Virus record (IMG/VR): IMGVR_UViG_3300020416_000657
Origin: an uncultured virus (IMG/VR IMGVR_UViG_3300020416_000657)
Taxonomy: Duplodnaviria; Heunggongvirae; Uroviricota; Caudoviricetes
Direction: 5' to 3' (one strand)
DNA length: 62,980 nucleotides
The translations under genes were made by a program, and so were the position numbers. A model generated the notes under the pieces. That model worked only from the letters and a program-made list of their open reading frames with translations, made no database searches and was not told where the DNA came from. Below are positions 1-62,980 of the stretch, piece after piece; positions within the stretch are counted from its first letter, which is position 1, and each line of letters starts with the position of its first letter.

Positions 1-145
1 TAGGTTTGAACTAGAAAATGTTATTGATTGGTGGAAAAAGAAAGCCGTCAAAAGATATAGCAACTTGGTCTCAGATGGAAGAATAAGAAAAGATTTGGAA
101 GTCTGGAATTCTGAAACAATTAACAAAATAGATATAATAAGATGA
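1..145 (+). CDS. 3' end of a gene truncated by the window edge (hypothetical)
   Basis: Open frame from position 2 (RFELENVIDWWKKK...DIIR) to TGA 143-145, overlapping the next ATG (ATGA). Confidence 0.7.
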   Translation, partial: RFELENVIDWWKKKAVKRYSNLVSDGRIRKDLEVWNSETINKIDIIR

Positions 146-393
146 ACATAGAAATTTATTCAAAACCAGATTGCCCCTTCTGTGACAGGGCTGTGCATAT
201 TGCACAACAAATAGTACAAGAAACAACACATATCAAGTATGAGAAAAAAATGTTAGATGAAGATTTTACATTTGATGAACTGCTTGAAAAATCACCTCAC
301 GCCAGAACATTCCCACAGATATTTGTGGACGGTGAACTGATTGGTGGTTTCAATGACTTTGAAAAAATGGAGTGGTGGGCTGACAGACAATGA
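142..393 (+). CDS. Glutaredoxin (T4 NrdC-like)
   Basis: CPFC active site, TFPQIF and IGGF motifs. Confidence 0.92.
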   Translation: MNIEIYSKPDCPFCDRAVHIAQQIVQETTHIKYEKKMLDEDFTFDELLEKSPHARTFPQIFVDGELIGGFNDFEKMEWWADRQ

Positions 394-803
394 AAAACTC
401 CCTTGGTTTAGTTGTAGAGGATATAGACGAACCAATACTAGGAAGACCAGAAAACTCTGGTAAGAGACTAGAACTATTGGTTGAAAAGTTTTGTAAGCAA
501 AACTCTATTGGATATACAAGAGCTAAATCTGGTGCGAGAGAAATTGATTTCATTATTACCAAGGACGAACAAATATTTTATGCTGATTGTACAAATCAAA
601 ATGTTGGGGGTAGTGTAGAAGAAAAACTACCACATAAAATTTGGAAGTATTATAAACAGTATCAATATGACGAGGTTTATATTATAACAGGCAGTCATAA
701 AATAAGTAGAAGTGTTTTGAGTCATTGTAAAGAGATTGGTGACATTTATAGTTTCACTCCACACTTTGTTGACTTAGATAATTTTACAAGGATAATAAAA
801 TGA
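390..803 (+). CDS. PD-(D/E)XK restriction-endonuclease-like protein
   Basis: IDF...ADCTNQNVGGSVEEKLP resembles the D...ExK.Q..GS..EK pattern; catalytic K position is T. Confidence 0.5.
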   Translation: MKNSLGLVVEDIDEPILGRPENSGKRLELLVEKFCKQNSIGYTRAKSGAREIDFIITKDEQIFYADCTNQNVGGSVEEKLPHKIWKYYKQYQYDEVYIITGSHKISRSVLSHCKEIGDIYSFTPHFVDLDNFTRIIK

Positions 804-1207
804 AGGTAGGATTTACTTGTGGTGCATTTGATTTACTACACGCTGGTCATGTAGTTATGCTTGAAGAGGCAAAAGATAATTGTGACTTTCTTATGGTGGG
901 ATTACAAACAGACCCCACACTAGACAGGTCAAATAAAAACAAACCAGTACAAAGTATATACGAGCGATACATTCAGTTGTATGGTCTCAGATATGTTGAT
1001 GAGGTTATCCCATACGACAGGGAAAGTTGTTTGATGGATATACTCAATACGAAACGAATTGACATAAGATTTGTCGGTGAAGAGTATAAAGATGAGATGT
1101 TTACAGGGAGTCATTTACCCATAGAGGTTTACTATACCAGTAGAGCACACACTTTCTCTTCTACAGATTTAAGAAAACGAGTGAGGAATGCTCCTAAACC
1201 AAAATGA
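800..1207 (+). CDS. Cytidylyltransferase-like protein (TagD-like)
   Basis: GAFDLLHAGH (HxGH), VDEVIPY, C-terminal SST motif. Confidence 0.9.
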   Translation: MKVGFTCGAFDLLHAGHVVMLEEAKDNCDFLMVGLQTDPTLDRSNKNKPVQSIYERYIQLYGLRYVDEVIPYDRESCLMDILNTKRIDIRFVGEEYKDEMFTGSHLPIEVYYTSRAHTFSSTDLRKRVRNAPKPK

Positions 1208-1520
1208 CATTGGTGGATATGTTGCTAAGGAAGACGATAGATATATTGTCAAGGATAATCCTTTTGGTAACACATTAGTAATTAGTAGTACGCGATTGCG
1301 TGGTGGACAGGAAACTACTGGACATGAACACGATGGTCAAGAAGAGGTATATTTTTTTATTGAAGGTGAAGGTATCATAGAATTAGATTCGTTATACACC
1401 AATGTTAAGGCTGGCGATATAGTACCAATTCAAGATGGTGTCTTTCACAAAGTTTATAATAGTTCAGATGACAATGATTTATATTTCATTTGTGTGTTTG
1501 ACGGAAAGAGAAAAGTATGA
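1188..1520 (+). CDS. Cupin-domain protein (sugar isomerase-like)
   Basis: GHEH...EEVYFFIEGEG...GDIVPI..GVFHKVYN cupin motifs. Confidence 0.85.
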   Translation: MLLNQNDIGGYVAKEDDRYIVKDNPFGNTLVISSTRLRGGQETTGHEHDGQEEVYFFIEGEGIIELDSLYTNVKAGDIVPIQDGVFHKVYNSSDDNDLYFICVFDGKRKV

Positions 1521-2518
1521 AGATAACATGTGCTAGATTGCGGTCTAATGTAAAGTATGAAGGCCCACTACAAACGGTACTAGATAGTTTTTTAGAGAAC
1601 TATGTGAAGTGGATGAGGGCAAACCCCCAACACCAGTACGGAACCTATAACATATCATTTGATGGTACTAGACCCAAGAGAACACCAGAGTCAATAGAAT
1701 GGGCTGACGCGATAGTAATCCCTAGTGATAGTGAGTTTAGATATCATGGTGAGTTACAAATGAATCCAAAAGACTTGGCGAAGTCACAGGCCCACATGGA
1801 TAACATCATACCATTCTTTAAAGACAAACATGTTATTGTCATGAGAAGTGATAGAGGTGATGACGAAAAGTTATACAGAGAAGAAACACTACAGAATGTG
1901 CCAATCAAATCTTACACAGAGATTGATGAGATTGATTTCTCTGGTAACATACACGGAATGAAGTATCACTTTATAAGAAACAAATTTGGCAACCCACTAT
2001 TCACTACGGCAAAGAGAACCGACTTTGGATATTGGGGACGCATGAAGACAGGGTGTAACCGCGATAAGATTATTAGAAAGATTTATCGTGACCCAGACTT
2101 AAGCACATGTTTGATTGGTGGATTTCCATCTGGTATTCAAAGACAGGCTTCGTGGATAAAAGATTGGAATCAATTATATCCTATGTTAGAACCATGCAGA
2201 TGGACATTATGTTTTAACTGGAAGGATGAGACTGCTACTACATCTAGATATGTGGAGGCACTCGCAATAGGAATGATACCTTTTGTGTGGAAACAGTACG
2301 ACAAGAACAACACATATAACATAGACCCTTGGCAAAGAATAGAAGACTTTGATGATTTGAAATCTAAGGTCATGGAGTTGAGGGATGAAAGTTTGTTAGA
2401 TAAAAAACTTGAAGAGTATAGAATGAACTATGGTAAGAAACTATTAACTCTTGAGGGATACTATGAGATATTCTCTCATAAAATGAATGGGGTATTGAAT
2501 GAAGATAGCGTTAGTTAA
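1517..2518 (+). CDS. GT-B glycosyltransferase resembling T4 DNA beta-glucosyltransferase
   Basis: KRTDFGYWGRMKTG.NR and TTSRYVEALA...DLKSKVMELR resemble remembered T4 BGT segments; lies directly upstream of gp47, where T4 has alpha-gt. Confidence 0.7.
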   Translation: MKITCARLRSNVKYEGPLQTVLDSFLENYVKWMRANPQHQYGTYNISFDGTRPKRTPESIEWADAIVIPSDSEFRYHGELQMNPKDLAKSQAHMDNIIPFFKDKHVIVMRSDRGDDEKLYREETLQNVPIKSYTEIDEIDFSGNIHGMKYHFIRNKFGNPLFTTAKRTDFGYWGRMKTGCNRDKIIRKIYRDPDLSTCLIGGFPSGIQRQASWIKDWNQLYPMLEPCRWTLCFNWKDETATTSRYVEALAIGMIPFVWKQYDKNNTYNIDPWQRIEDFDDLKSKVMELRDESLLDKKLEEYRMNYGKKLLTLEGYYEIFSHKMNGVLNEDSVS

Positions 2519-3551
2519 CGATACACACTTTGGTGCGAGGTCAGACAGTTTGCCGTTTGATTCGTATTTCAGAAAATTCTATGATGAGTTCTTCTTTCCA
2601 GCACTAGCGGAAAGAGAGATAAAAACAATTATGCATTTGGGTGATATCTTTGATAGAAGAAAGTATATGAATTACAACACACTCAAGAGTTGTAAAGAGT
2701 ATTTCTTCAACCAAGCAAAAGACCTAAATATAGATATGCATGTGGTGCCAGGCAACCACGATACTTATTTCAAAAACACCAATGATGTCAATGCACCAGA
2801 ATTACTATTACAAGAGTATGATAATGTCATCGTATATCCAGAAATTACAGAGTTAGAATTTGATGGGAGAAAAATTTTATTTGTTCCTTGGATATGTAGC
2901 GATAATTATGAGTCTACTATGGAAATGGTCAAAAGAACTGACGCAGAAGTATGTTTCGGCCACTTTGAATTCGCTGGGTTCCAAATGTATAAAGGTCTGC
3001 CAAATGAGCATGGAATGGATCATAATGCCTTTGAGCGCTTCGATTTGGTTTGTAGTGGTCATTACCATCACCGTTCTGCTAGGGATAATGTGGTGTATCT
3101 TGGTAACCCTTATGAAATTACATGGTCTGATTTCAACGATAATAGAGGGTTCAATATCTATGATACGCAAACTAATGAATTAGAATTCATGCAAAATCCA
3201 TTTAGAATGTTTCATAAGATATTCTATAATGATGTTGATGATGATGTAGAATATGATTTGACTAATTTAGTTGGCGGATGTGTAAAAGTTATTGTTGTAA
3301 AGAAAGAAAACTTTGCTAAGTTTGACAAACTGATTGACTCATTATACAGTTGTAATCTAGTGGAGTTAAAGATTATAGAAGACTTTTCAGAGTTTGAGGA
3401 TAACGCGGTAGGAGAAATGGATTTGAAACTTGATGATACAATTACATTGTTAAATGATTATGTTGATAATACCGTAACAGATTTAGACAAAGAAAGATTA
3501 AAGAGTGTATTGCAATCCTTATATGTAGAAGCACAACACATAGAGGTTTAG
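2499..3551 (+). CDS. gp47: Recombination endonuclease subunit (Mre11/SbcD-like)
   Basis: DTHFG, LGDIFD, GNHD, SGHYH phosphoesterase motifs; near gp46. Confidence 0.96.
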   Translation: MKIALVNDTHFGARSDSLPFDSYFRKFYDEFFFPALAEREIKTIMHLGDIFDRRKYMNYNTLKSCKEYFFNQAKDLNIDMHVVPGNHDTYFKNTNDVNAPELLLQEYDNVIVYPEITELEFDGRKILFVPWICSDNYESTMEMVKRTDAEVCFGHFEFAGFQMYKGLPNEHGMDHNAFERFDLVCSGHYHHRSARDNVVYLGNPYEITWSDFNDNRGFNIYDTQTNELEFMQNPFRMFHKIFYNDVDDDVEYDLTNLVGGCVKVIVVKKENFAKFDKLIDSLYSCNLVELKIIEDFSEFEDNAVGEMDLKLDDTITLLNDYVDNTVTDLDKERLKSVLQSLYVEAQHIEV

Positions 3552-4424
3552 ATGTTACACATACCAGAGTATGAAGAAGGTAAAAAATATCTGGTAGTTT
3601 CTGGATGTTCGTTTACCGCACCAACTAATCAATGGCCAGAAAATAATCTTCCCAATGATGGCACTAGTAATTCATGGGGAGAACATACTGCTGACGAATT
3701 AGATATGGTTTGTATCAATGCTGCTTTTGCTGGTGTTGGTAATAACATGATTATGAGACAAGTGTTGTATACACTTTCTAGGATGTTTGAAATGGGATAC
3801 CCAACATCGGCAATAACGGTTGGTGTTATGTGGTCTAGTTATGATAGAACTGAAATTTATAAACATGATTCGGAACCAAAAATAGGTGCTAAAGGTGTAC
3901 CATTCCACCCAAGAAGACCAATTAAAGATTGTAACGGAGAATGGATTCCTTTTAATCCAGCCACCGTATATTTCATAGAGGAACAACTCAACTCAAAAAC
4001 ACCGTTTGTAAAATTTAATCCAAAAGCAAGAGAGTATGTTGAAATAGGAAGGTCTATTTATTTTAAAACTTGGGCGAATGAAGTACAAAGAATCATACAC
4101 AGTTTGCAATGCGTCATGGGAACACAGGAGTTTCTAATCAATAGAAACATAAAATATTTTTTTCATAGATATGCCGAAAATTGTTTTAGTGAACAGAGTG
4201 AAGTTTACCAAGACCCAGAGATATCTTGGATTAGTAATTTAATTAATTGGGAAAACTTTATACCTAGTGGTGAATTTGAGTGGTGTTATGAAAACACTAA
4301 AACTAAATTCGTAGAAGAAACTAGATTGGGTTGGGACAGGAAAAATAACATTATGCACCCCACGGTGATACAACATAAAAAATATGCAGAGGAGATGGTA
4401 GTACCTTTTATCAAAAATTTATGA
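3552..4424 (+). CDS. SGNH/GDSL-hydrolase-like hypothetical protein (paralog 1)
   Basis: SGCSFT, G.GN, VMWS..DR.E, C-terminal HP...H. Confidence 0.6.
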   Translation: MLHIPEYEEGKKYLVVSGCSFTAPTNQWPENNLPNDGTSNSWGEHTADELDMVCINAAFAGVGNNMIMRQVLYTLSRMFEMGYPTSAITVGVMWSSYDRTEIYKHDSEPKIGAKGVPFHPRRPIKDCNGEWIPFNPATVYFIEEQLNSKTPFVKFNPKAREYVEIGRSIYFKTWANEVQRIIHSLQCVMGTQEFLINRNIKYFFHRYAENCFSEQSEVYQDPEISWISNLINWENFIPSGEFEWCYENTKTKFVEETRLGWDRKNNIMHPTVIQHKKYAEEMVVPFIKNL

Positions 4425-6091
4425 TTACATTTGAAAAAATAAGATGGAAAAATTTCTTGTCTACAGGAAATAGTTTTACAGAGATAGAGTTTAATCGAAG
4501 TCCTAGCACTCTAGTGGTAGGTGAGAATGGTAGTGGTAAATCCACAATGCTTGATGCTGTATGTTTTTCTTTATTTAATAAACCATTCCGTAAGATTAGT
4601 AAAACTCAGTTGATAAACTCAATCAACAATAAAAAGATGATTGTTGAAATAGAGTTTAGAATAGGCGGTAAAGAGTTTAAAGTTATTCGCGGTGTTAAAC
4701 CAAGTATCTTTGAGGTATATTGTAACGGGCAGATGTTAGACCAAGATGCTGCTGTAAGAGATACACAGAAATACCTTGAAGAAAGTATATTGAAGATGAA
4801 CTTCAAATCGTTTACTCAAATAGTAATACTGGGAAGTGCTTCCTTTACGCCATTTATGCAGTTGCCTACAGCATCTCGCCGAGAAATTATCGAGGACATA
4901 CTTGATATCGAAATATTTACGACTATGAATCAAGTGTTACGCGAGAAGATTGCCGTCCTTAGAGATGAAATTAGAGATGTGGAATCAGAAGTGGAAGTAG
5001 CAAAATCCAAAGCAACGGTTCAAAGAAAGTATATTGAACAGTTGGAAAAGGACAAGAAAATTAAAGTTGATAAAATTAAGGAGAAAATTGATGAGCTCAT
5101 CGAGGCGACTACTGAACTTGAGACAAAACTTGCAGAGACAACAGCAGAGAAGGAGAGTCATGATGACCCGAAAGAACGGAAACGCAAACTGGATGCTCTC
5201 AAAGACAAACTCAACTCTAACCTCAGAAAAGCAAGAAAAGAACTTGACTTCTACCACGACACAGAAGAATGCCCTACCTGTAAACAAGGATTAACCCATG
5301 AGTTCAAAGAAGAAAAACAAAAAGAAAAATCAGAAAGAATACAAGAGTTAGAAACTGGTTTACACGATATGGATGCAGAGTATAGTTCTGTCCACGATGC
5401 AATAGAAAAGTATGACCAGATTGTGACTGACATAACAGAGATTCAAAGTGAACTTATAACTCAAGAAAGATACAAGAATAGATTAACTTTGGAACTAAAT
5501 GAAGCAGAAACTAATGTTGCTGATATAGATGATGAGAGAAACAGACTTAAAGAAATGGCTGTTGACCTAACAAATAAAAACAAAGAAAAAACTAGTAAGG
5601 GTGAAGAACAACATTATAATACTGCCGCTGCTAGTCTGCTTAAAGACACAGGAATTAAGACTAGAGTTATAAGACAGTATCTACCAATCATCAATCAGTT
5701 GGTGAATAAATATTTGGCTGCTATGGATTTCTTTGTTCACTTTGATTTAGATGAAAAGTTCAATGAAACAATAAAGTCCAGACATAGAGATAAGTTTTCT
5801 TACTCCAGTTTTAGTGAGGGTGAGAAACAAAGAATAGACTTGGCATTATTATTTACATGGCGTACAATTGCTAAAATGAAAAATAGTGCGAGTACCAACC
5901 TGTTATTACTAGATGAAGTATTTGACAGTTCCTTGGATAACAATGGGGTTGACTATGTAATGAACCTATTGAATACCATAGGAGAGGAAACCAATGTGTT
6001 TGTGATTTCTCACAAGGGTGACCAGTTGTTTGATAAATTTAGAAATCAGATTAAATTTGAAAAGATAAGAAACTATAGTGTGATGTCATGA
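4421..6091 (+). CDS. gp46: Recombination ATPase (Rad50/SbcC-like)
   Basis: GENGSGKS Walker A, CPTC hook, SFSEGEK signature, LLLDEVFD. Confidence 0.97.
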   Translation: MITFEKIRWKNFLSTGNSFTEIEFNRSPSTLVVGENGSGKSTMLDAVCFSLFNKPFRKISKTQLINSINNKKMIVEIEFRIGGKEFKVIRGVKPSIFEVYCNGQMLDQDAAVRDTQKYLEESILKMNFKSFTQIVILGSASFTPFMQLPTASRREIIEDILDIEIFTTMNQVLREKIAVLRDEIRDVESEVEVAKSKATVQRKYIEQLEKDKKIKVDKIKEKIDELIEATTELETKLAETTAEKESHDDPKERKRKLDALKDKLNSNLRKARKELDFYHDTEECPTCKQGLTHEFKEEKQKEKSERIQELETGLHDMDAEYSSVHDAIEKYDQIVTDITEIQSELITQERYKNRLTLELNEAETNVADIDDERNRLKEMAVDLTNKNKEKTSKGEEQHYNTAAASLLKDTGIKTRVIRQYLPIINQLVNKYLAAMDFFVHFDLDEKFNETIKSRHRDKFSYSSFSEGEKQRIDLALLFTWRTIAKMKNSASTNLLLLDEVFDSSLDNNGVDYVMNLLNTIGEETNVFVISHKGDQLFDKFRNQIKFEKIRNYSVMS

Positions 6092-6621
6092 ACGATTTAG
6101 AATTATTACCATTGAACCATCCAATGTTGAAGGTTCCGCCAACTGAGTTTGATTTTGATAAACAGGATGCAAAAGAATTTGCTGAACAGATTTGGAATAG
6201 ACAGAGGGAACTAGGTGGTGTAGGACTATCAGCGAACCAAGTAGGAAGAAACGCGAGAATGTTTACGATGGGTGTAGATAAAGGCCCAGACTATAACTTT
6301 AAAAGAGTTTTATTTAACCCAGAGTTAACTACATATAGTGAAGAAACTGATACTATGGAAGAAGGGTGTCTCTCGGCGCCAGGCATCACGCTGATGGTGC
6401 GTAGACCTATTAAGTGTACAATGTCATATAAGAACGAAGAAAATGAGGTTGTAATCGAAGAATTTGAGGGTTTATGGGCAAGGGTTGCCTTACATGAGTA
6501 TGACCACATGTTAGGTCAAAATTTTACTCAAAGGGTATCTAAAGTAAAACTAGACAGAGCGATAAAGAAGGCGAAAAAATTTCACAAAAAATTAAAAAGA
6601 GCTATTGAAAATAATAAATAG
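6088..6621 (+). CDS. def: Peptide deformylase
   Basis: GVGLSANQVG, EGCLS, HEYDH motifs. Confidence 0.95.
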   Translation: MNDLELLPLNHPMLKVPPTEFDFDKQDAKEFAEQIWNRQRELGGVGLSANQVGRNARMFTMGVDKGPDYNFKRVLFNPELTTYSEETDTMEEGCLSAPGITLMVRRPIKCTMSYKNEENEVVIEEFEGLWARVALHEYDHMLGQNFTQRVSKVKLDRAIKKAKKFHKKLKRAIENNK

Positions 6622-6648
6622 TATCACATATGAATAGAGACCGTAACT

Positions 6649-7119
6649 ATGGCATATAGTAAAGAAGTAATAAAAAGATTTGAAGAAGTAACAAATAACC
6701 CCCAAGCTCATGGGGTGGGTAGATTTGACCCCAATGACCCCAATGTAGCAACAGGGATGACAGGCGCGCCGGCATGTGGTGATGTCATGAAATTAGACCT
6801 TAAACTTGACCCCGAAACAGATATTATACAGGATGTTAAGTTTAAGACATATGGTTGTGGTTCAGCTATCGCATCATCTAGTATGTTTGTTGAAATGCTG
6901 AAAGGATTACACATCGAAGATGCGAAAATGATTAAAGATAAAGACATCGCTGATGCCCTAGCACTTCCGCCTATCAAGATACATTGCTCGGTGCTTGCAG
7001 AAGATAGTATCAAAAGAGCGATACAAGATTGGGCTGAGAAGAAAGCTGGTCGTAATACTACATGGTTAGAACAAATGACCATGCCCAAAGAGGAACCACA
7101 TGCAGATAACATTAACTGA
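6649..7119 (+). CDS. iscU: Fe-S cluster scaffold protein
   Basis: GAPACGDVM, FKTYGCGSAIASSS, LPPIKIHCSVLAEDSIK. Confidence 0.95.
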   Translation: MAYSKEVIKRFEEVTNNPQAHGVGRFDPNDPNVATGMTGAPACGDVMKLDLKLDPETDIIQDVKFKTYGCGSAIASSSMFVEMLKGLHIEDAKMIKDKDIADALALPPIKIHCSVLAEDSIKRAIQDWAEKKAGRNTTWLEQMTMPKEEPHADNIN

Positions 7120-7423
7120 CGATGCAAAAAAATATTGGAAAAAACTTTTAGATGAGAAACCTAGTGCTAAGTATGTACGACTTGGCGTCAAGGGTGGCGG
7201 TTGTGCCGGATTTAGTTATACATGGGAGTATACTGATAATTCTGAGCGTGGTGTACTGATAGAAGATATATTGGTTGTAGATGACTACGCGGAAATGTTT
7301 TTACACGGTAGTGAAATAGTATTTGAAAAAGACCTAGGCGGGTCTCACATTCAAGTAACCAATCCAAATGAAGTAAGTGCTTGTGGGTGCGGAGAAAGCA
7401 TACAATTCGCATCGGCAATATAG
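7100..7423 (+). CDS. iscA: A-type Fe-S carrier (IscA/SufA/HesB)
   Basis: GGGCAGFSY and NPN..ACGCGES motifs. Confidence 0.92.
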   Translation: MQITLTDDAKKYWKKLLDEKPSAKYVRLGVKGGGCAGFSYTWEYTDNSERGVLIEDILVVDDYAEMFLHGSEIVFEKDLGGSHIQVTNPNEVSACGCGESIQFASAI

Positions 7424-7432
7424 GAGTAAACA

Positions 7433-7582
7433 ATTAACGAAAACGAACTTGAACAATGGGTCAAAGATAATCCCATTCTAGCCAATGCCGTATTACCATC
7501 ATGCATAGTTTTAGGGGCAGTAACAATACAGGCTGGGTTAATATTATTAATTGATTGGATGTTATATATCCATTCATTTTAG
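7433..7582 (+). CDS. Small membrane protein, 49 aa, apparent ATT start
   Basis: AGGAG at 7422-7426, open frame INENELEQW...IHSF* with a hydrophobic stretch, fills the intergenic gap. Confidence 0.5.
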   Translation: MNENELEQWVKDNPILANAVLPSCIVLGAVTIQAGLILLIDWMLYIHSF

Positions 7583-7591
7583 GAGAGAAAC

Positions 7592-7957
7592 ATGGCAGAT
7601 GATTTTGATTTTGGGTTTACCGCAGTAGACGATATACCAGCAGGAGAAAGACAAGAAGTTCCTGTACAGGCGGAAATACCTACAGACCAAATAGATAAGA
7701 TAATGGACAAACTAGAACAGTTAGAGTCTAGGATTTTATCAGCAGATAATTCTGGTATGATAAATGAACACAGAGCTTTGGTAGAAAGTGATGTCGCTAA
7801 TAAACTACGCGATGCAGAAGACTTGATACTACCATTGTTAAAGAATTTAAAAAGGAATCCAGAAAAAGACTATATTCATTGGCCAAACAGGGATGTAATC
7901 ATAGATAAACAAATCGAAAAGATACAGGCAGTAACAAGATACTTTGAGCGTATATAG
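7592..7957 (+). CDS. Hypothetical protein
   Basis: RBS AGGAG; 121-aa ORF (DFGFTAVD...NPEKDYIHWPNR). Confidence 0.8.
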   Translation: MADDFDFGFTAVDDIPAGERQEVPVQAEIPTDQIDKIMDKLEQLESRILSADNSGMINEHRALVESDVANKLRDAEDLILPLLKNLKRNPEKDYIHWPNRDVIIDKQIEKIQAVTRYFERI

Positions 7958-8139
7958 TGGGTAAATTTTATAGGAGAAAACGCATGGCCGAACAAGAAGA
8001 GGAAATGATATCTCAAGAAGATATGACAGAACACCAGAAAAATAAGTTAAAATTCCAAAAAAAGTCGATAGTAGACCAAGCAGAAGCGATAAAAGCGCAA
8101 ATGGAAGCGGTAGATAAGTGGATTTCTGAACAATTTTAG
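7957..8139 (+). CDS. Hypothetical protein (start may be ATG 7984)
   Basis: ORF with AGGAG upstream of an internal ATG. Confidence 0.6.
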   Translation: MGKFYRRKRMAEQEEEMISQEDMTEHQKNKLKFQKKSIVDQAEAIKAQMEAVDKWISEQF

Positions 8140-8174
8140 CGAAAAAAATTAAACTTTTTTTGTTTTTCCTTGTA

Positions 8175-8232
8175 AATCAATGACTTAGAGAGGCAGCTTT
8201 TACTTGACATCTGCTATGGGATATGCGATCAT
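8175..8232 (+). promoter_or_regulatory. IHF-consensus site plus sigma70-type promoter with GATCAT -10
   Basis: AATCAATGACTTA 8175-8187; TTGACA 8204-8209, 17-nt spacer, GATCAT 8227-8232. Confidence 0.8.
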
Positions 8233-8259
8233 AGTACTGTAATTGAGAGTGAGAGACAT

Positions 8260-10689
8260 ATGGACATAACTTCTAAATCATACCTTGCGAAACTCCTCGC
8301 TACTGAGGATGTTTCGATTGAACATAGGAATGTACCTACCGCGTACTTCGATTTGAAGTCTAGGAAAATTGTACTTCCCAATTGGAAGGACATGCCTGAT
8401 TTCTTGTATGATTTATTGATTGGTCATGAAGTTGGTCACGCTCTCGTAACTCCCGCTGAAGGTTGGCACTCTGCCTCTTCTAGTAAGGGTGCAAATTTCA
8501 AATCATTCTTGAATGTTGTAGAAGATGTTAGGAATGAGAGACTAGTTAAAATCAGATATCCAGGCTTGGTCAAGTCATTCTATAAAGGATATCAAATGCT
8601 TTACAAGAAAGACTTTTTCGGTCTTTCAAAATTACAAAAGACTCCCCAAGAATTACCACTAATTGATAGAATCAATCTTCACGCTAAGGTTGGTGCTTTC
8701 CTTACTCTACAATTCACCGCTGAGGAACAGGTCATGCTTGACAAGTGTTTCGCTGCTGAGACTTGGGATGAGGTTGTCGCCATTGCTGAGGAGTTGTATG
8801 ACTTCTCTAAGACTGAAGACGCGATGCAAGATCTTTTAGATGAACAAATGGGTATGCCCCAGTTCGGTGAAGATGAAGATGAAGATGACTTCGCTCAAGA
8901 TGAGAATGGCGAATGGTCAGAATCACCATACGGTGAACAAGAATCGGATGAGAATGAAGGTGAAGGCGAGTCCGAGTCTGGTGAAGAAACTGAAGAAGGT
9001 GAAGAGAGTGGTTCTGAGTCTGGTGAAGGTGAAGAGACTGAAGAAGAGACTGAAGATACTACTCCTTCTAGAGAAGAGTCAAAAAATACTGAAGATTCTT
9101 CTGAGTCTGGTGACCCAGAAGATGGCGATATCATGGAAGGTTCTGATAATACTGATGGTGCTAATCCATATGAGTTTGATGACGCGGAACCTAAGTCATT
9201 TACCGATGAAGCGTTTAGAGATGCTGAACAAAACCTAGTAGAATCTGGCAAGACCAATGGTGTTGTTACTGCTACTATGCCTAAGTTCAAGTCTAAGTAC
9301 TTTATTTTCCCAACTACCGATGTTTGGCCTGCTCAAGATTTTGAGTATGTTTGCGGTGGAAGGTATGATGACATTCCTGCTGGTTCTGCTAAGGATGTAG
9401 AGAAAACTTTGCTTGATGAATTCATGCAAAGAAACAAGGGTTCAATTAATCAACTAGTCATGCAGTTTGAGATGAAGAAAAAAGCCACCCTATTGAGGAA
9501 GGCTCAAGTCAACAAAACTGGTAAGTTGAATGAAGATAAGTTGTGGGCATACAAGTTGACTGAAGACTTGTTCCTATCAAGTACTACTGTGCCAGATGGT
9601 CAGAACCATGGCATGATGATGTTTGTAGACTTCTCTGGTTCAATGGGTAGACACATGGCTGGTACTATTGAACAGACACTAATTCAAGTTGCCTTCTGTA
9701 AAAAAGTTGGTATCCCATTTGATGTGTACGGTTTTTCAAACTGTGCTAACTCACTCCAGAGTGAGAAGTTCGGGAATGCCTCTAGGGCTTCTGCTTTCCA
9801 ATCTGCTAATGATGGTGAGTTGTTTATTGAGTCTGGTGGTTTCGGATTGCTTCAGTTGATATCTTCTGAATTGCCTCAGAGTGAGTACAATAGATGTTTC
9901 AAAAAGTTACTTGGTTACAAAACTTCATTTGAGTGGAGAGATATGAAACCAAGGCTGGAAAGATATAATGTTCCTTACCATCTTTATCTTGGTTCTACTC
10001 CGCTGTCAAGTTGTATGATAGTTGGTGCTAAGATTGCTAAAGAGTTCAAAGAAAGAAACAGAATTGAAGTTATGAATACAATTGTTCTTTCCGATGGTGG
10101 AAACACTTCTGACTTGGAAGTAATCTCTGAAGGTAAGTATGAAGAGAGTGGTAGGTTCAGATATGAAAATGCCATCTCAAAAGAGTTTGGTTATGGATAC
10201 GGTGAAGAGAGAACCGAGATTGGTAAGTTCCAATTGAAAGGCAACGGTTTGTCAGTCACCACTAACATCAAGGGAATGTATGGAACAAACTACGGTAGGG
10301 TCTCTTATGAAAGTGCTACTGCTGTTACTTTCGACTACTACAAAAAGTTTGTCGGTTCCAGAATAGTTCACTTCTTCCTAGTTGATAACAACATTAGAGA
10401 AGCGAGACAGGCATGGACTGATATGACAGGTCAGTATGCCGAGTATGATGAAAACTTTGATAAAGAAAAGTCAACTAATTGGAAAAACAATAACTTCATG
10501 GCTTGCGAGTCTAGGTTGGGAAGTGATGCTACTTTCATTCTGAAAGGTGCTAAGTCTCTTAATGAAGAGGCAGAGTTTGAAGTCAAGTCTGATAAGAAGG
10601 CTGACATTTTGAGAGGGTTCAAGAATTTCCAGAAAGGCAAGTCCAATTCCAGACAGTTCTTGAACAGATTTATTGATGAGGTCGCGTAA
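8260..10689 (+). CDS. CobT-like vWA protein with N-terminal HExxH metallopeptidase-like domain
   Basis: HEVGH, acidic linker, MIDAS DFSGSM...TP...LSDG; next to AAA+ partner. Confidence 0.85.
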   Translation: MDITSKSYLAKLLATEDVSIEHRNVPTAYFDLKSRKIVLPNWKDMPDFLYDLLIGHEVGHALVTPAEGWHSASSSKGANFKSFLNVVEDVRNERLVKIRYPGLVKSFYKGYQMLYKKDFFGLSKLQKTPQELPLIDRINLHAKVGAFLTLQFTAEEQVMLDKCFAAETWDEVVAIAEELYDFSKTEDAMQDLLDEQMGMPQFGEDEDEDDFAQDENGEWSESPYGEQESDENEGEGESESGEETEEGEESGSESGEGEETEEETEDTTPSREESKNTEDSSESGDPEDGDIMEGSDNTDGANPYEFDDAEPKSFTDEAFRDAEQNLVESGKTNGVVTATMPKFKSKYFIFPTTDVWPAQDFEYVCGGRYDDIPAGSAKDVEKTLLDEFMQRNKGSINQLVMQFEMKKKATLLRKAQVNKTGKLNEDKLWAYKLTEDLFLSSTTVPDGQNHGMMMFVDFSGSMGRHMAGTIEQTLIQVAFCKKVGIPFDVYGFSNCANSLQSEKFGNASRASAFQSANDGELFIESGGFGLLQLISSELPQSEYNRCFKKLLGYKTSFEWRDMKPRLERYNVPYHLYLGSTPLSSCMIVGAKIAKEFKERNRIEVMNTIVLSDGGNTSDLEVISEGKYEESGRFRYENAISKEFGYGYGEERTEIGKFQLKGNGLSVTTNIKGMYGTNYGRVSYESATAVTFDYYKKFVGSRIVHFFLVDNNIREARQAWTDMTGQYAEYDENFDKEKSTNWKNNNFMACESRLGSDATFILKGAKSLNEEAEFEVKSDKKADILRGFKNFQKGKSNSRQFLNRFIDEVA

Positions 10690-10771
10690 GTGGTTGATTT
10701 TACAGGGAAAGAAAATGAAAAAAAATTCATTTTGGCCCTTGACTTCTGCCCCCAAATATGGGATCATGATC
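10687..10771 (+). promoter_or_regulatory. IHF-consensus site (reverse) plus promoter with GATCAT -10
   Basis: TAAGTGGTTGATT 10687-10699; TTGACT 10739-10744, 17 nt, GATCAT 10762-10767, second GATC at 10768. Confidence 0.8.
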
Positions 10772-10801
10772 AAGTAATTGAGAAAAAGTGAGAGGTAAAT
10801 T

Positions 10802-12040
10802 ATGAGTGTAAAACAGAAAGAACAGTTCCTTCAGGCCCTTGCCGATGTGAACAATTCCGCGTCTGCTGTGTTCTCCAAGGCGGAGGCAATGCAGATTGCA
10901 AAATCGAATGGACTGAAAAATCCCATGTGGTTTTTCAAAGAGTGTAAAGTTGGTAGGAACCAATTTTCGCCAAACATGGCAACTCTAATGACTGTAGGTA
11001 ATACTGCTCTCAAACCTGTCGCCGCTGAGGCGCCTGCCCTTGAAGAGTCGGTATCTACCTTGGAACCAATTGAGACAATTCAGTCTCAATCATTGGATGC
11101 CAAGATTGTAAAACAGGCTAAACTTGCGGTGGAAATCGAGAATTTAATTCCAGATTCAGATAGTACTTATGTCCCATTTGGGTTTCATAAAGATTTGGTG
11201 AACATCATCAAGTCTGGTATGTTCTATCCGACTTTCATTTGTGGTCTTTCTGGTAACGGTAAGACTATGATGGTGGAACAGGTTTGCGCCAAACTCAAGA
11301 AAGAAGCCATTAGGGTTAACATCTCTATCGAAACCGATGAGGATGACTTGATTGGTGGTAACACTCTCGTAGATGGTAATGTGGTTTACAGGGAAGGCCC
11401 TGTGCTGACTGCCATGAAGAGAGGTGCGATTCTCATTCTGGATGAGATTGATAGGGGTTCTAACAAGTTGATGTGCCTTCAGGCAATCCTTGAAGGGAAA
11501 CCTTACTTCAATAAGAAGTCTGGTGAGGTTGTCACGCCTGCTAAAGGTTTCAATGTGATTGCTACCGCGAATACAAAAGGTAGAGGTTCCGATGACGGTA
11601 AGTTCATGGGTGCTCAAGTTCTGGATGAGGCGTTCCTAGAAAGGTTCGCTATCACGGTTGAACAGGAATATCCTTCTAGTGTTCAAGAGAAGAAAATTGT
11701 CATGAACAAAATGGGTGTTGCTGAGTGTGTCGATGAAGACTTTGCTGACAAGTTGGTCATGTGGGCTGACATAATCAGAAAGACTTTCTACGAAGGTGGA
11801 ATCGATGAGTTGGTTTCCACTAGAAGGTTGGAACACATTGTCAAGGCATACGCCATGTTCTCTGATAGACTCAAGGCAATTCAGTTGTGTGTCAATAGGT
11901 TTGATACCGACACTAAGTCTGCCTTCATTGACCTTTACACTAAGGTGGATGCTGGTGCCACGGTTGAAGATATCATGGACAGTCCTGCCGAAGAAGGTGA
12001 AAAAGCTGCTGCTGAGGAGAATGATAGTTATGACTTCTAG
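10802..12040 (+). CDS. cobS: CobS/MoxR-like AAA+ ATPase
   Basis: GLSGNGKT, ILDEID, ATANTKG, LDEAFLERF, STRRL. Confidence 0.9.
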   Translation: MSVKQKEQFLQALADVNNSASAVFSKAEAMQIAKSNGLKNPMWFFKECKVGRNQFSPNMATLMTVGNTALKPVAAEAPALEESVSTLEPIETIQSQSLDAKIVKQAKLAVEIENLIPDSDSTYVPFGFHKDLVNIIKSGMFYPTFICGLSGNGKTMMVEQVCAKLKKEAIRVNISIETDEDDLIGGNTLVDGNVVYREGPVLTAMKRGAILILDEIDRGSNKLMCLQAILEGKPYFNKKSGEVVTPAKGFNVIATANTKGRGSDDGKFMGAQVLDEAFLERFAITVEQEYPSSVQEKKIVMNKMGVAECVDEDFADKLVMWADIIRKTFYEGGIDELVSTRRLEHIVKAYAMFSDRLKAIQLCVNRFDTDTKSAFIDLYTKVDAGATVEDIMDSPAEEGEKAAAEENDSYDF

Positions 12041-12395
12041 TCCAGACTACAAATATAATGAAGGGGCTCTTATTCAAGAGCTCCAATCTTATATAGATGA
12101 AACTTATGGGCAACATTATTCCCAGAACAAATATCAGGCAACCGAATTTATTATTGACGGTGGTCATGGGATGGGATTTTGTATTGGAAACATTTTGAAG
12201 TATGCCCAGAGGTATGGAAAAAAAGACGGTACTAACCGTAAAGATTTATTAAAGGTACTGCACTATGCTATTATCGCATTGCATGTACATGACATTGGTG
12301 AGCAAGAAGCAGAGAGTGAGCAAGTTCGCCAGTACGCACAGTTTGAGGGACATATCGCTGAAGAGACTTCAGCTGAAGACGATATACCCTTTTAA
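12030..12395 (+). CDS. DUF3310-like protein
   Basis: HYS...GFCIGNILKYAQRYGKK..DLLK pattern; start refined to the ATG after GAGGAG. Confidence 0.8.
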   Translation: MTSSPDYKYNEGALIQELQSYIDETYGQHYSQNKYQATEFIIDGGHGMGFCIGNILKYAQRYGKKDGTNRKDLLKVLHYAIIALHVHDIGEQEAESEQVRQYAQFEGHIAEETSAEDDIPF

Positions 12396-12400
12396 CAGTT

Positions 12401-12472
12401 TGCCCCCAGCGGGCAGTCGGGACTTGGTACGCCTCTCTCTTACTCTCTCACAAGAAGTATCAAGTTCCCGAC
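12401..12472 (+). ncRNA. Candidate structured small RNA: short hairpin plus ~15-bp stem with CU-rich loop
   Basis: TGCCC/GGGCA; GTCGGGACTTGGTAC (12416-30) pairs with GTATCAAGTTCCCGAC (12457-72); loop contains CTCTCTCTTACTCTCTCA. Confidence 0.6.
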
Positions 12473-12480
12473 ACTTTTAT

Positions 12481-12488
12481 TATAAATA
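12481..12488 (+). promoter_or_regulatory. T4-type late promoter
   Basis: TATAAATA upstream of ORF 12521. Confidence 0.8.
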
Positions 12489-12520
12489 AGAGAGTAAGAA
12501 TTTTATTAGAGGAATGAACA

Positions 12521-12871
12521 ATGGCATATAGATTAACTTATACAAGTACTCGACCAGATACTTCAGCCAATTGGTATTTTTTTGCCGAGGACGCTAGTTC
12601 TGATTTCGAGACAAACGGTACACATTTTAGGAATTGGCTTGACGCGAGGTCAGATGTTACAGTAACATTGACTATTGCTGAAGACAATCTTTCTTTTAAA
12701 TGGGATTTAGATTTCGCTGATGAAGACGCTTACAATGCGTATATAGTGGACAGGGATGCCTTATTTGCGGCTGCACCTTACAATGGAACTGGTCACTTAT
12801 CAGAGACTTCTTATAAAGATTACTTGACTGCTAATGGTATGACAGAAGAGATTACTACTGGCGAAGTATAA
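12521..12871 (+). CDS. Hypothetical late protein
   Basis: RBS GAGG, late promoter, 116-aa ORF. Confidence 0.75.
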   Translation: MAYRLTYTSTRPDTSANWYFFAEDASSDFETNGTHFRNWLDARSDVTVTLTIAEDNLSFKWDLDFADEDAYNAYIVDRDALFAAAPYNGTGHLSETSYKDYLTANGMTEEITTGEV

Positions 12872-12880
12872 AAAATGGGG

Positions 12881-12910
12881 TTGACATTTGCCCCTAACAA
12901 ATGTTAGTAT
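12881..12910 (+). promoter_or_regulatory. Sigma70-type promoter for gp45 operon
   Basis: TTGACA-18-TAGTAT with TG extension. Confidence 0.6.
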
Positions 12911-12938
12911 ATGATGTTTAATTTGATTGAGGTATATT

Positions 12939-13589
12939 ATGAAACTATCCAAAAGTACTTTGGAGTTGTTGAAAAACTTTGCTACGATTAATACCAATTT
13001 ATTGGTTAAGTCTGGTAGTAGTTTATCAACTGTGTCCGCTTCTAAGTCTATTTTTGCAAAGGGCACAATCGAAGAGAGCTTCCCACAGGAGTTCGCAATC
13101 TATGACTTAAATCAATTTCTATCTTTGGTCACAATGAGTGAGGATACTGAGATTGATTTTTCCGATGATTATCTGACATGTAAGTCCGATGCTGGAAGGT
13201 TCAAGTTTTATTACGCGGAACCATCTATTATCGTGGCAGCTCCAGATAAAGAAATTGAAATTGATGCTTTCTATCAATTCAATATTACCAAAGAACAACT
13301 CAACACTATCTACAGGGCAGCGAGTGTAATCTCTGCTCCTACTCTTAGTGTTGTCGCCAATGGTGGCAATGTAGTTCTTAGTGTGGGTGACCCGAATACT
13401 CCTAAGAGTAATTCATTCACTACCGACATTGGTAATGCTAATGTAGAGTTTGATGCTAGACTAGGAATTGAAAACCTAAAAGTAATCGCGGATGATTATG
13501 AGGTTACTGTTTCCCAGAAGAAAGTATTCAAATTTTCTAACGCGAAGAGAACCTATTTCTTGGCACTAGAACCGAGTTCAAATATTTAA
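12939..13589 (+). CDS. gp45: Sliding clamp
   Basis: MKLSKSTLELLKNFATIN..., FAIYDLNQFL. Confidence 0.95.
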   Translation: MKLSKSTLELLKNFATINTNLLVKSGSSLSTVSASKSIFAKGTIEESFPQEFAIYDLNQFLSLVTMSEDTEIDFSDDYLTCKSDAGRFKFYYAEPSIIVAAPDKEIEIDAFYQFNITKEQLNTIYRAASVISAPTLSVVANGGNVVLSVGDPNTPKSNSFTTDIGNANVEFDARLGIENLKVIADDYEVTVSQKKVFKFSNAKRTYFLALEPSSNI

Positions 13590-13753
13590 TGGCTTGGGTT
13601 GAAGGAATGATTGCCGTTTATGGAATGATATTATCTTTCATGGCCGGCTGGTTAATGCCTAGAGGTAATTTTATAAGAAGATTTCAGTTATGGGTAACCA
13701 AAAAAATATACAATTGGTTAGCACATGACAAAGAAAAGTTGAAGGAGAAATAA
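13589..13753 (+). CDS. Small membrane protein (54 aa)
   Basis: ATG overlaps gp45 stop; MAWVEGMIAVYGMILSFMAGWLMP...; fills gap. Confidence 0.6.
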   Translation: MAWVEGMIAVYGMILSFMAGWLMPRGNFIRRFQLWVTKKIYNWLAHDKEKLKEK

Positions 13754-14368
13754 ATGAAAATCGAAGTTGGTCAAAAACTGCCACAAGATATCACTTTTCA
13801 CATGAGGGTGAGGGATGAAAATATGGTGGCACAGGGTGATGATAACCCATACATTTGGCAGATGGTTAATTCAACTGACTTGTTCAAGGATAAAAGGGTA
13901 GTTCTTTTTTCTTTGCCAGGCGCTTTTACTCCAACATGTTCTACTTATCAACTACCAGACTATGACAATAATTACGAATTGTTCAAAGCAAATGGTATTG
14001 ATGAAGTGTATTGTCTATCTGTTAATGATAGTTTTGTTATGAACAAGTGGGGTGATTGGTTGGACATCGATAATGTCAAATTAATTCCAGATGGTAGTGC
14101 TTATTTTACTGAGCAAATGGGTGCATTGGTAAGGAAAGACAATCTAGGATTTGGCGCTAGGTCATGGAGATATTCTTTACTCGCAAATGATGGAGTAGTT
14201 GAAGTCGCATTTGTCGAAGATGGATGTGGTGACGATTGTCCAACAGACCCATATGAAGTGTCTGACCCCTTAACTATGATGGAGTATATTCAAACTGTTA
14301 GTCCAGTAGGTAGACAGCACGAATTAAATCTTGAAGATGGATTGGGAACAGAAGAACAGTTTGCATAA
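13754..14368 (+). CDS. Peroxiredoxin (Prx5 type)
   Basis: SLPGAFTPTCS, SVNDSFVM, GFGARSWRY. Confidence 0.93.
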   Translation: MKIEVGQKLPQDITFHMRVRDENMVAQGDDNPYIWQMVNSTDLFKDKRVVLFSLPGAFTPTCSTYQLPDYDNNYELFKANGIDEVYCLSVNDSFVMNKWGDWLDIDNVKLIPDGSAYFTEQMGALVRKDNLGFGARSWRYSLLANDGVVEVAFVEDGCGDDCPTDPYEVSDPLTMMEYIQTVSPVGRQHELNLEDGLGTEEQFA

Positions 14369-15152
14369 AGTTGATTACGATTTAAAACCTTTATCAAAAG
14401 AACTCGCAATAGATTTTATACAAACGCATCATTATTCACCTATGATGCCTAAACTTACGAAACACTATTTGGGGTGTTTCTTGGAAGGTGAATTAGTAGG
14501 CGTTTTGACTCTGGGATGGGGAACACAACCTAGACAAACAATCAATAAAATGTTTACAGGTCTGGAGTCAAAGCATTACTGGGAGATTGGTAAGATGTGC
14601 ATGACGGATGAAATGCCAACCAATTCCGAATCACAAATGATAAAGAAAACTGTGAGATGGATAAAAGATAATTGTCCAGATGTATTGTTTCTTTATACAA
14701 TGGCAGATGGTATCATGGGTAAGTGTGGATATGTATATCAGGCAAGTAATTTTTTATACGGTGGACAATACTTCACTCAAGTATATGAAATAAATGGTGA
14801 GAAGGTTCACCCAAGAGCAACAAGAAAGTTATGTGAGGAGAACGCAAAGTTCTCTGGCAAAGAGAGAGTTTTTTGGTTGACTTCAGATTTTATGCAAGAG
14901 AAGGGAATCAAAAAAATAGAAGGGTATATGTTTAGATATATCTTTCCGCTGAATAAGAAAGCAAAAAAATTATTGAAAAAATCAAATATGGAATGGACTA
15001 GAACTTATCCAAAAGACCATGACCTAAAATGGTTTGATAAAACATCCAATCCAAAATTTGAAATCGAACAACCTCACTTCACATATGATGAAGTTCTCCA
15101 TAACGCGAGGAATATATCTGGTGGTGGGGCATCTTTAAGAGGAATATTATGA
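14331..15152 (+). CDS. Mom-like GNAT-family DNA modification protein (start may be TTG 14361)
   Basis: HHYS...LVGVLTLG...EIGKMC...NSES...AD...GYVYQASNFLY pattern. Confidence 0.7.
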   Translation: MKMDWEQKNSLHKVDYDLKPLSKELAIDFIQTHHYSPMMPKLTKHYLGCFLEGELVGVLTLGWGTQPRQTINKMFTGLESKHYWEIGKMCMTDEMPTNSESQMIKKTVRWIKDNCPDVLFLYTMADGIMGKCGYVYQASNFLYGGQYFTQVYEINGEKVHPRATRKLCEENAKFSGKERVFWLTSDFMQEKGIKKIEGYMFRYIFPLNKKAKKLLKKSNMEWTRTYPKDHDLKWFDKTSNPKFEIEQPHFTYDEVLHNARNISGGGASLRGIL

Positions 15153-15916
15153 GTACAATTGTTTTAGTATCTGGTGGTTTTGACCCACTACATAAAGGTC
15201 ATCTTAACCTACTACAAGAGGCAAGAAAGTTGGGTGACCATCTATCAGTTGGTTTGAATAGTGATGAGTGGTTGACCAGAAAGAAGGGGTCACCCTTTAT
15301 GTCAGCATTTGACAGGATGGATATATTGATGAACCTAGAATGTGTTGACCATGTAGTTCCTTTCAATGATGATGACGATACTGCTAAAGACTTTATTGAA
15401 AGAGCAATTGCTAGTCATGGAATAGACCACAAGTTTATATTTGCTAATGGTGGTGACAGGACAGAAGAAAACATACCAGAGATGGAACTAAGAGAAAAAT
15501 TTTCCATGGCTCATTTAGAGTTTGTTTTTGGTGTTGGTGGAGATAAAACTTATTCTAGTAGTTCGGTAAACAATGTAGAAAGAGCATGGGGTGACTATAA
15601 AGTTATTCACGCGGAACAAACTGCTAAAGTAAAAATACTAAACATTGACATTAATAAAAGCATTAGTTACCAAAGACACTTTTATCGTGGGGAAATTTGG
15701 CATGTCGTAAATGGTATGGCAATGATTAAAACCAGTAAAGGTAAACCAGAAAATTATACTTATGAGTACTTGACTTCTGGTCAGAACTTCAGTATAATAC
15801 CCTACGAATGGCATCAAATAACAAATGTGGGTAATGAACCCCTAAAGATAATTGAAATACAACATGGTTCTTATGTTGAAGAAGATGACATAGAAAGACA
15901 GGAGATAGTACATTGA
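15149..15916 (+). CDS. Cytidylyltransferase-like domain fused to a mannose-6-P-isomerase-type cupin
   Basis: SGGFDPLHKGH, FANGGDR, SSS; ERAWG...SYQRH..R.E.W...IIEIQHG.Y.EEDDIER. Confidence 0.88.
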   Translation: MSTIVLVSGGFDPLHKGHLNLLQEARKLGDHLSVGLNSDEWLTRKKGSPFMSAFDRMDILMNLECVDHVVPFNDDDDTAKDFIERAIASHGIDHKFIFANGGDRTEENIPEMELREKFSMAHLEFVFGVGGDKTYSSSSVNNVERAWGDYKVIHAEQTAKVKILNIDINKSISYQRHFYRGEIWHVVNGMAMIKTSKGKPENYTYEYLTSGQNFSIIPYEWHQITNVGNEPLKIIEIQHGSYVEEDDIERQEIVH

Positions 15917-16107
15917 GAAAAAAGAATGTGAAAGAAAGAAGAAAGGTAGCATTGGGTAACTTGCTGAAAGCAAAGTTTACTCCCAAACAGGTAAAGTCTG
16001 GCAAGTTTGTCAAAGGCAAACCTGTTATGGTAGACCGTTCTGAGGAAACTTGGAACAAGAATCGTGAATACCAGATTGAGGTATTAGAAAAAAGGGTGCA
16101 AGGATGA
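15913..16107 (+). CDS. Small basic hypothetical protein
   Basis: TTG start after GGAG; coupled to both neighbours. Confidence 0.6.
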   Translation: MRKKNVKERRKVALGNLLKAKFTPKQVKSGKFVKGKPVMVDRSEETWNKNREYQIEVLEKRVQG

Positions 16108-17033
16108 ATGAGTTTCTATGGGTAGAGAAGTATAGACCCCAAACTATTTCCGATTGTATTTTACCAGATGGTTTGAAAAAAACTTTCCAAGAGTATGTTG
16201 ATGCTGGTGAAATATCCAATATGCTTTTGTGTGGGACTGCTGGTACAGGTAAAACCACGGTGGCGAGAGCACTTTGTAATGAACTTGGTTGTGACTACAT
16301 TGTTATCAACGGTTCTGATGAAAGTGGTATCGATGTATTGCGTACTAAGATAAGAGACTTTGCGAGTACAGTTAGTTTTGAAAGTAAGGCGAAGGTTGTT
16401 ATCCTAGACGAGGCAGACTATCTAAATCCTAACTCAACACAACCAGCACTTAGAGCTTTTATTGAGGAGTTTTCTGGCAATTGCAGATTTATTTTCACAT
16501 GCAATTTCAAGAATCGAATTATCGAACCTCTTCACAGTAGAACATCTGTTGTCGATTTTAAGATTGATAAGAAAGATAGACCAGAGATGGCACAGAAGTT
16601 CATGGGAAGGATGCAAAAAATCCTAATACAAGAAGGTATTCCATACGAACAGAATGTTCTCGCGGAACTATTGATGAAACACTTCCCAGACTATCGTAGG
16701 GTTATTAATGAACTTCAGAGATATTCTAGGAGTGGTTCTATCGATAGTGGTATTCTAAGTAACATTGCTGAGATAAACACCAAGGGATTGATTGACAGTC
16801 TCAAGGATAAGGATTGGAAGAAGATGAGACAATGGGTAGTCAATAATGTTGACAATGACCCACAAGGTGTTTACAGGAAGGTCTATGACTCTCTTATCGA
16901 TAAGGTAAAACAAGTACCCCACTTGGTACTATTGATTGCTGACTACCAGTACAAGAGTGCATTTGTGGCAGACCAAGAGATTAACTTGACCGCGTGTCTA
17001 ACTGATATCATGGCGAGTGTTGAATTTAAATGA
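16104..17033 (+). CDS. gp44: Clamp loader large subunit
   Basis: LWVEKYRP, GTAGTGKT, ILDEADYL. Confidence 0.97.
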   Translation: MNEFLWVEKYRPQTISDCILPDGLKKTFQEYVDAGEISNMLLCGTAGTGKTTVARALCNELGCDYIVINGSDESGIDVLRTKIRDFASTVSFESKAKVVILDEADYLNPNSTQPALRAFIEEFSGNCRFIFTCNFKNRIIEPLHSRTSVVDFKIDKKDRPEMAQKFMGRMQKILIQEGIPYEQNVLAELLMKHFPDYRRVINELQRYSRSGSIDSGILSNIAEINTKGLIDSLKDKDWKKMRQWVVNNVDNDPQGVYRKVYDSLIDKVKQVPHLVLLIADYQYKSAFVADQEINLTACLTDIMASVEFK

Positions 17034-17473
17034 TTGAAGGATTAGGTGAACCAGTAAAGACCTATGATGCTGAAGAGTTCAAGGTAAAGAAAAAAGCAAT
17101 TAGTCCTTTTGACTTTGCTAACAGTATCAACTACACCAAAGAAAATTTGATTGTAGATGATTGGTCTGAGAAACAATACAATCCTTTTATCGTGAACAAG
17201 TCATTGTCTCATGGAATCGATACGGTTGTGGCATCTAATGAAATGAATTCTAGACCACACTTGGATGCAAAAATGCAGTATGATTTTTTGCGTGGTTTTG
17301 TTCGTAAGAAAAAAAGATTTAACAAGTGGTTAAAACCAGAGAAAGAAGAACATCTAGAAATTGTAAAAGAATATTTTGGTTACAGTAATGTTCGGGCCCA
17401 AGAAGCACTCAGATTATTGAGTGAGGCAGATATCGAGGCGATAAAAGGCTTATTGAAGAAGGGTGGAAAATAG
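17030..17473 (+). CDS. gp62: Clamp loader small subunit
   Basis: YNPFIVNKSLS, KKKRFNKWLK, KEYFGYS; follows gp44. Confidence 0.93.
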   Translation: MIEGLGEPVKTYDAEEFKVKKKAISPFDFANSINYTKENLIVDDWSEKQYNPFIVNKSLSHGIDTVVASNEMNSRPHLDAKMQYDFLRGFVRKKKRFNKWLKPEKEEHLEIVKEYFGYSNVRAQEALRLLSEADIEAIKGLLKKGGK

Positions 17474-17524
17474 TAAAACCATAAATACTTTCATATTAAT
17501 TAACAAAATTATGAAGGTATTATC

Positions 17525-17941
17525 ATGGTGGATGATTTTTTTGACATTGATTTCCCCGACTACAAACCAGTAGAAATAGTTTTAGAAAAAGAGGATGATT
17601 TTTTAAAGGTTAGGGAAACTTTGTCGCGTATTGGGGTGGCATCTAAAAAGGACAGGACATTGTATCAGTCTTGCCATATTCTCCATAAACAAGGTAGGTA
17701 TTTTATAACTCACTTCAAGGAACTTTTTGCTTTAGATGGTAAAGAAGCAGACTTGACTGAGAACGATTTAAAAAGACGAAACGCAATTGCTAAATTGTTA
17801 AGTGATTGGGGTCTAGTTAAGCTTCTTGATGAATCTATTGAAGAAGAAGTGGCTCCTATGAGTCAGATAAAGATTTTGTCCTTCAAAGAGAAGGATGAAT
17901 GGACGCTCGTTACGAAATACAATATCGGGCGAAAACGATAA
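17525..17941 (+). CDS. regA: Translational repressor RegA
   Basis: DDFLKVRETLSRIGVAS, LYQSCHILHKQGRY..HFKELF. Confidence 0.96.
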   Translation: MVDDFFDIDFPDYKPVEIVLEKEDDFLKVRETLSRIGVASKKDRTLYQSCHILHKQGRYFITHFKELFALDGKEADLTENDLKRRNAIAKLLSDWGLVKLLDESIEEEVAPMSQIKILSFKEKDEWTLVTKYNIGRKR

Positions 17942-17964
17942 CCTTGAATAAAAGGAGAACTTTA

Positions 17965-18264
17965 ATGAAAAAAGTGTTGACAGTTGCTGCTGTCATTTTC
18001 GCTATGTTACTACCCATAGAGGGCGTTGCAGGCCCCAATGAAGAATTACATATGGCATGTAAATCTGCAATCAGTACAAATCTTCAAGGTCGGCCAATCC
18101 TAAAGGGTATGGATTTTAATCGTACCAACGCGGTGGCCAAATACAGGGTCAGAGGTTCTATAGGTGCAAAATATGTTACTTGTATTTTGGACAAACCATC
18201 TGGTCGTGTAACTTTAATTGATAGGGAGACAGAATCAGAAATCATGATGATTGCTGGTTTATAA
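17965..18264 (+). CDS. Secreted/periplasmic hypothetical protein
   Basis: RBS AGGAG; signal peptide MKKVLTVAAVIFAMLL. Confidence 0.7.
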   Translation: MKKVLTVAAVIFAMLLPIEGVAGPNEELHMACKSAISTNLQGRPILKGMDFNRTNAVAKYRVRGSIGAKYVTCILDKPSGRVTLIDRETESEIMMIAGL

Positions 18265-18274
18265 TTTTTTTCGC

Positions 18275-18311
18275 TTGACTTTGGAAAAAAAGTCCCCAGA
18301 TCATATAAATA
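18275..18311 (+). promoter_or_regulatory. Overlapping sigma70-type promoter (GATCAT -10) and T4 late promoter for hsp20
   Basis: TTGACT 18275-80, 18 nt, GATCAT 18299-304; TATAAATA 18304-11. Confidence 0.7.
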
Positions 18312-18316
18312 TAGTA

Positions 18317-18372
18317 GTAGATGCTCGGGTGAGGTCTACACTTTTAACTCGCTTAATAAGGAGGAAAACATG
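18317..18372 (+). promoter_or_regulatory. ROSE-like RNA thermometer in hsp20 5' UTR
   Basis: CTCGCTT (18348-54) pairs with SD AAGGAG (18358-63) leaving a bulged G; upstream GTAGA/TCTAC hairpin. Confidence 0.65.
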
Positions 18373-18819
18373 AATACATTAAGCACACAAGCGCATTGGG
18401 ACAATCTTGTCTCTGCATTTCCACACATTCGCAGACAATTCGTAGGGTTCGATAGAGTAATTGATTTACTCAACCAGAACTTTGAGTTGAATGTGAATTC
18501 ATACCCACCTTTCAACATCGAAAAATTAGATGAAGAAAACTACGAGATTCAAATGGCTCTCGCTGGATTTAAAGAATCTGATTTAACAATTGAAGTGAAA
18601 GACGGTACGCTTACTGTTGAGGGGAATCAAGAATCGGAAGAAACATCTGATTTCATTCATCAAGGTATTGCTCAAAGAAAATTCAAAAAGTCATGGAGTC
18701 TCGCTGACACAGTTGTTGTCGAGGGTGCTAAATTGACAGATGGTATTCTTAGAGTTTCTTTGAAGAATGTTATTCCAGAAGAAAAGAAAGCTCAAACAAT
18801 TAAGATTAAGACCAAGTAA
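18370..18819 (+). CDS. hsp20: Small heat shock protein (Hsp20/IbpA family)
   Basis: YPPFNI, ALAGF, HQGIAQRKF, GAKLTDGIL, IPEEKK. Confidence 0.95.
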   Translation: MNTLSTQAHWDNLVSAFPHIRRQFVGFDRVIDLLNQNFELNVNSYPPFNIEKLDEENYEIQMALAGFKESDLTIEVKDGTLTVEGNQESEETSDFIHQGIAQRKFKKSWSLADTVVVEGAKLTDGILRVSLKNVIPEEKKAQTIKIKTK

Positions 18820-18825
18820 ATAACA

Positions 18826-18843
18826 GGGGGGCATGAGCCCCCC
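18826..18843 (+). terminator. GC hairpin after hsp20 (no U-tract; may be a stability element)
   Basis: GGGGGGC-ATGA-GCCCCCC. Confidence 0.5.
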
Positions 18844-18864
18844 ACCTACTCAAGAAGGAGAGAT

Positions 18865-18966
18865 ATGAAAAAGGAAGTATTCCGTAAATCAAATACATAC
18901 GGAATCTATCTTATATCATTGGTTACTTTTGCAACCATGATATATAGCTTAGGTCAACTTATATAA
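18865..18966 (+). CDS. Small membrane peptide (33 aa)
   Basis: RBS AAGGAG; MKKEVFRKSNTYGIYLISLVTFATMIYSLGQLI*. Confidence 0.6.
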   Translation: MKKEVFRKSNTYGIYLISLVTFATMIYSLGQLI

Positions 18967-18982
18967 TTATCAAGAGGAAATA

Positions 18983-19390
18983 ATGGCAAAAAAGAAAAGT
19001 GAAAAAAAGGTTGTAGAAGAAGTCAAATTAGATATTCCACCAGAGGAAATGACACGCGAGGAGTCTGAAGATAGTCCTCAGCAAATATGTGGCATTAAAA
19101 TTTCTGGTGCTGAAGAGATGATTTGTTATCTACAAAAGGATGACCAAGGTAGTAGATATATTATTACCAATCCAGCAAACATCAAATATCTTCCTACAGA
19201 GGGGAAACAAGGACAATTCAAAATTGCATTTGTTCCACAATCTCCTGCTAGTAAAGGTATCCTATTTGTACCATATGGTCAATTGGAATACATTTATGAC
19301 CCCAAGGAAGATTTGATAAAGGAATGGTTGAATAAATTTACTCACACGCAATCTACAGAGATGAAAACAAAACCGAAATTTACAGGATAA
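18983..19390 (+). CDS. Hypothetical protein
   Basis: RBS GAGG; 135-aa ORF. Confidence 0.75.
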   Translation: MAKKKSEKKVVEEVKLDIPPEEMTREESEDSPQQICGIKISGAEEMICYLQKDDQGSRYIITNPANIKYLPTEGKQGQFKIAFVPQSPASKGILFVPYGQLEYIYDPKEDLIKEWLNKFTHTQSTEMKTKPKFTG

Positions 19391-19395
19391 TTTGC

Positions 19396-19424
19396 TTGAC
19401 TTCTGATACACAATCGTGTATACT
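19396..19424 (+). promoter_or_regulatory. Sigma70-type promoter for gp43
   Basis: TTGACT-17-TATACT. Confidence 0.75.
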
Positions 19425-19452
19425 ATCCTCTAAATGAAAAATCGGTTTTATT

Positions 19453-21957
19453 ATGTCTAACTTTTACACTTATGCGTGGCAATATGGAAATTCTATTCTT
19501 ACTCGTGGAGTAAGGAATGGGGAGCGTTTTACTGAAAAACATCCTTTCCAGCCAACCTTGTATGTCAGAAGTAATGAACCTTCTGAATTTACTAACATTG
19601 ATGGTCACTATCTAAAACCAATTCAGTTTGGAGATAATGGCGACTGCAAAGAATTCCTAGACAAATATTCTAAGGTAGATAATTATCCTATCTATGGTCA
19701 AACTGATTTGACCTATCAGTATTTGTCTTCTATGTATCCGCAAGATATTGAGTTTGACCTCAGTAAAATGCGGATTTTCTCAATTGATATTGAGACAACT
19801 GCCGAACATGGTTTCCCAGATACAGAGAATCCTATCGAAGAGGTTCTTCTTATCACACTCGTAGACAATTACACCAAAGAAATATTTACTTGGGGTTCTG
19901 GTGAGTGGAAGCCTGGCGAAGAAACAAAAGACCTCAATGTCAATTACACTTATTGTTCCGATGAGTATGACTTATTGGAAAAATTCATGACATGGTGGGC
20001 ACAAGATTATCCCGATGTAGTTACTGGATGGAACCTAGAACTATTTGATATGCCATATTTGGTTGGTAGAATTGACAGGATGTTTGGTAACAACGCGAAG
20101 AATAATCTCAGTCCATATGGGATGACTAGGAAGAAAGTCATCAAGGGTCACAACAATCGTGAATTGTTGAAGGTTGATATGAAGGGTATCATTCAACTTG
20201 ACTACATGGATTTGTACAAAAAGTTTACTTATACTTTCCAAGAAAGTTATCGACTTGATTACATTGCCGAGGTAGAACTTGGTAAGAAGAAATTGGAAAG
20301 TGGATATGAAACATTCCGCGAGTTCTATGAGAATGATTGGAATCGATTCATTGACTACAACATCATCGATACTGTTCTGGTTGACGAACTTGATGACAAG
20401 ATGAAATTCTTGGAACTGATTATCACAATGGGATATGACTGTAAATGTAATTACAATGATATCTTTTCATCTGTGAGAACTTGGGATTGTTTGTTATTCA
20501 ATCATCTACTTGAAAAGAACATTATGATTCCTCAGAAGAAGGAACACTTCTCTAAGGGATTTGCTGGTGGTTATGTGCAAGACCCGAAGGTGGGTAAGTA
20601 CAAGTGGGTTGTATCAGTTGATGCGACTTCTCTGTATCCATCTATCATCATGCAACACAATCTATCGCCAGAGATGTTGGCAGAGGGACACAGACCTCTG
20701 GACTGTACGGTTGATAGTATTCTGGAAAGGAAACATGTTCTCAAGAGATTGAAGGAAGCAGACTTATCCATGGCAGCCAACGGTTATATGTTTGCTAGAA
20801 ACACGCAAGGATTCATGGCAGAAATTACTCAGAAGTTTTTTGATGACAGACAGAAGTACAAAAAACTGATGAAGAAAGCAGAACAAGATTTTGAGGATAC
20901 CAAGAATCCAGAACTCAAGAAAGATATTGCGAAGTTCAACAACTTCCAGATGGCAAGAAAGATTCAATTGAACTCTCTTTTTGGTGCGATAGGTAACAAG
21001 TGGTTCAGATATTTTGATGAACGCATCGCAGAGGCAATCACACTAACTGGTCAGTTAATCATTCGTGATACTGGTAAGGCAGTTGATGAGTTTCTAAACA
21101 AGTTTCTTGGTACAGAGGATGTTGAGTATTCTTTCTATACTGATACTGATAGTTGTTATGTGACTCTTGATAAGATGGTGGAAGAACATCTACAGGGTAA
21201 ATCTCGTGATGAGATTATCAACATACTTGACAACTTTGTCGAGAACAAACTAGAACCAGCAATCAATGGTAGAATGGTTGAACTTGGTGAGTACATGAAT
21301 GTATTCCAACCCAAGATATTCTTCAAACGCGAGGCGATTGCGGATACTGGTATCTGGGTTGCAAAGAAAAGATACGCATTGAATGTATGGGACAATGAAG
21401 GTGTTCGATACAAAGAACCCAAACTGAAGGTGATGGGTCTGGAGATTGTAAGGTCTTCTACACCAGCACCAGTTCGTTCAAGTCTCAAAAAGGCAGTTGA
21501 GTTATGTTTGAACAAGGATGAAAAAGAATTACAGGATTTTGTTGAGGATACATGGCAGGCATTTTCTAAGATGTCTCCAGAAGAAATTGCCTTCCCACGC
21601 GGATGTAACAACATTGATAAGTATGCCTCAAGAGAAACAGTTTATACTAAAGGAACACCGATGCATGTTCGGGGTGCCTTAGTTTACAATCACTTGATTA
21701 GGACTCAGAAACTAGAGAAGAAGTATCAAACCATTCAAGATGGTGACAAGATTAAATTTCTCTATCTGAAAGAACCTAATCATGTGAGAGAAAATACCGT
21801 GGCGATGAATGGTCTTATGCCGAAAGAGTTTGACTTGCATCGTTACATTGATTATGAAACAATGTTTGAGAAAGCATTTATTGACCCATTGACTACTATA
21901 GTCACCAGTTTGGATTGGAAGACTAGACCAGTAGCAACATTGGAGTCGTTATTTTAG
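19453..21957 (+). CDS. gp43: Family B DNA polymerase
   Basis: DIET exonuclease motif, DATSLYPS, KIQLNSLFG, YTDTDS. Confidence 0.98.
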   Translation: MSNFYTYAWQYGNSILTRGVRNGERFTEKHPFQPTLYVRSNEPSEFTNIDGHYLKPIQFGDNGDCKEFLDKYSKVDNYPIYGQTDLTYQYLSSMYPQDIEFDLSKMRIFSIDIETTAEHGFPDTENPIEEVLLITLVDNYTKEIFTWGSGEWKPGEETKDLNVNYTYCSDEYDLLEKFMTWWAQDYPDVVTGWNLELFDMPYLVGRIDRMFGNNAKNNLSPYGMTRKKVIKGHNNRELLKVDMKGIIQLDYMDLYKKFTYTFQESYRLDYIAEVELGKKKLESGYETFREFYENDWNRFIDYNIIDTVLVDELDDKMKFLELIITMGYDCKCNYNDIFSSVRTWDCLLFNHLLEKNIMIPQKKEHFSKGFAGGYVQDPKVGKYKWVVSVDATSLYPSIIMQHNLSPEMLAEGHRPLDCTVDSILERKHVLKRLKEADLSMAANGYMFARNTQGFMAEITQKFFDDRQKYKKLMKKAEQDFEDTKNPELKKDIAKFNNFQMARKIQLNSLFGAIGNKWFRYFDERIAEAITLTGQLIIRDTGKAVDEFLNKFLGTEDVEYSFYTDTDSCYVTLDKMVEEHLQGKSRDEIINILDNFVENKLEPAINGRMVELGEYMNVFQPKIFFKREAIADTGIWVAKKRYALNVWDNEGVRYKEPKLKVMGLEIVRSSTPAPVRSSLKKAVELCLNKDEKELQDFVEDTWQAFSKMSPEEIAFPRGCNNIDKYASRETVYTKGTPMHVRGALVYNHLIRTQKLEKKYQTIQDGDKIKFLYLKEPNHVRENTVAMNGLMPKEFDLHRYIDYETMFEKAFIDPLTTIVTSLDWKTRPVATLESLF

Positions 21958-21965
21958 GAGTGAAT

Positions 21966-23024
21966 ATGAGTACATTAGATAAATTAAAAAAGAACTCAAC
22001 GATAAAACAAACTGAAGTTTTATCCAAGAGTAAATTTCTGAACAACAAAGATGTGGTTCAGACAACTGTACCCGCCTTGAATGTGGCATTGAGTGGTAAG
22101 TTGGATGGTGGATTGAGTACAGGTCTAACAGTTTTTGCTGGCCCATCCAAACATTTCAAGACTGCTTTTGCCATGTTATTGTCAAAATCTTATTTGGATA
22201 AATATGATGATGGAGTGGTGTTATTTTATGACTCAGAGTTCGGCGCTCCTCAAGGATATTTCGACAGTTTCGGCATAGATACAGATAGGGTTGTTCACAC
22301 GCCTGTCACAGACATAGAACAACTCAAGCACGATGTGATGTCCCAACTCCAAGGTATCGAAAGAGGTGACCGAGTAATTATTATTGTGGACTCAGTAGGT
22401 AACCTTGCCTCGCGTAAAGAAGTTGATGATGCGCTTGATGGTAAATCGGTTGCCGATATGACTCGTGCAAAACAAATGAAATCCCTGTTTCGTATGGTGA
22501 CTCCTCACCTAACAATCAAAGATATTCCAGCGGTGGTTGTAAACCACACTTATAAAGAAATCGGCTTGTTTCCCAAAGATGTAGTGTCTGGGGGAACTGG
22601 TGTATATTATAGTGCTGACAATATCTTTATCATTGGTAGACAACAAGAAAAAGAAGGGAAGGAAGTTGTAGGATACAACTTTATTATTAATGTCGAGAAG
22701 TCAAGATTTGTACGCGAGAAGTCACGGATACCCATCGAGGTCACTTGGGAAGGTGGCATCAGCAAGTGGTCTGGTCTCCTTGATATGGCTCTTGAGTCTG
22801 GTCATGTGGTCAAACCTTCAAATGGATGGTATGCGAAATCTGGTGACGATGATGCAAAGAAGGTCAGAATTAAAGATACATACAACAAAGAATTCTGGAT
22901 TCCAATCCTTAGTGACAAAACTTTCATCAAGTGGATTGAAGACAGATACTTAATGTCTGCTGACAGTATCATGCAGTCAGAAGTTAGTGAAGAGGATATT
23001 AAGGATGCCTACTCCGAAGTGTGA
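21966..23024 (+). CDS. uvsX: RecA-like recombinase
   Basis: GPSKHFKT, YDSEFG, DSVGNLAS, SGGTG. Confidence 0.97.
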   Translation: MSTLDKLKKNSTIKQTEVLSKSKFLNNKDVVQTTVPALNVALSGKLDGGLSTGLTVFAGPSKHFKTAFAMLLSKSYLDKYDDGVVLFYDSEFGAPQGYFDSFGIDTDRVVHTPVTDIEQLKHDVMSQLQGIERGDRVIIIVDSVGNLASRKEVDDALDGKSVADMTRAKQMKSLFRMVTPHLTIKDIPAVVVNHTYKEIGLFPKDVVSGGTGVYYSADNIFIIGRQQEKEGKEVVGYNFIINVEKSRFVREKSRIPIEVTWEGGISKWSGLLDMALESGHVVKPSNGWYAKSGDDDAKKVRIKDTYNKEFWIPILSDKTFIKWIEDRYLMSADSIMQSEVSEEDIKDAYSEV

Positions 23025-23181
23025 TAGGTGTGAAAAGAGCATTGACTTAGAGAACGATGCTTGTATTTGTTTTCGACATGACTCTGGAGAAGCATATCTC
23101 TGTGAGGAGTGTGTCGAAATTGTGAAGGAAGATTTTTATAATGAGATTAGAACAGACAATACTATCGAATCTGATACATAA
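23005..23181 (+). CDS. Small zinc-finger protein
   Basis: CDRC...CEEC; bridges uvsX and gp41. Confidence 0.6.
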   Translation: MPTPKCDRCEKSIDLENDACICFRHDSGEAYLCEECVEIVKEDFYNEIRTDNTIESDT

Positions 23182-24520
23182 CGAAGATTATGTCAGACAA
23201 TCAATTGCACATATAAAAGCATCTTATTTTTTAGATGCAGAGTATCGTGAGGTATTTAAGTGTGTGCGTGATTATGTTACCGCATACAATTCTCCACCAC
23301 AAAAAAGTGCAATCAAAATCGCACTACAAGATAATAGAAAAATTACTGAAGACCTTTATGGTAAGTGTGAAGAACTTATCAATAGTCTCAGTCCGACCAA
23401 TGAAGATGAAAGATGGTTGATTGACCAAACAGAAAAATTCTGTAAGGACAAGGCAGTTTACAATGCTATCATGCAATCTATTCAGATTATCGATGGACAG
23501 GATAAAACCCATTCAGTAGATGCTCTGCCTTCTATATTATCCGATGCTCTTAGTGTTGGGTTTGATAATAACATTGGTCACGATTATGTTGGTGATGCGG
23601 AAGCACGATTTGATTTTTATCACAGACACGAAGAAAAATTACCATTTGATTTAGAATATTTCAACAAGATTACTGAAGGTGGATTGATAAACAAGACACT
23701 TAATATTGCTCTTGCTGGTACAGGTGTGGGTAAATCTCTTTTCATGTGTCATGTGGGTGCTTCTATGATTGCCCAAGGTAAGAATGTTCTGTACATTACA
23801 TTAGAAATGGCAGAGGAAAGAATCGCTGAAAGAATCGATGCAAACATGATGGATGTTTCCATGCAAGATTTGAGAGACCTATCCAAGTCTATGTACACAG
23901 ACCGTATTCAAAAAATTCAAAACAAAGTTGATGGTAGATTAATTGTTAAAGAGTATCCTACTGCAACTGCTCATGCTGGACATTTTAGAGCACTTCTTGA
24001 AGAGTTGAAACTCAAACAAAATTTTTATCCAGACATAATTTTTATCGATTATCTAAATATTTGTGTAAGTCAAAGACTAAGAAACAATGCTGGTGCAAAC
24101 TCATATACCATAGTCAAGGCAATCGCTGAGGAACTAAGGGGACTAGCAGTAGAGTATGACCTACCAATAGTATCCGCAACACAGACCACGCGAGGTGGAT
24201 TCAACAATAGTGATGTGGATTTGACAGATACCTCAGAAAGTTTTGGACTGCCTGCAACCGCTGATTTGATGTTTGCCCTTATCAGTACAGAAGAACTAGA
24301 ACAACAAGGTCATATGATGGTCAAACAATTGAAGAACAGATATAGTGACCCTACAAGAAACAAACGATTTATGATTGGTGTTGATAGGGCGAAGATGAGA
24401 TTATATGATTTAGAAGATGCCCAACAAAATCTGGTAGACTCTGGACAGGAAGATGACCAACCAGTATTTGATAAAGGAAATTTTGGTTCTCGTATGAACT
24501 TGAGTCAGATAAAAGTATAA
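23141..24520 (+). CDS. gp41: Replicative helicase (DnaB-like)
   Basis: AGTGVGKS, TLEMAEE, IDYLNI, SATQTTR, KQLKNRY. Confidence 0.97.
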   Translation: MRLEQTILSNLIHNEDYVRQSIAHIKASYFLDAEYREVFKCVRDYVTAYNSPPQKSAIKIALQDNRKITEDLYGKCEELINSLSPTNEDERWLIDQTEKFCKDKAVYNAIMQSIQIIDGQDKTHSVDALPSILSDALSVGFDNNIGHDYVGDAEARFDFYHRHEEKLPFDLEYFNKITEGGLINKTLNIALAGTGVGKSLFMCHVGASMIAQGKNVLYITLEMAEERIAERIDANMMDVSMQDLRDLSKSMYTDRIQKIQNKVDGRLIVKEYPTATAHAGHFRALLEELKLKQNFYPDIIFIDYLNICVSQRLRNNAGANSYTIVKAIAEELRGLAVEYDLPIVSATQTTRGGFNNSDVDLTDTSESFGLPATADLMFALISTEELEQQGHMMVKQLKNRYSDPTRNKRFMIGVDRAKMRLYDLEDAQQNLVDSGQEDDQPVFDKGNFGSRMNLSQIKV

Positions 24521-24523
24521 ATA
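24516..24523 (+). promoter_or_regulatory. T4-type late promoter
   Basis: TATAAATA 5 nt before ATG 24529. Confidence 0.75.
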
Positions 24524-24528
24524 GTAAT

Positions 24529-24912
24529 ATGATTAGTAAAGTATTATTTGGTGTCATTTTAGCTGGTGGTCTTGTCGGGTACTTGTATTACACAAATACT
24601 CAGGCAGAACTCATCGAGCTTCGTGAATATAATATGGCAATGGAATTACAAGTTGCTACACAAAATGAAACCATTGATAAGATGTCTAAACAATACGAAA
24701 CACAAGCTAAAGCGCTTGGTGAGTTGACTTCAAAGAATGCTGTTATTGAAGCAGAGATGTCAAGATACCTTGATATTTTCCGCAGACATGACCTTAGTAA
24801 ACTTGCAGCTGCTAAACCAGGCCTAATTGAACCAAGGGTGAATAATGCAACAAAAGAAGTATTTGACAGCCTCGAAACTGATTCCAGTTTTGAGTTTGAT
24901 GCTGATAATTAG
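24529..24912 (+). CDS. Putative i-spanin (Rz-like)
   Basis: N-terminal TM, coiled coil, KPGLIEPRVN; overlaps a lipoprotein gene. Confidence 0.7.
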   Translation: MISKVLFGVILAGGLVGYLYYTNTQAELIELREYNMAMELQVATQNETIDKMSKQYETQAKALGELTSKNAVIEAEMSRYLDIFRRHDLSKLAAAKPGLIEPRVNNATKEVFDSLETDSSFEFDADN

Positions 24913-25264
24913 TGGTTGTTCTTTAATACCAAAACAACCGCGTGAGGTAGAAATCAAAACCGTAGAGGTGCGTATACCTATACAGCATCCTGTGTATCCT
25001 AGACCCATCGATATGAAAGAACCTAAGTGGTATGTCGTATCTGATAAAAATTTAGACGAATTTCTTACTAAGATAGAAAAGGAATCTGGAAAGATGGTCT
25101 TTATGGCCATGTCTGTTCCAGACTATGAGCTCATGGCGTATAATCTGCAAGAGATTAAACGATTCGTGAAAGAAACTAAAGAAGTGATTGTGTATTATAG
25201 AACTGTTATGTCAGATGATGAAGAACCATTAGGAGAAGAATCAGATGGCAAAGGAAACGATTGA
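24845..25264 (+). CDS. Putative o-spanin lipoprotein (Rz1-like); true start probably further downstream
   Basis: Lipobox ISGC, Pro-rich segment, overlap with i-spanin 3' end. Confidence 0.7.
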   Translation: MQQKKYLTASKLIPVLSLMLIISGCSLIPKQPREVEIKTVEVRIPIQHPVYPRPIDMKEPKWYVVSDKNLDEFLTKIEKESGKMVFMAMSVPDYELMAYNLQEIKRFVKETKEVIVYYRTVMSDDEEPLGEESDGKGND

Positions 25265-25637
25265 CACAGGAACTAATAAAGTAGATGTTGATTTAGATAG
25301 ATACACCGACTTAATTTTGAAACTTGACGAAGCTCAAGACAAGATTAGGGAAATGGAAAAAATCACAAAAGAGTTGAAGATGACAACCAAAGCCGCTACA
25401 CCAAGTACAAAATTTTCATTTGGTGCTTTGTTTAGGGACGAGAACGATATCAACGAGAAATCCATTATAGGATTTGCATCATTTATCATGATGCTTGCGT
25501 TTGGTATTGTTGACCTAGTAACAGGATTTTGGGGACAAGATATAACTATATCGGATACAATCTACACTTCATTTGTGGTAGTCACATTGGGTGCTTTCGG
25601 GATTGCAGAAGCTGGTAAGGCATTCAGTAAACAATAA
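25245..25637 (+). CDS. Two-TM membrane protein, possible holin
   Basis: Two C-terminal hydrophobic helices; next to spanins. Confidence 0.5.
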   Translation: MAKETIDTGTNKVDVDLDRYTDLILKLDEAQDKIREMEKITKELKMTTKAATPSTKFSFGALFRDENDINEKSIIGFASFIMMLAFGIVDLVTGFWGQDITISDTIYTSFVVVTLGAFGIAEAGKAFSKQ

Positions 25638-25664
25638 CCCCTAGATATAAGGAGAATAAAACTA

Positions 25665-25883
25665 GTGAAAATTGCGGTTGGTCTCGCAACGATTATTTTG
25701 CTAGCGGGATGTGCTAGCGGACAGGGTAAACCACCACCCACATTCAAGAACAATACAGATGATACTCTCATATACTGCGAAACCATAGGTGCCAGCAGTC
25801 ATAAAAAGTGTCAGAGGATGCAAAAAGGGGAGGCTATAAACAGGGTAAACCAGTTTTTAAACTCACCCAGAGCAAGATTATAG
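25665..25883 (+). CDS. Small lipoprotein
   Basis: Lipobox LAGC; RBS AAGGAG. Confidence 0.7.
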   Translation: MKIAVGLATIILLAGCASGQGKPPPTFKNNTDDTLIYCETIGASSHKKCQRMQKGEAINRVNQFLNSPRARL

Positions 25884-25884
25884 G

Positions 25885-25969
25885 TAAGTTGTTGATTTAG
25901 AAGGATATTTAATTTCACTTTTTTTCGCTTTGGCCCTTGACATTTGGGTCAAAATATGGGATCATGATC
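25885..25969 (+). promoter_or_regulatory. IHF-consensus site (reverse) plus promoter with GATCAT -10
   Basis: TAAGTTGTTGATT 25885-97; TTGACA 25937-42, 17 nt, GATCAT 25960-65, second GATC at 25966. Confidence 0.8.
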
Positions 25970-25996
25970 GTATAAATGAGAGAAGTGAGAGAAAAT

Positions 25997-26359
25997 ATGC
26001 AAAAAGAAATCGAAAACCTACTAACCTTAATCAACGAAGACTACGCGAGGTGGTCTACTCGTTCTTTTGAAGTCAATGATTTTGGCGGAGAAGAGAGGCG
26101 AGATGCTCGCATTGCTGAGTTCGCTGATAAACTGGTTGTCAAAGAAGGTCAGAAATACATCAAGATTATTTCAGACAATTCAGTTTGGGGATTCATTGTC
26201 AAGGGTGACAATGATAAATTATTTCAAAAGGGTGATGTTTTAAAACCCGCTGGTTGGGCTGCCCCCGCTAGGAACAAACCTAGAGGCAATGTGTTTGCCA
26301 TGATGGAAGGCAAAGGAACTGGTTGGGTAAGATGGACTGGCCCTCAGTACTTACGGTAG
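25997..26359 (+). CDS. Hypothetical early protein
   Basis: KYIKI..SVWGF..KGDVLKPAGWAAPARNKPRGN; first gene after the promoter. Confidence 0.8.
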   Translation: MQKEIENLLTLINEDYARWSTRSFEVNDFGGEERRDARIAEFADKLVVKEGQKYIKIISDNSVWGFIVKGDNDKLFQKGDVLKPAGWAAPARNKPRGNVFAMMEGKGTGWVRWTGPQYLR

Positions 26360-26363
26360 GAGA

Positions 26364-26771
26364 ATGAGAATGATTGGTGATATAATTGCTGAAAAAGGTT
26401 TCCTTAAAACCCAGATAAATAAATGGGAAGAGATTGTAGATAATATTGATTCTGCTGTTCGCAAGGTGAATGAAGAAACAAAAGTTATCAAGTACAATGA
26501 TGTTCCTAGTAACATTTATCTTACTGTTGAAGGGATTGCCGATGACTTGGGACTGAAGTTGAGTCTTGAAAAAAGTCAAGAACTGAAAAAAGACCTTGAA
26601 TGGAAAATCAACGAAGTTCGTGAGGCAGTTAACAATCTGGAATCTGCCATGTACAATTTGGTAGAACCATTTGAAGACATGAAAAGGGATGCTGAAAATA
26701 AGAAAGATGATTTTGAGTATGAACTTGATGACTTGGAGTGGGAAGAGGAAAAACTTAAAAACGCTTCATAG
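26364..26771 (+). CDS. Hypothetical coiled-coil protein
   Basis: RBS AGGAG; 135-aa ORF. Confidence 0.75.
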   Translation: MRMIGDIIAEKGFLKTQINKWEEIVDNIDSAVRKVNEETKVIKYNDVPSNIYLTVEGIADDLGLKLSLEKSQELKKDLEWKINEVREAVNNLESAMYNLVEPFEDMKRDAENKKDDFEYELDDLEWEEEKLKNAS

Positions 26772-26876
26772 TTTTAAGGCGAATACAGGATGCCTGCTAA
26801 AGTCTGTATAGGTTGATGACCGAACATCCGCGAGGGGAATGAAAACGCCCCTCAACTTTTTTATATACAGGATGAA
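26772..26876 (+). ncRNA. Candidate cis-regulatory structured RNA with terminator-like hairpin
   Basis: ATACAG/CTGTAT stem, GAGGGG/CCCCTC hairpin plus T-run, direct repeat ATACAGGATG at 26783 and 26865. Confidence 0.5.
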
Positions 26877-26879
26877 TTT

Positions 26880-27104
26880 ATGAGTGATACAATACTGAAA
26901 GAAATTTCAGAAGAGATAAGTAGTTGGTCGGATGATAAAGAACCTATGGCTCAAAACATATTGGATGCCTATAAGTTCATATATAGATTGTTAGACCCAG
27001 AAGGATTTGGCTTCGCGGTCACAGCAGAAGTAAGGGACTGTGCAAGAGAAGTTCTTGGTATGCCCAAAGTAGAACAACAATTATATATGCCCAAAGATGA
27101 GTGA
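26880..27104 (+). CDS. Hypothetical protein
   Basis: 74-aa ORF with AGGA RBS. Confidence 0.7.
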   Translation: MSDTILKEISEEISSWSDDKEPMAQNILDAYKFIYRLLDPEGFGFAVTAEVRDCAREVLGMPKVEQQLYMPKDE

Positions 27105-27468
27105 TGAACGAGAATATAGACAACTAGAACTTTTTCTAGGAGAACAGAAAGAGGAGGATGAGTTGACGAATCCCAAGTTTGCGCCTGAAGAACTTGAAAA
27201 CTCTAATCGCATATTTAAATCTGCTACACCAAAATATGACCTTAGTTGGTATATTAAATGGTTTTCATCTATATTAATACTAATAGCACTTACAATTAGA
27301 GCTGCAGATTATCCACGCATATATGATATGTGGTTTGGGTTTGTTGGTATGATTGGTTGGACATATGTTGGAATACTATGGAAAGATAGAGCGATTATCA
27401 TCATGAATGTTATCAGTACCGCACTTCTTCTCATAGGTTTATTGACCCATTATAGAGGAGGTTTTTAG
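27097..27468 (+). CDS. Hypothetical membrane protein
   Basis: Three hydrophobic helices, WYIKW...WKDRAII. Confidence 0.75.
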   Translation: MSDEREYRQLELFLGEQKEEDELTNPKFAPEELENSNRIFKSATPKYDLSWYIKWFSSILILIALTIRAADYPRIYDMWFGFVGMIGWTYVGILWKDRAIIIMNVISTALLLIGLLTHYRGGF

Positions 27469-27788
27469 TGCCAATTTACGAAATAGAAAATACAGAAACA
27501 GGCGAAATCTTTGAAGTCATGATGAAGATAGATGCCAAAGAAAAGATGATGGAAAAGAATCCTCATTTCAGACAAGTACCATCCGCACCAGCTTTAAATT
27601 TTGGTGGGGTTGGTGACAGGGTGAAACCCGATGGTGGATTCAAGGATGTCTTATCTAAAATTGCTGATGCTAATCCAACATCTAAACTTGCCGATGACTA
27701 TGGAAAGAAGGACAAGAAGTCTGTCGCTGTCCGTGACAGTATGAAACGAGTCAAAAAGAAATTAGGTTCTATCACAGACGGTTCCTAA
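27468..27788 (+). CDS. FmdB-like hypothetical protein
   Basis: MPIYE...TGE.FE...K.DGGFKDVLSKI pattern; GTG start after GGAGG. Confidence 0.7.
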   Translation: MPIYEIENTETGEIFEVMMKIDAKEKMMEKNPHFRQVPSAPALNFGGVGDRVKPDGGFKDVLSKIADANPTSKLADDYGKKDKKSVAVRDSMKRVKKKLGSITDGS

Positions 27789-27884
27789 TTGTGAATATTA
27801 CCACTCTACGCATTGCTATTTCAACATAAATATGTAAGTGTCAATATGACACGCTCAATTCATAACCGAAAAGAGGACATTGTT

Positions 27885-28769
27885 ATGAAATGGTATAAAA
27901 TGATTACTGCAATCTTTTTGATTTCAGTAGTAAATGTAGGGTGTGCTTCAGCCTCTGGTGGTAATTACTATGAAGCCGTGCAAAGGGCAGCAGAAGCGAA
28001 AGCGAAAGTGTCTGAAGCACGATATCGAGCTCTCGCTCAAGTCGCATCTAGTGGTGATGGTCAGGCTGCATCCGCAGCTGTTATGGCAATCGCACTATCA
28101 AATGAAGACACAATAGTTCCGCAATATGTCGAATCTTCTGCTCTTAAATGGGCGCAAGTTTTGACACCAACTATCGGAACTCTGGGGTTGGGTATTGTTC
28201 AAGCAAATGTTGCTAAGAACGCTGCTAACAAGGCTGCTGAAGTTCAAATGGCTTCCATGCAGGCAAACGCGGATATCCAATTAGGTCAACAAACCATGAT
28301 TAGTAACATGGGTGGACAATGGGCTGATGTTGCAGCTGCTGGTGGACAGGCAACAGTTGATGTTGCTCTCGCTGGATTTGGTGCATTGAATACCGCTGGT
28401 AACCAAACTGTTACACTTGGTCTCGCTGGGTTAGATACTGCTGATAGTATTGCTACAACTGGTTTTACTACAGTTGATAGTATTGCTACCACAGGATTAA
28501 CTACCGTTGGTACTGTTTCTACAGTTGGCATGAATAATATACTCACTATGGGTCAGTATGGTGTTGATGCAGCTGAAACTTTAGGTATTCAAGGTATGGT
28601 AAGTATTCATGAAACCAATGAAGATTGGTTAACTTATACTGCTGGTAGTGATACTAACTTTGCTCAGATTCTTGCAGATTTTAACGCAACAATCAAGCAA
28701 TTTGGAACTGATTTAGGAACCCCTATTACATGTAATAATGACGGCAATGGAGTATTCAATTGCGAATAG
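27885..28769 (+). CDS. Exported Ala/Gly/Thr-rich protein
   Basis: Signal peptide ending VGC, tandem DSIATTGxTTV repeats, CATAAATA at 27825. Confidence 0.75.
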   Translation: MKWYKMITAIFLISVVNVGCASASGGNYYEAVQRAAEAKAKVSEARYRALAQVASSGDGQAASAAVMAIALSNEDTIVPQYVESSALKWAQVLTPTIGTLGLGIVQANVAKNAANKAAEVQMASMQANADIQLGQQTMISNMGGQWADVAAAGGQATVDVALAGFGALNTAGNQTVTLGLAGLDTADSIATTGFTTVDSIATTGLTTVGTVSTVGMNNILTMGQYGVDAAETLGIQGMVSIHETNEDWLTYTAGSDTNFAQILADFNATIKQFGTDLGTPITCNNDGNGVFNCE

Positions 28770-28783
28770 TTACATAAAAGTTG

Positions 28784-28816
28784 TATAAATAATGGGGACG
28801 ATGAGTCCCCTTTTTT
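28784..28816 (+). terminator. Intrinsic terminator immediately preceded by a late-promoter box
   Basis: TATAAATA 28784-91; GGGGAC-GATGA-GTCCCC followed by TTTTTT. Confidence 0.75.
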
Positions 28817-28832
28817 AATTATGAGGTAAATT

Positions 28833-29306
28833 ATGACGGAAATAAAAAAGATTCTTGACGGTGCGGAATTCGTAGTTAAACCACCCGAAGAATTAAACTT
28901 AAAAGAGCAAGTTGTAAATCCAAAATTAATGGATGAATTTGATAACTTATATGATGAAGATATCGATGCTGAAACAGTCAAAGCATTATCCCACGCATTA
29001 GAGTTAGATTACATTGAAAAATGGAAAGTCTTTGCTCAAATGAAACTACTAGAAAGAAACTTTGCAGTTGCTGAAGCGGCAAGAGTCGCCTTGCGTGACC
29101 AGTTGGTTAAAGCGAATGCTAATGTACAGATACTTTTAAAGAACTATGAAGAAAAAAAGATTGGCCTAGACCACGAGATAAAAGAAAAATTAAAAGTCAA
29201 GGAAGAACTCAAAACAGTTCGTGCTGAGTTAAGGGCCCTCAAAAAACCTAAAGGCCTTTCTAAAGCAAAAAGCGATAAAAATAAATCCGAGCCAGAAAAC
29301 GCCTAG
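28833..29306 (+). CDS. Hypothetical coiled-coil protein
   Basis: RBS GAGG; 157-aa ORF. Confidence 0.75.
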   Translation: MTEIKKILDGAEFVVKPPEELNLKEQVVNPKLMDEFDNLYDEDIDAETVKALSHALELDYIEKWKVFAQMKLLERNFAVAEAARVALRDQLVKANANVQILLKNYEEKKIGLDHEIKEKLKVKEELKTVRAELRALKKPKGLSKAKSDKNKSEPENA

Positions 29307-29315
29307 CTGGTTTTT

Positions 29316-29323
29316 TATAAATA
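29316..29323 (+). promoter_or_regulatory. T4-type late promoter
   Basis: TATAAATA. Confidence 0.8.
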
Positions 29324-29357
29324 GTGAGAAACACAATGTTTATGGAAGAAGTAATTA

Positions 29358-30611
29358 ATGGTCGGATTTTTATCATATCTAAACGAAGATGCACAAGGCA
29401 AGAACCTTCATCTTGAACACCTAGAAGACGAAATTCTTAATTTCGGGATAGGTGGTGCTCGTGGTGCAATTAATTTCCTACAGTCATTAAGAGATATGCT
29501 GTCGGGAAGTTCTCGTTCATCTGTAAACATGACAGTCAAGTGGGATGGTGCTCCCGCTATATTTGCTGGTACAGACCCCAGCGATGGTAAATTCTTTGTT
29601 GCTAAAAAGGGTGTATTCAATAAAACACCACTATTATATAAGTCCACGCAAGAGATAAACAAAGATAGTAAATTACCACAAGCACTAAAACCCGCCTTTA
29701 CAATCGCATTACAAGAATTCAGCAAACTCGGAATCAAGGGTGTATTACAGGGTGACTTAATGTTCACTTCTGGTTCACTTGAATCCGAGACCATTAATGG
29801 TGAAAGATTCACCACATTCCAACCAAATACCATAGTCTATGCTGTTCCCAAAATGTCAGAACTGGAACAGAAAATTAAAGCGGCTAAAATCGGTGTGGTA
29901 TGGCATACTTCATATACAGGTAACACATTGGAAAGTATGAAGGCATCATTTGGTGTAAACATTAGTGGTCTCAGAAAGTCAAAAAATGTATGGATGGACG
30001 ATGCTAGTTATAGAGATACTAGTGGTACTTCTACATTTACAAAAACAGAAACAGCTGCCGTGACTACAAAACTATCGCAATGTGGTAGAATATTCAAACA
30101 AATAAATTCAGCACAATTAGGCAGATTCTTAAAATTCCAAAATGGGTTTACTGGTAAAATGGTTGGCGCCAATATCAAAACCTACAATAATTCAAAAGTA
30201 AAAGTGGGTGCGAAGATATCTAATGTATCTGGACATGTTTCTGGATACGCGAAATGGGTAGAAGACAAATTTGATTCGGAGATAAATAAGTTAAAGACAG
30301 AGAAATCTAAGAGTCAACTAGAGAAAAGAAAAACAGAAACCCTAAGAGAACTAAGTCAGTATACTGCTCTTCTTACCAATGTTATCAATTTCCAGAACTC
30401 TATGGTAGAGGCGAAGATGATAATTGTTGGTAAATTAAATAGAGTAAAACAGTTAATGGATACTTTTGTTAGAACCAAACAGGGATTCAAGGTTACAAAT
30501 CCAGAGGGATATGTTGCCATAGATAGAGTTTCGGGTAACGCTGTTAAACTAGTAGATAGAATGGAATTCAGTTATAATAACTTTACAGCAATTAAGGCGT
30601 GGGATAGATGA
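29358..30611 (+). CDS. Phage protein with ligase-like covalent nucleotidyltransferase motifs
   Basis: TVKWDG (KxDG), QGD, PEGYV, VKLVDR. Confidence 0.65.
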   Translation: MVGFLSYLNEDAQGKNLHLEHLEDEILNFGIGGARGAINFLQSLRDMLSGSSRSSVNMTVKWDGAPAIFAGTDPSDGKFFVAKKGVFNKTPLLYKSTQEINKDSKLPQALKPAFTIALQEFSKLGIKGVLQGDLMFTSGSLESETINGERFTTFQPNTIVYAVPKMSELEQKIKAAKIGVVWHTSYTGNTLESMKASFGVNISGLRKSKNVWMDDASYRDTSGTSTFTKTETAAVTTKLSQCGRIFKQINSAQLGRFLKFQNGFTGKMVGANIKTYNNSKVKVGAKISNVSGHVSGYAKWVEDKFDSEINKLKTEKSKSQLEKRKTETLRELSQYTALLTNVINFQNSMVEAKMIIVGKLNRVKQLMDTFVRTKQGFKVTNPEGYVAIDRVSGNAVKLVDRMEFSYNNFTAIKAWDR

Positions 30612-31195
30612 AAACATTAGTATATGCATTTGGTAGGATGAATCCACCCACAGCTGGGCATGGAAAACTTGTCCAGAAGGTAAAACAACTTGCTCAAAGA
30701 GAAAGGGCAGACCATCTTATTGTAGTTAGTCATAGTCAAGATAAACATAAGAATCCATTGACCCCACAGAAAAAAGTTGCCCATCTTAAAAAGATGTTTC
30801 CGCAAACTAAATTTAAAGCATCTGATAGAGTTAATCCAAACTTTATAAAACAACTAGGATTGATTACAGGGAAGTACGACAAGGTTATTATGGTTGCTGG
30901 TTCAGATAGGGTTCAAGAGTTCCAGAGAATACTGGATAGATACAACGGAAAAGATTTCAAGTTTGACCAAATAGATGTAATATCTGCTGGACAAAGAGAC
31001 CCAGACGCGGAAGGCGTAACAGGTATAAGTGCTAGTAAAATGAGACTATTTGCAAAAAATAACGATTTTAACTCATTCAAAAGAGGGTTGCCTGCTGGTT
31101 ATAGTGGGTCTCAAGCTTTATTCAAAGATGTGAAAAAGGGAATGGAGTTAAAAGAAAATACACATCACACTTTTTCACAATTTTTAAGAGGATAA
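30608..31195 (+). CDS. Cytidylyltransferase-like (HxGH) nucleotidyltransferase
   Basis: FGRMNPPTAGH, KNPL, AGSDR, ISASKMR. Confidence 0.85.
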   Translation: MKTLVYAFGRMNPPTAGHGKLVQKVKQLAQRERADHLIVVSHSQDKHKNPLTPQKKVAHLKKMFPQTKFKASDRVNPNFIKQLGLITGKYDKVIMVAGSDRVQEFQRILDRYNGKDFKFDQIDVISAGQRDPDAEGVTGISASKMRLFAKNNDFNSFKRGLPAGYSGSQALFKDVKKGMELKENTHHTFSQFLRG

Positions 31196-31198
31196 AAC

Positions 31199-31804
31199 AT
31201 GTCTAAACATTTAGAGGGATTACTTCCCACAACAGGATTAGAATTCGATGAAACAGAGGCACCGCATGATGGTAAATGGGGTGTGTACGGATTCAAAGAA
31301 AACGGGCCAGGCATTTCTGACCCAACTGATTTACCAGATGAATATTATGAAGAAGTAGCAGATAGAGAAGAACTTCTTGAACAACTAAAAGAGGATGAAG
31401 GAGTAAAATATGAAGTCTATCTTGACCACCTTGGGTATCCCACCTGTGGAATCGGCCATCTCATTAAAGAAGAGGACGAGGAATCAGAATACGAAGTCGG
31501 AGATGAAGTCTCAGAAGAAAGAGTTATCGAACTCTTTAGACAAGATATCGGAATTGCCTGCCGAGACGCCGTTAATTTATACGGCTGGTCTGGATTTTGT
31601 GAGTGGCCCGAAGAAGTCCAAAATATCAATATCAATATGATATTTAACATGGGATTGCCGAGACTTATGAAGTTTAAAAATATGCATAAGGCATTAGAAA
31701 AACAAGATTGGAAACAAGCTGCTGTCGAGGGACGCGACTCTAAATGGTATGACCAAGTTACCAATAGAGCAGAAAGATTAATGAGTAAATTAGAGGAAAT
31801 CTAA
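31199..31804 (+). CDS. T4-type lysozyme (GH24) with acidic N-terminal extension
   Basis: DEGVKYEVYLDHLGYPTCGIGH (E-x8-D-x5-T), NMIFNMG, SKWYDQVTNRA. Confidence 0.9.
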   Translation: MSKHLEGLLPTTGLEFDETEAPHDGKWGVYGFKENGPGISDPTDLPDEYYEEVADREELLEQLKEDEGVKYEVYLDHLGYPTCGIGHLIKEEDEESEYEVGDEVSEERVIELFRQDIGIACRDAVNLYGWSGFCEWPEEVQNININMIFNMGLPRLMKFKNMHKALEKQDWKQAAVEGRDSKWYDQVTNRAERLMSKLEEI

Positions 31805-32184
31805 TGAGGAATTTTATGTATATGTGGTTACCATCTATTATGGTATTATTTGTTATGGGATGTAGTGCTATAACTGGTGGATTACCAGATAAATTTGACA
31901 GTACAGAGTTTAGTGAATTGGTTCGTTTAAATTTGATATCAGAATCTACTGATTGTTCAAAAGAAGACATTCACGAGGCGCATGAGAAGTCTGCATTTCT
32001 ATCTAAATACGCGGAACATACATTAAATGGAAATAATGCTGAAATTTACCACCAAATCTATGACTTGGTTGGTGAATTGCATGAAAGGGAATCGCCATCC
32101 GATGCTTACTGCAATTTGAAATGGCGAAATATAAATGAAGTAACAGACCGCGCTCTTGAATTGAGTGGTAGTAGGAGAAAATAA
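31804..32184 (+). CDS. Putative lipoprotein
   Basis: Hydrophobic N-terminus ending VMGC. Confidence 0.65.
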   Translation: MRNFMYMWLPSIMVLFVMGCSAITGGLPDKFDSTEFSELVRLNLISESTDCSKEDIHEAHEKSAFLSKYAEHTLNGNNAEIYHQIYDLVGELHERESPSDAYCNLKWRNINEVTDRALELSGSRRK

Positions 32185-32408
32185 TGTCAGAACTAACACA
32201 GGGGAAACTCTTAGAACACTATGAACAAAAGTTAAAAGAGTTAAATCATTTAGTAGATGAAGGAATGTTGTCCCCAGATGAGTATAAAGAACTCGTTGAA
32301 GATTTTACAGATGTAGAGGCAATAAAAGCAGATATTAAGGAAGAAAAACTTAAAGTATTTGCTGAAATGATAGTAACGCACCTTTCGACACTAATCAAAA
32401 TATTATAA
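32184..32408 (+). CDS. Hypothetical protein
   Basis: RBS AGGAG; 74-aa ORF. Confidence 0.7.
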   Translation: MSELTQGKLLEHYEQKLKELNHLVDEGMLSPDEYKELVEDFTDVEAIKADIKEEKLKVFAEMIVTHLSTLIKIL

Positions 32409-32411
32409 ATA
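32404..32411 (+). promoter_or_regulatory. T4-type late promoter
   Basis: TATAAATA 8 nt before ATG 32420. Confidence 0.8.
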
Positions 32412-32419
32412 GTGTTACT

Positions 32420-34705
32420 ATGGAAAAGACCTTTGCAGCCTTTGTAGACATACCCGAGCTTGAAGAGGGAGTTAATGACCCTGCTATCTTCAAAGCAGTT
32501 TTCCTTGCCGGCGGGCCTGGGTCTGGTAAGTCTTTTATGGTTGGTCAAACAGGTCTAAATTCACTAGGTTTCAAAGTAGTCAACTCTGACACACAATTTG
32601 AACTCGCATTAAAAAACGCTGGTTTATCTATGAAAGCAGCGGATATATTCTCAACAAAAGGTCAATCTCTCAGAGACCGCGCTAAGTTTTTAACACAGAA
32701 AAGACAAGACAGTTATCTAAACGGAAGACTTGGATTAGTTATTGACGGTACTGGTAGAGAGTACGACAAGATATCAAAACAGAAAAAAGATTTGGAAAAA
32801 CTGGGTTATGAGACTGCCATGATAATGGTTAATACAGACCTAGATACTGCTGTTGCTAGAGACCAAGCAAGAACTAGAACATTGGGCCCAGCTGCAATTA
32901 CTCCAATGTGGCAGTCAGTACAAAAAAATATAGGTAGATTTTCAAACCTCTTCAAACAAAATATGTTTATTGTAGATAACTCAGATGGCGCAGACTTTAA
33001 AAGCGGTGCGATGTCTGTATATAGAAGTCTTATGTCTTGGTCAAGGAGACCACCACAAGACAGACGGGCGAAAGCATGGATTAAAGACCAGAAACAACAA
33101 CGCAACATTAAAGAAGAAAAAAAGAATTGTGGGTGTGGACAAGACCCTTGTATCACATATGGTAAAAAAGAACTAAAACAAAGAATCAAAGAAGAATTAC
33201 CACCGCATTTAAAAAGACATTTCGATAAGAAAGGAAATGTAATCAAGGGTACATGGAAAGATGGTAAGTGGAGTCCAGATAAGAAACAACCAAAAATCAA
33301 GACCACTATCAGAGATGTAACACCAAAGGGATATGGCCCAACCGAAGATATCAAGAAGATGGATATGGGTGATGTCATCAAAGATTTTTACAAAAGTGAT
33401 GCACCTCAGTTTAAAGGTAAATCTAAAAAGAAACGCAGAGAGATGGCGATTGCCGCTAAACTTTCTACTGAAGGAGTTTTTGACAGGGATTCCAAATCAA
33501 ACTCTTTCAACAGAACTAAGTCTAAAACCACAAAAGTAAAATTGGGTACTAAGGGTGGTAAACCAGTATACGGAAAATCTACTGCCCCACAAGGATTCCC
33601 AAAACTATCTAATGAAGAAAGAGCTCAAATGGCAATGGAAGATTTACGCAAGTGGTTTGGTAAAGGCCCAAAAGGTGATTGGGTTCGCGTGGGTACAGAT
33701 GGTGAAATCAAAGGAGATTGTGCAAGAGAGCCTGGCGAAGGTAAACCAAAGTGTATGCCTCGTTCAAAAGCTCATAGTATGTCCAAAGATGACAGAGCAA
33801 CATCTGCCAGAAGGAAACGCAGAAAAGACCCAGTTGCAGACAGGAAAGGTAAGGGTGGAAAACCAATTATGGTTAAAACCGATGTGGATGAGGAATACAA
33901 ATATGAATGGGGCACTCCAGAGGCAACTGCATATATGAAAGCGTTGACGCCTGGCGAGCCTGGTAAGACCACTAAAAAGAATAGGTCTAATGGAAACAAT
34001 AACCACTACAAGGCAGTAAAAGAAGAACAAGATATGGATTTTGAGGGAATTATTACCCTTGATAACGATTGGTCTGCAATATTTCAAGAACAAGAAATAG
34101 AAGAACTTGAGAGAGAAGTTGATGAACTCTCATTTGAAGATATGGTAGCTCTTGGGATGTATGACGAAGATGAAATGGAAGATTTTGAAGAAATAGACCA
34201 AGACAACGATTGGCACGATGAAGTACAAATAACAGAGGTTCTATCCATTCAAGGTAGAATGAAAAGACGATTCGCTGCTAGGAGAAATAGACAAAAACTT
34301 AAAGTTGCTCGTATGAGAGCCGCGAGAAGGGCAGCTGACCCAACTAGGTTGAAGAGGCGTGCTACTCGTGGTGCGAGGAATATGTTGAAAGCTAGAATTG
34401 CGAGAGGGAGAGACATAGGTTCTTTACCACCCGCTGAAAAAGCTCGTATCGAAGGTATGGTCATGAGATTTTCTGGATTAGTATCTAGGATTGCTCAGAG
34501 GATGATACCTATTGTTCGTAAGAACGAAATGAAGAGATTAAAATCTGGTTCAAGACAGAAATCCCAGAAGGCGAAGAAGTATAATCCAAAGAAAGCATTG
34601 GCTTCTGCTTCAAAACAGAAGGGTAAAAAGTTTAAGGCAAGTAAAAAAACATTTGCTAAACCAAAATTAGCAAGCAAACCAAAGGCGGCGAAGAAAACGA
34701 AATGA
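32420..34705 (+). CDS. Multidomain late protein with N-terminal zeta-toxin/AAA_33-like P-loop kinase
   Basis: LAGGPGSGKS, VNSD, VIDGTG, RDQAR.R; then basic modules separated by Glu-ending linkers. Confidence 0.75.
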   Translation: MEKTFAAFVDIPELEEGVNDPAIFKAVFLAGGPGSGKSFMVGQTGLNSLGFKVVNSDTQFELALKNAGLSMKAADIFSTKGQSLRDRAKFLTQKRQDSYLNGRLGLVIDGTGREYDKISKQKKDLEKLGYETAMIMVNTDLDTAVARDQARTRTLGPAAITPMWQSVQKNIGRFSNLFKQNMFIVDNSDGADFKSGAMSVYRSLMSWSRRPPQDRRAKAWIKDQKQQRNIKEEKKNCGCGQDPCITYGKKELKQRIKEELPPHLKRHFDKKGNVIKGTWKDGKWSPDKKQPKIKTTIRDVTPKGYGPTEDIKKMDMGDVIKDFYKSDAPQFKGKSKKKRREMAIAAKLSTEGVFDRDSKSNSFNRTKSKTTKVKLGTKGGKPVYGKSTAPQGFPKLSNEERAQMAMEDLRKWFGKGPKGDWVRVGTDGEIKGDCAREPGEGKPKCMPRSKAHSMSKDDRATSARRKRRKDPVADRKGKGGKPIMVKTDVDEEYKYEWGTPEATAYMKALTPGEPGKTTKKNRSNGNNNHYKAVKEEQDMDFEGIITLDNDWSAIFQEQEIEELEREVDELSFEDMVALGMYDEDEMEDFEEIDQDNDWHDEVQITEVLSIQGRMKRRFAARRNRQKLKVARMRAARRAADPTRLKRRATRGARNMLKARIARGRDIGSLPPAEKARIEGMVMRFSGLVSRIAQRMIPIVRKNEMKRLKSGSRQKSQKAKKYNPKKALASASKQKGKKFKASKKTFAKPKLASKPKAAKKTK

Positions 34706-35178
34706 TTACATTCAAACAACTAATAGAAAAAAATGTACCGACCAATCCAAAGTTATGGTCTAAATTTAAATCACAGGCAAAGGCGAAGTTCGATGTCTAT
34801 CCATCAGCATATGCTAATGGGTGGGCTGCTAAGAAGTATAAAGCTGCTGGTGGTGGATGGAAGACTGTATCTGAATCTTTATCTGAAGAGACTGGCGAAG
34901 AAATCACTATCATTACAGAAGAGGGTGAAAAGAAAAAAGTCAAATTAGGTAAAGTCCAGAGAGGCGGTAGTAAGAAATTTTTTGTGCATGTTAAGAACGA
35001 CAAAGGAAATGTTGTAAAAGTATCCTTTGGTGACCCTAACATGGAGATTAAACGAGATGACCCAGAGAGAAGGAAGTCATTTCGAGCAAGGCACAATTGC
35101 GACAATCCAGGCCCGCGCTGGAAAGCAAGATACTGGAGTTGTAAGCAATGGAGGGCTGGTTCAAAAGTAGAGGACTGA
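34702..35178 (+). CDS. Basic two-module late protein
   Basis: MITFKQLIE leader; KFDVYPSAYAN...GGGW; SFGDPNM...SFRARHNC...ARYWSC. Confidence 0.8.
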   Translation: MITFKQLIEKNVPTNPKLWSKFKSQAKAKFDVYPSAYANGWAAKKYKAAGGGWKTVSESLSEETGEEITIITEEGEKKKVKLGKVQRGGSKKFFVHVKNDKGNVVKVSFGDPNMEIKRDDPERRKSFRARHNCDNPGPRWKARYWSCKQWRAGSKVED

Positions 35179-35179
35179 T

Positions 35180-35413
35180 ATGATAGAGTGGTTGAAAAGA
35201 CTCTGGTTAGAGGAATACGAAGTTACTATTTGGTTTAATAAAGAAAAACTGAATCCATTTGCTGATGAGAAAGTAAGAAGCAAAAAGGTATTTTTTATGA
35301 AAAAAATACAAACCAAAAAACAAACCCATTTTAGAGGTATAGATATAGATAACAATCAGATTGAAATAAGAACTACTGAACCCTTTGACTACCAAATTAA
35401 AAAGATTTACTAA
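35180..35413 (+). CDS. Hypothetical protein
   Basis: RBS GAGG; 77-aa ORF. Confidence 0.7.
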   Translation: MIEWLKRLWLEEYEVTIWFNKEKLNPFADEKVRSKKVFFMKKIQTKKQTHFRGIDIDNNQIEIRTTEPFDYQIKKIY

Positions 35414-35622
35414 TGGACGGAACAAATATACACATAACACCAATTGCTCCAACATCGACTACTATGCACTCTTGGACAGATAGGCAAGTTGTGACTAAGG
35501 TGTTGTCTGGTGAAAATGGACAAGTTCAAGTAAAACAAGATATTTACAACACAACAATTTATGATGTTAATGGTAATAAACAAACAGTTACTAACTCACA
35601 CACCATAGATTACTTAGTTTAA
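35413..35622 (+). CDS. Hypothetical protein
   Basis: Translationally coupled 69-aa ORF. Confidence 0.65.
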   Translation: MDGTNIHITPIAPTSTTMHSWTDRQVVTKVLSGENGQVQVKQDIYNTTIYDVNGNKQTVTNSHTIDYLV

Positions 35623-35665
35623 CATTATGTTCTTGTGATTATTAAGAACCCTAGCACTTGAACTT

Positions 35666-35673
35666 TATAAATA
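35666..35673 (+). promoter_or_regulatory. T4-type late promoter
   Basis: TATAAATA. Confidence 0.8.
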
Positions 35674-35707
35674 ATACCAATAAACAAATTTATATTGGAG
35701 ATACCAA

Positions 35708-37837
35708 ATGTCCAGCAGACTAGATAGAGTAATTAGGGAAGTTCTTACACAAGGAGAAAGCTTTCCCTTATTAGAAGCAGATATGTCAAGACGCCTTGAT
35801 ATGTTAGTGAGACAGGGACTAATGCCTGCATCACAATTACCCATTTTAAAACGCGGTTTAGATAAATTCAACCAAGGTAAAGTGCCTGCGCCGAATGAAA
35901 GAAACGCGGTCAATACACTATTGAACGGTATGATGTTCATCGTATTGGGTGACGATACTGTGTTCAATAGAGCAAGAACTTCTGTACAACAGAAAAGATA
36001 TCAAACAGAAGAAGAAGAAAAGGGTAACGATTCTGATTCTGATAATAAACATAATATGGATCCTACTAGTCATGTCAAGAAAGAAGGTGACAACAAGTTC
36101 TGCGTATACAATACTAAAGGTAAGAAAGTTGCTACTTTTGAGACAGAAAAAGAAGCAAATGAGTATGCTAAAAAGAATCACGATGACCTCATGAGCGAAG
36201 AGCAATTGGACGAGTATGGTTCAATCATGTCTAAAAAAATTCTGGATTCCGATAATGGTAATGAATTTAACAGACCCCCAGAAAAATCTCCAGAAGACAC
36301 CGCCAAAATAAAACAAAAAATGAAGGCAAAGAATAAATTAAGACCTAAAGGTGTGCAAGAAGAAGAACAACTAGACGAGTACGGTGCAATGTCAAGTGAT
36401 AAAGCATCACACAATACTGGCGGATTTAGAATTTCAAACAAAGACGCGGCTGCTGCTAAAGAAAGAGCAAAGAAAAAGAGTGCAGAGAAACGCGACAAGT
36501 TATCAAATATAATCAAAAAGAACACCATCCAGAAAGGGCCTATGAAAGGTTTCATGACGGATGAAGTTAATCAAGGGGAACAAAAAATGGATATTGATTG
36601 GACAAAAAATCCTTTCGCTCAAGCAAAAGCCATGGCTGAAGGAAAATTCAAAGACATGGCTACTAGGCAGTCCGAAGAGGAAAGACTAAAGGCAGAGAAA
36701 AAAGCTAAAAGACTTTCTGATAAGAAGGGCAGAGAAGAAAAAGAAACTGACCCAGGCATGAAAGAAGCGTATGGCATGATGAAAGCAGAAAAGGGTGATG
36801 GGTATAATCCCGACAAAGAACACAATATGAATCCTACTAGTCATGTTAAAAAAGAAGGCGATAACAAGTTTTGTGTGTATAACATGAAAGGTAAAAAAGT
36901 CGCAACTTTTGAAACTGAAAAAGAAGCAAACGCATATGCTAAAAAGAACCATGATGAACTCATGAAAGAGGGTGTCGCTAAGAATACTCTTGACATCTAT
37001 CAGGCACACGCGGATGCTAAGGGTAAGAAAACCCTCAAGTCCATAAGTAAACAAATGGACAAGGCGGTTACCAAAGCCAACGCAAAACTCAAGGAAGAAC
37101 TAGAAGGACTACCAGAGTTAGATGCAATGGATATCGAAATGGCAGAGGGATATCAATCAGTTCTTAAAAACAACTACACCGACAAGGAACTTAGACAGGC
37201 TAAAGGTATCGCGTTTGATAAGAGATACAAAGGTGGTAACATGACAGGTGCTGCTAAGGCAATGGAGAAAATCAAGAAAGGTTTATCCGACCATCCTGTT
37301 GCTTCTAAAGCATTAAGAAAAGCAAACGAAGAGAACATGAAAGAGGAGTGGTTGGACTTGTTTGATGGTGTAGAAGATTTCAATGAAATTATTGAGATGT
37401 CTTACAAAGAAAAGTTTAATTCTATGTTGAAGAAGACAGGTAAATCTCTTGCTAATATGTCACCAGAAGAGAAGAAGAAATTCTTTAACAAAGTAGATGG
37501 CGCTCACGATGCAGTAAATGAGAACAAAGCATTTAGAGATGCTGCTAGGGACTTCAAAGCGGATGACAAGAGAGGTCTTGCACCATTGAAGAAGGATGCA
37601 CCTAAAGTATCAGACGCGAAGAACGCCAAAGAAATCGAACATATCGTACCTCAAATGAGGAAGGCAATATCAGTAGGCAAAAAAGTGCAATTCAAAGATG
37701 GTAAACATCACACAGTTTCCAAAGCACACGCCGCTAAATTCTTGAATAAATACATGAGTAGCAAACCCGCTGATAAAGAAAAAATGCAATCGCAGGCCCA
37801 TGCAAGTCATAAGGACTTCATGAATCATGCAAAATAG
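35708..37837 (+). CDS. Large charged late protein, probable internal head polyprotein
   Basis: 709 aa; repeated EEQLDEYG and MKE/MAE linkers; 48-aa internal duplication. Confidence 0.75.
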   Translation: MSSRLDRVIREVLTQGESFPLLEADMSRRLDMLVRQGLMPASQLPILKRGLDKFNQGKVPAPNERNAVNTLLNGMMFIVLGDDTVFNRARTSVQQKRYQTEEEEKGNDSDSDNKHNMDPTSHVKKEGDNKFCVYNTKGKKVATFETEKEANEYAKKNHDDLMSEEQLDEYGSIMSKKILDSDNGNEFNRPPEKSPEDTAKIKQKMKAKNKLRPKGVQEEEQLDEYGAMSSDKASHNTGGFRISNKDAAAAKERAKKKSAEKRDKLSNIIKKNTIQKGPMKGFMTDEVNQGEQKMDIDWTKNPFAQAKAMAEGKFKDMATRQSEEERLKAEKKAKRLSDKKGREEKETDPGMKEAYGMMKAEKGDGYNPDKEHNMNPTSHVKKEGDNKFCVYNMKGKKVATFETEKEANAYAKKNHDELMKEGVAKNTLDIYQAHADAKGKKTLKSISKQMDKAVTKANAKLKEELEGLPELDAMDIEMAEGYQSVLKNNYTDKELRQAKGIAFDKRYKGGNMTGAAKAMEKIKKGLSDHPVASKALRKANEENMKEEWLDLFDGVEDFNEIIEMSYKEKFNSMLKKTGKSLANMSPEEKKKFFNKVDGAHDAVNENKAFRDAARDFKADDKRGLAPLKKDAPKVSDAKNAKEIEHIVPQMRKAISVGKKVQFKDGKHHTVSKAHAAKFLNKYMSSKPADKEKMQSQAHASHKDFMNHAK
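36050..36964 (+). repeat. Two copies of a 144-nt (48-aa) module: 36050-36193 and 36821-36964
   Basis: HNM(D/N)PTSHVKKEGDNKFCVYN(T/M)KGKKVATFETEKEAN(E/A)YAKKNHD(D/E)LM. Confidence 0.9.
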
Positions 37838-37870
37838 TTTTAATAACCAAAAACACATAGGAGAGAAAAA

Positions 37871-38461
37871 ATGAGTGGATGGGGAGCAAATGATTCAGAC
37901 GAATCAAAACCAAAGTGGTTAACAGCAGACCAGAAAGAAGATGTCTTTGCTAACTCTAGTGGTTGGGTTGTAAAAGCTGGGTCAACTATGACAGGAAATG
38001 GCAATACAAGTGCCACTCCAGAAGTTTTAGTTGCACTTGGTTCACTTGCAACTTCACTAGGACAAGCAACTATTGATGCTGTAGATTGGGAAAGCACAGC
38101 TTTTGATGTATCCGATGGTGGAACACTTAAAATTAATGTTCACTATAATGAGGAAATCACAGTCGCTGGTGCTTCACCTCTAATGTATGTAGCGAACAAC
38201 CAAGCAGGTGGCGGTTCAGCATCTAGTGTTACATTAACAATGGATGGAAGTTTACCGTTTACTGGTGAAAAACTTACATTTAGTGCTACGATAGGTGCTG
38301 GTGGCTCAACAATTGTTGCAGACGATGTACTTTCATTCGCAGCTCAATCGATTGACCTCAACGGTTCTACAATGGTAGACGCAATCGGTGGTGGAAATGC
38401 GGAGAGAGCAATCTCAGCTGCACAAGCAACCGCTGGTGGAACAATTACCGCAACTGCATAA
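37871..38461 (+). CDS. Putative virion structural protein
   Basis: MSGWG...SKPKWL...SGWV...EVLVA; Gly/Ala/Thr/Ser-rich. Confidence 0.65.
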   Translation: MSGWGANDSDESKPKWLTADQKEDVFANSSGWVVKAGSTMTGNGNTSATPEVLVALGSLATSLGQATIDAVDWESTAFDVSDGGTLKINVHYNEEITVAGASPLMYVANNQAGGGSASSVTLTMDGSLPFTGEKLTFSATIGAGGSTIVADDVLSFAAQSIDLNGSTMVDAIGGGNAERAISAAQATAGGTITATA

Positions 38462-38472
38462 GGAGATAAAGC

Positions 38473-38523
38473 ATGTGTAAATGTTGCAAGTGTTGTACAT
38501 GTACATGCCCAGAGTGTAACTAA
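38473..38523 (+). CDS. 16-aa Cys-rich peptide MCKCCKCCTCTCPECN
   Basis: AGGAG at 38461-65, ATG 38473, stop overlaps next ATG (TAATG). Confidence 0.7.
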   Translation: MCKCCKCCTCTCPECN

Positions 38524-38969
38524 TGGCTGATAGTAAACTTTCAGAATTAACGGCTGCTACATCTGTAGCAGCCGCAGATACCTTTTATCTAGTACAAAGT
38601 TCTACTAGTAAAGGTGTGACAGCTGCAAATCTATTCGCTGATGTGGCGACACCTGTATCTTTTTCAGATAAGGTATCAATCGCAGACGCGGATACAGTAA
38701 CAGGGCCAGGCGCAATCTCAGTCGCAACGAATGTGACTAGATTGACAAACCCAGGCACAGGTGGTACATTAACCATTGGTGCTGGTACAGAGGGTCAATT
38801 GAAAATTATTGTTATGGATGGCAATTCTAGTGCGGTAACTCTGACACTAGACGATTCAGACTTAGGTCATGATACCATTACATTCAATAATGCAGGCGAT
38901 ACGGCAACCCTACTATATACTAATAGTAAGTGGTGGATGATAGGGGGGACAGCCACAGTCGCCAATTAG
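38523..38969 (+). CDS. Putative virion structural (fibre-like) protein
   Basis: MADSKLSELTAAT N-terminus; GQLKII...GDTATLLY..KWW. Confidence 0.65.
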   Translation: MADSKLSELTAATSVAAADTFYLVQSSTSKGVTAANLFADVATPVSFSDKVSIADADTVTGPGAISVATNVTRLTNPGTGGTLTIGAGTEGQLKIIVMDGNSSAVTLTLDDSDLGHDTITFNNAGDTATLLYTNSKWWMIGGTATVAN

Positions 38970-38989
38970 ATAATAAAAAGATTTTATGA

Positions 38990-39367
38990 ATGATTGAATT
39001 GAATGAAGATAATTATTTAGTATATGCATTGAGAAATTATAATAGTCCAGAGTGTTCTGGAATGGATGATTTTGAAGAGGATGTAAAACGGTTCAAGTAC
39101 TTAAAGAGACTTTTTCGTAGGTATGAAAGAACAGAAGTCTTAAACGATAGACTTATCCTTAATCATCTTATAGTTTTGTATAATGTTTTTGACAAGGCTG
39201 CAACGCCTTTGTTGTTTTATAAAATAGACAAAGAACATTGGTCTATACTAAAAACATTTTTGGTATTTCTAAACAGGATGCCAATGGAACAAATTGTTAC
39301 TGGTGGTGTTAGGGGGGATGATATCCAACTTGACATGAAAGTAATAAAAATATTAAGGGAAATTTAA
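38990..39367 (+). CDS. Hypothetical protein
   Basis: YNSPEC..FEEDVKRFKYLKRL...RLILNHLIVLYNVF. Confidence 0.8.
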   Translation: MIELNEDNYLVYALRNYNSPECSGMDDFEEDVKRFKYLKRLFRRYERTEVLNDRLILNHLIVLYNVFDKAATPLLFYKIDKEHWSILKTFLVFLNRMPMEQIVTGGVRGDDIQLDMKVIKILREI

Positions 39368-39912
39368 TGTCTAGAATTGTTGACAGTCTTATCGCATATC
39401 GGATACTTAGGATGTTCTCACAACCTATTACGAAACATCCAGCATATCAGATGGGAATTGTTGACAAAGACGGTAATAAGTTAAAAGAACCATCTGGTGC
39501 TACTGAGATGGATGCTTATACTCTACTAGACCGACTTGCTTTTAAAATAAAAAGAGCGTTACTGAAGTCACCAGATAGAACTGCTAGGAGACTTCTTACA
39601 TTTGCTGCCGCTATTGCACTTCTACGAGAAAACCAAAATGTAGATGACATGGAAGATGGTGAATTTGAGGCATTGATTGATTTGTATTCAGAGGATGAGA
39701 ATGTAATCAAAGAATCAAAAATGTTAGAGATGGGTAGGACACCGTTCACCTATTTCGCTTTGGATGAGGAGATTGCAAATGTAGCAGGCCCAATGGGCGG
39801 TGGCGCAATTGCTGGAATAGGGACTGGAGCTCAAGGAGAGCCAGGCAGAAACCCTAGTCTGATGCCTCTTCAGAGAAGAAAAAAGAAGAGGCAGAGTAAT
39901 GGTAGAAGCTAA
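39367..39912 (+). CDS. Hypothetical protein
   Basis: AY.MGIVDKDG..LK...AYT..DRL; LDEEIAN followed by Gly-rich basic tail. Confidence 0.8.
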   Translation: MSRIVDSLIAYRILRMFSQPITKHPAYQMGIVDKDGNKLKEPSGATEMDAYTLLDRLAFKIKRALLKSPDRTARRLLTFAAAIALLRENQNVDDMEDGEFEALIDLYSEDENVIKESKMLEMGRTPFTYFALDEEIANVAGPMGGGAIAGIGTGAQGEPGRNPSLMPLQRRKKKRQSNGRS

Positions 39913-40351
39913 CCTACAAACAAAAATCGCAGTTATGGAATCAGATATTAAACAAATGACAGGTTTGTTTGGTAGACTTGACACATCCATAGAGAAAATA
40001 ACAGAATTAAATACTACCATAAAAGAAGTTTTAGCGGTGCATGAACAAAGAATATCAGCCACAGAAGTGGACATAGAAAGAACATACGATACTTTTGAGG
40101 AAAAGTACGAACAATTACATTCGCGTATATCTACAACCAATAGAGAACTTGCAAAAGACCTAAAATCCCATGGCGATAAAGTCATGGATGCGGTGATGGA
40201 ATTACGAGAATTAGTGGGAGAACACGCTCAACATCATGACGATAGGATAAGGTCACTAGAAAAGAGACAATGGATGATGATGGGTGGTGCCGCTGTTTTA
40301 GGCTTTTTAATAGGCAATATGGAGTTTTTTCAACTCTTACTTAACTCATAA
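39899..40351 (+). CDS. Coiled-coil protein with C-terminal TM helix
   Basis: RIRSLEKRQWMMMGGAAVLGFLI. Confidence 0.75.
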   Translation: MVEANLQTKIAVMESDIKQMTGLFGRLDTSIEKITELNTTIKEVLAVHEQRISATEVDIERTYDTFEEKYEQLHSRISTTNRELAKDLKSHGDKVMDAVMELRELVGEHAQHHDDRIRSLEKRQWMMMGGAAVLGFLIGNMEFFQLLLNS

Positions 40352-40357
40352 TTCTGC

Positions 40358-40386
40358 TTGACATTTGGTCTCAAATGTGAGATCAT
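40358..40386 (+). promoter_or_regulatory. Sigma70-type promoter with GATCAT -10
   Basis: TTGACA 40358-63, 17 nt, GATCAT 40381-86. Confidence 0.8.
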
Positions 40387-40409
40387 AGTGTACTAAGTAG
40401 GAGAAAAAT

Positions 40410-40604
40410 ATGAGTCACCCAGTAAATGACCAAATAATAGACAATGCAATCAATACGGTTGCTTTTATGAACGATGACCAAGTGATGTCTGAACTCGCCA
40501 ACCATGGCGTTTCAATTGGTGGACAGGATATTGATAGTTTAAGGGACATTCTCACCGATATAGTGTGCGATGACCTAATGTCAAGACCAGGCCCCCACGG
40601 ATAA
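40410..40604 (+). CDS. Small acidic early hypothetical protein
   Basis: RBS AGGAG; directly after promoter. Confidence 0.75.
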   Translation: MSHPVNDQIIDNAINTVAFMNDDQVMSELANHGVSIGGQDIDSLRDILTDIVCDDLMSRPGPHG

Positions 40605-40621
40605 AAATTTAAAGAATTCGC

Positions 40622-40650
40622 TTGACTTTTAATGCACTTATGTGTATAAT
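40622..40650 (+). promoter_or_regulatory. Sigma70-type promoter for primase (near-leaderless)
   Basis: TTGACT-17-TATAAT, 7 nt before ATG 40658. Confidence 0.8.
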
Positions 40651-40657
40651 GTGACCT

Positions 40658-41701
40658 ATGCTTTATGTAGATGTGAAATATATCAACTTGATATCTCATC
40701 ACTTTGAGAAATTCAAAAAGAAAAATGATTATCTTTGGAATGTAAGATGCCCCTTCTGTGGCGACTCGCGTAAAAATCTTAATAAGATGCGTGGGTATTT
40801 CTTTCGCAAAGACAATAACATGATATACAAATGTCACAATTGTGGTGTTGGTTATAGTATGAATACAGTTCTCAAGGAACTCGCACCCACTACTCATAAA
40901 GAATATTGTCTCGAAAAGTTTGGTGAGAATGAGAACAAAAATTGGGAACCGAAAGGTGCAAACTGGACTCCAAACGGACATAAATTGTTCGATGATAAAC
41001 CAGTAGAACCACCCAAGTTCACACCAAAATTTAGTTTATTTGACAAACTTGTGGATAGATTGGATACACTTCCATATGACCACGAGGCAGTTCAATATGT
41101 ACAAAGTAGAAATATCCCAAATGATAAATGGGATCGACTTTATTATATTGATAATATAAAGAACATAGTACAACTCAACGACAAATACACACAATCAATA
41201 GTAACGGAAGAACCCAGATTGGTTATACCCTTCTTTGACCAAAATGGGCAGTTAATGTCGGTGTCGTTAAGAGCTATGAGAGGGGAAACACTTAGGTATA
41301 TTCTTGTAAAAGTTAAAGAGGATGCACCTACAGTATTTGGTTTAGATAAAGTTGATACATCTAGACCTATATCGGTTGTTGAAGGCCCGATAGACAGTTT
41401 GTTTCTTGAAAACAGTATTGCCTGTTCTGGAACATCCTTCAACAAAATTGAACAGTTGAACCTAGACCGTGATAAGATTACAGTTGTATTCGACAATCAA
41501 CCTAGAAACAAAGATGTTGTTAAACTGGTTGAAAAATATGTTGACTTGGATTATAATGTTGTCATATGGCCAGAATCGATTGTTCAGAAAGATATAAATG
41601 ATATGGCGAACGATGGTATCGATGTACGCGATGTGATTAGTAGTAATACACATAGTGGATTGACTGCCAAGTTTTTATTAAACCAATGGAAAAAATGTTA
41701 G
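40658..41701 (+). CDS. gp61: DNA primase
   Basis: RCPFCGDS...CHNCG zinc finger, VEGPIDSLF TOPRIM, KDINDM. Confidence 0.96.
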   Translation: MLYVDVKYINLISHHFEKFKKKNDYLWNVRCPFCGDSRKNLNKMRGYFFRKDNNMIYKCHNCGVGYSMNTVLKELAPTTHKEYCLEKFGENENKNWEPKGANWTPNGHKLFDDKPVEPPKFTPKFSLFDKLVDRLDTLPYDHEAVQYVQSRNIPNDKWDRLYYIDNIKNIVQLNDKYTQSIVTEEPRLVIPFFDQNGQLMSVSLRAMRGETLRYILVKVKEDAPTVFGLDKVDTSRPISVVEGPIDSLFLENSIACSGTSFNKIEQLNLDRDKITVVFDNQPRNKDVVKLVEKYVDLDYNVVIWPESIVQKDINDMANDGIDVRDVISSNTHSGLTAKFLLNQWKKC

Positions 41702-41710
41702 GAGAAAAAT

Positions 41711-42037
41711 ATGATTGAACAAGAATATATACCTCTGGCCATTTTGGGTGTTGTTGTCGCTGCTGCTGCCCTTTTTGCTATCCTTAGACCTTCTAAGGAA
41801 GTAGTAAAAAAACCTTCCATCAAAAAAGTTGCTGCCATTACTAAAGATGGTAAGTATGTGGAGGGTGTCAGTACTGACGCTTTTAAAATCGAGGATTTGC
41901 AAAAATTAACTAAAGCAAAAATCGATGAATTTGGTGAAGCTAAAGGTATTAAGCTTGACCGAAGAAAAACCAAAAAGGCAATGATTGAGGATTTATTATC
42001 CGCAATCGAAGGTAATAATCATAAATTAGGAAAATAA
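41711..42037 (+). CDS. Membrane-anchored hypothetical protein
   Basis: N-terminal TM; LQKLTK...GIKLDRRKTKKAMI helical motif. Confidence 0.7.
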   Translation: MIEQEYIPLAILGVVVAAAALFAILRPSKEVVKKPSIKKVAAITKDGKYVEGVSTDAFKIEDLQKLTKAKIDEFGEAKGIKLDRRKTKKAMIEDLLSAIEGNNHKLGK

Positions 42038-42040
42038 ATT

Positions 42041-42706
42041 ATGGAACCACAAGTGAGTTTGGTTGGTTTGACCCAACCTTCTGCTTCAACTGGTTGTCAC
42101 ACCGCAAATGAATTGATTGCATATGCGGCTAGGGTTAGTAACCCAGAGAATCAGGCAAATAGTAAAACAGCACCAAAGTTGTTAGCTTATTTAATCAAGC
42201 ATGAACATTGGTCACCTTTTGAGATTGTGTCTTTGACAATGGAAATTAAAACAACACGCGATATTGGTAGACAAATACTAAGACATCGTAGTTTTTCTTT
42301 CCAAGAGTTTAGTCAGAGATATGCTGTATCCGATGAATGGGTAACTCGTGAAGCAAGATTGCAAGATGAAAAAAACAGGCAAAATAGTATCGAAGTAGAT
42401 GATAAGAATCTTGCCGAAGATTGGAACATGCAACAGATGAAGGTTATCAATCAAGCCAAAGATGCTTACGAGTGGGCCTTGGATAAAGGTATTGCCAAAG
42501 AACAAGCAAGAGCGGTGTTACCAGAAGGTAATACCATGAGTACTATTTACATGGCTGGTACACTACGCTCTTGGATTCATTATTGTCAATTGAGAGGTAG
42601 TCACGGTACACAAAAAGAACACTCTCAGATTGCTAATATGTGTTGGAATATTATTGAGGGACATTTCCCAGATGTAGCAAGGGCGGTGAATAAAAGTGAT
42701 ATCTAG
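42041..42706 (+). CDS. thyX: Flavin-dependent thymidylate synthase
   Basis: HWSPFE, RHRSFSFQEFSQRY, EQARAVLP, TQKEH. Confidence 0.97.
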   Translation: MEPQVSLVGLTQPSASTGCHTANELIAYAARVSNPENQANSKTAPKLLAYLIKHEHWSPFEIVSLTMEIKTTRDIGRQILRHRSFSFQEFSQRYAVSDEWVTREARLQDEKNRQNSIEVDDKNLAEDWNMQQMKVINQAKDAYEWALDKGIAKEQARAVLPEGNTMSTIYMAGTLRSWIHYCQLRGSHGTQKEHSQIANMCWNIIEGHFPDVARAVNKSDI

Positions 42707-43523
42707 TAAAGAGAAGTTGGCGGTTGCCCTCGCAAAGGCAGAAGATGAGAATTCAGACATAGAGAAAGTCAAGGAAAGAATTCCTTATGCCTTTCCTTGG
42801 AATCGAAGACTAAAAGAAGCAACTGTAGTGGAATGGAGTTCTACTGATAGTTCGGATGCTTTTGACTCTAATCTAAAGAACCATAGAGACAAACTTGAAA
42901 AATATGGTTGGTTAGACACAGAGATATTTTATAATTTAAATAGTTATGGATATAGATGTGATGAGTTTTATGAAGACAAAGATTCTTATGTAGGTATTGG
43001 TGAGTGTTTTACATATGGGACAGGATTGCCTGCTGATATGTCATGGACATCTCTACTGGAAAAAGACATACAAAAGAAAGTATGGAACTTAGGACTATGT
43101 ACTACAGGATTAGACACTAGTTTCAGAACTCTTTTGACTTGGTTACCAGTAATAAAACCTAAAGCAGTTCTTATGTTAGAGAATAGTACTCTAGCAAGAG
43201 AAACTTGGTATATCGATGAAAACAATGAGGAGTGGAATACTTGCATTGGATTCTGGTCAGATTTGGAATGGCAACAGGAAATATGCCAGAGTAAAACTGA
43301 AAGGTATTTGAACAGGCGTAAAAACTTGATGGCAATAAAAGAACTGTGTGATATGAATGGTGTTAAATTTAAACTTGTAACCGCGTTTGAACGAAACGAA
43401 ATAGGATACAGGGATTGGGAAGAAAACAAAGATACAAAATACGCATTAGCAAGAGACTTAATGCACCCAGGCCTCTACTTTCATGAGGCTATGGTAGAGA
43501 GATGGAAAAAGGAACTAGAATGA
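42696..43523 (+). CDS. SGNH-like hypothetical protein (paralog 2)
   Basis: NSYGYRC, GECFTYG, WNLG, ARDLMHPG...H. Confidence 0.6.
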   Translation: MISSKEKLAVALAKAEDENSDIEKVKERIPYAFPWNRRLKEATVVEWSSTDSSDAFDSNLKNHRDKLEKYGWLDTEIFYNLNSYGYRCDEFYEDKDSYVGIGECFTYGTGLPADMSWTSLLEKDIQKKVWNLGLCTTGLDTSFRTLLTWLPVIKPKAVLMLENSTLARETWYIDENNEEWNTCIGFWSDLEWQQEICQSKTERYLNRRKNLMAIKELCDMNGVKFKLVTAFERNEIGYRDWEENKDTKYALARDLMHPGLYFHEAMVERWKKELE

Positions 43524-45304
43524 CAGGAATAAAAATAGATTTAGAAAGAGACCAGTTATTTGATAAACTAGGTTTACAGAGATTAAAAGAAAGTTACATG
43601 AGAGAGGACGAAGAAAGTCCTCAAGAAAGGTTTGCTTTTGTAAGTCAAGCATTTGCATCTAATGATGAACATGCCCAGCGATTATACGATTACGCGAGTA
43701 AACATTGGTTATCTTATTCTACACCAATATTATCTTTTGGTAGGTCGAATAAAGGATTGCCTATATCATGTTTTTTAAATTACATTAACGATACAGCGGA
43801 GGGATTAGTTGAAAATTTATCGGAAACAAATTGGCTTAGTATGCTTGGTGGGGGTGTTGGTATTGGCTTTGGCATCCGAGCTAGCGATGATAAGTCTACT
43901 GGTGTCTTGCCACACCTCAAAACCTATGACTCAAGTTCACTCGCCTATAGACAGGGAAAAACAAGGAGAGGGTCATATGCTGCCTATCTTGACATTAGCC
44001 ACCCCGATATCACAATGTTTCTCGAAATGCGTAAACCGACAGGAGACCAAAACCTCAGATGTTTAAATTTGCATCATGGTATTAACATTAGTGATAGGTT
44101 CATGCAACTTATTGAAAAGTGCATGTCAGACCCAGATGCAGACGATAGGTGGAATCTAACAGACCCACACACAGGAGCAGTACGCGACACAGTATCAGCA
44201 AAAGCATTATGGCAGAAGATACTTGAAATGCGTATGGAGACAGGAGAACCATATTTACATTTTGTCGATACCAGTAATAGACATTTACCAGAGTGGTTAA
44301 AAGAAAAAGGATTGAAAATTAATCAGTCTAATCTTTGTTCAGAAATTATACTACCAACAAACGAAAGTAGAACTGCTGTTTGTTGTTTATCATCTGTGAA
44401 CCTAGAACACTATGACGCTTGGTCAAAGAGTACCACATTCTTGAAAGATGTGGCAGAGATGTTAGATAATGTATTACAGTATTTTATTGACAACGCACCA
44501 GATACAGTATCAAGGGCAGTCTTTTCAGCGAAACAGGAGAGAAGTATTGGTATTGGTGCATTAGGATTTCACGCATATCTTCAGAAAAACAATATACCAT
44601 TTGAAGGATTCATGGCAAAATCCACTAATATAAGAATGTTTAAATTGATAAGGGGGAAATTAGATGAAGCAAACTTGGAACTTGGTAAGGAGAGAGGCGA
44701 AGCTATTGATGCGAGAGGCACAGGAAGAAGATTTAGTCATGTTATGGCTGTTGCTCCTAATGCTTCCAGTAGTATTATTATGGGAAACACTTCGCCGAGT
44801 ATTGAACCGTATCGCGCTAACGCTTACAGGCAAGACACACTATCTGGAGCTTATCTCAATAAGAATAAGCATCTGGATGTTATCATTAAAGATAAATGCG
44901 AGAAGAATAAAAGGTTGGATTATGACAAAATTTGGTCATCGATAATTGCCAATGATGGGTCAGTACAACATGTATCATGTCTGGATGAGAAAGAGAAAGA
45001 AATTTATAAGACTGCTATGGAGATTGACCAGAGATGGGTAGTCGAACATGCATCCACAAGACAAGAATGGATAGACCAAGGACAATCTGTTAATTTATTT
45101 TTTAGACCAGATGTCAACATAAAATATTTACATGCAATACACTATCTCGCGTGGAAACAAGGTATGAAAACTTTGTACTATTGTAGGTCAGAGAAGTTAG
45201 GAAAGGCAGACAAGGTATCCAAGCGCATCGAAAGAGAAGCGATAAAAGAAATTGATTTTCAGAGTATGATTGATGGTGAAAACTGTGTTGCATGTGAAGG
45301 ATGA
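43520..45304 (+). CDS. nrdA: Ribonucleotide reductase class I alpha subunit
   Basis: PISCF, QSNLCSEI, VCCLSS, APNASSS, KTLYY, CVACEG. Confidence 0.97.
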   Translation: MTGIKIDLERDQLFDKLGLQRLKESYMREDEESPQERFAFVSQAFASNDEHAQRLYDYASKHWLSYSTPILSFGRSNKGLPISCFLNYINDTAEGLVENLSETNWLSMLGGGVGIGFGIRASDDKSTGVLPHLKTYDSSSLAYRQGKTRRGSYAAYLDISHPDITMFLEMRKPTGDQNLRCLNLHHGINISDRFMQLIEKCMSDPDADDRWNLTDPHTGAVRDTVSAKALWQKILEMRMETGEPYLHFVDTSNRHLPEWLKEKGLKINQSNLCSEIILPTNESRTAVCCLSSVNLEHYDAWSKSTTFLKDVAEMLDNVLQYFIDNAPDTVSRAVFSAKQERSIGIGALGFHAYLQKNNIPFEGFMAKSTNIRMFKLIRGKLDEANLELGKERGEAIDARGTGRRFSHVMAVAPNASSSIIMGNTSPSIEPYRANAYRQDTLSGAYLNKNKHLDVIIKDKCEKNKRLDYDKIWSSIIANDGSVQHVSCLDEKEKEIYKTAMEIDQRWVVEHASTRQEWIDQGQSVNLFFRPDVNIKYLHAIHYLAWKQGMKTLYYCRSEKLGKADKVSKRIEREAIKEIDFQSMIDGENCVACEG

Positions 45305-45914
45305 TGTAGAAAAAGAGATACCACTAAATAAAAAGATTGCGGTTTTAGTTAGTGGTGGATGGGATAGTGCCGTTCTATGGTATCTAGTGAAATCCGTATG
45401 TATTGAACGCAATCAAGAATGTGAACCCTTTACTGTTCCAAAACTAGATGGTGCTGAGTATTACGCTAATCTGGTCTTAGAATGGTCTTCTGAGCGTCTA
45501 GGACACGCTCTAATGAGAACAACCATCGTAGGTGATATATCATCCGATAATCCCTCTGATTATGTTTTAAGTGGTGGTTATGAGATATGGAATGAGGGAT
45601 TGGCGGAACACTTGTTTAGTGCGGTAAACATGTATCCACCGAATCAAAGGTCTCTCATGCCTGAAGGGTATCCTCTACCCAATGACAGATTTGTTAAGAC
45701 AGAGGAACATACTCATTTAAGTCAGCCATTCGCTGACTTGACAAAAGACAAAATTATACAATTAGGATTTGATTTAGGTATAGCGAATGAGATTGCGCCC
45801 ATTACGCATAGTTGTACCGAATTGGACAGGGGCAGATGTAATAACTGCTGGTGGTGTAAAGAAAGAGAATGGGCATTTAAAGAAACAGGACAGGTAGATA
45901 TTGGAGAGAACTAA
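45270..45914 (+). CDS. QueC-like PP-loop ATPase
   Basis: SGGWDS, PF..LTK, THSC...CNNCWWCKER. Confidence 0.75.
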   Translation: MMVKTVLHVKDDVEKEIPLNKKIAVLVSGGWDSAVLWYLVKSVCIERNQECEPFTVPKLDGAEYYANLVLEWSSERLGHALMRTTIVGDISSDNPSDYVLSGGYEIWNEGLAEHLFSAVNMYPPNQRSLMPEGYPLPNDRFVKTEEHTHLSQPFADLTKDKIIQLGFDLGIANEIAPITHSCTELDRGRCNNCWWCKEREWAFKETGQVDIGEN

Positions 45915-46903
45915 TGACCCCTAAACAAGATTTAACAAGTAAAAGAGAATATTTTAAACCATTTAACTATCCTTGGGCATACGAGGCGTGGTTGAAACAC
46001 GAGCAATCTCATTGGTTGCATACTGAAGTACCGATGGCAGAAGATGTAAAAGATTGGAAGGAACGATTATCACAAGAAGAGAAAGCATTTCTTACTAATA
46101 TATTTCGATTCTTCACACAGGGTGACATAGATGTGGCAGATGGATATGTGACTAACTATCTGCCATATTTTCCGCAACCAGAAATACGAATGATGTTATC
46201 TGGTTTCGCCGCTAGAGAAGCACTACATGTTGCCGCCTACTCACACCTTATTGAAACTCTTGGGATGCCCGAGAGTACATATAGTGAGTTCTTGGAGTAT
46301 GAGGCAATGGCAGACAAACACGAATACTTTATGGATTTATCAAAAGCAAATGGAACCGCAGAGAGTGTTGCCACTAATATTGCCGCCTTTAGTGCATTTA
46401 CTGAGGGTATGCAGTTGTTTAGTTCTTTCATTATGTTGTTGAACTTTCCGCGTCATGGTAAGATGAAAGGGATGGGTCAGATTATTACATGGTCTATTGT
46501 AGATGAGACTATGCACGCTGAGTCTATGATTAAGTTGTTTAGGACATACATAGAAGAAAACAGAACACTATGGAAAGATTCTCTCAAAAGAGAAATATAC
46601 ACTATTGCTGAGAACATGGTAGAACTAGAAGAAAAATTTATTGACCTTGCATTTGCTATGGGCCCAATGGAGGATTTAGAACCAGAGGATGTTAAAACAT
46701 ACATTCGATATATCGCAGACAGGAGATTGATTAGTTTAGGTATGAAAGGTATATTCAAGGTAAAAAGAAATCCTTTGTTGTGGGTAGAAGAAATGATTAA
46801 TGCACCTACACATACAAACTTTTTTGAAAATAGAGCAACCGATTATGCGAGGGGGGCGCTTCAAGGAAAGTGGGATGATGTTTGGGGGACAGCAGTAGCA
46901 TAA
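45914..46903 (+). CDS. nrdB: Ribonucleotide reductase class I beta subunit
   Basis: FFTQGD, EALH..AY, EGMQLFSSF, DETMH, NFFE.R. Confidence 0.97.
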   Translation: MTPKQDLTSKREYFKPFNYPWAYEAWLKHEQSHWLHTEVPMAEDVKDWKERLSQEEKAFLTNIFRFFTQGDIDVADGYVTNYLPYFPQPEIRMMLSGFAAREALHVAAYSHLIETLGMPESTYSEFLEYEAMADKHEYFMDLSKANGTAESVATNIAAFSAFTEGMQLFSSFIMLLNFPRHGKMKGMGQIITWSIVDETMHAESMIKLFRTYIEENRTLWKDSLKREIYTIAENMVELEEKFIDLAFAMGPMEDLEPEDVKTYIRYIADRRLISLGMKGIFKVKRNPLLWVEEMINAPTHTNFFENRATDYARGALQGKWDDVWGTAVA

Positions 46904-47085
46904 TGTCCAGACCATCGAAATATATAGAGTGCATCAATTGTGACGCTGTTTACAGAATTAAGTATGATATGTCTGACTCGCATTACCGTATTTCATATTG
47001 TACATTTTGTGGTGGTGACTTAGAACTTGAAGAAGAACTAGAACAAGAGGATTGGGATAAAGAAGAGATTGTTGAGGATTGGTAA
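46903..47085 (+). CDS. Small zinc-ribbon protein
   Basis: CINC...CTFCG plus acidic tail. Confidence 0.7.
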   Translation: MSRPSKYIECINCDAVYRIKYDMSDSHYRISYCTFCGGDLELEEELEQEDWDKEEIVEDW

Positions 47086-47519
47086 TGGATAAATTTGATA
47101 AAGCGCATATGCGAACAGCAAATGTATATGCAAGATTGTCACCAGCAAAACGATTAAAAGTTGGTACAATTTTAGTAAAAGAAGGTAGAATAATTTCTAT
47201 AGGATATAATGGCACACCGTCTGGATGGAGTAATGAGTGTGAATACCCGAGCAAACGAGGTGCATTGACAGGGAATGTTATAGAGTTAAAGACTAAACCA
47301 GAAGTACTACACGCAGAGACAAACGCAATTGCTAAGGTGGCAAAATCTTCAGAGAGTTCTGAGGGTGCTACATTATATACCACACACGCACCATGTCTAG
47401 AATGTTCCAAGTTGATATATCAATCTGGTATCATATCAGTTTACTACGAAAAAGAATATAGAACACAAGATGGAATAAAATTCTTACAGAAATCTGGAGT
47501 ACATGTTAGGAAGATGTAG
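47085..47519 (+). CDS. cd: dCMP deaminase
   Basis: GYNG, HAETNA, PCLEC. Confidence 0.93.
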   Translation: MDKFDKAHMRTANVYARLSPAKRLKVGTILVKEGRIISIGYNGTPSGWSNECEYPSKRGALTGNVIELKTKPEVLHAETNAIAKVAKSSESSEGATLYTTHAPCLECSKLIYQSGIISVYYEKEYRTQDGIKFLQKSGVHVRKM

Positions 47520-48635
47520 ATGTGGAACTACTATGATGTTAACTCTATGACCATAGAACTATCTAGTCTATGTAATGCCGCTTGTCCGTGGTGTCCTAGA
47601 TACGAAGATTTTTCTAAAGTAGTTAACAGACAACTAGAACCACAGTATATAACTATTGACCAGTTTAAAGAGTGGTTTCCACCAGATTTTATGTCCAGAA
47701 TAAAACTATGGGCATTTACAGGGGATTATGGTGACGCTGGTACTAATCCAGATTTACCAGACATTATAAGACACATATATGAACACAACCCCAATGCTCA
47801 ACTATCGATGAACACTAACGGTGGTATGAGAACACCAGAGTTTTGGGGGTTACTTGGTCAGTTGTTTTCTAGAAAGGAACACAACAATATGATATTCTCA
47901 ATAGATGGACTTGAGGATACGAACCACATATACAGGAGAAATGTTAGGTGGAACAAACTAATGGAAAATGTTCTCGCGTTTCTGGATGCTGGTGGTAAGG
48001 CGACATGGGAGTGTTTGGTATTCCAACATAACCAACACCAGATAGATGAGATAAGAGATTTAGGAAAACACATGGGGTTTTCTGAGGTGCATTTTAAAAT
48101 GCCAAAAGGATTTGAGAAAGATAATATAAGAGTAAAAGATAAGAAAGGTGAATACCTCTATACAATATATCCTACTAGTGAAGACCAGATATCAAAAGGA
48201 TATCCAGATTTACACGGTAAGAAGGCAGAAGACTTAGATTATGAAGAAATTAGAGATGATATGGAGTCATATTATTCTAATGAACAGGGGGAAATAAAAT
48301 GTTTTTCCCAAAGAGATGACTTGACAGAATTAAAGATAACATCGTGGGGTACTGTATATCCATGTTGCCATTTTGGACACATATCTAAACATCAACGAGA
48401 GAATCAACAGTACTATAAAGCTCAACTTATCGACATATTCAAGGATAAAAATATATCTCTCAAGTCAAGAACATTAAAAGATATATTGGATGATGACCCA
48501 TTCAATTGGATTTACAATAGTTGGAAAAAGAAATCATGTCTGGCATGTTGGTCAAATTGTGGTGTGTCAGAAAGTAAACAACCAATAATGCAACAGATAT
48601 TTAATAAGGAAGGGAAGTTATATGGCACAACATAA
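47520..48635 (+). CDS. Radical SAM protein with SPASM/twitch-like C-terminus
   Basis: CNAACPWC, TNGG, FSIDG, VYPCC, CLAC..NC. Confidence 0.9.
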   Translation: MWNYYDVNSMTIELSSLCNAACPWCPRYEDFSKVVNRQLEPQYITIDQFKEWFPPDFMSRIKLWAFTGDYGDAGTNPDLPDIIRHIYEHNPNAQLSMNTNGGMRTPEFWGLLGQLFSRKEHNNMIFSIDGLEDTNHIYRRNVRWNKLMENVLAFLDAGGKATWECLVFQHNQHQIDEIRDLGKHMGFSEVHFKMPKGFEKDNIRVKDKKGEYLYTIYPTSEDQISKGYPDLHGKKAEDLDYEEIRDDMESYYSNEQGEIKCFSQRDDLTELKITSWGTVYPCCHFGHISKHQRENQQYYKAQLIDIFKDKNISLKSRTLKDILDDDPFNWIYNSWKKKSCLACWSNCGVSESKQPIMQQIFNKEGKLYGTT

Positions 48636-49242
48636 TGATATACGCGGATGGATGATGGACGGTGACTATAATGCCATAGAGAAGGTTTGTTCAGAGTTTC
48701 TAAATAGGGATTATGTCGAAGTATTTGAAATAGGAACCCTATATGGCAAAAGTGCCATTGCTTTTGATGACGCATTGAAAACTGTACCCCATCACATCAC
48801 CACAATGGATGTGTGTGAGGGTTGGATAGGGCCTTCAGATGAAATAATAGAGATGTTGGGACTAGATGACAATTTCAAGGCAATGCGTGATGCAAATAGA
48901 AGTACAGCAGAAGAACAGTTCGATGAGATACACACAAATATCTTGAATAGGGATATAACCTTTATCGATGATAAATGGGAACTTGGTTACGATTATCCAG
49001 TAGTCAGTCCCGATATAGTATTTTATGATGGTTCACATAGTTATGAGGAAACGAGAGATATTCTTCAATACTGGAGTGAGATTGCTGTTGAGGGAAAAGT
49101 ATTGGTAATTGATGATTACAATCATACACAATGGGAAGGACTCAAAAAGGCAGTAGATGAGTTTATAGATAAAACAGGGTGGGAGATAACTTCATACCCA
49201 GATTCAAAAATGATATCAATAAGGATAAACAATGATAGTTGA
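48622..49242 (+). CDS. Class I SAM-dependent methyltransferase (Methyltransf_24-like)
   Basis: EIGTLYGKS, YDGSHSYE, IDDY. Confidence 0.85.
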   Translation: MAQHNDIRGWMMDGDYNAIEKVCSEFLNRDYVEVFEIGTLYGKSAIAFDDALKTVPHHITTMDVCEGWIGPSDEIIEMLGLDDNFKAMRDANRSTAEEQFDEIHTNILNRDITFIDDKWELGYDYPVVSPDIVFYDGSHSYEETRDILQYWSEIAVEGKVLVIDDYNHTQWEGLKKAVDEFIDKTGWEITSYPDSKMISIRINNDS

Positions 49243-49951
49243 TTTTCACGGTTACGAATTGGAGTGCGATGAAACGGTATTCAGACCCACTACTATAAGC
49301 GAACTAACAGCACCAAGGATACCAGTAGAAGGTAAAAAGGTTTTAGACCTTGGATGTGGTGTTGGCCCATTATCGATATACTTTGCAAAGAATGGTGCCA
49401 AGTCTGTAACTGCTACCGATGTGTACGACAAACATATAGAATATACAAAGATAAACGCGGAAAAGAACGAGGTAGATATAGAGGTATTCCAGAGTGACAT
49501 CTTTGAAAATATTACAGATAAATATGATATCATTTGTTGTGATGTGTCTGGAGTAGACAGAAGAGTCGCAGAGATGACAGGTTGGTTCCCAGAAGGAGTG
49601 CCTACAGCAGATACTACAGGTTCCGATTTGATTTGTGAGGCAACCAAACACTCACCAGAATATTTGAATGAGGGTGGGGAGTTGTATATATGCACAACAT
49701 CATGGTCAGACTTACAAAAGATACAATTGATGATGATATTTACGCCACTCATGACTCAAGGAGAGGTTATATTCTCACAGGAGATTCCTTTTTCAAGACG
49801 ATTGATGGCAAACTTGGATAACTTAGACCCCAAACGAGGGGCAGTACCCACTACAGAACAATATTTTTACACGAAACAAGGCGATAGTTACATCAAGGAT
49901 GGTGATGACTATAGATGGAAGTTTAATCTATGGCGGATGGCAAGACTCTGA
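49232..49951 (+). CDS. Class I SAM-dependent methyltransferase (HemK/PrmC-like)
   Basis: VFRP, VLDLGCGVG, SDIF, L..GG.L; lacks NPPY. Confidence 0.8.
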   Translation: MIVDFHGYELECDETVFRPTTISELTAPRIPVEGKKVLDLGCGVGPLSIYFAKNGAKSVTATDVYDKHIEYTKINAEKNEVDIEVFQSDIFENITDKYDIICCDVSGVDRRVAEMTGWFPEGVPTADTTGSDLICEATKHSPEYLNEGGELYICTTSWSDLQKIQLMMIFTPLMTQGEVIFSQEIPFSRRLMANLDNLDPKRGAVPTTEQYFYTKQGDSYIKDGDDYRWKFNLWRMARL

Positions 49952-50244
49952 AGAAACTAGTTACTATATGGTTAATATTTTTGGGAGTAGTCATGTTGCC
50001 TATTCTACCATTTATACCATATTCTAATTGTTGGTATTACTCATTCAAGAGGTACATATTAGAAGGATTTAAAGGTAAGATTATTCCAGTTGCCAGTAGG
50101 CGGTGGAGAGGATACCATTGTGTTTATCAAGATGCAGATGGTCAGTTGTGGGAATACACAATGAAAAAGATGCCAAGGAGAATGCCTTGGTGGAGAATGT
50201 TTATCTACAAGGGAGTAGAAAGGAGATATCGTGGGAAGATTTAG
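49930..50244 (+). CDS. Hypothetical membrane protein
   Basis: N-terminal TM; 104-aa ORF. Confidence 0.65.
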   Translation: MADGKTLKKLVTIWLIFLGVVMLPILPFIPYSNCWYYSFKRYILEGFKGKIIPVASRRWRGYHCVYQDADGQLWEYTMKKMPRRMPWWRMFIYKGVERRYRGKI

Positions 50245-50413
50245 TGCGTGGTTGTATGAGAAAATGGAACCTTACAGGGAATGGCAAGATACTTTGCCTT
50301 TCTGGAAACGATTGTTAGTTGAGGTTATTGGAATTATAATAATAACATCGCCATTTATATTCATAATATGGTGGTTGACAGGAGAGGTATGGATATTCCT
50401 ACCTAGTGCTTAA
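50231..50413 (+). CDS. Small membrane protein
   Basis: RBS AGGAG, GTG start, one TM. Confidence 0.65.
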   Translation: MGRFSAWLYEKMEPYREWQDTLPFWKRLLVEVIGIIIITSPFIFIIWWLTGEVWIFLPSA

Positions 50414-50618
50414 CATGGCAAAGAAAACTAAACGAATAAATTTTAATAGAAAGAAACCAACAATCAAAACTGTACCCAAAGAAGAAGCATGGGAGAGATT
50501 ATGGGGTGATGAAAAGACCATAAATAGTAATTCCACAAGTGAGGAATTACCAGATGGTTATGAATGGAACGAAAAGAAAACGAAAATCATCCCGAAAGAA
50601 AGTACCGAAGACTCATAG
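50406..50618 (+). CDS. Hypothetical protein
   Basis: Coupled 70-aa ORF. Confidence 0.55.
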   Translation: MLNMAKKTKRINFNRKKPTIKTVPKEEAWERLWGDEKTINSNSTSEELPDGYEWNEKKTKIIPKESTEDS

Positions 50619-50919
50619 AGTTTATTGCACATACTTTCCAGATGGAAGATATTATATAGGTTACTCATGCAAGCCTGAGAAGTTGTATGAAAAATATTAT
50701 GGTAGTTCTAAGATAGTCAAAGAGTACGAAGGTGAACTGAGGAAAGAGACTATTGCGGAATTTGACCAAAGGGCTCCTGCCAAAATACAGGAATTTCTGT
50801 TACAATGGCAACAACGCAAAGACCCGAATTGTTTAAATGACATGATACACATAAGATTACGAATGAGTTATTTGACAGAGTTTGAGCCCGTAGAATGGAG
50901 GCCCAAATGGGACACTTAA
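50539..50919 (+). CDS. GIY-YIG-like nuclease domain protein
   Basis: RVY...YYIGYS...YYGSS...E...CLN. Confidence 0.65.
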   Translation: MRNYQMVMNGTKRKRKSSRKKVPKTHRVYCTYFPDGRYYIGYSCKPEKLYEKYYGSSKIVKEYEGELRKETIAEFDQRAPAKIQEFLLQWQQRKDPNCLNDMIHIRLRMSYLTEFEPVEWRPKWDT

Positions 50920-52265
50920 TAGGATTATTATTTTCAGCACTCGCAGTATCGGCAGTCGCCGCTTACTTCTCGATTGTTGGATTGATGGCAATTTTTAGTG
51001 GACTACCGCAGTCCATACTTGCCATGGGCGTAGTGTTGGAGATTGCTAAACTAGTAACTGCCTCTTGGGTATATCAGTATTGGAAGAAGACCTCTTTACT
51101 GATGCGAAGTTACATGGTATCTGCCGTAATTATATTGTCAGTTATTACATCTATAGGTATATTTGGATTCCTATCTAAGGCACACCTAGACCAATCCGCA
51201 TCTACAGGTGACGCGGTAGCACAGGTAGAAAGAATAGAAGACCTTATACAACGAGAGAACCTAAGAATCACCACAGCAGAGGAACAGATAGCCAGAATAG
51301 AATCTGGTGGTAGTCTGGATGTGTCAGAGAGTATCAAACAACAGGAAGAGATACGAGATACAGCATGGGACAGAATACAAGATGATGTAGAATATGCAGA
51401 GAACCAGATTGAAAAGATACGAGAAGGATTAGAATCAGATTTAAGTAAGAAACAATCTGAGTTAGATGCCCTTGATGCTATAGTAAAGTCATACACAGAC
51501 CAAGGGACAACCACACAAGATGCAGGCGCATTTCAAAGAGATATAGTAGTTGATAATGTAGCGAAAGGTAGACAAGTACGCGAGGAACAAAAACCAGAGA
51601 GAGACAGGATTGCTCTGGAGATGGGTGAACTGAGAGGATACGCGGAGACCCAGATTGCTGGGTATCGTAACCAAATAGGTGAGTACAGGGCCTCTGTACA
51701 GGATACCATTGATGGTGCGAACAGAGAGATAAACAGATTACGAGAACAGGGTGCTGATGACCAAGCATCCAGAGATGAACAAATTGACACTATACAAGAA
51801 AGAATTGATAGTGCATATGTAAAGATTGATGAGTACAACATAGAGTTGTTCGATAAACAATCTATTGTAAGGGACATAGAAAAAGAAGTTGGCCCGATTA
51901 AATATGTTGCCCAGTTGCTCTATGGTAACAGCGGTGCTGGTGCGGTAGATAATGCCGTCACACTTCTTATTTTATTACTAGTGTTTGTATTTGACCCATT
52001 GGCTATTGTGTTAGTACTTGCTGCCAACCTTAGTTGGAAGGAAAGACAAGGAGAACTCATAACACCAATGTCAGTTGATGAAACAGTAGTTGAAGAGCAA
52101 ATTATACCAGAAGCAGAACCAGATGGTATGCCTACCGATGATTTACCAGAGATGGATGATTGGGTGAAGGACAAGTATGGTACTAGTTCTGGAATGGAGA
52201 ACCTTTCCGATACCGATAAAAAGAAATTGGAATGGTTAATTGATAAAAAACGCAACACGGAGTAA
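50907..52265 (+). CDS. Membrane-anchored coiled-coil protein
   Basis: N-terminal TMs (AAYFSI.GL, LEIAKLV, GFLSKAH), EVGPIKY, VFDPLA. Confidence 0.8.
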   Translation: MGHLIGLLFSALAVSAVAAYFSIVGLMAIFSGLPQSILAMGVVLEIAKLVTASWVYQYWKKTSLLMRSYMVSAVIILSVITSIGIFGFLSKAHLDQSASTGDAVAQVERIEDLIQRENLRITTAEEQIARIESGGSLDVSESIKQQEEIRDTAWDRIQDDVEYAENQIEKIREGLESDLSKKQSELDALDAIVKSYTDQGTTTQDAGAFQRDIVVDNVAKGRQVREEQKPERDRIALEMGELRGYAETQIAGYRNQIGEYRASVQDTIDGANREINRLREQGADDQASRDEQIDTIQERIDSAYVKIDEYNIELFDKQSIVRDIEKEVGPIKYVAQLLYGNSGAGAVDNAVTLLILLLVFVFDPLAIVLVLAANLSWKERQGELITPMSVDETVVEEQIIPEAEPDGMPTDDLPEMDDWVKDKYGTSSGMENLSDTDKKKLEWLIDKKRNTE

Positions 52266-53856
52266 TGTGAAAAATATAGTAATGATTGCATTGGCGATGC
52301 TTAGTCTCGGCGCCTATGCAGAAGAAATAGAAGAGACTATCGTAATTGGTTCCAAAGTATATATTGGATACGCTGACCCAACATATGACAATAATCTTTT
52401 AGAGAGTATTGATTACACTAAAAGATATGTCGCTGGTGGCATGGGTGGATTTCATGGTATACAATTAAATGGTACTGATTCAAAGCATACCGCAGTATAT
52501 AAAAACGGTATGCCTGTCAATGACCCCAGTTCTGGGTGGTACGATTTTGGTAACGATTTACTAGCATTTCAAAACATAAAACTAATATCTGGGCCTAACA
52601 GCGTCCAATTTGGTAGTGGTTCTATGGCAGGAGTTGTTCTTATTGAGGATAACTTTGAAAGAAATCTAGTAGGTAGATTTGGTGAGAACGAATCATCATT
52701 AGTTGCCAGTTATGAGTGGTATCCGAATGTACATGAGGTAGGCGTACAAGTTGCCCACTATAATGGTACTACTGGTTCTGCTATGACATATAATAATGAG
52801 TCGGATTGGTATGAAAACACCACAGTAAAGTTTGCCTACGCGAATCAAAATGTTAAGGTAAATCTGGAAAGTATCAATTATGATTCTGATTACGACCAAT
52901 GCTGGTGGATGATGCCACCTAGTGAATGGGAAGATTGGATGTGTGATGTTAAGGGTAAGAAAGATACTATATCAATCAGAACCAAATATCTAGTCTTGGG
53001 ACATACCACAAACGAGGCGGAACATAATACTGGATATATTATGGAGTCAGATAGAAGTTATCTAGATTTCACAGTATATGAAAATCATGGTCATGTGCTA
53101 GGAGTAACAGCACAGACTGAGCATTATGACAAAGTAGATAGAGACTCATATTCAGCTTACTGGAACTGGGAAAACGATTTCATTGGGATTGGATATAAAT
53201 TTCTTGAGGGTACTGCTGCCTCAGCTGAACAACACATTGTGAGGGTTGGTATGGAGTGGCAAGACGCGAGATTTTCAATCGGGAATAGTTACAGACTGCC
53301 TAATCTATATGAACAGTTTGGTGATGGGTGGGTAACATCTAATCCATCATTACAACCAGAAGAGGGTATTGGCACAGAATTTGGATACAAGGATGTGTCC
53401 ATTTACTACTACGAATTTGATGAAGGTATCGACTTTGACTATAATAGATACCAATATGTGAATTCTGGTGAATATTCCACGCATGGAATCCGCTATCAAG
53501 ACCAAATTTTGCTTGACAATGGGTCTCTTTTCGTGTATACTGAGTACACAGAAACAGATAAGATTAGAATACCTAGATATAAAACTAAGATAAGTTACTG
53601 GACATCTGGACATATTGGTAGTTTACAATGGGATGCCGCTGTGGAGTATCTAGGAGAATTTGATAAGGGATTAGATTTTGACACAAGACGAATTGATGAT
53701 ATTAATACTGTCAGCTTTAAGTTTGGTATATACGCTACACCTAATCTCTATATAATGTTAGATATCGATGATATCTTTGATAACCATTTTGAGGTGATAC
53801 CAAGTTATGCTGCTGGTGGAAGAACAGTCAGACTCACATTTGACAGGATTTTATGA
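52240..53856 (+). CDS. TonB-dependent outer-membrane receptor-like protein
   Basis: Signal peptide, TonB box EETIVIG, plug motif GPNSVQFGSGSMAGVV, YRLPNLYE, NPSLQPE, DIFD...GRTVRL. Confidence 0.85.
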   Translation: MIKNATRSNVKNIVMIALAMLSLGAYAEEIEETIVIGSKVYIGYADPTYDNNLLESIDYTKRYVAGGMGGFHGIQLNGTDSKHTAVYKNGMPVNDPSSGWYDFGNDLLAFQNIKLISGPNSVQFGSGSMAGVVLIEDNFERNLVGRFGENESSLVASYEWYPNVHEVGVQVAHYNGTTGSAMTYNNESDWYENTTVKFAYANQNVKVNLESINYDSDYDQCWWMMPPSEWEDWMCDVKGKKDTISIRTKYLVLGHTTNEAEHNTGYIMESDRSYLDFTVYENHGHVLGVTAQTEHYDKVDRDSYSAYWNWENDFIGIGYKFLEGTAASAEQHIVRVGMEWQDARFSIGNSYRLPNLYEQFGDGWVTSNPSLQPEEGIGTEFGYKDVSIYYYEFDEGIDFDYNRYQYVNSGEYSTHGIRYQDQILLDNGSLFVYTEYTETDKIRIPRYKTKISYWTSGHIGSLQWDAAVEYLGEFDKGLDFDTRRIDDINTVSFKFGIYATPNLYIMLDIDDIFDNHFEVIPSYAAGGRTVRLTFDRIL

Positions 53857-53866
53857 GGTAGATTAC

Positions 53867-54913
53867 ATGCCAAAACTTTTTACGAATGGATGTTCGATTA
53901 CTCTTGGCGCTGAGTTAGGAGAAGAAACCAGAACATTCTGGCACAAAAGTACTGGCGAAAAAGGCATGGAATATCAGCATGTCGATACTGTTTATAGAAA
54001 CCGAGAAAGGTGGTCTACTAAACTTGCTGATAAGTTAAACATGGAACCAAAGAACCTTGCTAGGGGTGGTGGTTCTAATTGGCGTACATGGAGAACAACA
54101 CAAGACTATTTACTAGAGAATACTGTAGCTCTCGCGGTCATACAGATGACTGAACCCAGCAGATTCCAGATACCCATAAGTCTAGACTTTATAAAGAAAT
54201 GGAATCCATCAAAGGTAACACCCACCTTTGAAGATTGGGCTGGTGGTGGTATATATGGGCCAGGCGTAGATATGGGTGGCGGACATGAAGAATACAGCCA
54301 TTGGAATTGGGGTGAACAAAAACAATTAATGAGTTTTATGGGTGGAGACATACACGAAAGTCATTATAAGAATATGTCAGAAGAGATTACAGGATTCTTT
54401 TTAATCAACACCCAGATACAAAACTACTTTGACTATTTGAGACACATTTTATATTTGCACAACATGTTTGTATATTACAACATACCGCATTTGATTGTTG
54501 ATATGTTGGAAGGTATGACAATTTGTTCATTAATAAAAGAAGAGTTAGAAAGAATAACAGAGTTGCCTGAGGATGTGATGTTGCTGAAGTTGATGCAAAA
54601 CAAATGGGAGTTACCAGAAACTACAGGTGTATTTGACAAGGAGATAAGCGAACATTATGTTACATGGTTTAAATATGTGAAGAAATCTCATATGAGTAAA
54701 AAGTTTAACAAATTATATAATGCGGTGATAAGTTTGAAAGAATTTGATAATCACCCATACAGGAATTACTTTTCAAAGGTGACTAGAAACACACCACATG
54801 GAAGTAACGACATGTACATTGGTGAAATGCCTGGCGGTCATCCCAATGAACAATGTCATACATTATTCGCAGAGCGGATGTATAGTGAAATCATTAATAG
54901 GAGAATATTATGA
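53867..54913 (+). CDS. SGNH-like hypothetical protein (paralog 3)
   Basis: NGCSITLG, NLARGGGSN, TEPSR, GHPNE..H. Confidence 0.6.
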   Translation: MPKLFTNGCSITLGAELGEETRTFWHKSTGEKGMEYQHVDTVYRNRERWSTKLADKLNMEPKNLARGGGSNWRTWRTTQDYLLENTVALAVIQMTEPSRFQIPISLDFIKKWNPSKVTPTFEDWAGGGIYGPGVDMGGGHEEYSHWNWGEQKQLMSFMGGDIHESHYKNMSEEITGFFLINTQIQNYFDYLRHILYLHNMFVYYNIPHLIVDMLEGMTICSLIKEELERITELPEDVMLLKLMQNKWELPETTGVFDKEISEHYVTWFKYVKKSHMSKKFNKLYNAVISLKEFDNHPYRNYFSKVTRNTPHGSNDMYIGEMPGGHPNEQCHTLFAERMYSEIINRRIL

Positions 54914-55152
54914 GTAAATTGAATAGAGAACAACTAGTTGAAATGCTAGTAGATGGGAAAGCAATCATTTCCTACACCAAGAAGGACGGCACGGCAAGAG
55001 ATGTACACGCTACATTGATTCCAAGTCTAATTCCAGAGGTAAAGAACCCATCGCCAGTAAAAGACTCTCATTTGACTGTTTTCGACACAGAAAAACAGCA
55101 ATGGAGAACTTTATTGGTTGACCAAATAGGAAATATCGCCGTTTCAGCATAA
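54910..55152 (+). CDS. WYL_2/SH3-like small protein
   Basis: YTKKDGT.R...ATL...VFD.EK..WRT. Confidence 0.75.
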   Translation: MSKLNREQLVEMLVDGKAIISYTKKDGTARDVHATLIPSLIPEVKNPSPVKDSHLTVFDTEKQQWRTLLVDQIGNIAVSA

Positions 55153-55159
55153 AAAACGC

Positions 55160-55189
55160 TTGACACTTGGACTAGACTTGTGTTATCAT
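55160..55189 (+). promoter_or_regulatory. Sigma70-type promoter
   Basis: TTGACA-18-TATCAT with TG extension. Confidence 0.65.
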
Positions 55190-55219
55190 ATATACTATAT
55201 AACATAAAGGAGTCCAGTA

Positions 55220-55732
55220 ATGGCAAAAAGAATAACTAAGGACGATTTTCGTCCAGACAAACCGAAGCGTAGGCGTAGAAAACCTATGACTGAGGAACAG
55301 AAAGCTGCCGCTATTGAAAGACTAGCGAAAGCGCGTGAGGCGAGGTTGAAAAAGAACCCGCCCAAATTGAAGCATATACATCCAGATGTATTAGCGAAAC
55401 CCGATGACGATTGGTTATCATATAACAAGGTTAAGGGTTGGATTAAATACAACAAAGATATGATACCATCTCTTAATCAAGAGATAAGGGCAAATCAGAA
55501 GGGTGCTATTGCTAAACTTGAATCAGTAAAGGGTTACATTAGACAAATGGAAACTTATCTGAAGCATGGAGTATGGTTATCTAATTTCGCAGGCGAAGAC
55601 CAGAATAGGAAGGTAGTCTGGGAATGTGTTGTTCCAGCATACGATAAAGAAGGCAATATTAAACGCCAGAAAGGGGTATTTTACAAAGACCTTGGATTTG
55701 TATGGGGAGAGCAAGACGATGATATTGATTGA
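55220..55732 (+). CDS. Basic hypothetical protein
   Basis: RBS AAGGAG; RKPMTEEQK...ERLAKARE. Confidence 0.8.
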   Translation: MAKRITKDDFRPDKPKRRRRKPMTEEQKAAAIERLAKAREARLKKNPPKLKHIHPDVLAKPDDDWLSYNKVKGWIKYNKDMIPSLNQEIRANQKGAIAKLESVKGYIRQMETYLKHGVWLSNFAGEDQNRKVVWECVVPAYDKEGNIKRQKGVFYKDLGFVWGEQDDDID

Positions 55733-56603
55733 TTATAACCAAATTAGTATCGGCAATCTTATGGTAGAACTCAATGGTTCTAAAGATGGTGATATTAATA
55801 TAGATTTGGTTCGCCATATGATACTCAATACTTTGCGGAGTTATAAAACAAAGTATGGTGAGGAGTATGGTGACCTAGTAATTGCTTGTGATAACAGGAG
55901 ATATTGGAGGAGACAAGTATTTCCCCAATACAAGGCAAGTAGAAAGAAAACACGCGAGGATAGTGGGTACGATTGGACTTCTATCTTTGAGGGACTTTCA
56001 CTAATCAAGCACGAGTTACAACAACATATGCCGTATCCAGTTATAGATGTCGATGGTGCGGAGGCAGATGATGTTATTGGTACATTGGCAGAGTGGAGTC
56101 AAGAAAATGATTTGGTACAGGAGGGATTATTTGAATCACCTAAACCATTTCTTATTGTATCTGGTGACCACGATTTTCAACAGTTGCAGAAGTGGGATAA
56201 TGTCGCCCAGTTTTCGCCATTGAAGAAAAAGTTTATCAAGATTAAAGAATCCGCTGAAGCGATATTGAAAGAACATATCATACGCGGTGATAAAGGCGAT
56301 GGTGTACCAAATATATTGAGTGAGGATGATTCGTTTGTTGTAGGTAAACGACAGAGACCTATTCGTAAAACACTCATTGCTGAATGGAAAACGCAACAAC
56401 CACAAGAATGGGTGACAGGTGAAATGGCTGCTGCCTATATCCGAAATAAAACTATGGTGGATTTATCACAAACACCAGAGGATATTAAGGAACAAATAGT
56501 ATTCCAGTATACAGCACAGTTAAATAAGTCGGCTGAAGACATGTATAAATACTTTACGAACTTTAGTCTTGACAGACTTATTGAGGTGATTGATGAATTT
56601 TAA
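55719..56603 (+). CDS. rnh: T4 RNase H (5'-3' exonuclease)
   Basis: YWRR..FP.YKASRKK, EADDVIG, SGDHDF.QL, GDKGDGVPN. Confidence 0.95.
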   Translation: MILIDYNQISIGNLMVELNGSKDGDINIDLVRHMILNTLRSYKTKYGEEYGDLVIACDNRRYWRRQVFPQYKASRKKTREDSGYDWTSIFEGLSLIKHELQQHMPYPVIDVDGAEADDVIGTLAEWSQENDLVQEGLFESPKPFLIVSGDHDFQQLQKWDNVAQFSPLKKKFIKIKESAEAILKEHIIRGDKGDGVPNILSEDDSFVVGKRQRPIRKTLIAEWKTQQPQEWVTGEMAAAYIRNKTMVDLSQTPEDIKEQIVFQYTAQLNKSAEDMYKYFTNFSLDRLIEVIDEF

Positions 56604-56614
56604 TGAGGTAAAAC

Positions 56615-57106
56615 ATGAGAAAATTTAGACAAATGAATGAAGGTTTCGACTATGTATTTGAAGGAGAAACCGTAGGCGACCAAGTAAATCGCTTAAAAGA
56701 ATGGGGTCAAACCAACCAAACGCTAGTTCCTATAGTGCGAATTGGTGTAGGTGCGGAGAAACCAGAATGGGGATTACCAGAAGGAATGCCCGAAACTACT
56801 AAACTAGAAGAGGATACGCCAGATGGATTAGGTGCAACATCTATCCAAATGGAGTGGCGTAGAATCAAACAGTTTACAGAACCACAATCCAACATGAAGA
56901 ATCTGCCAACTTGGAAACAAGAAATGAATTGGTTACAGATTCTTGAGGGTGTACATCCAGCAGAGGCAAAGATATTAACTGCCGTGAAGGATGGTACTTT
57001 ACTTGGACTGTACCCGAAGTTAGAAAAACTAATGGAACCTCTGGGCATTACTGAATACAATAAACCCAAGAAAAAGAGGGCAACCAGAAAGAAAAAGGAA
57101 GGATAA
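56615..57106 (+). CDS. Hypothetical protein
   Basis: LPEG.P...QILEGVHPAEA.IL..VKD; TATAAATA at 56544. Confidence 0.8.
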   Translation: MRKFRQMNEGFDYVFEGETVGDQVNRLKEWGQTNQTLVPIVRIGVGAEKPEWGLPEGMPETTKLEEDTPDGLGATSIQMEWRRIKQFTEPQSNMKNLPTWKQEMNWLQILEGVHPAEAKILTAVKDGTLLGLYPKLEKLMEPLGITEYNKPKKKRATRKKKEG

Positions 57107-57360
57107 TGGCGGACTTAACCAATCAACTAATCCACACTTTAAAAATCTATTTTGATAGTCAGATAAACAAGCATAAAATAAATGTACAAGTTCTGATGCA
57201 AAAAGGCGTGGGAGTTGCAGAACATCCAGATATAATGCAAACGATTGAGGATGAACTTGGCAAAATTGCTGAATTCAAGGATAAACTAGAAGCACTTGAT
57301 GACCTTGAAGTATCAGAAGAGAATCAGCTGAGTTTTTTAAGGGAAGATGGCACGACCTAG
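57106..57360 (+). CDS. Hypothetical protein
   Basis: VGVAEHPDI..TIE.EL. Confidence 0.75.
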   Translation: MADLTNQLIHTLKIYFDSQINKHKINVQVLMQKGVGVAEHPDIMQTIEDELGKIAEFKDKLEALDDLEVSEENQLSFLREDGTT

Positions 57361-57877
57361 TAGATTCTTTTTGTTTAAATGCGGTGGTTGGAAGAATGAA
57401 TTTTGGATTGTAGATGAAAATAGTCTACAGGAAGTCCCAAAACCACGCGAGATGATAATCAAATTCTCTACCGTTGAAAAGGTCAGAGAGTATGTTATCA
57501 CACAAAACCCAACAGACCTACCGATAGTTGATAGATGCAGAGACCGTACCGCTTGGCACACGCCAGAGGGTCGAGAACGCATAAAACAAGCTAAACTAGG
57601 TCAAAGTAACCCCAATTCTACAGGATTGTCAGAGGCGCACAGAGCGAAGATATCGCAGACTATGACAGGTACGCGAAGGGGTGAATTCAATCCCATGTAT
57701 GGGAGACAACACAAAGCACATACCATAGAACTAATACGACAGAAGGCATACGCACGCCCCAAAATGAGGTGGTGTGTAGAACCATCTGGCAAGTCCCATT
57801 TGATACGAGCTGACGGTGAAATACCCGAAGAATGGCAATGGGGACGATATTACGACAAATACAGACCAAATGAGTGA
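57347..57877 (+). CDS. NUMOD3-motif DNA-binding protein
   Basis: HTPEGRERIK, LSEAHRAKIS, GEFNPMYGRQHK repeats; no nuclease motif seen. Confidence 0.7.
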   Translation: MARPSRFFLFKCGGWKNEFWIVDENSLQEVPKPREMIIKFSTVEKVREYVITQNPTDLPIVDRCRDRTAWHTPEGRERIKQAKLGQSNPNSTGLSEAHRAKISQTMTGTRRGEFNPMYGRQHKAHTIELIRQKAYARPKMRWCVEPSGKSHLIRADGEIPEEWQWGRYYDKYRPNE

Positions 57878-57911
57878 AAATTATTTTCATTTTTTTTGCT
57901 TTTTCCAGTTA

Positions 57912-57980
57912 AATCAATGACTTACAGAGGCGGATTTTTCGCCCAAACGCTTGACTTTTGCCCCCAATTCTGTCATGATC
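57912..57980 (+). promoter_or_regulatory. IHF-consensus site plus promoter with GATC overlapping -10
   Basis: AATCAATGACTTA 57912-24; TTGACT 57951-56, 17 nt, CATGAT, GATC 57977-80. Confidence 0.75.
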
Positions 57981-58012
57981 ATTATGTAAGATAAATCATG
58001 AGAGGAAATAAT

Positions 58013-58261
58013 ATGACAAATAAAATCAATTTCGTAGGTGCAAAAGATGGTGGTCTTGTGTTCGTTCTTGAGAATGACACTTATGAGAACAACATTCACG
58101 GCAAAAACCTTGAAGAGTGTGCTTTGATTATCGCAAAACACGGTCTTGCTGACAGGGTGATGGGTTCTTCTTCAATGGACTTTGCTAGTGAGGATGGATT
58201 TGAAACCGATGATGGTGCGATGACTATGTACCAATATGCAATCAAATTGGCGGGAGTTTAA
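58013..58261 (+). CDS. Hypothetical early protein
   Basis: RBS GAGG; SSSMDFA.E.GF motif. Confidence 0.75.
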   Translation: MTNKINFVGAKDGGLVFVLENDTYENNIHGKNLEECALIIAKHGLADRVMGSSSMDFASEDGFETDDGAMTMYQYAIKLAGV

Positions 58262-58262
58262 T

Positions 58263-58487
58263 ATGGCAGAACAAGAAATCGCATTGACAGTAACTATGAA
58301 TCAGTTGATTGAGAAAATGGGTGCCCCCAAAGGCACTACCTATGACCAGTTAGATGCTGGACAACAAGCACATATCGATGGATATTGTGAACAATTTGAT
58401 GATGAGATTGACCACGCTGGTGGCCAATGTTTTTGTGGCGAGTACGGATGCCCAGATGCGTATGTACATGCTACGAGTGGGTGGTAA
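58263..58487 (+). CDS. Hypothetical protein with C-terminal Cys/His cluster
   Basis: CFCG...CPDAYVHATSGW. Confidence 0.7.
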   Translation: MAEQEIALTVTMNQLIEKMGAPKGTTYDQLDAGQQAHIDGYCEQFDDEIDHAGGQCFCGEYGCPDAYVHATSGW

Positions 58488-59089
58488 TGGTTAAACATAA
58501 AAAAGTAATTTTGACGGATTGTGATGGAGTCTGCCTAGATTGGGAGACTGCATTTTTCACATGGATGGCGCATAATGGGATGAACCCAGTAGGCGAAGAT
58601 TGGAAACTCAAGTATAAAGTTTCCCAGAGATTTGGCGTAACGCAGGCAGAAGGTCAGAGATTGACTAATCAGTTCAACAGTTCTGCCGCTATCGGATTTC
58701 TGCCCCCTCTGAGGGATGCACAACACTATATGAAATTGTTGGCAGAGAAACACGGATATAAGTTTGTCGCTGTCACTAGTTTACATAGTGACCCATACGC
58801 ACAAGAGTTGAGAACTCAAAACCTTAAAAAGTTATTTGGAGAAGATACATTTCTGGAGTATCACTATTTGGATTGTGGTGCTGACAAAGATGATATACTT
58901 GAAGAATTGAGTCATAAATACTACGGCGCTCCTTGGATAGAGGACAAGTATGTCAATGTTGAAGTTGGCATGAAAGTAGGATTCCAAGGATTTCTAATCG
59001 AACACGGGCATAACCTAAACTATGAAGGGGATGCTACGGTTGTCAAAAATTGGGAGCAAATATATGACACGCTTACTACAGGAAGTTGA
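58487..59089 (+). CDS. HAD-family nucleotidase-like protein (T4 30.2-like)
   Basis: ILTDCDGV, VTSL, WIEDK. Confidence 0.85.
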   Translation: MVKHKKVILTDCDGVCLDWETAFFTWMAHNGMNPVGEDWKLKYKVSQRFGVTQAEGQRLTNQFNSSAAIGFLPPLRDAQHYMKLLAEKHGYKFVAVTSLHSDPYAQELRTQNLKKLFGEDTFLEYHYLDCGADKDDILEELSHKYYGAPWIEDKYVNVEVGMKVGFQGFLIEHGHNLNYEGDATVVKNWEQIYDTLTTGS

Positions 59090-59246
59090 CCACGATTTAG
59101 GTCTTGAATTTGACTCATTTTGCCATGAGTTGTTTCACCAGAATTGTTCAGAGAGGGAAGCATATAACGAACCTCTGCTCACTTTTGAAGAATATGTGGC
59201 AAAGTGCAAGGATTTTCTAATAGAAGAATTTAAAAAGAGGAGTTAA
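59064..59246 (+). CDS. Hypothetical protein
   Basis: RBS GGAG; NC.ER.AY...TF.EY. Confidence 0.65.
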   Translation: MTRLLQEVDHDLGLEFDSFCHELFHQNCSEREAYNEPLLTFEEYVAKCKDFLIEEFKKRS

Positions 59247-59247
59247 C

Positions 59248-59481
59248 ATGATTGGTCTTGAATTGGCCGCTGCCATATTGGGCATCGGTTTTTATCTAGC
59301 ATACCAAATGGGATTTAAAAAAGGAACAAACGCATCCGCCCATGCCACTATGATTATCATGAGGGAATTTCTCAATCATAGTCAAGGTTCAGATTGGACA
59401 GATATCACGCTGGGCAAAAACATGAACCGCGTACATAGATGGATAGCGGAGATGGATAATGGCGAGGAAGAAAAATCCTAG
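59248..59481 (+). CDS. Hypothetical membrane protein
   Basis: RBS GAGGAG; N-terminal TM. Confidence 0.7.
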   Translation: MIGLELAAAILGIGFYLAYQMGFKKGTNASAHATMIIMREFLNHSQGSDWTDITLGKNMNRVHRWIAEMDNGEEEKS

Positions 59482-59800
59482 TTTAATTCAATACGAATCT
59501 ATGCTCCAGAAATTCAATTGGAATTGGGAGATGGATTATGAGATGGAACAAATGGACGATGTGCCGATAAAAATACGCTCTAAGAATGAGGCGATTGAGG
59601 ACGAATTGATAAATTACAGTATGATATCACCAATGCATACCGAGTTATATAACGCTCATATGGTGTACGCGACTGAGGATGGCCCGAAACCTAAACTATG
59701 GAAAGCGGGAAAAGAAAACGGAAAAACTGTCTACAAAATCATGCACGATAACGGTGACGGTTTAATTTTTGATTGGAGAAAACAACATGTACGAATATAA
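59459..59800 (+). CDS. Hypothetical protein
   Basis: Coupled 113-aa ORF. Confidence 0.7.
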   Translation: MARKKNPSLIQYESMLQKFNWNWEMDYEMEQMDDVPIKIRSKNEAIEDELINYSMISPMHTELYNAHMVYATEDGPKPKLWKAGKENGKTVYKIMHDNGDGLIFDWRKQHVRI

Positions 59801-60152
59801 TGTAGTAATACAACGCTGGGTGGATGGCGATACAGTAGATGTCGATATAGATTTAGGCTTTGGTGTATGGTTAAATGACCAGCGCGTAAGACTGGCAGGC
59901 ATCAACGCCCCAGAAAGCAGAACGCGAGACTTAGAAGAGAAGAAACTAGGACTGGCGGCAAAAGACTTCTGTAAAAACTTCTGTAAAGAAGGAGAGTATG
60001 CTAAATTGGTGTGTAAGAAGTATGATGCCAAGGGCAAATTCGGAAGGATTCTAGGGGAGATTTGGAGCGTAACGCAATTCGCAGATAAATCATTGAACGA
60101 ATATTTACTTGATAAGGGACACGCTACAGAATATCATGGCGGCAAAAGGTAG
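59787..60152 (+). CDS. Thermonuclease (SNase-like)
   Basis: VDGDT, RVRLAGINAPE, GKFGRILG. Confidence 0.9.
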   Translation: MYEYNVVIQRWVDGDTVDVDIDLGFGVWLNDQRVRLAGINAPESRTRDLEEKKLGLAAKDFCKNFCKEGEYAKLVCKKYDAKGKFGRILGEIWSVTQFADKSLNEYLLDKGHATEYHGGKR

Positions 60153-61110
60153 TCTATCCAGAAATCTAATTACAGGCGGTTGCTCTTTCACGGCACATAA
60201 GACGCGAGAAACTCTAGCATGGGCTGAACAATTAGAAGAGAAATACGATAATGTGATTAACACCGCTGAGATGGCAAGCGGGAATCAGATTATCTGTGAC
60301 AGGATATGCTACGAATTAAGTAAACCAGAAGTAACGAGTGAGAACACCGCTGTCGCCGTTATGTGGTCATCGCCATATAGAAAAGAATTCCTATTCACAT
60401 ATGATGACCCAGACTATACAGAGATATGGCAAAAATTCAAAGACAAAATAGGATTCAGCAACTATATTCTAACAGATAAACAACACGAGAAACATTCCAC
60501 ATCCAACTGGCTTATAGTAGGGGGCGGATATGGCATCTGGAATTACGAAGTAACGCCGCTGGACGCTAGATTGAAAAACTATTTTACTGACATATACAAT
60601 CCCGAAGAGGCATATGTAAGCACTCTGAGGGCCATGATTACTGTACAAGCGTTATGTGAGGCGAAGAAAATCCCGCTGTTAAACATGTGCTGGCAGAATG
60701 TCTTTCATGATTTGGGGAGTAGAGATTTCGAGAGTGAGCAGAGTTTTTGGAAAAAGGATATAGTTAGCACGACAGGATGGTTATATACGCGACTGAGAAC
60801 AGCATTTAGCAACAGATTACGCGATAAAGGATTACTGAATGAACAGGAAATGAAATCCGATATGCATAACAAAAGGATTGATAGATTATATCCCAATACA
60901 AAACATTGGTTTGAGCTAATCGATTGGGGTACATGGCATTTCTATGAGAACGAATTAATACAGAAAGGTGGATTACAGGAGTTTGCTCATTTTGAGTGTA
61001 AAGTAAAGAGTGAGGATTTAAATAAACATCCAAGCACAAAAACACAGATAAAATGGCGAAAAAGAATAATGAAAGAACTTGAGGAGCGATATGGAGTGGA
61101 AGAAATTTAA
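60136..61110 (+). CDS. SGNH-like hypothetical protein (paralog 4)
   Basis: GGCSFT, ASGN, VMWSS..R.E, KHPS. Confidence 0.6.
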   Translation: MAAKGSLSRNLITGGCSFTAHKTRETLAWAEQLEEKYDNVINTAEMASGNQIICDRICYELSKPEVTSENTAVAVMWSSPYRKEFLFTYDDPDYTEIWQKFKDKIGFSNYILTDKQHEKHSTSNWLIVGGGYGIWNYEVTPLDARLKNYFTDIYNPEEAYVSTLRAMITVQALCEAKKIPLLNMCWQNVFHDLGSRDFESEQSFWKKDIVSTTGWLYTRLRTAFSNRLRDKGLLNEQEMKSDMHNKRIDRLYPNTKHWFELIDWGTWHFYENELIQKGGLQEFAHFECKVKSEDLNKHPSTKTQIKWRKRIMKELEERYGVEEI

Positions 61111-61294
61111 ACAAACATTATGGGGCAGTAAAGAGGAACGAATACAGGAAGTAGTCGCTGACCCCGCTGATTTGAGTGTAGAGAACGCATATAAGACAAG
61201 ATGGATATGGTATCACACTATATTAGGGTTGCTTATGCTAGTCGCTGATATACTCTTGGTAGGAATATTAATCGTTTTAGCAATCAAACTGTGA
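61091..61294 (+). CDS. Small membrane protein
   Basis: RBS GAGGAG; NAYKTRWIWYHTIL plus TM. Confidence 0.7.
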   Translation: MEWKKFKQTLWGSKEERIQEVVADPADLSVENAYKTRWIWYHTILGLLMLVADILLVGILIVLAIKL

Positions 61295-61302
61295 GGAGAG
61301 TC

Positions 61303-61452
61303 ATGAATAATGTTTTAATTTTATTAATCGGTATCTGGATAGGTATGGGAATGCCTCTGCCAGACTGTATATTCACTTATTGTACTGAGGAAGCAGCGTA
61401 TGAAGAAACATGGGACAAAGGTAAATCGTGTGGAGAGTATGAGTCGCAATGA
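61303..61452 (+). CDS. Small secreted/membrane peptide (49 aa)
   Basis: RBS GAGGAG; MNNVLILLIGIWIGMG... Confidence 0.6.
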   Translation: MNNVLILLIGIWIGMGMPLPDCIFTYCTEEAAYEETWDKGKSCGEYESQ

Positions 61453-61650
61453 GCATACCAGACTTAAACGCATTAGTAATAAGACAATTAGGAGAGCGGG
61501 TAAACGACACACAGAGAGTTCTGTACTTGAACTGTGGAGGGAAAAAAGTGGGAAATAGTGGTAATCTAAATCCGCGAGTGAGCAGGAGTGAGCGCCGCCG
61601 CCCTTCCGAAAAATCAGACGCCGCTGCCGCTCCCAGACGCGGTAAACAGA

Positions 61651-61680
61651 GATCATACCACAGCACAGCACTAATGTCAA
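61651..61680 (-). promoter_or_regulatory. Leftward sigma70-type promoter with GATC overlapping -10
   Basis: Minus strand TTGACA-17-TATGAT(C) with TG extension. Confidence 0.65.
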
Positions 61681-61744
61681 GCACTTTCCGCCATCTGTGG
61701 TGGCAGTGGCTGTGAAAATAATTCGTCTTTTTTGAAGAAAACGC

Positions 61745-61773
61745 TTGACAACTGCTATTTCCATGTGTATAAT
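61745..61773 (+). promoter_or_regulatory. Consensus sigma70 promoter
   Basis: TTGACA-17-TATAAT. Confidence 0.8.
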
Positions 61774-61808
61774 AAGGTGTCGCCTTTAAGAAGAGATATG
61801 GCTGCTGC

Positions 61809-61879
61809 TAAGTGATTGATATATAAGGGAAATAAAAGATAAAATAATCCTTGACATCTGGTCTCATTTATGGGATCAT
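61809..61879 (+). promoter_or_regulatory. IHF-consensus site (reverse) plus promoter with GATCAT -10
   Basis: TAAGTGATTGATA 61809-21; TTGACA 61851-56, 17 nt, GATCAT 61874-79. Confidence 0.8.
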
Positions 61880-61884
61880 ATACA

Positions 61885-62297
61885 CATACTGAGAGATGAG
61901 GAGATTGACCATGGCATGACGATAGATTAAACCCCAGTTAAACCGCACCATCTCACCTGTGTTGAGGTTCAGAAAGAGTGCTATCGGGGTCGGATATGAA
62001 CACAGGGGCCGATTTGAAAGGTGGCATTGACCACGCTCCGATGAGGCCATGGCAGGGGGGACGCAGCCCCATCAAAAGGCGGAGAGAAACTTAAAAGGAG
62101 AGCCCAGTAGGGCAGGGCAGAGTAAGGACTATCTGCTAGCAGGGTTGTGCCTCAATACACACGCGCTCCCCCACGGTTAGGGGAGCATCACTCGGCGAGG
62201 GCAGGGGTCAGGCGGGCCTATGCTTTGGGATCGGGGTGGACGCCCTTACAAGGGCATCTGGCATCCCCCCATATATGAAACGATTTTAATTTTTTTT
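61885..62297 (+). ncRNA. Candidate ~400-nt structured non-coding RNA
   Basis: Follows a strong promoter, no credible ORF, GC-rich relative to the genome, many helices, ends in a GC hairpin and T-run. Confidence 0.6.
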
Positions 62298-62328
62298 GCC
62301 GACAGAAATTTTCCGCCCAGAGGTTTTT

Positions 62329-62766
62329 ATGACAGATATAATTTTTGATGTAGATGGCACTCTTATGGATATAGAACATAGGAGGCATTTCGTCACACAG
62401 CGCCCCAAGGACTTTAAATCGTTTCGAGAACATACAAAATTCGATACTAGAAAAGAGGATATCTTTGCCATTGCGGATGCGTTACAGGCACAGGGGCATC
62501 GTATTCTTATATCTACAGGGCGTATTAAGGATGAGCATGATATCACCGTTAAACAGATACGAGATGGCGGTATAGACTTTGATGCCATATACATGCGTTC
62601 TAATACAGATTACCGTCCCGATGATGAATTAAAAGCAGGATACTTACAGCGTATGCGTTTAGATGGTTACAATCCTACTATGGCATTTGATGACCGTCAG
62701 CGTGTTGTGGATATGTTTCGTTCTAAGGGATTAACAGTATTTCAAGTGGCAGAAGGAGATTTCTAA
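62329..62766 (+). CDS. HAD phosphatase resembling the 3'-phosphatase domain of T4 polynucleotide kinase
   Basis: FDVDGTL, STGR, MR...DYRPD..LK, FDDR..VV.M, QVAEGDF. Confidence 0.88.
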   Translation: MTDIIFDVDGTLMDIEHRRHFVTQRPKDFKSFREHTKFDTRKEDIFAIADALQAQGHRILISTGRIKDEHDITVKQIRDGGIDFDAIYMRSNTDYRPDDELKAGYLQRMRLDGYNPTMAFDDRQRVVDMFRSKGLTVFQVAEGDF

Positions 62767-62980
62767 ATGGGAGTATATGGACATTCTACACCCCCACCAG
62801 AGGATAGACCTTCGTATGAGGAGTGGAGCAAAGACAAGTATGACCGATATGCGGATGATTTCGATTTAAACGCGATTGGGACATTAATGCATATACTCTG
62901 GAAAGGGAAGTGGTTCTTTATTCCAGCGGTTCTGCTTGTACTTCTATATAAACCTATCTATTGGACAGTTCTGAATGTGT
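62767..62980 (+). CDS. Hypothetical membrane protein, truncated at window end
   Basis: RBS AAGGAG; open frame MGVYGHSTPP... to the edge. Confidence 0.65.
   Translation, partial: MGVYGHSTPPPEDRPSYEEWSKDKYDRYADDFDLNAIGTLMHILWKGKWFFIPAVLLVLLYKPIYWTVLNV

Follow-up and report, generated by a model that had tools for sequence, protein, structure and literature searches.

A G-C-Y footprint in the DNA of an uncultured marine T4-like phage, with a Mom-like DUF4338/DruA protein as candidate writer

Introduction

The Mom protein of phage Mu (PF25680; PDB 8bv8) is described in one account as modifying adenine within an SAS context by Gly-tRNA-dependent N6-carbamoylmethylation (PMC13219725). The GpC[C/T] system of Burke 2021 is presented there as a phage-encoded, protective mark that is sometimes then glycosylated (PMC8256090). 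Phage T4 replaces every C, using gp42 together with beta- and alpha-glucosyltransferase. The DUF4338 family (PF14236), whose best-known setting is the DruA protein of type I Druantia, has been described as a GNAT domain (PMC10853773), and no description of DruA's own function was found in the literature searched.

The DNA analyzed here (the window, meaning the whole stretch of 62,980 nt) comes from a marine, T4-like, abundant and uncultured phage whose DNA polymerase shares 47% identity with the cyanomyovirus enzymes. As in classical restriction avoidance, palindromic 4- to 6-mers are depleted (ACGT, GATC, GGWCC, CGWCG, TTCGAA). Unlike in classical avoidance, the surviving copies follow one flank rule, which argues for a second layer, a shield, beyond the loss of the words themselves.

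The proposed shield resembles the Mom system in depending on a phage-encoded GNAT fold and in being a short-context, post-replicative mark that would block many restriction enzymes; the predicted secondary structure of the candidate writer also shows an inserted helical segment toward the C-terminal side of its GNAT core, as in Mom. However, the DUF4338 protein is 370 aa long and has additional helical regions at both termini, and its inferred target is the C:G pair in GCY rather than adenine in SAS; rescued words such as GCCGG are free of A. The specificity read from the survivors matches the GCY specificity of the Burke 2021 system, but no C5-methyltransferase or TET is found here, and the candidate writer has an acyltransferase fold. 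The window shares with T4 a protein of BGT/AGT-like fold and a T4-like replication module. Unlike the complete replacement of C in T4, the GCY footprint is context-specific, and rescue persists in the cultured phages S-PRM1, S-CAM9, S-T4 and S-SSM7, which lack the BGT-like gene. A dCMP hydroxymethylase (PF00303-type) was not found in the window or in its relative G4; ThyX alone turned up. The family is shared with DruA, but the phage gene stands alone: none of the DruB-DruE partners, including the large helicase, is among the G4 ORFs.

Genomes and null models

Counts in the window are given as observed versus the mean of 300 within-gene synonymous-codon shuffles, while those in cultured phages are compared with dinucleotide simulations rather than codon shuffles. 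G2 and G4 are near-complete relatives (G4 has 200 ORFs and is 100% complete by CheckV), and G5 is a more distant, trait-free comparison genome. Gene families were sought in 97 window ORFs and in 199 of the 200 G4 ORFs. The cultured DUF4338 carriers compared were S-PRM1, S-CAM9, S-T4, HTVC008M and S-SSM7. Synechococcus WH7803 is host to the first three of these and to the non-carriers S-PM2 and S-MbCM7, and WH8102 to the non-carriers S-H9-2 and Sf-CH3.

Avoided words and their survivors

The first-pass annotation of this DNA had suggested that GGWCC is absent, and there are indeed 0 copies versus 34.3 +/- 4.4 (lowest shuffle 23). Its observation on codon usage at Gly-Pro pairs also holds throughout: all 24 use GGC (17) or GGG (7), yet 958 of the 1241 Gly codons in the window are GGT or GGA. 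The 19 Pro-Gly pairs all read CCA-GGC or CCT-GGN preceded by G. Every CCGG was said to be GCCGG, and each of the four sites (6769, 7206, 13644, 32508; 45.6 expected) does carry a 5' G, three of the four having a 3' C as well. When the word is split by flank, HCCGGD occurs 0 times versus 29.8, one-sided GCCGGD once versus 13.9, and GCCGGC 3 times versus 2.0. CCSGG is likewise missing (0 vs 9.8), as is HCCWGGD (0 vs 26.9), and CCAGGC (20 vs 8.9; for example at 2748, 6379, 13916, 31307, 38706 and 54260, as CCAGGC or GCCTGG) and GGSCC (42 vs 24.6) exceed expectation. In each surviving copy there is an overlap with GCC.

Two of the original readings need qualification. All 20 CCWGG sites read CCAGGC on the A-bearing strand, as had been noted, but the pattern is asymmetric (GCCAGGD 0 vs 6.4) and is part of a broader word that is missing, YCAGGD (TCAGGD 0 vs 64.9, CCAGGD 0 vs 33.6), in contrast to TCAGGC, which is at expectation (14 vs 13.1). 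All 42 GGNCC sites are GGCCC or GGGCC, but this is indistinguishable from plain avoidance of GGWCC. Other words are purged with no rescue by flanks: ACGT (0 vs 103), GATC (15 vs 185), CASTG (1 vs 65) and CGWCG (0 vs 33.5). The GpC dinucleotide itself is not enriched (2023 vs 2165). Overall, the flank-split counts against the codon-shuffled null reveal avoidance and rescue that are stronger than first described. They support the earlier proposals that unshielded restriction sites were purged, with overlap of a G-C context rescuing the remainder, and that the specificity can be read from composition.

The G-C-Y rule

The context had been taken to be GpC. A G-C context does rescue, but the rule is G-C-Y (R-G-C on the other strand) and not every GpC. 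In the window, G2 and G4, the core C of surviving CCGG, CCWGG, CCSGG, GCGC, GGNCC and CTGCAG sites always lies in GCY, and the word classes that lack GCY are empty, although 13 to 123 copies were expected. Among all IUPAC 3-mers, an unbiased scan puts GCY first, as the most specific one that covers all survivors (850/850); its coverage in the null is 44.9%.

The requirement for a pyrimidine is seen in several words. GCR flanks give no rescue of CGWCG (0 vs 11.5, 25.3 and 35.9 in the window, G2 and G4, respectively) or of CASTG (1 vs 23.7 in the window). GCGC persists only as GCGCY, and YGCGCR is absent (0 vs 13.1, 23.9 and 24.3); YGCGCR is partly depleted in non-carriers too, for example 3 vs 33 in S-PM2, which counts against the proposed shield. 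That the pyrimidine T also counts can be seen in the window and G2, both free of CGCG avoidance: TGCGCG/CGCGCA is missing (0 vs 18.0), and AGCGCG/CGCGCT is near expectation (16 vs 17.3). The 11 surviving CTGCAG sites are all flanked by a 5' G or a 3' C, and no further constraint was found at position -2. One observation runs against the rule: AGCT and AGCC/GGCT stay 2- to 3-fold depleted in the window clade despite containing GCY.

Distribution among relatives and cultured phages

The trait depends on phage lineage. HCCWGGD is 0 in all 36 loci with polymerase identity of at least 82% and is present at least once in all 35 loci with identity of at most 70%. G2 and G4 obey the GCY rule, and the avoidance is missing in the distant G5. 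In the out-of-sample carriers S-PRM1 and S-CAM9, every CCGG has a 5' G (32/32 and 37/37, respectively).

Rescue also varies among phages that share a host strain. For CCGG on WH7803, observed over expected counts of unshielded and shielded sites are 0/118 and 32/48 in the carrier S-PRM1 and 2/116 and 11/47 in the carrier S-T4, versus 0/102 and 0/46 in S-PM2 and 0/106 and 2/48 in S-MbCM7. The carrier S-CAM9 has 0/122 and 37/51, and the WH8102 non-carriers have 0/91 and 0/48 (S-H9-2) and 0/128 and 0/60 (Sf-CH3). All seven cultured non-carriers show a 3- to 20-fold depletion of the RGCY words (AGCT, AGCC/GGCT, GGCC); S-PRM1 and S-CAM9 have about as many as expected, and in S-T4 and the window clade the depletion is relaxed. 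The carriers were selected for having the DUF4338 gene, and they are few, the comparison amounting to about five independent lineages against four informative non-carriers; S-PRM1 and S-CAM9 encode nearly identical proteins.

Several carriers fit less well. S-SM2 and S-B68 have a DUF4338 gene of a separate subclade, no rescue of CCGG, and RGCY/GGCC avoidance like that of non-carriers. S-SSM7 rescues CCWGG (196 of 206 survivors shielded), CTGCAG (27/27) and GCGC, but neither CCGG (0/120 unshielded, 0/46 shielded) nor GGCC, and HTVC008M rescues CCGG while still avoiding GGCC. All of these cases count against the proposed shield, and to accommodate S-SSM7 and HTVC008M the enzymes would have to differ in ad hoc ways.

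The candidate writer and neighboring genes

Only the 3' end of the DUF4338 gene lies in the window (Table 1); the remainder is upstream, and frame 2 at the start of the window matches the C-terminal end of the 370-aa protein that G2 encodes in full (76289-77398). The protein belongs to PF14236 (E 5.5e-8, 32.7 bits against a gathering cut-off of 27) and not, according to Pfam, to the Mom family PF25680. Most of its close homologues carry a precomputed PF14236 assignment, and the database matches number 5985, with thousands of marine members. An AF2 model (pLDDT 91.8) has a GNAT fold, and a structure search with it returned Mu Mom first (8bv8_B, Z 10.2, rmsd 3.8, 170 aligned), followed by ordinary GNATs at Z 9.5-8, the nearest of them within 1 Z and so practically tied with it. 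Neither sequence nor profile resembles Mom, the hhalign probability against the window's own Mom being 0.4%. Within the replication module, gp44 and gp62 flank the gene, which is the sole ORF of the 200 in G4 that matches 4/4 trait carriers and 0/8 non-carriers (tblastn E 1e-4). We know of no GNAT that acts on C or G in DNA.

Table 1. Location of the footprint and of the genes considered in the window
Feature	Position	Strand	Remarks
Compositional footprint	1..62980	.	restriction-type words absent unless the word's C is in GCY, either strand
DUF4338/DruA-family Mom-like GNAT gene, 3' end (last 47 codons + stop)	2..145	+	candidate writer
PD-(D/E)XK nuclease-domain gene	390..803	+	PF20472 E 1.4e-5; inside cassette
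Cytidylyltransferase-like gene	800..1207	+	PF01467 E 4.2e-15
Cupin-domain gene	1188..1520	+	PF07883 E 8.2e-11; elsewhere found in G2 only
T4 beta-glucosyltransferase-like (GT-B) gene	1517..2518	+	structure match; candidate DNA glycosyltransferase
Canonical Mom-family gene	14331..15152	+	PF25680 E 2.3e-58; PHROG 1384 'Mom-like DNA modification protein'
Variable island: radical SAM enzyme and two class-I methyltransferases	47520..49951	+	examined as shield

The BGT-like protein (AF2 pLDDT 84.1) has T4 BGT as its top Foldseek match (1qkj, E 6.5e-6, TM 0.58), with 1bgt (TM 0.61) and then T4 AGT next; BGTs outrank other GT-B enzymes. It has no Pfam, PHROG or NCBIfam match, and its resemblance to BGT is one of fold. 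The gene is present in G2, G4 and HTVC008M, and is missing from G5 as well as from the four cultured carriers named in the Introduction. The neighboring cytidylyltransferase-like gene, possibly involved in sugar or polyol activation, does not track the trait, since it is also in G5 (64% identity). The PD-(D/E)XK gene is specific to the window, being absent from G2, G4 and G5, with no tblastn match in 17 genomes.

The canonical Mom-family gene encodes a second, separate GNAT DNA modifier. It was ruled out as the GCY shield, for its distribution does not follow the trait: G2 has it (90%) and G4 does not, and among the cultured carriers only S-SSM7 has a weak match (31%, E 8e-9). The variable island was also rejected: its MTS/HemK-like protein (49232-49948) has neither a DPPY motif nor the conserved Cys, and the G4 homologue is not common to all trait carriers.

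What makes the proposed shield

The account that we slightly favor overall is that the hosts carry many restriction enzymes whose target words the phage has purged, and that the phage marks the C:G pair in 5'-G-C-Y-3' (R-G-C on the opposite strand) after replication by means of the Mom-like DUF4338 protein. Target words with their C in GCY (GCCGG, GCCWGG, YCAGG-C, GCGC-Y, G-CTGCAG, GGSCC, GGCC) would be protected and tolerated, and unprotected copies would have been removed by selection. It is very probable that a covalent DNA modification encoded by the phage provides the shield. Whether the 370-aa DUF4338/DruA GNAT with its Mom-like fold is the writer is evenly balanced in our judgment; if so, it would acylate an exocyclic amine, cytosine N4 being the simplest choice by analogy with the action of Mom on adenine N6. 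More tentatively, the adjacent BGT-like transferase might add a sugar to the adduct in the window clade.

The alternative that survives best, although we consider it improbable, is that some other, unrecognized phage gene writes the GCY mark and DUF4338 merely co-travels or has another task. Around half of the ORFs lack a family assignment, seven radical-SAM genes occur in G4, and S-SM2 and S-B68 have the DUF4338 gene but not the phenotype; however, no second G4 ORF is found in all four carriers yet in none of the eight non-carriers (tblastn E 1e-4).

The first-pass annotation had pointed to a C5-methyltransferase/TET pair that feeds a glycosyltransferase, and GCY is indeed the specificity given for phage C5-methyltransferases paired with TET in the system of Burke 2021 (PMC8256090). 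Only the glycosyltransferase part finds an echo, in the BGT/AGT-like protein. PF00145 is absent from the window and was matched in 0/4 relatives and 0/5 cultured carriers, and control genomes did match. C5-methyltransferase, TET/JBP (PF12851), N4/N6-methyltransferase and TGT families were all lacking from the 97 window and 199/200 G4 ORFs, and the sole weak PF00145 match (E 0.041, 13.7 bits) is to the SAM-binding part of the HemK-like protein, which lacks the conserved Cys. A TauD-family dioxygenase occurs in G4 but not in the window. A phage C5-methyltransferase acting on GpC[C/T], with or without TET oxidation and glycosylation, is thus a quite unlikely source of the shield.

In other systems an orphan methylase, for example Dcm, protects phage DNA, and no phage methyltransferase was found here, so that an orphan enzyme common to all host strains might lay the shield, with the phage sequence adapting to it. 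This is quite unlikely given that phages of one strain differ: on WH7803, S-PM2 and S-MbCM7 purge GGCC/RGCY and show no rescue, whereas S-PRM1 and S-T4 rescue and retain these words.

Because R-G-C is the complement of G-C-Y, a mark on G reads the same in the sequence as a mark on C, and a DpdA-type transglycosylase could place a 7-deazaguanine derivative at R-G-C. Phage CAjan reportedly has such a derivative at GA/GGC, and the window contains a QueC-like gene (45270-45911). The match is confined to the C-terminus, however, the gene is also in the trait-free G5, and no TGT/DpdA family (PF01702) was found in the window or G4, which leaves this route very improbable. Some restriction enzymes feel flanking sequence, but that flank-sensitive host enzymes, or codon or dinucleotide bias, could produce the pattern with no modification at all is scarcely credible, since five or more unrelated words all obey a single 3-base rule for rescue, between 13 and 123 copies were expected in the empty classes, and no such bias is seen in the non-carriers, in G5 or under codon shuffling.

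Implications

The specificity of a probable DNA modification is here derived from composition alone, and cultured test systems can be named on one host strain, WH7803: S-PRM1, S-CAM9 and S-T4 versus S-PM2 and S-MbCM7. The writer may be an unstudied relative of Mu Mom, and if this assignment is right, Mom-type chemistry reaches from adenine to the C:G pair. It is conceivable, though doubtful, that, among Mom-like GNATs that acylate DNA, the DUF4338/DruA proteins form a second branch acting on the C:G pair of GCY, with an N4-acyl or N4-aminoacyl-derived deoxycytidine as the simplest product. This would be a hitherto undescribed DNA base in very abundant T4-like phages of the ocean, with carriers that include cultured cyanophages and the pelagiphage HTVC008M, and with sugar addition by the BGT-like enzyme in some lineages. 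In marine viral MAGs, SMRT sequencing is reported to find an 'm4C-type' RGCY motif modified more often than any other (PMC8919816); DUF4338 chemistry could be that signal, and the GCY mark may account for an unexplained feature of ocean viromes. DUF4338/DruA, a Druantia component with no known role, gains a testable function, and the same chemistry could be how DruA marks self-DNA in type I Druantia.

Window and relatives

The window (62,980 bases, 38.2% G+C, with 97 of 97 called ORFs on the plus strand) carries a T4-like phage replication module. A Pfam scan of the 97 ORFs recognized gp43, gp45, gp44/62, RegA, UvsX, gp41, gp46/47 and RNase H, together with ribonucleotide reductase, ThyX, Hsp20 and a CobS-like ATPase. 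The window's DNA polymerase shares no more than 47% identity with the polymerases of cultured cyanomyoviruses, and close relatives are numerous in IMG/VR. Three long relatives were reassembled from fragments. G2 spans 161 kb, with a completeness rating of 91% and about 85-93% nucleotide identity across the window; G4 spans 166 kb, with a completeness rating of 100% and 82% polymerase identity; G5 spans 162 kb, with 59% polymerase identity.

Positions of the features discussed (window coordinates unless G4 is named)
Feature	Position	Remarks
DUF4338 gene, end	145	last 47 codons within the window
BGT-like gene	1517-2518	333 aa
Promoter-like element GCCCTTGAC-N15-TATGGGATCATGATC	10735-10775; 25933-25972	conserved, upstream of two genes; contains 4 of the 15 surviving GATC sites of the window
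Canonical Mom-family gene	14331-15152	PF25680, E 2.3e-58; between peroxiredoxin gene and gp44; common to window and G2, not G4
214-aa protein	45270-45914	between the two ribonucleotide-reductase genes, kept even in G5; matches QueC in its C-terminal 60 residues only
Variable island	47520-49951	twitch-type radical SAM enzyme and two class-I methyltransferases, adjoining dCMP deaminase; content varies among window, G2 and G4
Methyltransf_24 protein	48622-49239	
HemK/MTS-like methyltransferase	49232-49948	
Large radical SAM/SPASM cluster	G4, L087:10730 to L088:12095	six or seven radical SAM/SPASM genes, carbamoyltransferase, UDP-glucose dehydrogenases, cupin hydroxylase-like protein, GNAT-like protein; in part common to G2

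Avoided words in the window

The first-pass annotation had reported, from a manual scan, that certain restriction-type words survive only in particular flanks, and an exact recount of the window agrees with both its counts and its flanks. Against 300 synonymous-codon shuffles within genes, GGWCC and the unflanked forms of CCGG and CCWGG are all absent. The reported codon bias also held: GGC or GGG is used in 24 of 24 Gly-Pro pairs, while GGT and GGA make up 77% of Gly codons. Likewise, all 19 Pro-Gly pairs are spelled CCA-GGC or, after a G, CCT-GGN.

Word counts in the window against the codon-shuffled null
Word	Observed	Null mean
GGWCC	0	34.3
CCGG	4	45.6
HCCGGD (CCGG, neither flank)	0	29.8
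CCSGG	0	9.8
CCWGG, neither flank	0	26.9
GGSCC	42	24.6
CCAGGC	20	8.9

The CCWGG pattern is asymmetric (GCCAGGD 0 versus 6.4 expected, HCCAGGC 9 versus 7.3) and belongs to YCAGGD, a non-palindromic word missing from the window: on both strands, TCAGGD occurs 0 times versus 64.9 and CCAGGD 0 versus 33.6, and TCAGGC is as frequent as expected (14 versus 13.1). YCAGG without a following C is missing on both strands (0 versus about 98), pointing to a host enzyme with a non-palindromic site (type IIS/III-like); we know of no enzyme with this site. GCAGGT occurs once versus 16.8; ACAGG, in contrast, is enriched.

A search of all IUPAC 6-mers returned YCMGGD, ACGT, CGWCG, CASTG, GGWCC, TTCGAA and YGCGCR as further absent words. 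With so many avoided words, the phage has been shaped by many restriction specificities, part of them with flank-dependent escape and part without. ACGCG is strongly enriched in the window (ACGCGA 35 versus 8.9, ACGCGG 21 versus 4.5), perhaps as a by-product of the ACGT ban; CGCG occurs 91 times versus 58, and not at all in G4. The surviving GATC sites read GATCAT in 10 of 15 cases.

The GCY rule

Wherever CCGG, CCWGG, CCSGG, GCGC, GGNCC or CTGCAG survives in the window, G2 or G4, a C of the word falls within GCY (G-C-C/T; complement RGC) on at least one strand.

Expected numbers of words without GCY; the observed number is 0 in every case
Word	Window	G2	G4
CCGG	29.7	87.5	122.6
CCWGG	26.4	88.0	116.4
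GCGC	13.1	23.9	24.3
CTGCAG	6.6	19.2	30.5

When every IUPAC 3-mer whose middle base falls inside the avoided word was scanned, GCY ranked first, covering 850 of 850 survivors and 44.9% of null sites. The first-pass annotation had proposed modification of GpC in general. GCN also covers 850 of 850 survivors, but takes in 51.9% of null sites. A GpC-containing flank does rescue, as had been claimed; that any GpC suffices did not hold, as no GCR flank gives rescue, and where about 115 of 850 sites were expected to have GCR alone there is none. A G flank that makes GCG or GCA never rescues CGWCG (0 versus 11.5 in the window, 25.3 in G2 and 35.9 in G4), and CASTG so flanked occurs once in the window versus 23.7. 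The evidence from GCGC is cleanest in the window and G2, because G4 avoids CGCG entirely: in these two, TGCGCG/CGCGCA (0 versus 18.0), TGCGCA (0 versus 14.6) and CGCGCG (0 versus 4.1) are absent, and AGCGCG/CGCGCT is found 16 times versus 17.3. Restriction of the rule to GCC was rejected: it would account for 90.5% of survivors, and GCT rescues GCGC and CTGCAG. An RGCY rule fails, as position -2 is free. A modification at GCY is likely in this phage.

The footprint is a lineage trait. HCCWGGD, the unflanked form of CCWGG, is absent from each of the 36 related loci whose polymerases are at least 82% identical, and is present in 35 of 35 whose polymerases are at most 70% identical. Unflanked CCGG reappears in certain sublineages, as variation among host enzymes would predict. 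G5 lacks any avoidance (GGWCC 83, unflanked CCGG 85).

A candidate writer

Among G4 ORFs common to G2 and missing in G5, a DUF4338 protein stands out (370 aa, 84% identical between G2 and G4, Pfam DruA/DUF4338 match). By tblastn, it is the sole G4 ORF found in 4 of 4 carriers of the trait and 0 of 8 non-carriers. An AlphaFold model built with 43 homologues is confident (pLDDT 91.8), and on this model the fold is predicted to be that of a GNAT. A Foldseek-independent structure search gave phage Mu Mom as the best match (8bv8_B, Z 10.2, rmsd 3.8, 170 residues), with ordinary GNATs close behind (Z 9.5 downward); profile comparison of the DUF4338 protein with the window's own Mom found no similarity. 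DUF4338 is termed a GNAT in PMC10853773, and a cyanophage homologue has been termed "Mu-mom-like" from structure (PMC12801897). The YprA preprint does not mention DruA.

The DUF4338 gene occurs in 31 phage records, usually between the clamp-loader genes gp44 and gp62. Eight cultured carriers were compared with seven non-carriers, a small and partly non-independent sample selected by genotype, with absence verified by tblastn and by profile search with a positive control.

CCGG in cultured phages, observed/expected from dinucleotide simulations (shielded: core C in GCY)
Phage	DUF4338	Unshielded	Shielded
S-PM2	no	0/102	0/46
S-H9-2	no	0/91	0/48
Sf-CH3	no	0/128	0/60
S-MbCM7	no	0/106	2/48
S-PRM1	yes	0/118	32/48
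S-CAM9	yes	0/122	37/51
S-T4	yes	2/116	11/47
HTVC008M	yes	10/38	41/17

Since S-PM2, S-MbCM7, S-PRM1 and S-T4 share WH7803 as isolation host and differ in rescue, the difference lies in the phage and not the host. In S-SSM7, another carrier, rescue is seen for CCWGG (10/191 unshielded, 196/75 shielded), CTGCAG (0/32, 27/13) and GCGC (0/23, 49/80). The RGCY words AGCT, AGCC/GGCT and GGCC, all of which contain GCY, are depleted 3- to 20-fold in 7 of 7 cultured non-carriers, which looks like RGCY-type restriction pressure in marine Synechococcus; S-PRM1 and S-CAM9 have them about as often as expected, and the depletion is relaxed in S-T4 and in the clade of the window. All genomes checked for GTGCAC, G5 among them (1 versus 23), lack it completely or almost completely.

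Several results do not fit. The DUF4338 genes of S-SM2 and S-B68 fall in a subclade apart, and these two phages resemble non-carriers; S-SSM7 lacks rescue of CCGG and GGCC, and HTVC008M of GGCC; the window clade still shows a 2- to 3-fold deficit of AGCT and AGCC/GGCT. Taken together, the chance that the DUF4338 GNAT writes the GCY mark is put at about even.

Other candidate enzymes

The first-pass annotation had invoked a C5-methyltransferase with a TET partner. Neither was found: PF00145 is in 0 of 4 relatives and 0 of 5 cultured phages, although control genomes matched, and Pfam detected no C5-, N4- or N6-DNA methyltransferase, TET/JBP or TGT among the 97 window ORFs and 199/200 G4 ORFs. 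The window's two class-I methyltransferases were rejected as the shield: they are not DNA-methyltransferase-like, and their distribution does not follow the trait. The HemK/MTS-like one has DVSG in place of DPPY, lacks conserved Cys residues, matches generic class-I enzymes only and is not common to all carriers; the Methyltransf_24 protein has only a weak match in G2. The QueC-like protein and radical SAM enzyme were rejected as the shield, with no TGT present and homologues of both in G5. Canonical Mom was likewise rejected: it is missing from G4, S-PRM1, S-CAM9, S-T4 and HTVC008M, and GCCGG contains no A. GTCGAC, CTGCAG and GGWCC are still avoided in the window although they contain SAS.

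Directly 3' of the GNAT gene lie genes for a glutaredoxin, a PD-(D/E)XK protein, a cytidylyltransferase-like protein, a cupin and the BGT-like protein. No family match was found for the last, but its model (pLDDT 84.1) best matches T4 beta-glucosyltransferase (1qkj, E 6.5e-6), then T4 alpha-glucosyltransferase. The gene is missing from S-PRM1, S-CAM9, S-T4 and S-SSM7, so the shield does not require it; the transferase may decorate the mark further in the window clade. Pfam found no hydroxymethylase in window or G4 ORFs.

Relation to known systems

A GCY-specific protective cytosine mark is already known from phage C5-methyltransferase/TET systems (PMC8256090), and a short-context mark made by a GNAT from Mom, which acts on adenine (PMC13219725). 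In marine viral MAGs, PMC8919816 gives "m4C-type" RGCY as the commonest SMRT motif. Our literature search found no published account of flank-dependent rescue, which does not prove that none exists. What is new is that GCY can be read from composition in an abundant clade, that phages show a host-matched contrast, and that the footprint, for which no DNA methyltransferase was detected, is linked to a Mom-like GNAT of the DUF4338 family.

Follow-up and report, generated by a model that had tools for sequence, protein, structure and literature searches.

The window analysed here is the whole stretch of 62,980 nucleotides in the record of an uncultured marine T4-like myovirus; together with the companion record G001 it makes up the whole genome of 159.6 kb. 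The closest cultured relatives are OM43 phage Melnitz and the SAR11 myophages, the capsid protein having no more than 69% identity to any cultured phage. Matches in bacterial assemblies are to MAG contigs only, at 77% or less, and are spread over many phyla. By hand, some 25 promoters of the sigma70 type can be picked out in the genome, and 11 of these have GATC in or directly against the −10 hexamer, so that about four in ten early promoters carry it in the −10 box. The eight that lie in the window are listed in Table 1, together with promoters that lack GATC and the remaining GATC of the window.

Table 1. Promoters and GATC sites of the window (GATC given by first base; genes and ORFs under Context lie downstream of the promoter)
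Feature	Coordinates	Strand	Elements	GATC	Context
P8204	8204..8232	+	TTGACA, 17 nt spacer ending TGc, GATCAT 8227-8232	8227	'peptidase' gene 8260-10689 (809 aa)
P10739	10739..10771	+	TTGACT, 17 nt spacer ending TGg, GATCAT then second GATC; tandem GATCATGATC palindrome 10762-10771	10762, 10768	CobS-like AAA gene 10802-12040
P18275	18275..18304	+	TTGACT, 18 nt spacer, GATCAT	18299	Hsp20 gene 18370-18819; T4-type late motif TATAAATA begins at 18304
P25937	25937..25969	+	TTGACA, 17 nt spacer ending TGg, GATCATGATC 25960-25969	25960, 25966	gene 25976-26359 (weak DUF7717 match)
P40358	40358..40386	+	TTGACA, 17 nt spacer ending TGa, GATCAT	40381	small ORF 40410-40604
P57951	57951..57980	+	TTGACT, 17 nt spacer ending TGt, CATGAT then C (GATC 57977-57980)	57977	ORF 57998-58261
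P61680	61651..61680	-	TTGACA 61680-61675, 17 nt spacer ending TGg, TATGAT 61657-61652 then C	61651	faces GC-rich stretch ending in T-run
P61851	61851..61879	+	TTGACA, 17 nt spacer ending TGg, GATCAT	61874	second of tandem pair; GC-rich non-coding stretch
Comparison promoter	12881..12910	+	TTGACA-18-TAGTAT (TGt)		sliding clamp gene 12927-13589
Comparison promoter	19396..19424	+	TTGACT-17-TATACT		DNA polymerase gene 19453-21957
Comparison promoter	40622..40650	+	TTGACT-17-TATAAT		primase gene 40658-41701
Comparison promoter	61745..61773	+	TTGACA-17-TATAAT		first of tandem pair; 106 nt upstream of P61851
GATC within ORFs				3018, 8830, 36059, 41132
Residual non-promoter GATC	62229..62232	.		62229	inside invariant TTTGGGATC of conserved non-coding element

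An original prediction, made by reading the letters, had described five promoters with GATCAT at a 17-nt spacing, one at 18 nt, two with GATC overlapping the 3′ end of the −10, and a tandem motif in two of them. Every one of these is present at its coordinates, and the exact count bears out ten of the 15 GATC in the window as lying in or against the −10 boxes of eight TTGAC(A/T)-17/18 promoters; the replication-gene promoters are likewise free of GATC as described. For the whole genome the figure is 14 of 33 GATC in 11 promoters. The forms taken are GATCAT, CATGAT followed by C, TATGAT followed by C, TAGAAT followed directly by GATC, GATCagTATAAT, and the palindrome GATCATGATC. Seven of the eight window promoters are in gaps between ORFs, before a plus-strand gene or the non-coding stretch after 61851; P61680 lies inside unannotated minus-strand ORFs (61324-61764 and 61373-61684), where the sequence is GC-rich and matches no family. 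An RNA contig of a relative starts at 61784, after the 61745 promoter, which is no more than a weak hint; the RNA data consist of contigs only.

The scarcity of GATC, estimated by eye as about 15 sites where some 200 were expected, is real: the exact window count of 15 compares with a mean of 219.6 (sd 14.7) in 100 dinucleotide-preserving shuffles, all of which exceeded 15, and with a maximal-order Markov expectation of 256 (O/E 0.06). The whole genome has 33 against about 577 expected. What did not stand is the singling out of GATC. In the window ACGT occurs 0 times against a Markov expectation of 72 and CCGG 4 times against 44; genome-wide, ACGT, GGWCC, ACGCGT, GGTACC, TCGCGA and TTCGAA have zero occurrences and CCGG has 7. 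The purge thus is broad restriction-site avoidance with its usual signature rather than something specific to GATC, and since no fewer than eight further palindromes are depleted as fully or more so, a methylation switch is not needed to account for it.

The main point of interest is where the survivors are. Enrichment was measured in zones defined blind to GATC and drawn for every TTGACW box on both strands; each begins at spacer position 12 and extends 5 nt beyond the hexamer. These zones cover 3.0% of window positions and hold 10 of its 15 GATC (binomial P = 1.3 × 10−12), and for the genome they hold 14 of 33 (P about 2 × 10−14), values that overstate independence, because paralogous cassettes match one another in BLAST and the 11 promoters are not 11 independent events. 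The relative G002 is similar (12/34, P = 2 × 10−11). CTAG, CATG, TCGA, GTAC, TGCA and AATT are not enriched in the TTGACW-defined −10 zones. By base-composition frequency (25 promoters × 13 positions × 3.5 × 10−3), about one GATC would be expected in the −18 to −3 zones of the 25 promoters.

On the hand-curated promoter list, TGn is found at −15/−14 in 9 of 11 GATC-type promoters and 3 of 14 others (P = 0.005); in most GATC promoters this extended −10 makes up for a −12 base that departs from consensus. Where close relatives have TATTAT at the Hsp20 promoter, GATCAT stands base for base in its place, and this swap and the TGn enrichment argue that the GATCAT boxes are working −10 elements. The position of GATC relative to the −10 varies (−12 to −9, −9 to −6, −6 to −3, or −18 to −15), a spread from about −18 to −3 that is too wide for a single fixed contact, for example A(−11) by itself.

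Conservation was counted by distinct sequence variants because the loci are redundant. Among distinct BLAST variants, GATC is present in 22 of 22 for the 10739 family, 6 of 7 for 8204, 5 of 5 for the minus-strand promoter 61680, 4 of 4 for 61851, and 3 of 3 for 65558. GATCATGATC at P25937 is kept in 21 of 21 clade loci (L118-L138), with the downstream protein down to 71% identity, and both GATC of P10739 in all seven close loci with the upstream region shown (L012-L018); the cobS promoter reads CATGATC in L021 and L022, and TAAGCT in L023-L028. GATCAT at P8204 is kept in G002, G003 and G008, and TATGATC at P61680 in G002, G003 and G007. P57951 is arranged identically in G002, with tggGATCAT instead in G003 and G007; P61851 reads tgaGATCAT in G003 and G007 and tgtCATGATC in G002. 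The Hsp20 promoter is polymorphic, with GATCAT in 4 of 14 clade loci and a TATTAT-like box at the same position in the other 10.

One way to account for this pattern is that GATC as such has no role, GATCAT and CATGAT being serviceable extended −10 hexamers of one paralogous cassette family, whose copies spread and became alike through duplication, gene conversion and slippage of GATCAT units. The sites would escape the purge because changing them costs promoter function, or because RNA polymerase binding and melting of these strong early promoters outpaces a GATC-specific nuclease. P10739, P25937, P57951 and P63690 do retrieve one another by BLAST, P8204 and P63690 have the upstream motif gaggcagctttt in common, and P40358 has one GATCAT unit in the window and two in G003 and G007, where the position holds tandem GATCATGATC; a 3-nt shift makes CATGATC from GATCAT at P57951 and P61851. 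Because of this paralogy, these unit-number changes and these shifts among relatives, part of the promoter GATC retention is by descent. The hexamers keep A(−11) and T(−7), TGn offsets the base at −12, GATC is dispensable at the Hsp20 promoter, and TGnGATCAT promoter-like sites are also found in marine phage contigs where GATC is not depleted (the L354 family, for example, has 11 GATC against 10 expected in 3 kb). However, shielding accounts for tolerance and not for an excess of 14 over about one, and a one-base change of GATCAT, giving TATCAT or GATAAT, would bring the box closer to consensus and do away with a costly site, but none of the 21 P25937 loci or the 7 P10739 loci shows one. We regard this explanation as possible but on balance unlikely.

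The lineage comparison weighs against it as well. G004, a non-purged relative (62% median protein identity, GATC O/E 0.70), has paralogous promoter cassettes with TGtCATAAT, CATACT, TATAAT or TAAGCT, and none of its 21 strict promoter candidates has GATC, versus 8 of 29 in this genome (Fisher P = 0.015); its −10 zones hold 20 of 568 GATC, which is no enrichment (P = 0.14). Three other lineages have purged GATC, with residual over expected counts of 26/316 in G012, 3/136 in G013 and 4/176 in G015, and together they have 0 of 33 in −10 zones against 14 of 33 here (P = 2 × 10−5). Purge and promoter retention are not necessarily coupled, then, since these lineages purge without promoter GATC. Being kept against a genome-wide avoidance pressure, the promoter GATC is under selection of its own. 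Given the clade conservation, and the absence from the paralogous or orthologous promoters of the non-purged relative and from the −10 zones of the three purged lineages, GATC at −10 is a selected trait of this phage lineage.

What would be selected might instead be a palindromic operator over the −10 (GATCATGATC, ATGATCAT or TGATCA) with GATC as its core, through which a dimeric phage or host protein represses or times the promoters. GATCATGATC reads as a perfect palindrome over 10 bp, CATGATCAT includes an 8-bp one, ATGATCAT, and the promoter families 10739, 25937, 40358 and 63690 have tandem versions. Half of the sites, though, are a single GATCAT with non-palindromic flanks (tgcGATCATagt, tgaGATCATagt), and at others GATC is in the spacer or past the hexamer, so there is no common longer motif. 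As for a protein to bind it, the phage encodes several small clade-specific proteins of no assigned function and two small regulator-like ones, a PHROG 'transcriptional regulator' (27468-27788) in the operon behind P25937 and a winged-helix protein (L011:13451-13759), but both of the latter are also in G004, which is without the sites, and no reader protein was identified. We consider an operator improbable.

The original prediction proposed a search for a phage dam gene, and no dam or other DNA adenine methylase came to light in the whole genome. There is no D12-class Dam in G001, and a Pfam scan of 146 phage ORFs (40 of the window's 94, and each of the 106 outside it that reach 50 aa) shows no DNA methylase. 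When the window ORFs, all 94, were compared with PHROGs, the single 'DNA methyltransferase' match was a weak one (E = 3 × 10−10), to the protein 48622-49242. No SAM methyltransferase-like proteins turned up besides this one and the adjacent 49232-49951, and both lack a (D/N)PP(Y/F/W) motif. The promoter GATC might also be cutting or nicking sites of a host or phage GATC-specific nuclease, the cuts silencing early promoters, or the ends or nicks starting recombination-dependent replication or loading the sliding clamp for late transcription. The support is circumstantial: a GATC-purged genome could tolerate such an enzyme, 5 of 33 GATC are within 40 nt of the T4-type late motif TATAAAT, as is 2.8% of the genome, and the phage has nucleases of no assigned specificity (PD-(D/E)XK 390-803, SNase 59769-60152, and a TnsA-like protein). 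Yet no MutH, DpnII, Sau3AI or DpnI-type domain was found in the Pfam-scanned ORFs, a late motif is missing near most GATC promoters, and double-strand cuts at 11 places would break up the genome. This is very improbable.

The pattern suggests that reading of GATC, most likely as adenine methylation, tunes these promoters. The explanation we favour, tentatively and at somewhat under an even chance, is that avoidance purges GATC while the promoter copies are selected for being readable at −10, most likely by their N6-adenine methylation state. Methylation of these sites is an assumption, as no phage adenine methylase was found and the capsid and MAG matches pin no host. A host GATC methylase, orphan or in a restriction-modification system, would set that state, and the state would alter RNA polymerase binding or opening. 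The GATC gene set could then sense parental methylated versus newly replicated, under-methylated DNA; alternatively, the promoters might respond to the type of host in which the phage was last propagated. The gated genes would be the peptidase and CobS-like ATPase, Hsp20, a non-coding RNA and many small early genes, with the replication genes excluded. Of the methylation-gated switch as first proposed, the depletion, the building of GATC into the −10 and its selection stood; the purge does not call for a switch, and a shut-off tied to replication is not indicated. Methylation inhibits the promoters of IS10 and IS50, the precedents studied best, from which the opposite direction is predicted: methylation would damp the promoters and replication release them as a delayed-early class. 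Middle promoters are described as not identifiable in Melnitz (PMC9004378) and in the pelagimyophages (PMC7029224). If true, gating would provide a delayed-early class in a phage group with no known MotA-type middle promoters.

The resemblance to phage restriction-site avoidance lies in the strong under-representation of GATC and the lineage-specific loss of several palindromes. GATC is strongly under-represented in T7 and other enterobacteriophages, and phiX174 is described as having none at all (PMC5014478). Those cases describe depletion only, whereas here the surviving GATC are concentrated in −10 boxes, of which our literature search found no other instance for a promoter class.

As dispersed, mutually similar sigma70 early cassettes before small early genes, the GATC promoters are like T4-type early promoters and the PeSL cassettes (Arbiol, Comeau and Krisch, 2010), which are reportedly defined by a stem-loop beside the promoter. 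Unlike those, the upstream flanks here fold no better than shuffles in 6 of 6 cases (z −1.6 to +1.5). SeqA, to our knowledge, is known only from some Gammaproteobacteria. At dnaA P2, GATC overlaps the −10 as it does here and a protein is described as reading the hemimethylated state after replication and blocking transcription (PMC3701705). Sequestration there needs SeqA, however, no SeqA-like protein was found in the Pfam-scanned phage ORFs, and the 6-bp spacing of the tandem GATC is not on one helix face.

Methylation gating is plausible on the precedents of IS10, IS50 and M. tuberculosis MamA. MamA is described as acting on a number of promoters from a site whose distance to the −10 is constant (PMC3701705), and one motif over the −10 of several promoters suggests, there as here, a shared rather than locus-specific mechanism; with MamA the position is identical and methylation raises expression, while the phage GATC varies from −18 to −3. 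The same account has Dam sites overlapping the −10 in IS10, dnaAp2 and glnS, with the IS10 promoter directly inhibited by methylation (PMC3701705); the IS50 transposase promoter has two GATC and is reported to be de-repressed about 19-fold in dam− cells (PMC4265352). IS10 and IS50 have single weak transposon promoters in a GATC-rich Dam+ host, unlike the roughly 11 strong-looking early promoters of a GATC-avoiding lytic phage. What the phage promoters have in common with IS10 pIN and IS50 P1 is a GATC overlapping the sigma70 −10, the IS50 pair resembling tandem GATCATGATC, and in those two systems methylation state is described as directly changing initiation, thereby linking expression to replication-fork passage (PMC3701705, PMC4265352).

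The recognisable genes of the window all lie on the plus strand and make up the set of a T4-like myovirus by PHROGs, including DNA polymerase, clamp, clamp loader, UvsX, helicase, primase and RegA along with the gp46/47 nuclease, ribonucleotide reductase and ThyX. The best identity of the DNA polymerase to any cultured phage is only 47%, and the nearest matches of the capsid protein are to Methylophilales phage Melnitz (69%) and the Pelagibacter phages HTVC008M (67%) and Mosig (66%). Megablast with 12 kb and blastn with the promoter at 25937 bring up nothing relevant among cultured phages, and no tRNA is found in the window or in G001, the IMG/VR record that completes the genome. Positions 1-40367 match G001 at 99.99% identity and 62859-62980 match its opposite end, so the two join into one circularly permuted genome of 159,607 bp, and all genome-wide counts are taken on this composite. 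An assembly artefact is excluded because the stretch is found in marine DNA runs of 8 studies. In bacterial assemblies a capsid-protein scan returns nothing but MAG contigs, none above 77% identity and spread over many phyla including archaea; we regard this as binning noise and have dropped a host call from it.

GATC occurs 15 times in the window against 219.6 ± 14.7 in shuffles, and 33 times genome-wide against a Markov expectation of 577, so the depletion claimed in the original prediction holds on exact count. The coordinates it gave for 8 promoters with GATC at the -10 box, with their spacers and tandem sites, are all right as well, and they are listed in the table with three further promoters from outside the window. 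The 7 on the plus strand of the window lie in inter-ORF gaps, upstream either of a gene or, past 61851, of the non-coding stretch, and the one on the minus strand falls within unannotated minus-strand ORFs. Replication genes had been said to use boxes without GATC, and so they do: the clamp has TAGTAT, the polymerase TATACT and the primase TATAAT.

Promoters carrying GATC at or near the -10 box, in window coordinates
Feature	Position	Strand
TTGAC(A/T)-17-GATCAT promoters	8204, 10739, 25937, 40358, 61851	+
GATCAT promoter with 18-nt spacer	18275	+
Promoter with CATGAT followed by C	57951	+
Promoter with TATGAT followed by C	61680	minus
Tandem GATCATGATC	10762 and 25960	+
Promoter outside the window, TTGACA-17-GATCATGATC		
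Promoter outside the window, TTGACA-N11-GATCag-TATAAT		
Promoter outside the window, TTGACT-17-TAGAAT followed by GATC		

Over the whole genome, 14 of the 33 GATC fall in 11 promoters, between -18 and -3, so that a possible methylase target overlaps the -10 region as it does in promoters of the IS10/IS50 type. The enrichment was scored in zones that are blind to GATC, defined by all TTGACW boxes on both strands and running from spacer position 12 to 5 nt beyond the hexamer. For the enrichment of GATC in these -10 zones, the window gives P = 1e-12 and the whole genome 2e-14. None of six other palindromes is enriched there; TATA is, as expected for -10 boxes.

Consensus matching alone is uninformative in this genome, since a generic promoter scan gives 60 sites against a chance expectation of 59.7. 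The promoter case is instead made by position, orientation, the TGn extension and conservation. The -35 of each of the 8 window promoters is TTGACA or TTGACT; the spacer measures 18 nt in one of them and 17 nt in the rest, and the -10 has the form nAnnnT throughout. A G or C at -12 is non-consensus, and TGn is the expected compensation for a poor -12; it precedes 9/11 GATC-type boxes versus 3/14 other promoters (P = 0.005, from a hand-curated genome-wide list). A(-11) and T(-7) are preserved in GATCAT. The Hsp20 promoter at 18275 comes in two forms, ...gtccccaGATCATataaat in 4 of 14 clade loci and ...gtccccaTATTATataaat or close variants in the other 10, and only -12 and -9 differ between them. 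The GATC-bearing boxes are thus probably -10 boxes. The mobile T4-type promoter cassette PeSL, which requires a stable stem-loop beside the promoter, was considered separately and rejected: all 6 upstream flanks folded are no more stable than their shuffles.

Searches with three genes, the CobS-like one among them, brought up the relatives. Upstream of gene 25976 the promoter reads TTGACA-17-GATCATGATC in 21/21 loci of the purged clade, with identity of the downstream protein going down to 71%, and most of these 3.4-kb loci have no GATC beyond the two in that promoter. The cobS promoter has GATCATGATC in 7/7 close loci, CATGATC in a sister lineage (81% identity; GATC 3/23 and 1/28), and TAAGCT in a non-purged group (73-77% identity; GATC 90/76). 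G002, a relative whose genome is nearly complete and whose proteins have a median identity of 87%, has 34 GATC, 12 of them at the same promoters, and in the fragments G003, G007, G008, G009 and G010 GATC stays at promoters while its arrangement drifts. The promoters at 57951 and 61851 drift between GATCAT and CATGATC and that at 40358 between one and two GATCAT units, and P63690, a GATC promoter outside the window, has an additional spacer GATC in G007. Some of these changes look as if the GATCAT unit had slipped, which argues for retention by descent and not repeated invention.

The cassettes of the complete non-purged relative G004 are recognisably paralogous, sharing upstream gaggcagcttttt and gccccTTGAC motifs, and their boxes read TGtCATAAT, CATACT, TATAAT and TAAGCT. 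GATC is found in 0/21 strict promoter candidates of G004 versus 8/29 in this genome. Three independently purged lineages have none of their 33 residual GATC in -10 zones, so promoter GATC is neither a by-product of purging nor a general habit of the group. It is a clade trait that persists against the pressure removing GATC elsewhere, and the sites are enriched and conserved within the region that polymerase contacts and melts. If GATC were an inert but constrained -10 variant, shielded by the polymerase, its tolerance there would be accounted for, but the roughly 14-fold excess over the composition expectation would be left unexplained, with no reason why improving single-base changes are missing, and we consider this rather unlikely. 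A palindromic operator for a dimeric regulator is fitted by GATCATGATC, but many of the sites have no palindromy beyond GATC itself, and we consider such an operator improbable.

The purge does not single out GATC. Expressed as observed over Markov expected for the genome, ACGT is at 0/196, CCGG 7/116, ACGCGT 0/37, GGTACC 0/23, TCGCGA 0/23 and TTCGAA 0/16, GTGCAC and GGWCC are each at 0, and the control palindrome CTAG is at expectation (439/418). Every one of the 7 remaining CCGG is coding, and one falls within a P-loop. The avoided set varies by lineage: G004 has CGCG at 0/112, yet it retains GATC at 568/812, with CGATCG, GGATCC and AGATCT also at 0, and two other GATC-purged lineages have TCGA at 0/316, ACGT at 0/316 and CGCG at 0/87 (G012) and GTAC at 0/136 (G013). 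Several lineages or loci lack CCGG alone and others ACGT alone, and GGWCC is at 0 in the clade of the window and in G004 and not in G012-G015. With palindromes far below the Markov expectation, a normal control and lineage-specific sets, the purge has the marks of restriction-site avoidance. Missing-word sets that differ by lineage are of the kind that host restriction systems produce, so depletion alone needs no methylation switch. The zero-word sets of G004, G012 and G013 are a rich record of host restriction repertoires. GATCC makes up 24 of the 26 surviving GATC in G012 (L336-L340) and 4 of 4 in the purged lineage G015 (L344-L346), and in both lineages the base next to GATC seems to decide whether the word is avoided, or whether a methylase protects it.

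The purge itself implies a reader of GATC in the host, and we infer that something reads it at these -10 boxes. A methylation-sensitive promoter class is the reading we rank first, as a tentative possibility, because the best-documented readers of GATC at a -10 act through adenine methylation. As far as the accessible sections of PMC3701705 describe them, the IS10 promoter is inhibited directly by methylation, with hemimethylated DNA intermediate, dnaAp2 is bound by SeqA in its hemimethylated state, and the Mycobacterium tuberculosis methylase MamA affects several promoters via a site overlapping the -10. The IS50 promoter has two GATC sequences and is de-repressed about 19-fold in dam- cells, according to the excerpted text of PMC4265352.

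The genes behind the GATC promoters include those of an 809-aa peptidase, a CobS-like ATPase and Hsp20 as well as numerous small early ORFs and a probable, abundant non-coding RNA, and the difference between these promoters and the ordinary boxes of the replication genes fits two timing classes. Following the IS10/IS50 precedent, methylation would damp the promoters and replication would release them, giving a delayed-early class. Shut-off after replication, as originally proposed, is not indicated, as the precedent would give release. A delayed-early class is attractive because middle promoters were not findable in Melnitz (PMC9004378) or the pelagimyophages (PMC7029224), going by the available portions of those papers, and because neither MotA nor AsiA is annotated here by PHROGs and Pfam on phage ORFs. 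We think it unlikely, but conceivable, that the host GATC adenine-methylation mark is the epigenetic clock or memory of the phage for its early regulon. The mark would then be placed where RNA polymerase melts early promoters, and expression would follow the template state, injected host-imprinted genome versus freshly replicated copy, or alternatively the restriction-modification type of the previous host. Such a clock would supply the "middle" timing class absent from knowledge of marine T4-like phages without MotA and AsiA, and near-total purging elsewhere would leave few sites as a clean, quickly methylated signal.

Counting against methylation are the variable position of GATC within the promoters, the ability of the Hsp20 promoter to do without it, and the other lineages that purge GATC and keep none in promoters. 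The GATC promoters are also paralogues and hence not independent. Marine phage contigs in which GATC is not depleted are also among the matches listed for promoter-like TGnGATCAT sites; the collection-wide pattern scan specifies 14 bases, so many chance matches are expected, and it is used only for occurrence outside the clade. Among phage ORFs of at least 50 aa, no DNA methylase or GATC nuclease is found by Pfam in 146 ORFs (106 outside the window and 40 of the 94 in it) or by PHROGs in all 94 window ORFs, and a search for D12 Dam in G001 is likewise negative, so that no phage dam emerges. Two SAM methyltransferase-like proteins are both without the adenine-methylase motif. Deliberate cut or nick sites we regard as highly improbable. 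For two clade-specific proteins, Atlas look-ups yield no more than unnamed viral clusters and, below threshold, a sulfotransferase lead (0.85). The observation behind the proposed GATC switch is confirmed and extended to the whole genome and the clade. Its interpretation is partly supported: enrichment and conservation of the sites speak for it, while the depletion does not call for more than restriction avoidance and the phage methylase searches are negative.

The RNA evidence, from four runs, consists of contigs only, in which starts and strands are not resolved and uncovered stretches are meaningless. One contig begins at 61784, about 11 nt past the TATAAT hexamer of the promoter beside 61851, which is a contig end and not a read end. 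Metatranscriptome X20 has contigs of a 90-95% relative over 61784-62087 at a depth of 45-110 versus 2-9 elsewhere, and in this relative GATC is still present in the promoter at 61851. Such coverage supports an abundant RNA downstream of the two tandem promoters. The GC-rich stretch at 61885-62295 (0.55-0.58), whose 5' part these contigs cover, follows the two promoters and closes with a T-run. It has no ORF match, and its last 170 nt at the 3' side, including TTTGGGATC, hardly vary among G002, G003 and G007. It hits no Rfam family at the gathering score or E <= 1 and ARAGORN calls nothing in it, and we take it for a probable non-coding RNA of the phage, abundant and of no classified family. 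Downstream of the promoter at 61680, a GC-rich segment of about 100 nt on the minus strand (61545-61650), also ending in a T-run, could represent another small RNA, with no annotated feature on the opposite strand. Outside the window, L010:3648-3988 (minus strand; composite 95987-96327) is a permuted two-piece tmRNA with the tag AENNTAYEDYALAA and one residual GATC inside. It lies behind a non-GATC promoter and upstream of a gp33-like late coactivator, and the same tmRNA arrangement is described for Melnitz in the available part of PMC9004378.

A T4-type late motif (TATAAATA or TATAAAT) directly follows three GATC promoters, at 18299-18311 and 25966-25977 in the window and at composite 65599, and the genes concerned, Hsp20 included, may have overlapping early and late promoters; TATAAAT is near only 5 of the 33 GATC. 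The gene at 14331-15152 strongly matches the family of Mom proteins (PF25680, E 2e-58) and adjoins a cupin-domain cytidylyltransferase. G002, G003, G008 and G009 have it and G004 does not, and the family match hints at adenine hypermodification of the phage DNA. Directly upstream of the promoter at 57951, the ORF at 57347-57877 has a NUMOD3 motif, which suggests a homing endonuclease. A small PD-(D/E)XK nuclease ORF at 390-803 is missing in both G002 and G004. The genome outside the window also encodes an unusually large set of at least 7 radical SAM and SPASM proteins (L011:1564-4222, L010:15250-18990, L320, L321), adjoined by epimerases, UDP-glucose dehydrogenases and a carbamoyltransferase.

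We found no description, in the literature searched, of a phage combining a GATC purge with retention in the -10 of an entire class of promoters. If methylation is how the sites are read, they would provide a simple, protein-free timing of expression in abundant marine T4-like phages, and gene expression of the phage would bear a functional imprint of the host restriction-modification system. Should GATC prove inert, the clade is still a clean natural experiment in which restriction avoidance and promoter function pull in opposite directions. Control of the Dam type at single promoters has long been known, and so has the avoidance of GATC by phages; here a word is removed everywhere save the polymerase-binding box of a promoter class, and the relatives retain it there.

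What the first reader, a model, noticed from the sequence alone, without database searches (positions are those of the whole stretch)
12401..12499. Hairpin RNA whose CU-rich loop is antisense to the leaders of the GATC-promoter genes
Seen: a ~15-bp stem (12416-30 with 12457-72) presents the loop CUCUCUCUUACUCUCUCA. It can pair with GAGAGUGAGAGA (8245-56; 12 bp, one G-U), UGAGAGAAGUGAGAGA (25977-92; 15 bp, one bulge, one G-U), AGUGAGAG (10787-94), UGAGAGA (61890-96) and UGAGAG (57999-58004). These are the ribosome-binding leaders just downstream of the five IHF/GATC promoters. It also pairs perfectly with AGAGAGUAAGA (12489-99) just after the adjacent late promoter. The hairpin lies at the 3' end of the cobS operon. 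Inference: a 3'-UTR-derived sRNA that silences the early regulon as negative feedback, with the 12489 segment as a cis pseudoknot or sponge.
Basis: partly seen in the sequence, partly recalled or inferred. Interest (0 to 1): 0.85.

Follow-up and report, generated by a model that had tools for sequence, protein, structure and literature searches.

The report
Conserved pyrimidine-loop RNA hairpin in phage
An uncultured marine T4-like phage keeps, between an early operon and a late gene, a conserved RNA hairpin whose exposed CU-rich loop mirrors the phage's GA-rich ribosome-binding leaders, so it most likely shuts translation off by base pairing, although nothing has been tested at the bench.

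Summary
A 15-bp hairpin (12416-30 / 12457-72) with a 26-nt CU-rich loop exists (z -4.0). It occurs once per near-complete genome and matches no Rfam family. Relatives keep the loop while every stem pair changes by compensation (15/15 pairs; 14/15 in a second set found without using the motif).

All listed complementarities are real and depend on sequence order. Shuffled loops reach them in at most 0.3% of 1000 trials. The cobT, cobS and 25997 leaders rank 3, 4 and 1 of 88 start regions.

The sRNA reading is only partly supported:
- No discrete RNA could be shown.
- UGAGAG-type leaders also occur in cyanophages that lack the hairpin.
- The loop and the early leaders do not covary.

The partner that co-evolves with the loop is in cis. 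Loop 12438-48 pairs with 12489-99, and loop 12432-36 pairs with the Shine-Dalgarno AGAGG (12508-12) of the next gene, across the late promoter. This resembles T4 genes e, soc and 49. In a sister lineage the same loop follows gp41, whose own start region always carries the complement, which resembles icaR.

Best reading: a translation-silencing loop that pairs with ribosome-binding regions. It is a new variant of a known kind. The scan noted this element earlier on a related genome (e1-5659700).

The parts
8204..8232 (+). Early sigma70-like promoter (TTGACA-N17-GATCAT) of the cobT-like gene, start of the operon that ends at the hairpin
   Evidence: (pattern),-type reading of sequence
8245..8256 (+). 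cobT-like leader GAGAGUGAGAGA, 12 contiguous pairs (one G-U) with loop 12436-12447; 3 nt before ATG 8260
   Evidence: (net -16.1 kcal/mol)
10787..10795 (+). cobS leader AGUGAGAGG, pairs with loop 3' half (CUCUCAC); downstream of promoter 10739-10767
   Evidence: (net -18.8)
25977..25992 (+). Leader of gene 25997-26359 (DUF7717-like), 15 pairs with one bulge with the loop; downstream of promoter 25937-25965
   Evidence: rank 1 of 88; net -19.8
12030..12395 (+). DUF3310 gene, last gene of the early operon (cobT-like 8260-10689, cobS 10802-12040)
12402..12415 (+). Small GC-rich hairpin directly 5' of the main hairpin; kept with different sequence in groups A2 and B
12416..12430 (+). 5' arm of the main stem
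12431..12456 (+). 26-nt loop; CU core 12432-12451 (two CUCUCU(C) repeats separated by UA)
   Evidence: opening cost 0.7 kcal/mol
12457..12472 (+). 3' arm of the main stem (bulged U 12465)
12473..12480 (+). U-rich tract ACUUUUAU after the stem (possible intrinsic termination point; inferred)
   Evidence: tract present in groups A, B, F, absent in C, D, E
12481..12488 (+). T4-type late promoter TATAAATA
   Evidence: consensus as quoted in PMC3014915
12489..12499 (+). GA segment AGAGAGUAAGA, perfect 11-nt complement of loop 12438-12448; present only in read-through RNA if the late start is near 12494 (inferred)
12508..12512 (+). Shine-Dalgarno AGAGG of the 116-aa gene, complementary to loop 12432-12436 (CCUCU)
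12521..12871 (+). 116-aa gene of unknown family, always present with the hairpin in the DUF3310-gp45 interval
   Evidence: (no family)
12881..12910 (+). sigma70-like promoter (TTGACA-18-TAGTAT, TG) in front of gp45 (12927-13589), so gp45 does not depend on read-through

Best explanation
The element is a conserved RNA stem-loop, read on the + strand. Its stem serves only to display a 17-20 nt alternating CU loop that is complementary to the GA-rich ribosome-binding regions used in this phage clade. I read it as a translation-silencing loop that pairs with ribosome-binding regions, sitting at the boundary between an early transcription unit and a late gene.

In this window the most likely primary action is in cis. 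In RNA that starts at the early promoters (8204, 10739) and reads past the hairpin, loop 12438-48 pairs with 12489-99 and loop 12432-36 pairs with the Shine-Dalgarno AGAGG at 12508-12. This forms a pseudoknot-like clamp that hides the start region of the 116-aa gene. RNA made from the late promoter TATAAATA (12481-88) starts inside or after the GA segment, lacks the loop, and is translated.

The same loop can also fold back on, or meet in trans, the GA-rich leaders of its own operon (cobT-like, cobS) and of gene 25997. That would damp early translation once the 3' end has been made.

Shown: the structure, its conservation, its single copy per genome, and the complementarities with their statistics. 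Inferred: transcription through the hairpin, the late start point, formation of the pairings in vivo, and repression.
For: Structure and conservation:
- The fold is real: z = -4.0.
- All stem pairs covary while the loop core is invariant: 15/15 pairs, 98.1% of cells paired, 0/500 shuffles, slid controls 32-44%.
- A set fetched by protein homology, not by the motif, gives 14/15 pairs and 97.5% paired.
- Group B keeps the loop although its stem is entirely different and the neighbouring 116-aa protein is only 33% identical.
- There is one copy in each of the 137-kb and 161-kb relatives and one in the window.
- The 17-nt motif sits in a tight hairpin in 21 of 83 distinct IMG/VR contexts, against 2 of 131 in prokaryote genomes.

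Cis partner:
- A two-part pairing (GA segment plus Shine-Dalgarno) is predicted in 9 of 9 group A/B variants, at -17.4 to -19.9 kcal/mol. The other 7 late-promoter leaders of the window give -4 to -11.5.
- The cognate loop type pairs better with the post-promoter segment in 5 of 5 comparisons, by 1.1-4.1 kcal/mol.
- Read-through RNA gives a net -15.1 kcal/mol, against -8.9 for RNA starting at 12494.
- The hairpin and the 116-aa gene co-occur in 18 of 18 loci and are both absent in 62 of 62.
- gp45 has its own sigma70-like promoter.

Own-operon and early leaders:
- They rank 1, 3 and 4 of 88 start regions, with net energies of -16 to -20 kcal/mol.
- Shuffled loops reach these energies in at most 0.3% of trials.
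- In group B3 the cobT leader is a perfect 11-nt complement.
- In group C the hairpin follows gp41, and the gp41 start region carries xUGAGAGAGAU in 17 of 17 loci (10 distinct sequences). It is absent from 0 of 4 gp41 start regions where no hairpin follows.

Precedents:
- T4 genes e, soc, 49 and I-TevI (PMC3014915, passages).
- CT-rich insulators against read-through (bioRxiv 10.1101/086108, abstract).
- icaR 3'-UTR/SD pairing (PMC3868564, abstract).
- CU-rich terminator-loop pairing in LhrC (PMC4132741, passages).
Against: - No transcript ends or levels are known. The RNA-library data are assembled contigs of relatives and may be DNA.
- The cis model fails for group C. There the next gene's leader has no GA partner, and a separate terminator follows the hairpin.
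- The early-leader model lacks covariation. The cobT leader is the same in groups A and B although the loop differs, giving a G-U pair in A.
- UGAGAG-type start regions are about as frequent in four phages without the hairpin: 9, 7, 6 and 3 matches, against 7 in the nearest relative G001.
- One hairpin-less relative (L039) has a strong GA leader on cobS, and C48C1 also has one.
- The three good leaders in the window are paralogous cassettes.
- Coding sites score as well as the leaders by crude duplex energy.
- Groups B-F of the first motif scan were found by the exact motif, so their loop identity is partly an ascertainment effect. Groups A/B and the second group C set are not affected.
- The hairpin clades are few, so the co-occurrence counts reflect a small number of evolutionary events.
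- Folding energy does not tell the strands apart: 6 of 16 hairpins fold better on the + strand.
Confidence: 0.5

Rival explanations
1. The hairpin, together with the small 5' hairpin (12402-15), is released or terminated as a stable RNA of about 75-80 nt derived from the 3' UTR. It acts mainly in trans on the leaders of the GATCAT-promoter early genes and gives delayed negative feedback on the early regulon. The 12489-99 segment would then be secondary.
For: - Net pairing energies are -16 to -20 kcal/mol for three early leaders. They rank 1, 3 and 4 of 88, and the pairing depends on sequence order.
- Near-invariance of the loop across lineages is easier to explain with several targets than with one co-evolving cis partner.
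- In groups C and E the CU hairpin is followed by a separate terminator hairpin, the usual small-RNA layout.
- Early-promoter leaders with at least 9 nt of complement occur in every lineage with enough context: G002, G010, G009, G005, G006/G013, G007, G012 and G014.
- A conserved 5' mini-hairpin could protect a processed 5' end.
- LhrC uses a CU-rich terminator loop in this way (PMC4132741).
Against: - No discrete RNA has been shown.
- There is no loop-leader covariation.
- GA leaders are common without the hairpin.
- Two of the five proposed targets are only 6-7 nt matches, with net energies near -8 kcal/mol.
- The apparent own promoter in group E is weak, 9 of 12 matches.
Confidence: 0.25
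2. The loop is a binding site for a protein, for example ribosomal protein S1, a cold-shock or KH-type protein, Rho, or a phage factor such as the RegA homologue at 17525-17941. The complementarity to GA-rich leaders would then be incidental to two low-complexity compositions.
For: - Strict conservation of a 15-17 nt single-stranded sequence made of two tandem CUCUCUC repeats, on variable stems, is typical of protein sites.
- The window encodes a RegA-type translation repressor.
- The T-run is not constant, so the hairpin is not merely a terminator.
Against: - No candidate protein is linked to the element by any result here.
- Complementarity to specific partners depends on sequence order, and the cis partner tracks the loop type.
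- Pyrimidine preference of S1 or Rho, and the AU-rich preference of T4 RegA, are recalled, not tested.
Confidence: 0.12
3. The element is an ordinary intrinsic terminator or 3' stabiliser of the early operon. The loop sequence has no function of its own and is conserved through recent common descent or hitch-hiking.
For: - The stem is stable and is followed by ACUUUUAUUAU at an operon end.
- In groups A, B and F a T-run follows the stem.
Against: - A 22-26 nt loop is outside the usual terminator range, and the terminator scan (loop 3-8) does not call it.
- The stems are fully diverged while the loop is kept.
- Groups C, D and E have no T-run after this hairpin.
- The motif is enriched in hairpins only in phage contigs.
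Confidence: 0.08
4. The feature acts at the DNA level. The CT/GA tract and its inverted copy at 12489-99, together with GAGAGTGAGAGA in the leaders, would be operators for a DNA-binding protein. Alternatively, the mirror-repeat polypyrimidine tract forms a non-B DNA structure near the late promoter.
For: - The motif occurs as an inverted repeat flanking the late promoter (12438-48 and 12489-99), and again just downstream of early promoters.
- CTCTCTC-TTA-CTCTCTC is a mirror repeat.
Against: - Compensatory stem changes in two independent sets show selection for a folded single strand.
- A cruciform with a 26-nt loop is unfavourable (established knowledge).
- In group C there is no second inverted copy near the hairpin.
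Confidence: 0.05

Closest known systems
Inhibitory leader structures of T4 late genes e (lysozyme), soc, 49 and I-TevI (PMC3014915, passages read)
   Same: - A late TATAAATA promoter lies immediately upstream of the start region.
- The strand that sequesters the Shine-Dalgarno lies upstream of the late start, so only upstream-initiated (early) RNA is silenced and late RNA is translated.
   Different: - Here the inhibitory strand is the loop of a separate, long-stemmed terminator-like hairpin, so the predicted structure is a loop-to-leader pseudoknot of 11 + 5 bp across the promoter rather than a simple stem-loop.
- The silenced gene is an unknown 116-aa protein.
- The same loop also occurs in other genomic contexts that have no downstream partner (group C).
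icaR mRNA of Staphylococcus aureus: 3'-UTR motif pairing with the Shine-Dalgarno of the same mRNA (PMC3868564, abstract read)
   Same: A pyrimidine-rich motif in the 3' UTR is complementary to the ribosome-binding region at the 5' end of the same transcription unit. Here that is cobT and cobS in groups A and B, and gp41 in group C.
   Different: - The motif is (CU)n-CAC/UAC-(CU)n in a hairpin loop, not UCCCCUG.
- The unit is a 4.2-kb three-gene operon.
- No RNase III or translation data exist.
- This is a phage, not a bacterial chromosome.
CU-rich-loop small RNAs that pair with ribosome-binding regions, e.g. Listeria LhrC (PMC4132741, passages read). Other UCCC-loop sRNAs (RNAIII, RsaE) and the cuckoo/alpha-r14 family are recalled or taken from earlier scan notes only.
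   Same: An exposed C/U-rich loop, including the terminator loop in LhrC, pairs with AG-rich Shine-Dalgarno regions to block initiation.
   Different: - No independent gene or stable transcript has been shown.
- There is one loop rather than redundant motifs.
- There is no UCCC word.
- There is no sequence or Rfam relationship.
CT-rich translational insulators inside sigma54 promoters (bioRxiv 10.1101/086108, abstract read)
   Same: A short CT-rich sequence upstream of a promoter's start pairs with the downstream ribosome-binding site and silences read-through transcripts only.
   Different: - Those motifs are 3-5 nt long and lie within 25 nt of the SD in E. coli sigma54 promoters.
- Here a 17-nt loop on a conserved hairpin lies about 60-75 nt upstream of the SD, in front of a T4-type late promoter.

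Membership tests
T4-type late-gene leader sequestration (e, soc, 49, I-TevI) | T4 late promoter TATAAATA directly upstream of the start region of the silenced gene | tested here: met
   TATAAATA lies at 12481-88 and the ATG at 12521. The promoter is kept in all group A/B variants.
T4-type late-gene leader sequestration (e, soc, 49, I-TevI) | Shine-Dalgarno and/or AUG paired with a strand that lies upstream of the late transcription start | tested here: met
   This was tested in silico only. Loop 12432-36 pairs with SD 12508-12, and loop 12438-48 pairs with 12489-99, in 9 of 9 variants. Read-through RNA gives a net -15.1 kcal/mol against -8.9 for late RNA. The geometry is a pseudoknot, not a plain hairpin.
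T4-type late-gene leader sequestration (e, soc, 49, I-TevI) | Early or middle transcripts read into the gene, and its translation from them is reduced | not testable with these tools
   One RNA-library contig of a relative spans 12391-12595, but it may be DNA. No translation data exist.
3'-UTR-derived or CU-loop small RNA that pairs with ribosome-binding regions (LhrC-like) | Discrete, stable small transcript | tested here: inconclusive
   Only Logan contigs were available, at small shares. No transcript ends can be read from them.
3'-UTR-derived or CU-loop small RNA that pairs with ribosome-binding regions (LhrC-like) | Accessible C/U-rich loop complementary to the Shine-Dalgarno regions of several mRNAs | tested here: met
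   The loop opening cost is 0.7 kcal/mol. Three leaders give net energies of -16 to -20 kcal/mol and rank 1, 3 and 4 of 88. Shuffled loops reach these energies in at most 0.3% of trials.
3'-UTR-derived or CU-loop small RNA that pairs with ribosome-binding regions (LhrC-like) | UCCC word in the pairing loop (Gram-positive family signature, PMC4132741) | tested here: not met
   The loop is alternating CU with no UCCC. It works like this family but is not a member.
icaR-type 5'-3' UTR pairing | 3'-UTR motif complementary to the SD region of the same mRNA | tested here: met
   The cobT leader gives 12 pairs and the cobS leader 9 pairs. In group C the gp41 start region carries the complement in 17 of 17 loci, against 0 of 4 where no hairpin follows gp41.
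icaR-type 5'-3' UTR pairing | One RNA molecule spans both ends, and the pairing lowers translation or creates an RNase III substrate | not testable with these tools
   No transcript maps are available. The phage is uncultured.
Rho-independent terminator | GC-rich stem, short loop (about 3-8 nt) and an immediately following U-tract | tested here: inconclusive
   The stem is adequate (-22 kcal/mol). The loop is 26 nt, so the scan does not call it. The tract ACUUUUAUUAU is present here but absent after the hairpin in groups C, D and E.
Any Rfam family | Match at the family's gathering score | tested here: not met
   There were 0 matches in the window at gathering thresholds. The best sub-threshold match near the hairpin scores 18.2 bits against a 61.7 cut-off.

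The most novel reading that the evidence does not exclude
Marine T4-like phages that lack a RegB-type nuclease may use a single-copy RNA loop as their early shut-off device. Each early transcription unit that ends in the CU-loop hairpin would close on its own GA-rich ribosome-binding region as soon as its 3' end is made, producing a self-limiting, 5'-3' paired mRNA. The same loop would silence sister early mRNAs in trans and insulate the adjacent late gene from read-through. This would be the first regulatory base-pairing RNA described for the T4 group.
Probability: 0.25. Interest if true: 0.8.

Novelty: new variant of a known kind. Interest (0 to 1): 0.6.

Why it matters
Post-transcriptional control in T4-type phages is known almost only through proteins (RegA, RegB) and through local leader hairpins. 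[quoted passage not shown]

This element is a single-copy RNA motif that is absent from Rfam. Its loop is held nearly constant over lineages whose stems and neighbouring proteins have diverged completely. It sits at two different early/late boundaries: after DUF3310 and after gp41.

If the pairing model is right, it shows how abundant uncultured marine myoviruses time translation without culturable hosts. It would also give a compact natural part (a stem plus a CU loop) that silences GA-rich ribosome-binding sites.

It is directly testable in E. coli reporters with compensatory mutations.

Tried and rejected
- **Rfam.** There were no matches at gathering thresholds and only chance-level matches at E up to 10.
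- **Public RNA runs.** 12 runs hold small shares. Laying 4 of them gave only assembled contigs of relatives. One spans 12391-12595 and one stops at 12464. No ends, no strand and no small RNA can be read from them. This is no evidence either way.
- **Strand assignment by folding energy.** Inconclusive: 6 of 16 hairpins fold better on the + strand. The + strand is preferred from gene orientation and the downstream T-runs and terminators only.
- **Host-encoded counterpart.** Only 2 of 131 contexts had a tight stem, and no recognisable family emerged.
- **Cultured phages.** The motif, with up to 1 mismatch, is absent from Syn30, ACG-2014d, C48C1 and marine virus AG-345-O18.
- **Group E as a stand-alone sRNA gene.** I first read it this way, but the promoter scan gives only a 9/12 match, so I dropped the claim.
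- **Loop-leader covariation in group C.** The base before UGAGAGAG varies (A/G/U) without a matching change in the loop.
- **Resemblances recalled from memory, not tested and not relied on:** the 16S 3' tail, the cyanobacterial Yfr1 motif, lambda/rrn boxA, Rho rut sites, and H-DNA.
- **Literature.** Searches found no description of this motif (terms are given in those calls). Supplements were not consulted.
- **Not used:** Complex prediction, structure prediction and protein homology searches. The 116-aa protein has no Pfam or PHROG family.
Full report
**Setting.** The window is the replication-gene region of an uncultured marine T4-like myovirus. Almost all ORFs lie on the + strand. They include:
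- gp47/gp46-like SbcCD, gp45, gp44, gp62, a RegA-type repressor, Hsp20, gp43, UvsX, gp41, primase, td and nrdAB;
- a cobT-like gene (8260-10689), cobS (10802-12040) and a DUF3310 gene (12030-12395).

The closest cultured relatives are T4-like cyanophages, at only 47% identity in gp43. The host is unknown. The window's own assembly is not held; the nearest record is G001.

**The observation.**
- The arms are 12416-30 and 12457-72, with 15 pairs, one G-U and one bulged U.
- The loop is 26 nt and reads GCCUCUCUCUUACUCUCUCACAAGAA.
- The 105-nt region folds at -33.6 kcal/mol, z = -4.0, and 0 of 200 shuffles fold as well.
- A small GC hairpin (12402-15) precedes it.
- ACUUUUAU, the T4-type late promoter TATAAATA (12481-88) and AGAGAGUAAGA (12489-99) follow it.
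- Then comes the Shine-Dalgarno AGAGG (12508-12) of a 116-aa ORF (12521-12871), which matches no Pfam or PHROG family.

The listed complementarities hold:
- 12 contiguous pairs with 8245-56;
- 15 pairs with one bulge at 25977-92;
- 9 pairs at 10787-95;
- 11 perfect pairs at 12489-99.

The matches at 61890-96 and 57999-58004 are only 6-7 nt and are energetically weak (net -8.6 and -8.3 kcal/mol). The leaders do follow sigma70-like promoters of the form TTGAC-N17-GATCAT. I found eight such promoters on the + strand. Three have strong complements, two have weak ones, and three have none or only an ordinary SD. IHF was not tested.

**Is it more than chance?**
- Among 88 start regions (-30 to +3), the 25997, cobT-like and cobS leaders rank 1, 3 and 4 for duplex energy with the loop. 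The next gene (12521) ranks 8.
- With accessibility included, the loop costs 0.7 kcal/mol to open. Net energies are -19.8, -16.1 and -18.8 kcal/mol for these leaders, against -7.4 to -9.0 for the other early leaders.
- 1000 shuffled loops of the same composition reach the observed energy in 0.3%, 0.1%, 0% and 0.2% of trials for cobT, cobS, 25997 and the cis segment. None of the 1000 reach the sum for the three leaders.

Points against:
- A crude tile scan of the whole + strand finds seven coding sites with better energy.
- The three leaders are copies of one promoter-leader cassette, so they count as about one event.

**It is a conserved structured element.**
- Relatives were fetched by the neighbouring proteins. 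They carry the hairpin in 18 of 80 DUF3310 loci. All 18 also carry the 116-aa gene between DUF3310 and gp45. The other 62 have neither, and in 45 of those gp45 follows DUF3310 directly.
- Within these 18, the closest group (A) shows compensatory changes. A distant group (B: 116-aa protein 33% identical, gp45 62%) has a completely different GC stem but nearly the same loop.
It found the same core in the loops of strong hairpins with unrelated stems in further phage contigs, groups C-F.
- 21 of 83 distinct IMG/VR contexts have at least 8 contiguous enclosing pairs, against 2 of 131 in prokaryote genomes.
- A covariance model built from group A alone recovers groups B-F at E = 3e-6 to 0.02.
- In the resulting 17-sequence alignment, 15 of 15 pairs show changes on both sides and 98.1% of cells pair. 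0 of 500 shuffles reach this, and slid controls pair at 32-44%. That alignment is fitted to the model.

Groups C-F were ascertained by the motif itself, so I built a set free of that bias. I fetched relatives of the 443-aa gene downstream of the group C hairpin, which gave 27 loci; the weakest, L431 (27% identity over a fragment), was left out, leaving 26.
- By eye, 25 of the 26 have a CU-loop hairpin right after gp41, in at least ten different stems.
- The model hits 20 of 26.
- Across 13 distinct rows, 14 of 15 pairs are compensatory and 97.5% of cells pair.
- The core CUCUCUCACUCUCUC is kept. The number of CU repeats varies by one, and three loci have a rearranged variant.

The element is single-copy. 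It occurs once in G001 (137 kb), once in G002 (161 kb) and once in the window. It is absent from Syn30, ACG-2014d, C48C1 and AG-345-O18.

**What does the loop pair with? (a) The cis partner.**
- In all 9 group A/B variants examined, the loop pairs in two parts with the leader of the next gene. The loop core pairs with the GA segment right after TATAAATA, and the 5' CCUCU(CU) pairs with the Shine-Dalgarno (AGAGG, AGGGG or AAGGGAG).
- The energies are -17.4 to -19.9 kcal/mol, with z from -1.8 to -3.9 against shuffles of the same leader. The other seven late-promoter leaders of the window reach only -4 to -11.5.
- The GA segment changes with the loop type. Group A has UUAC in the loop opposite GUAA, and group B3 has UCAC opposite GUG.
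- In a cross-pairing matrix, the cognate loop type is better in 5 of 5 columns, by 1.1-4.1 kcal/mol. There are only two loop types, so this amounts to one or two events.
- If the late start lies about 6 nt after TATAAATA (recalled for T4, not mapped here), late RNA keeps only part of the target. Its net energy is -8.9 kcal/mol, against -15.1 for read-through RNA.
- gp45 has its own sigma70-like promoter at 12881-12910. The 116-aa gene is therefore the only gene exposed to read-through from the early operon.

This is the logic of T4 genes e, soc, 49 and I-TevI (PMC3014915, passages), and of CT-rich insulators (bioRxiv 10.1101/086108, abstract).

**What does the loop pair with? (b) Start regions of the same unit and of sister early genes.**
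- In group B3 the cobT leader is a perfect 11-nt complement (G009).
- In group B2, the cobS leader and another GATCAT leader carry UUGAGAGAG(G) (G010).
- In group D, an early-promoter leader 2.2 kb upstream is the only site of at least 9 nt in an 8-kb contig (G006). It is one of ten such sites in the 48-kb contig (G013).
- In group C, the gp41 start region carries xUGAGAGAGAU 6-9 nt before the ATG in 17 of 17 loci where the start was found (10 distinct sequences). It pairs at -14 to -24 kcal/mol with the loop of its own 3' UTR.
- gp41 start regions of four phages in which no hairpin follows gp41 (the window, Syn30, ACG-2014d, AG-345-O18) lack the motif, 0 of 4.
- cobS leaders carry a GA motif in 3 of 3 distinct hairpin-bearing sequences, and strongly in 1 of 7 distinct hairpin-less ones.

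This resembles the icaR 3'-UTR/SD pairing (PMC3868564, abstract) and the CU-rich terminator loop of LhrC (PMC4132741, passages).

Points against a specific link:
- TGAGAGRR-N(1-12)-ATG occurs 9, 7, 6 and 3 times in the four hairpin-less phages, against 7 times in G001.
- C48C1 has a (GA)5 leader behind a sigma70-like promoter.
- The cobT leader did not change when the loop changed from C to U in group A, although pairing is kept through a G-U.
- In group C, the base before UGAGAGAG varies without a matching change in the loop.
- The hairpin-bearing clades are few, so the co-occurrence counts are not independent events.

**Synthesis.** Three results are shown:
- a single-copy, strand-oriented stem-loop is under selection for its fold;
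- its loop sequence is held nearly constant;
- that loop is the mirror of the GA-rich ribosome-binding regions of this phage clade.

The simplest function that fits all contexts is silencing of start regions by base pairing. In this window, the partner with the best energetic logic and the only co-evolution signal is the adjacent late gene's leader in read-through RNA. They are the only available ones in group C.

I put about 0.5 on this pairing-silencer reading. Within it, cis insulation is the leading action here. I put 0.25 on a mainly trans-acting processed sRNA. Lower odds go to a protein site, a plain terminator, or a DNA-level site.

No transcript data could decide between them. The public RNA libraries gave only assembled contigs of relatives.

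**Novelty.** The element matches no Rfam family. No paper was found in the searches. [quoted passage not shown]

The design (a CU loop against Shine-Dalgarno regions, and sequestration relieved by a late promoter) is known. The element itself is new in three respects: its unusual use of a 22-26-nt terminator-type loop, its position across a late promoter, and its recurrence at two different early/late boundaries.

The scan has noted the same element before on a related genome (e1-5659700). It has also noted analogous pyrimidine-loop phage RNAs elsewhere. Those notes are leads, not support.

Noticed in passing
window 8204-8232, 10739-10767, 18275-18303, 25937-25965, 40358-40386, 57951-57982, 61851-61879: There is a family of early promoters whose -10 element is GATCAT, often as GGGATCATGATC with two GATC sites. 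They are followed by a conserved leader (gtaattgagag...). The same cassette occurs in relatives G002 and G010. Promoters with TATAAT in G002 lack the GA leader. The phage also encodes a DNA methyltransferase-like protein (48622-49242) and a Mom-like protein (14331-15152), so methylation-sensitive early promoters are conceivable.
   Followed up: partly
window 18275-18311: An early-type promoter (TTGACT-N17-GATCAT) overlaps a late TATAAATA box: the GATCAT runs into TATAAATA at 18304. This lies upstream of the Hsp20 gene (18370-18819) and could be a dual early/late promoter.
   Followed up: no
window 61885-62275: A GC-rich stretch of about 390 nt with no convincing ORF lies downstream of the early promoter at 61851. 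It has no Rfam match at E up to 1 and no excess folding stability (z = -0.03).
   Followed up: partly
L405-L429 (group C loci), about 20-70 nt after the CU hairpin: In the gp41-linked lineage the CU hairpin is always followed by a second conserved hairpin (consensus ...ugagcaugucauuaaaaugcuca plus a U-run). A late promoter and a 443-aa gene of unknown function (L404:2016-3347) come next.
   Followed up: partly
window 12521-12871: The 116-aa protein that always accompanies the hairpin has no Pfam or PHROG family. It sits where T4 has rpbA upstream of gene 45 (gene order recalled). No homology to RpbA was found in the Pfam scan.
   Followed up: partly
OQ984149.1 (Phage C48C1) 109,290-109,375: A cultured-collection Kyanoviridae record without the CU hairpin has a sigma70-like promoter followed by a leader with GAGAGAGAGAG just before an ATG. 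GA-repeat leaders are therefore wider than the hairpin's distribution.
   Followed up: partly
window 17525-17941: A RegA-type translation repressor is encoded four genes downstream of the hairpin. Whether a RegB-type nuclease exists in this phage was not examined.
   Followed up: no
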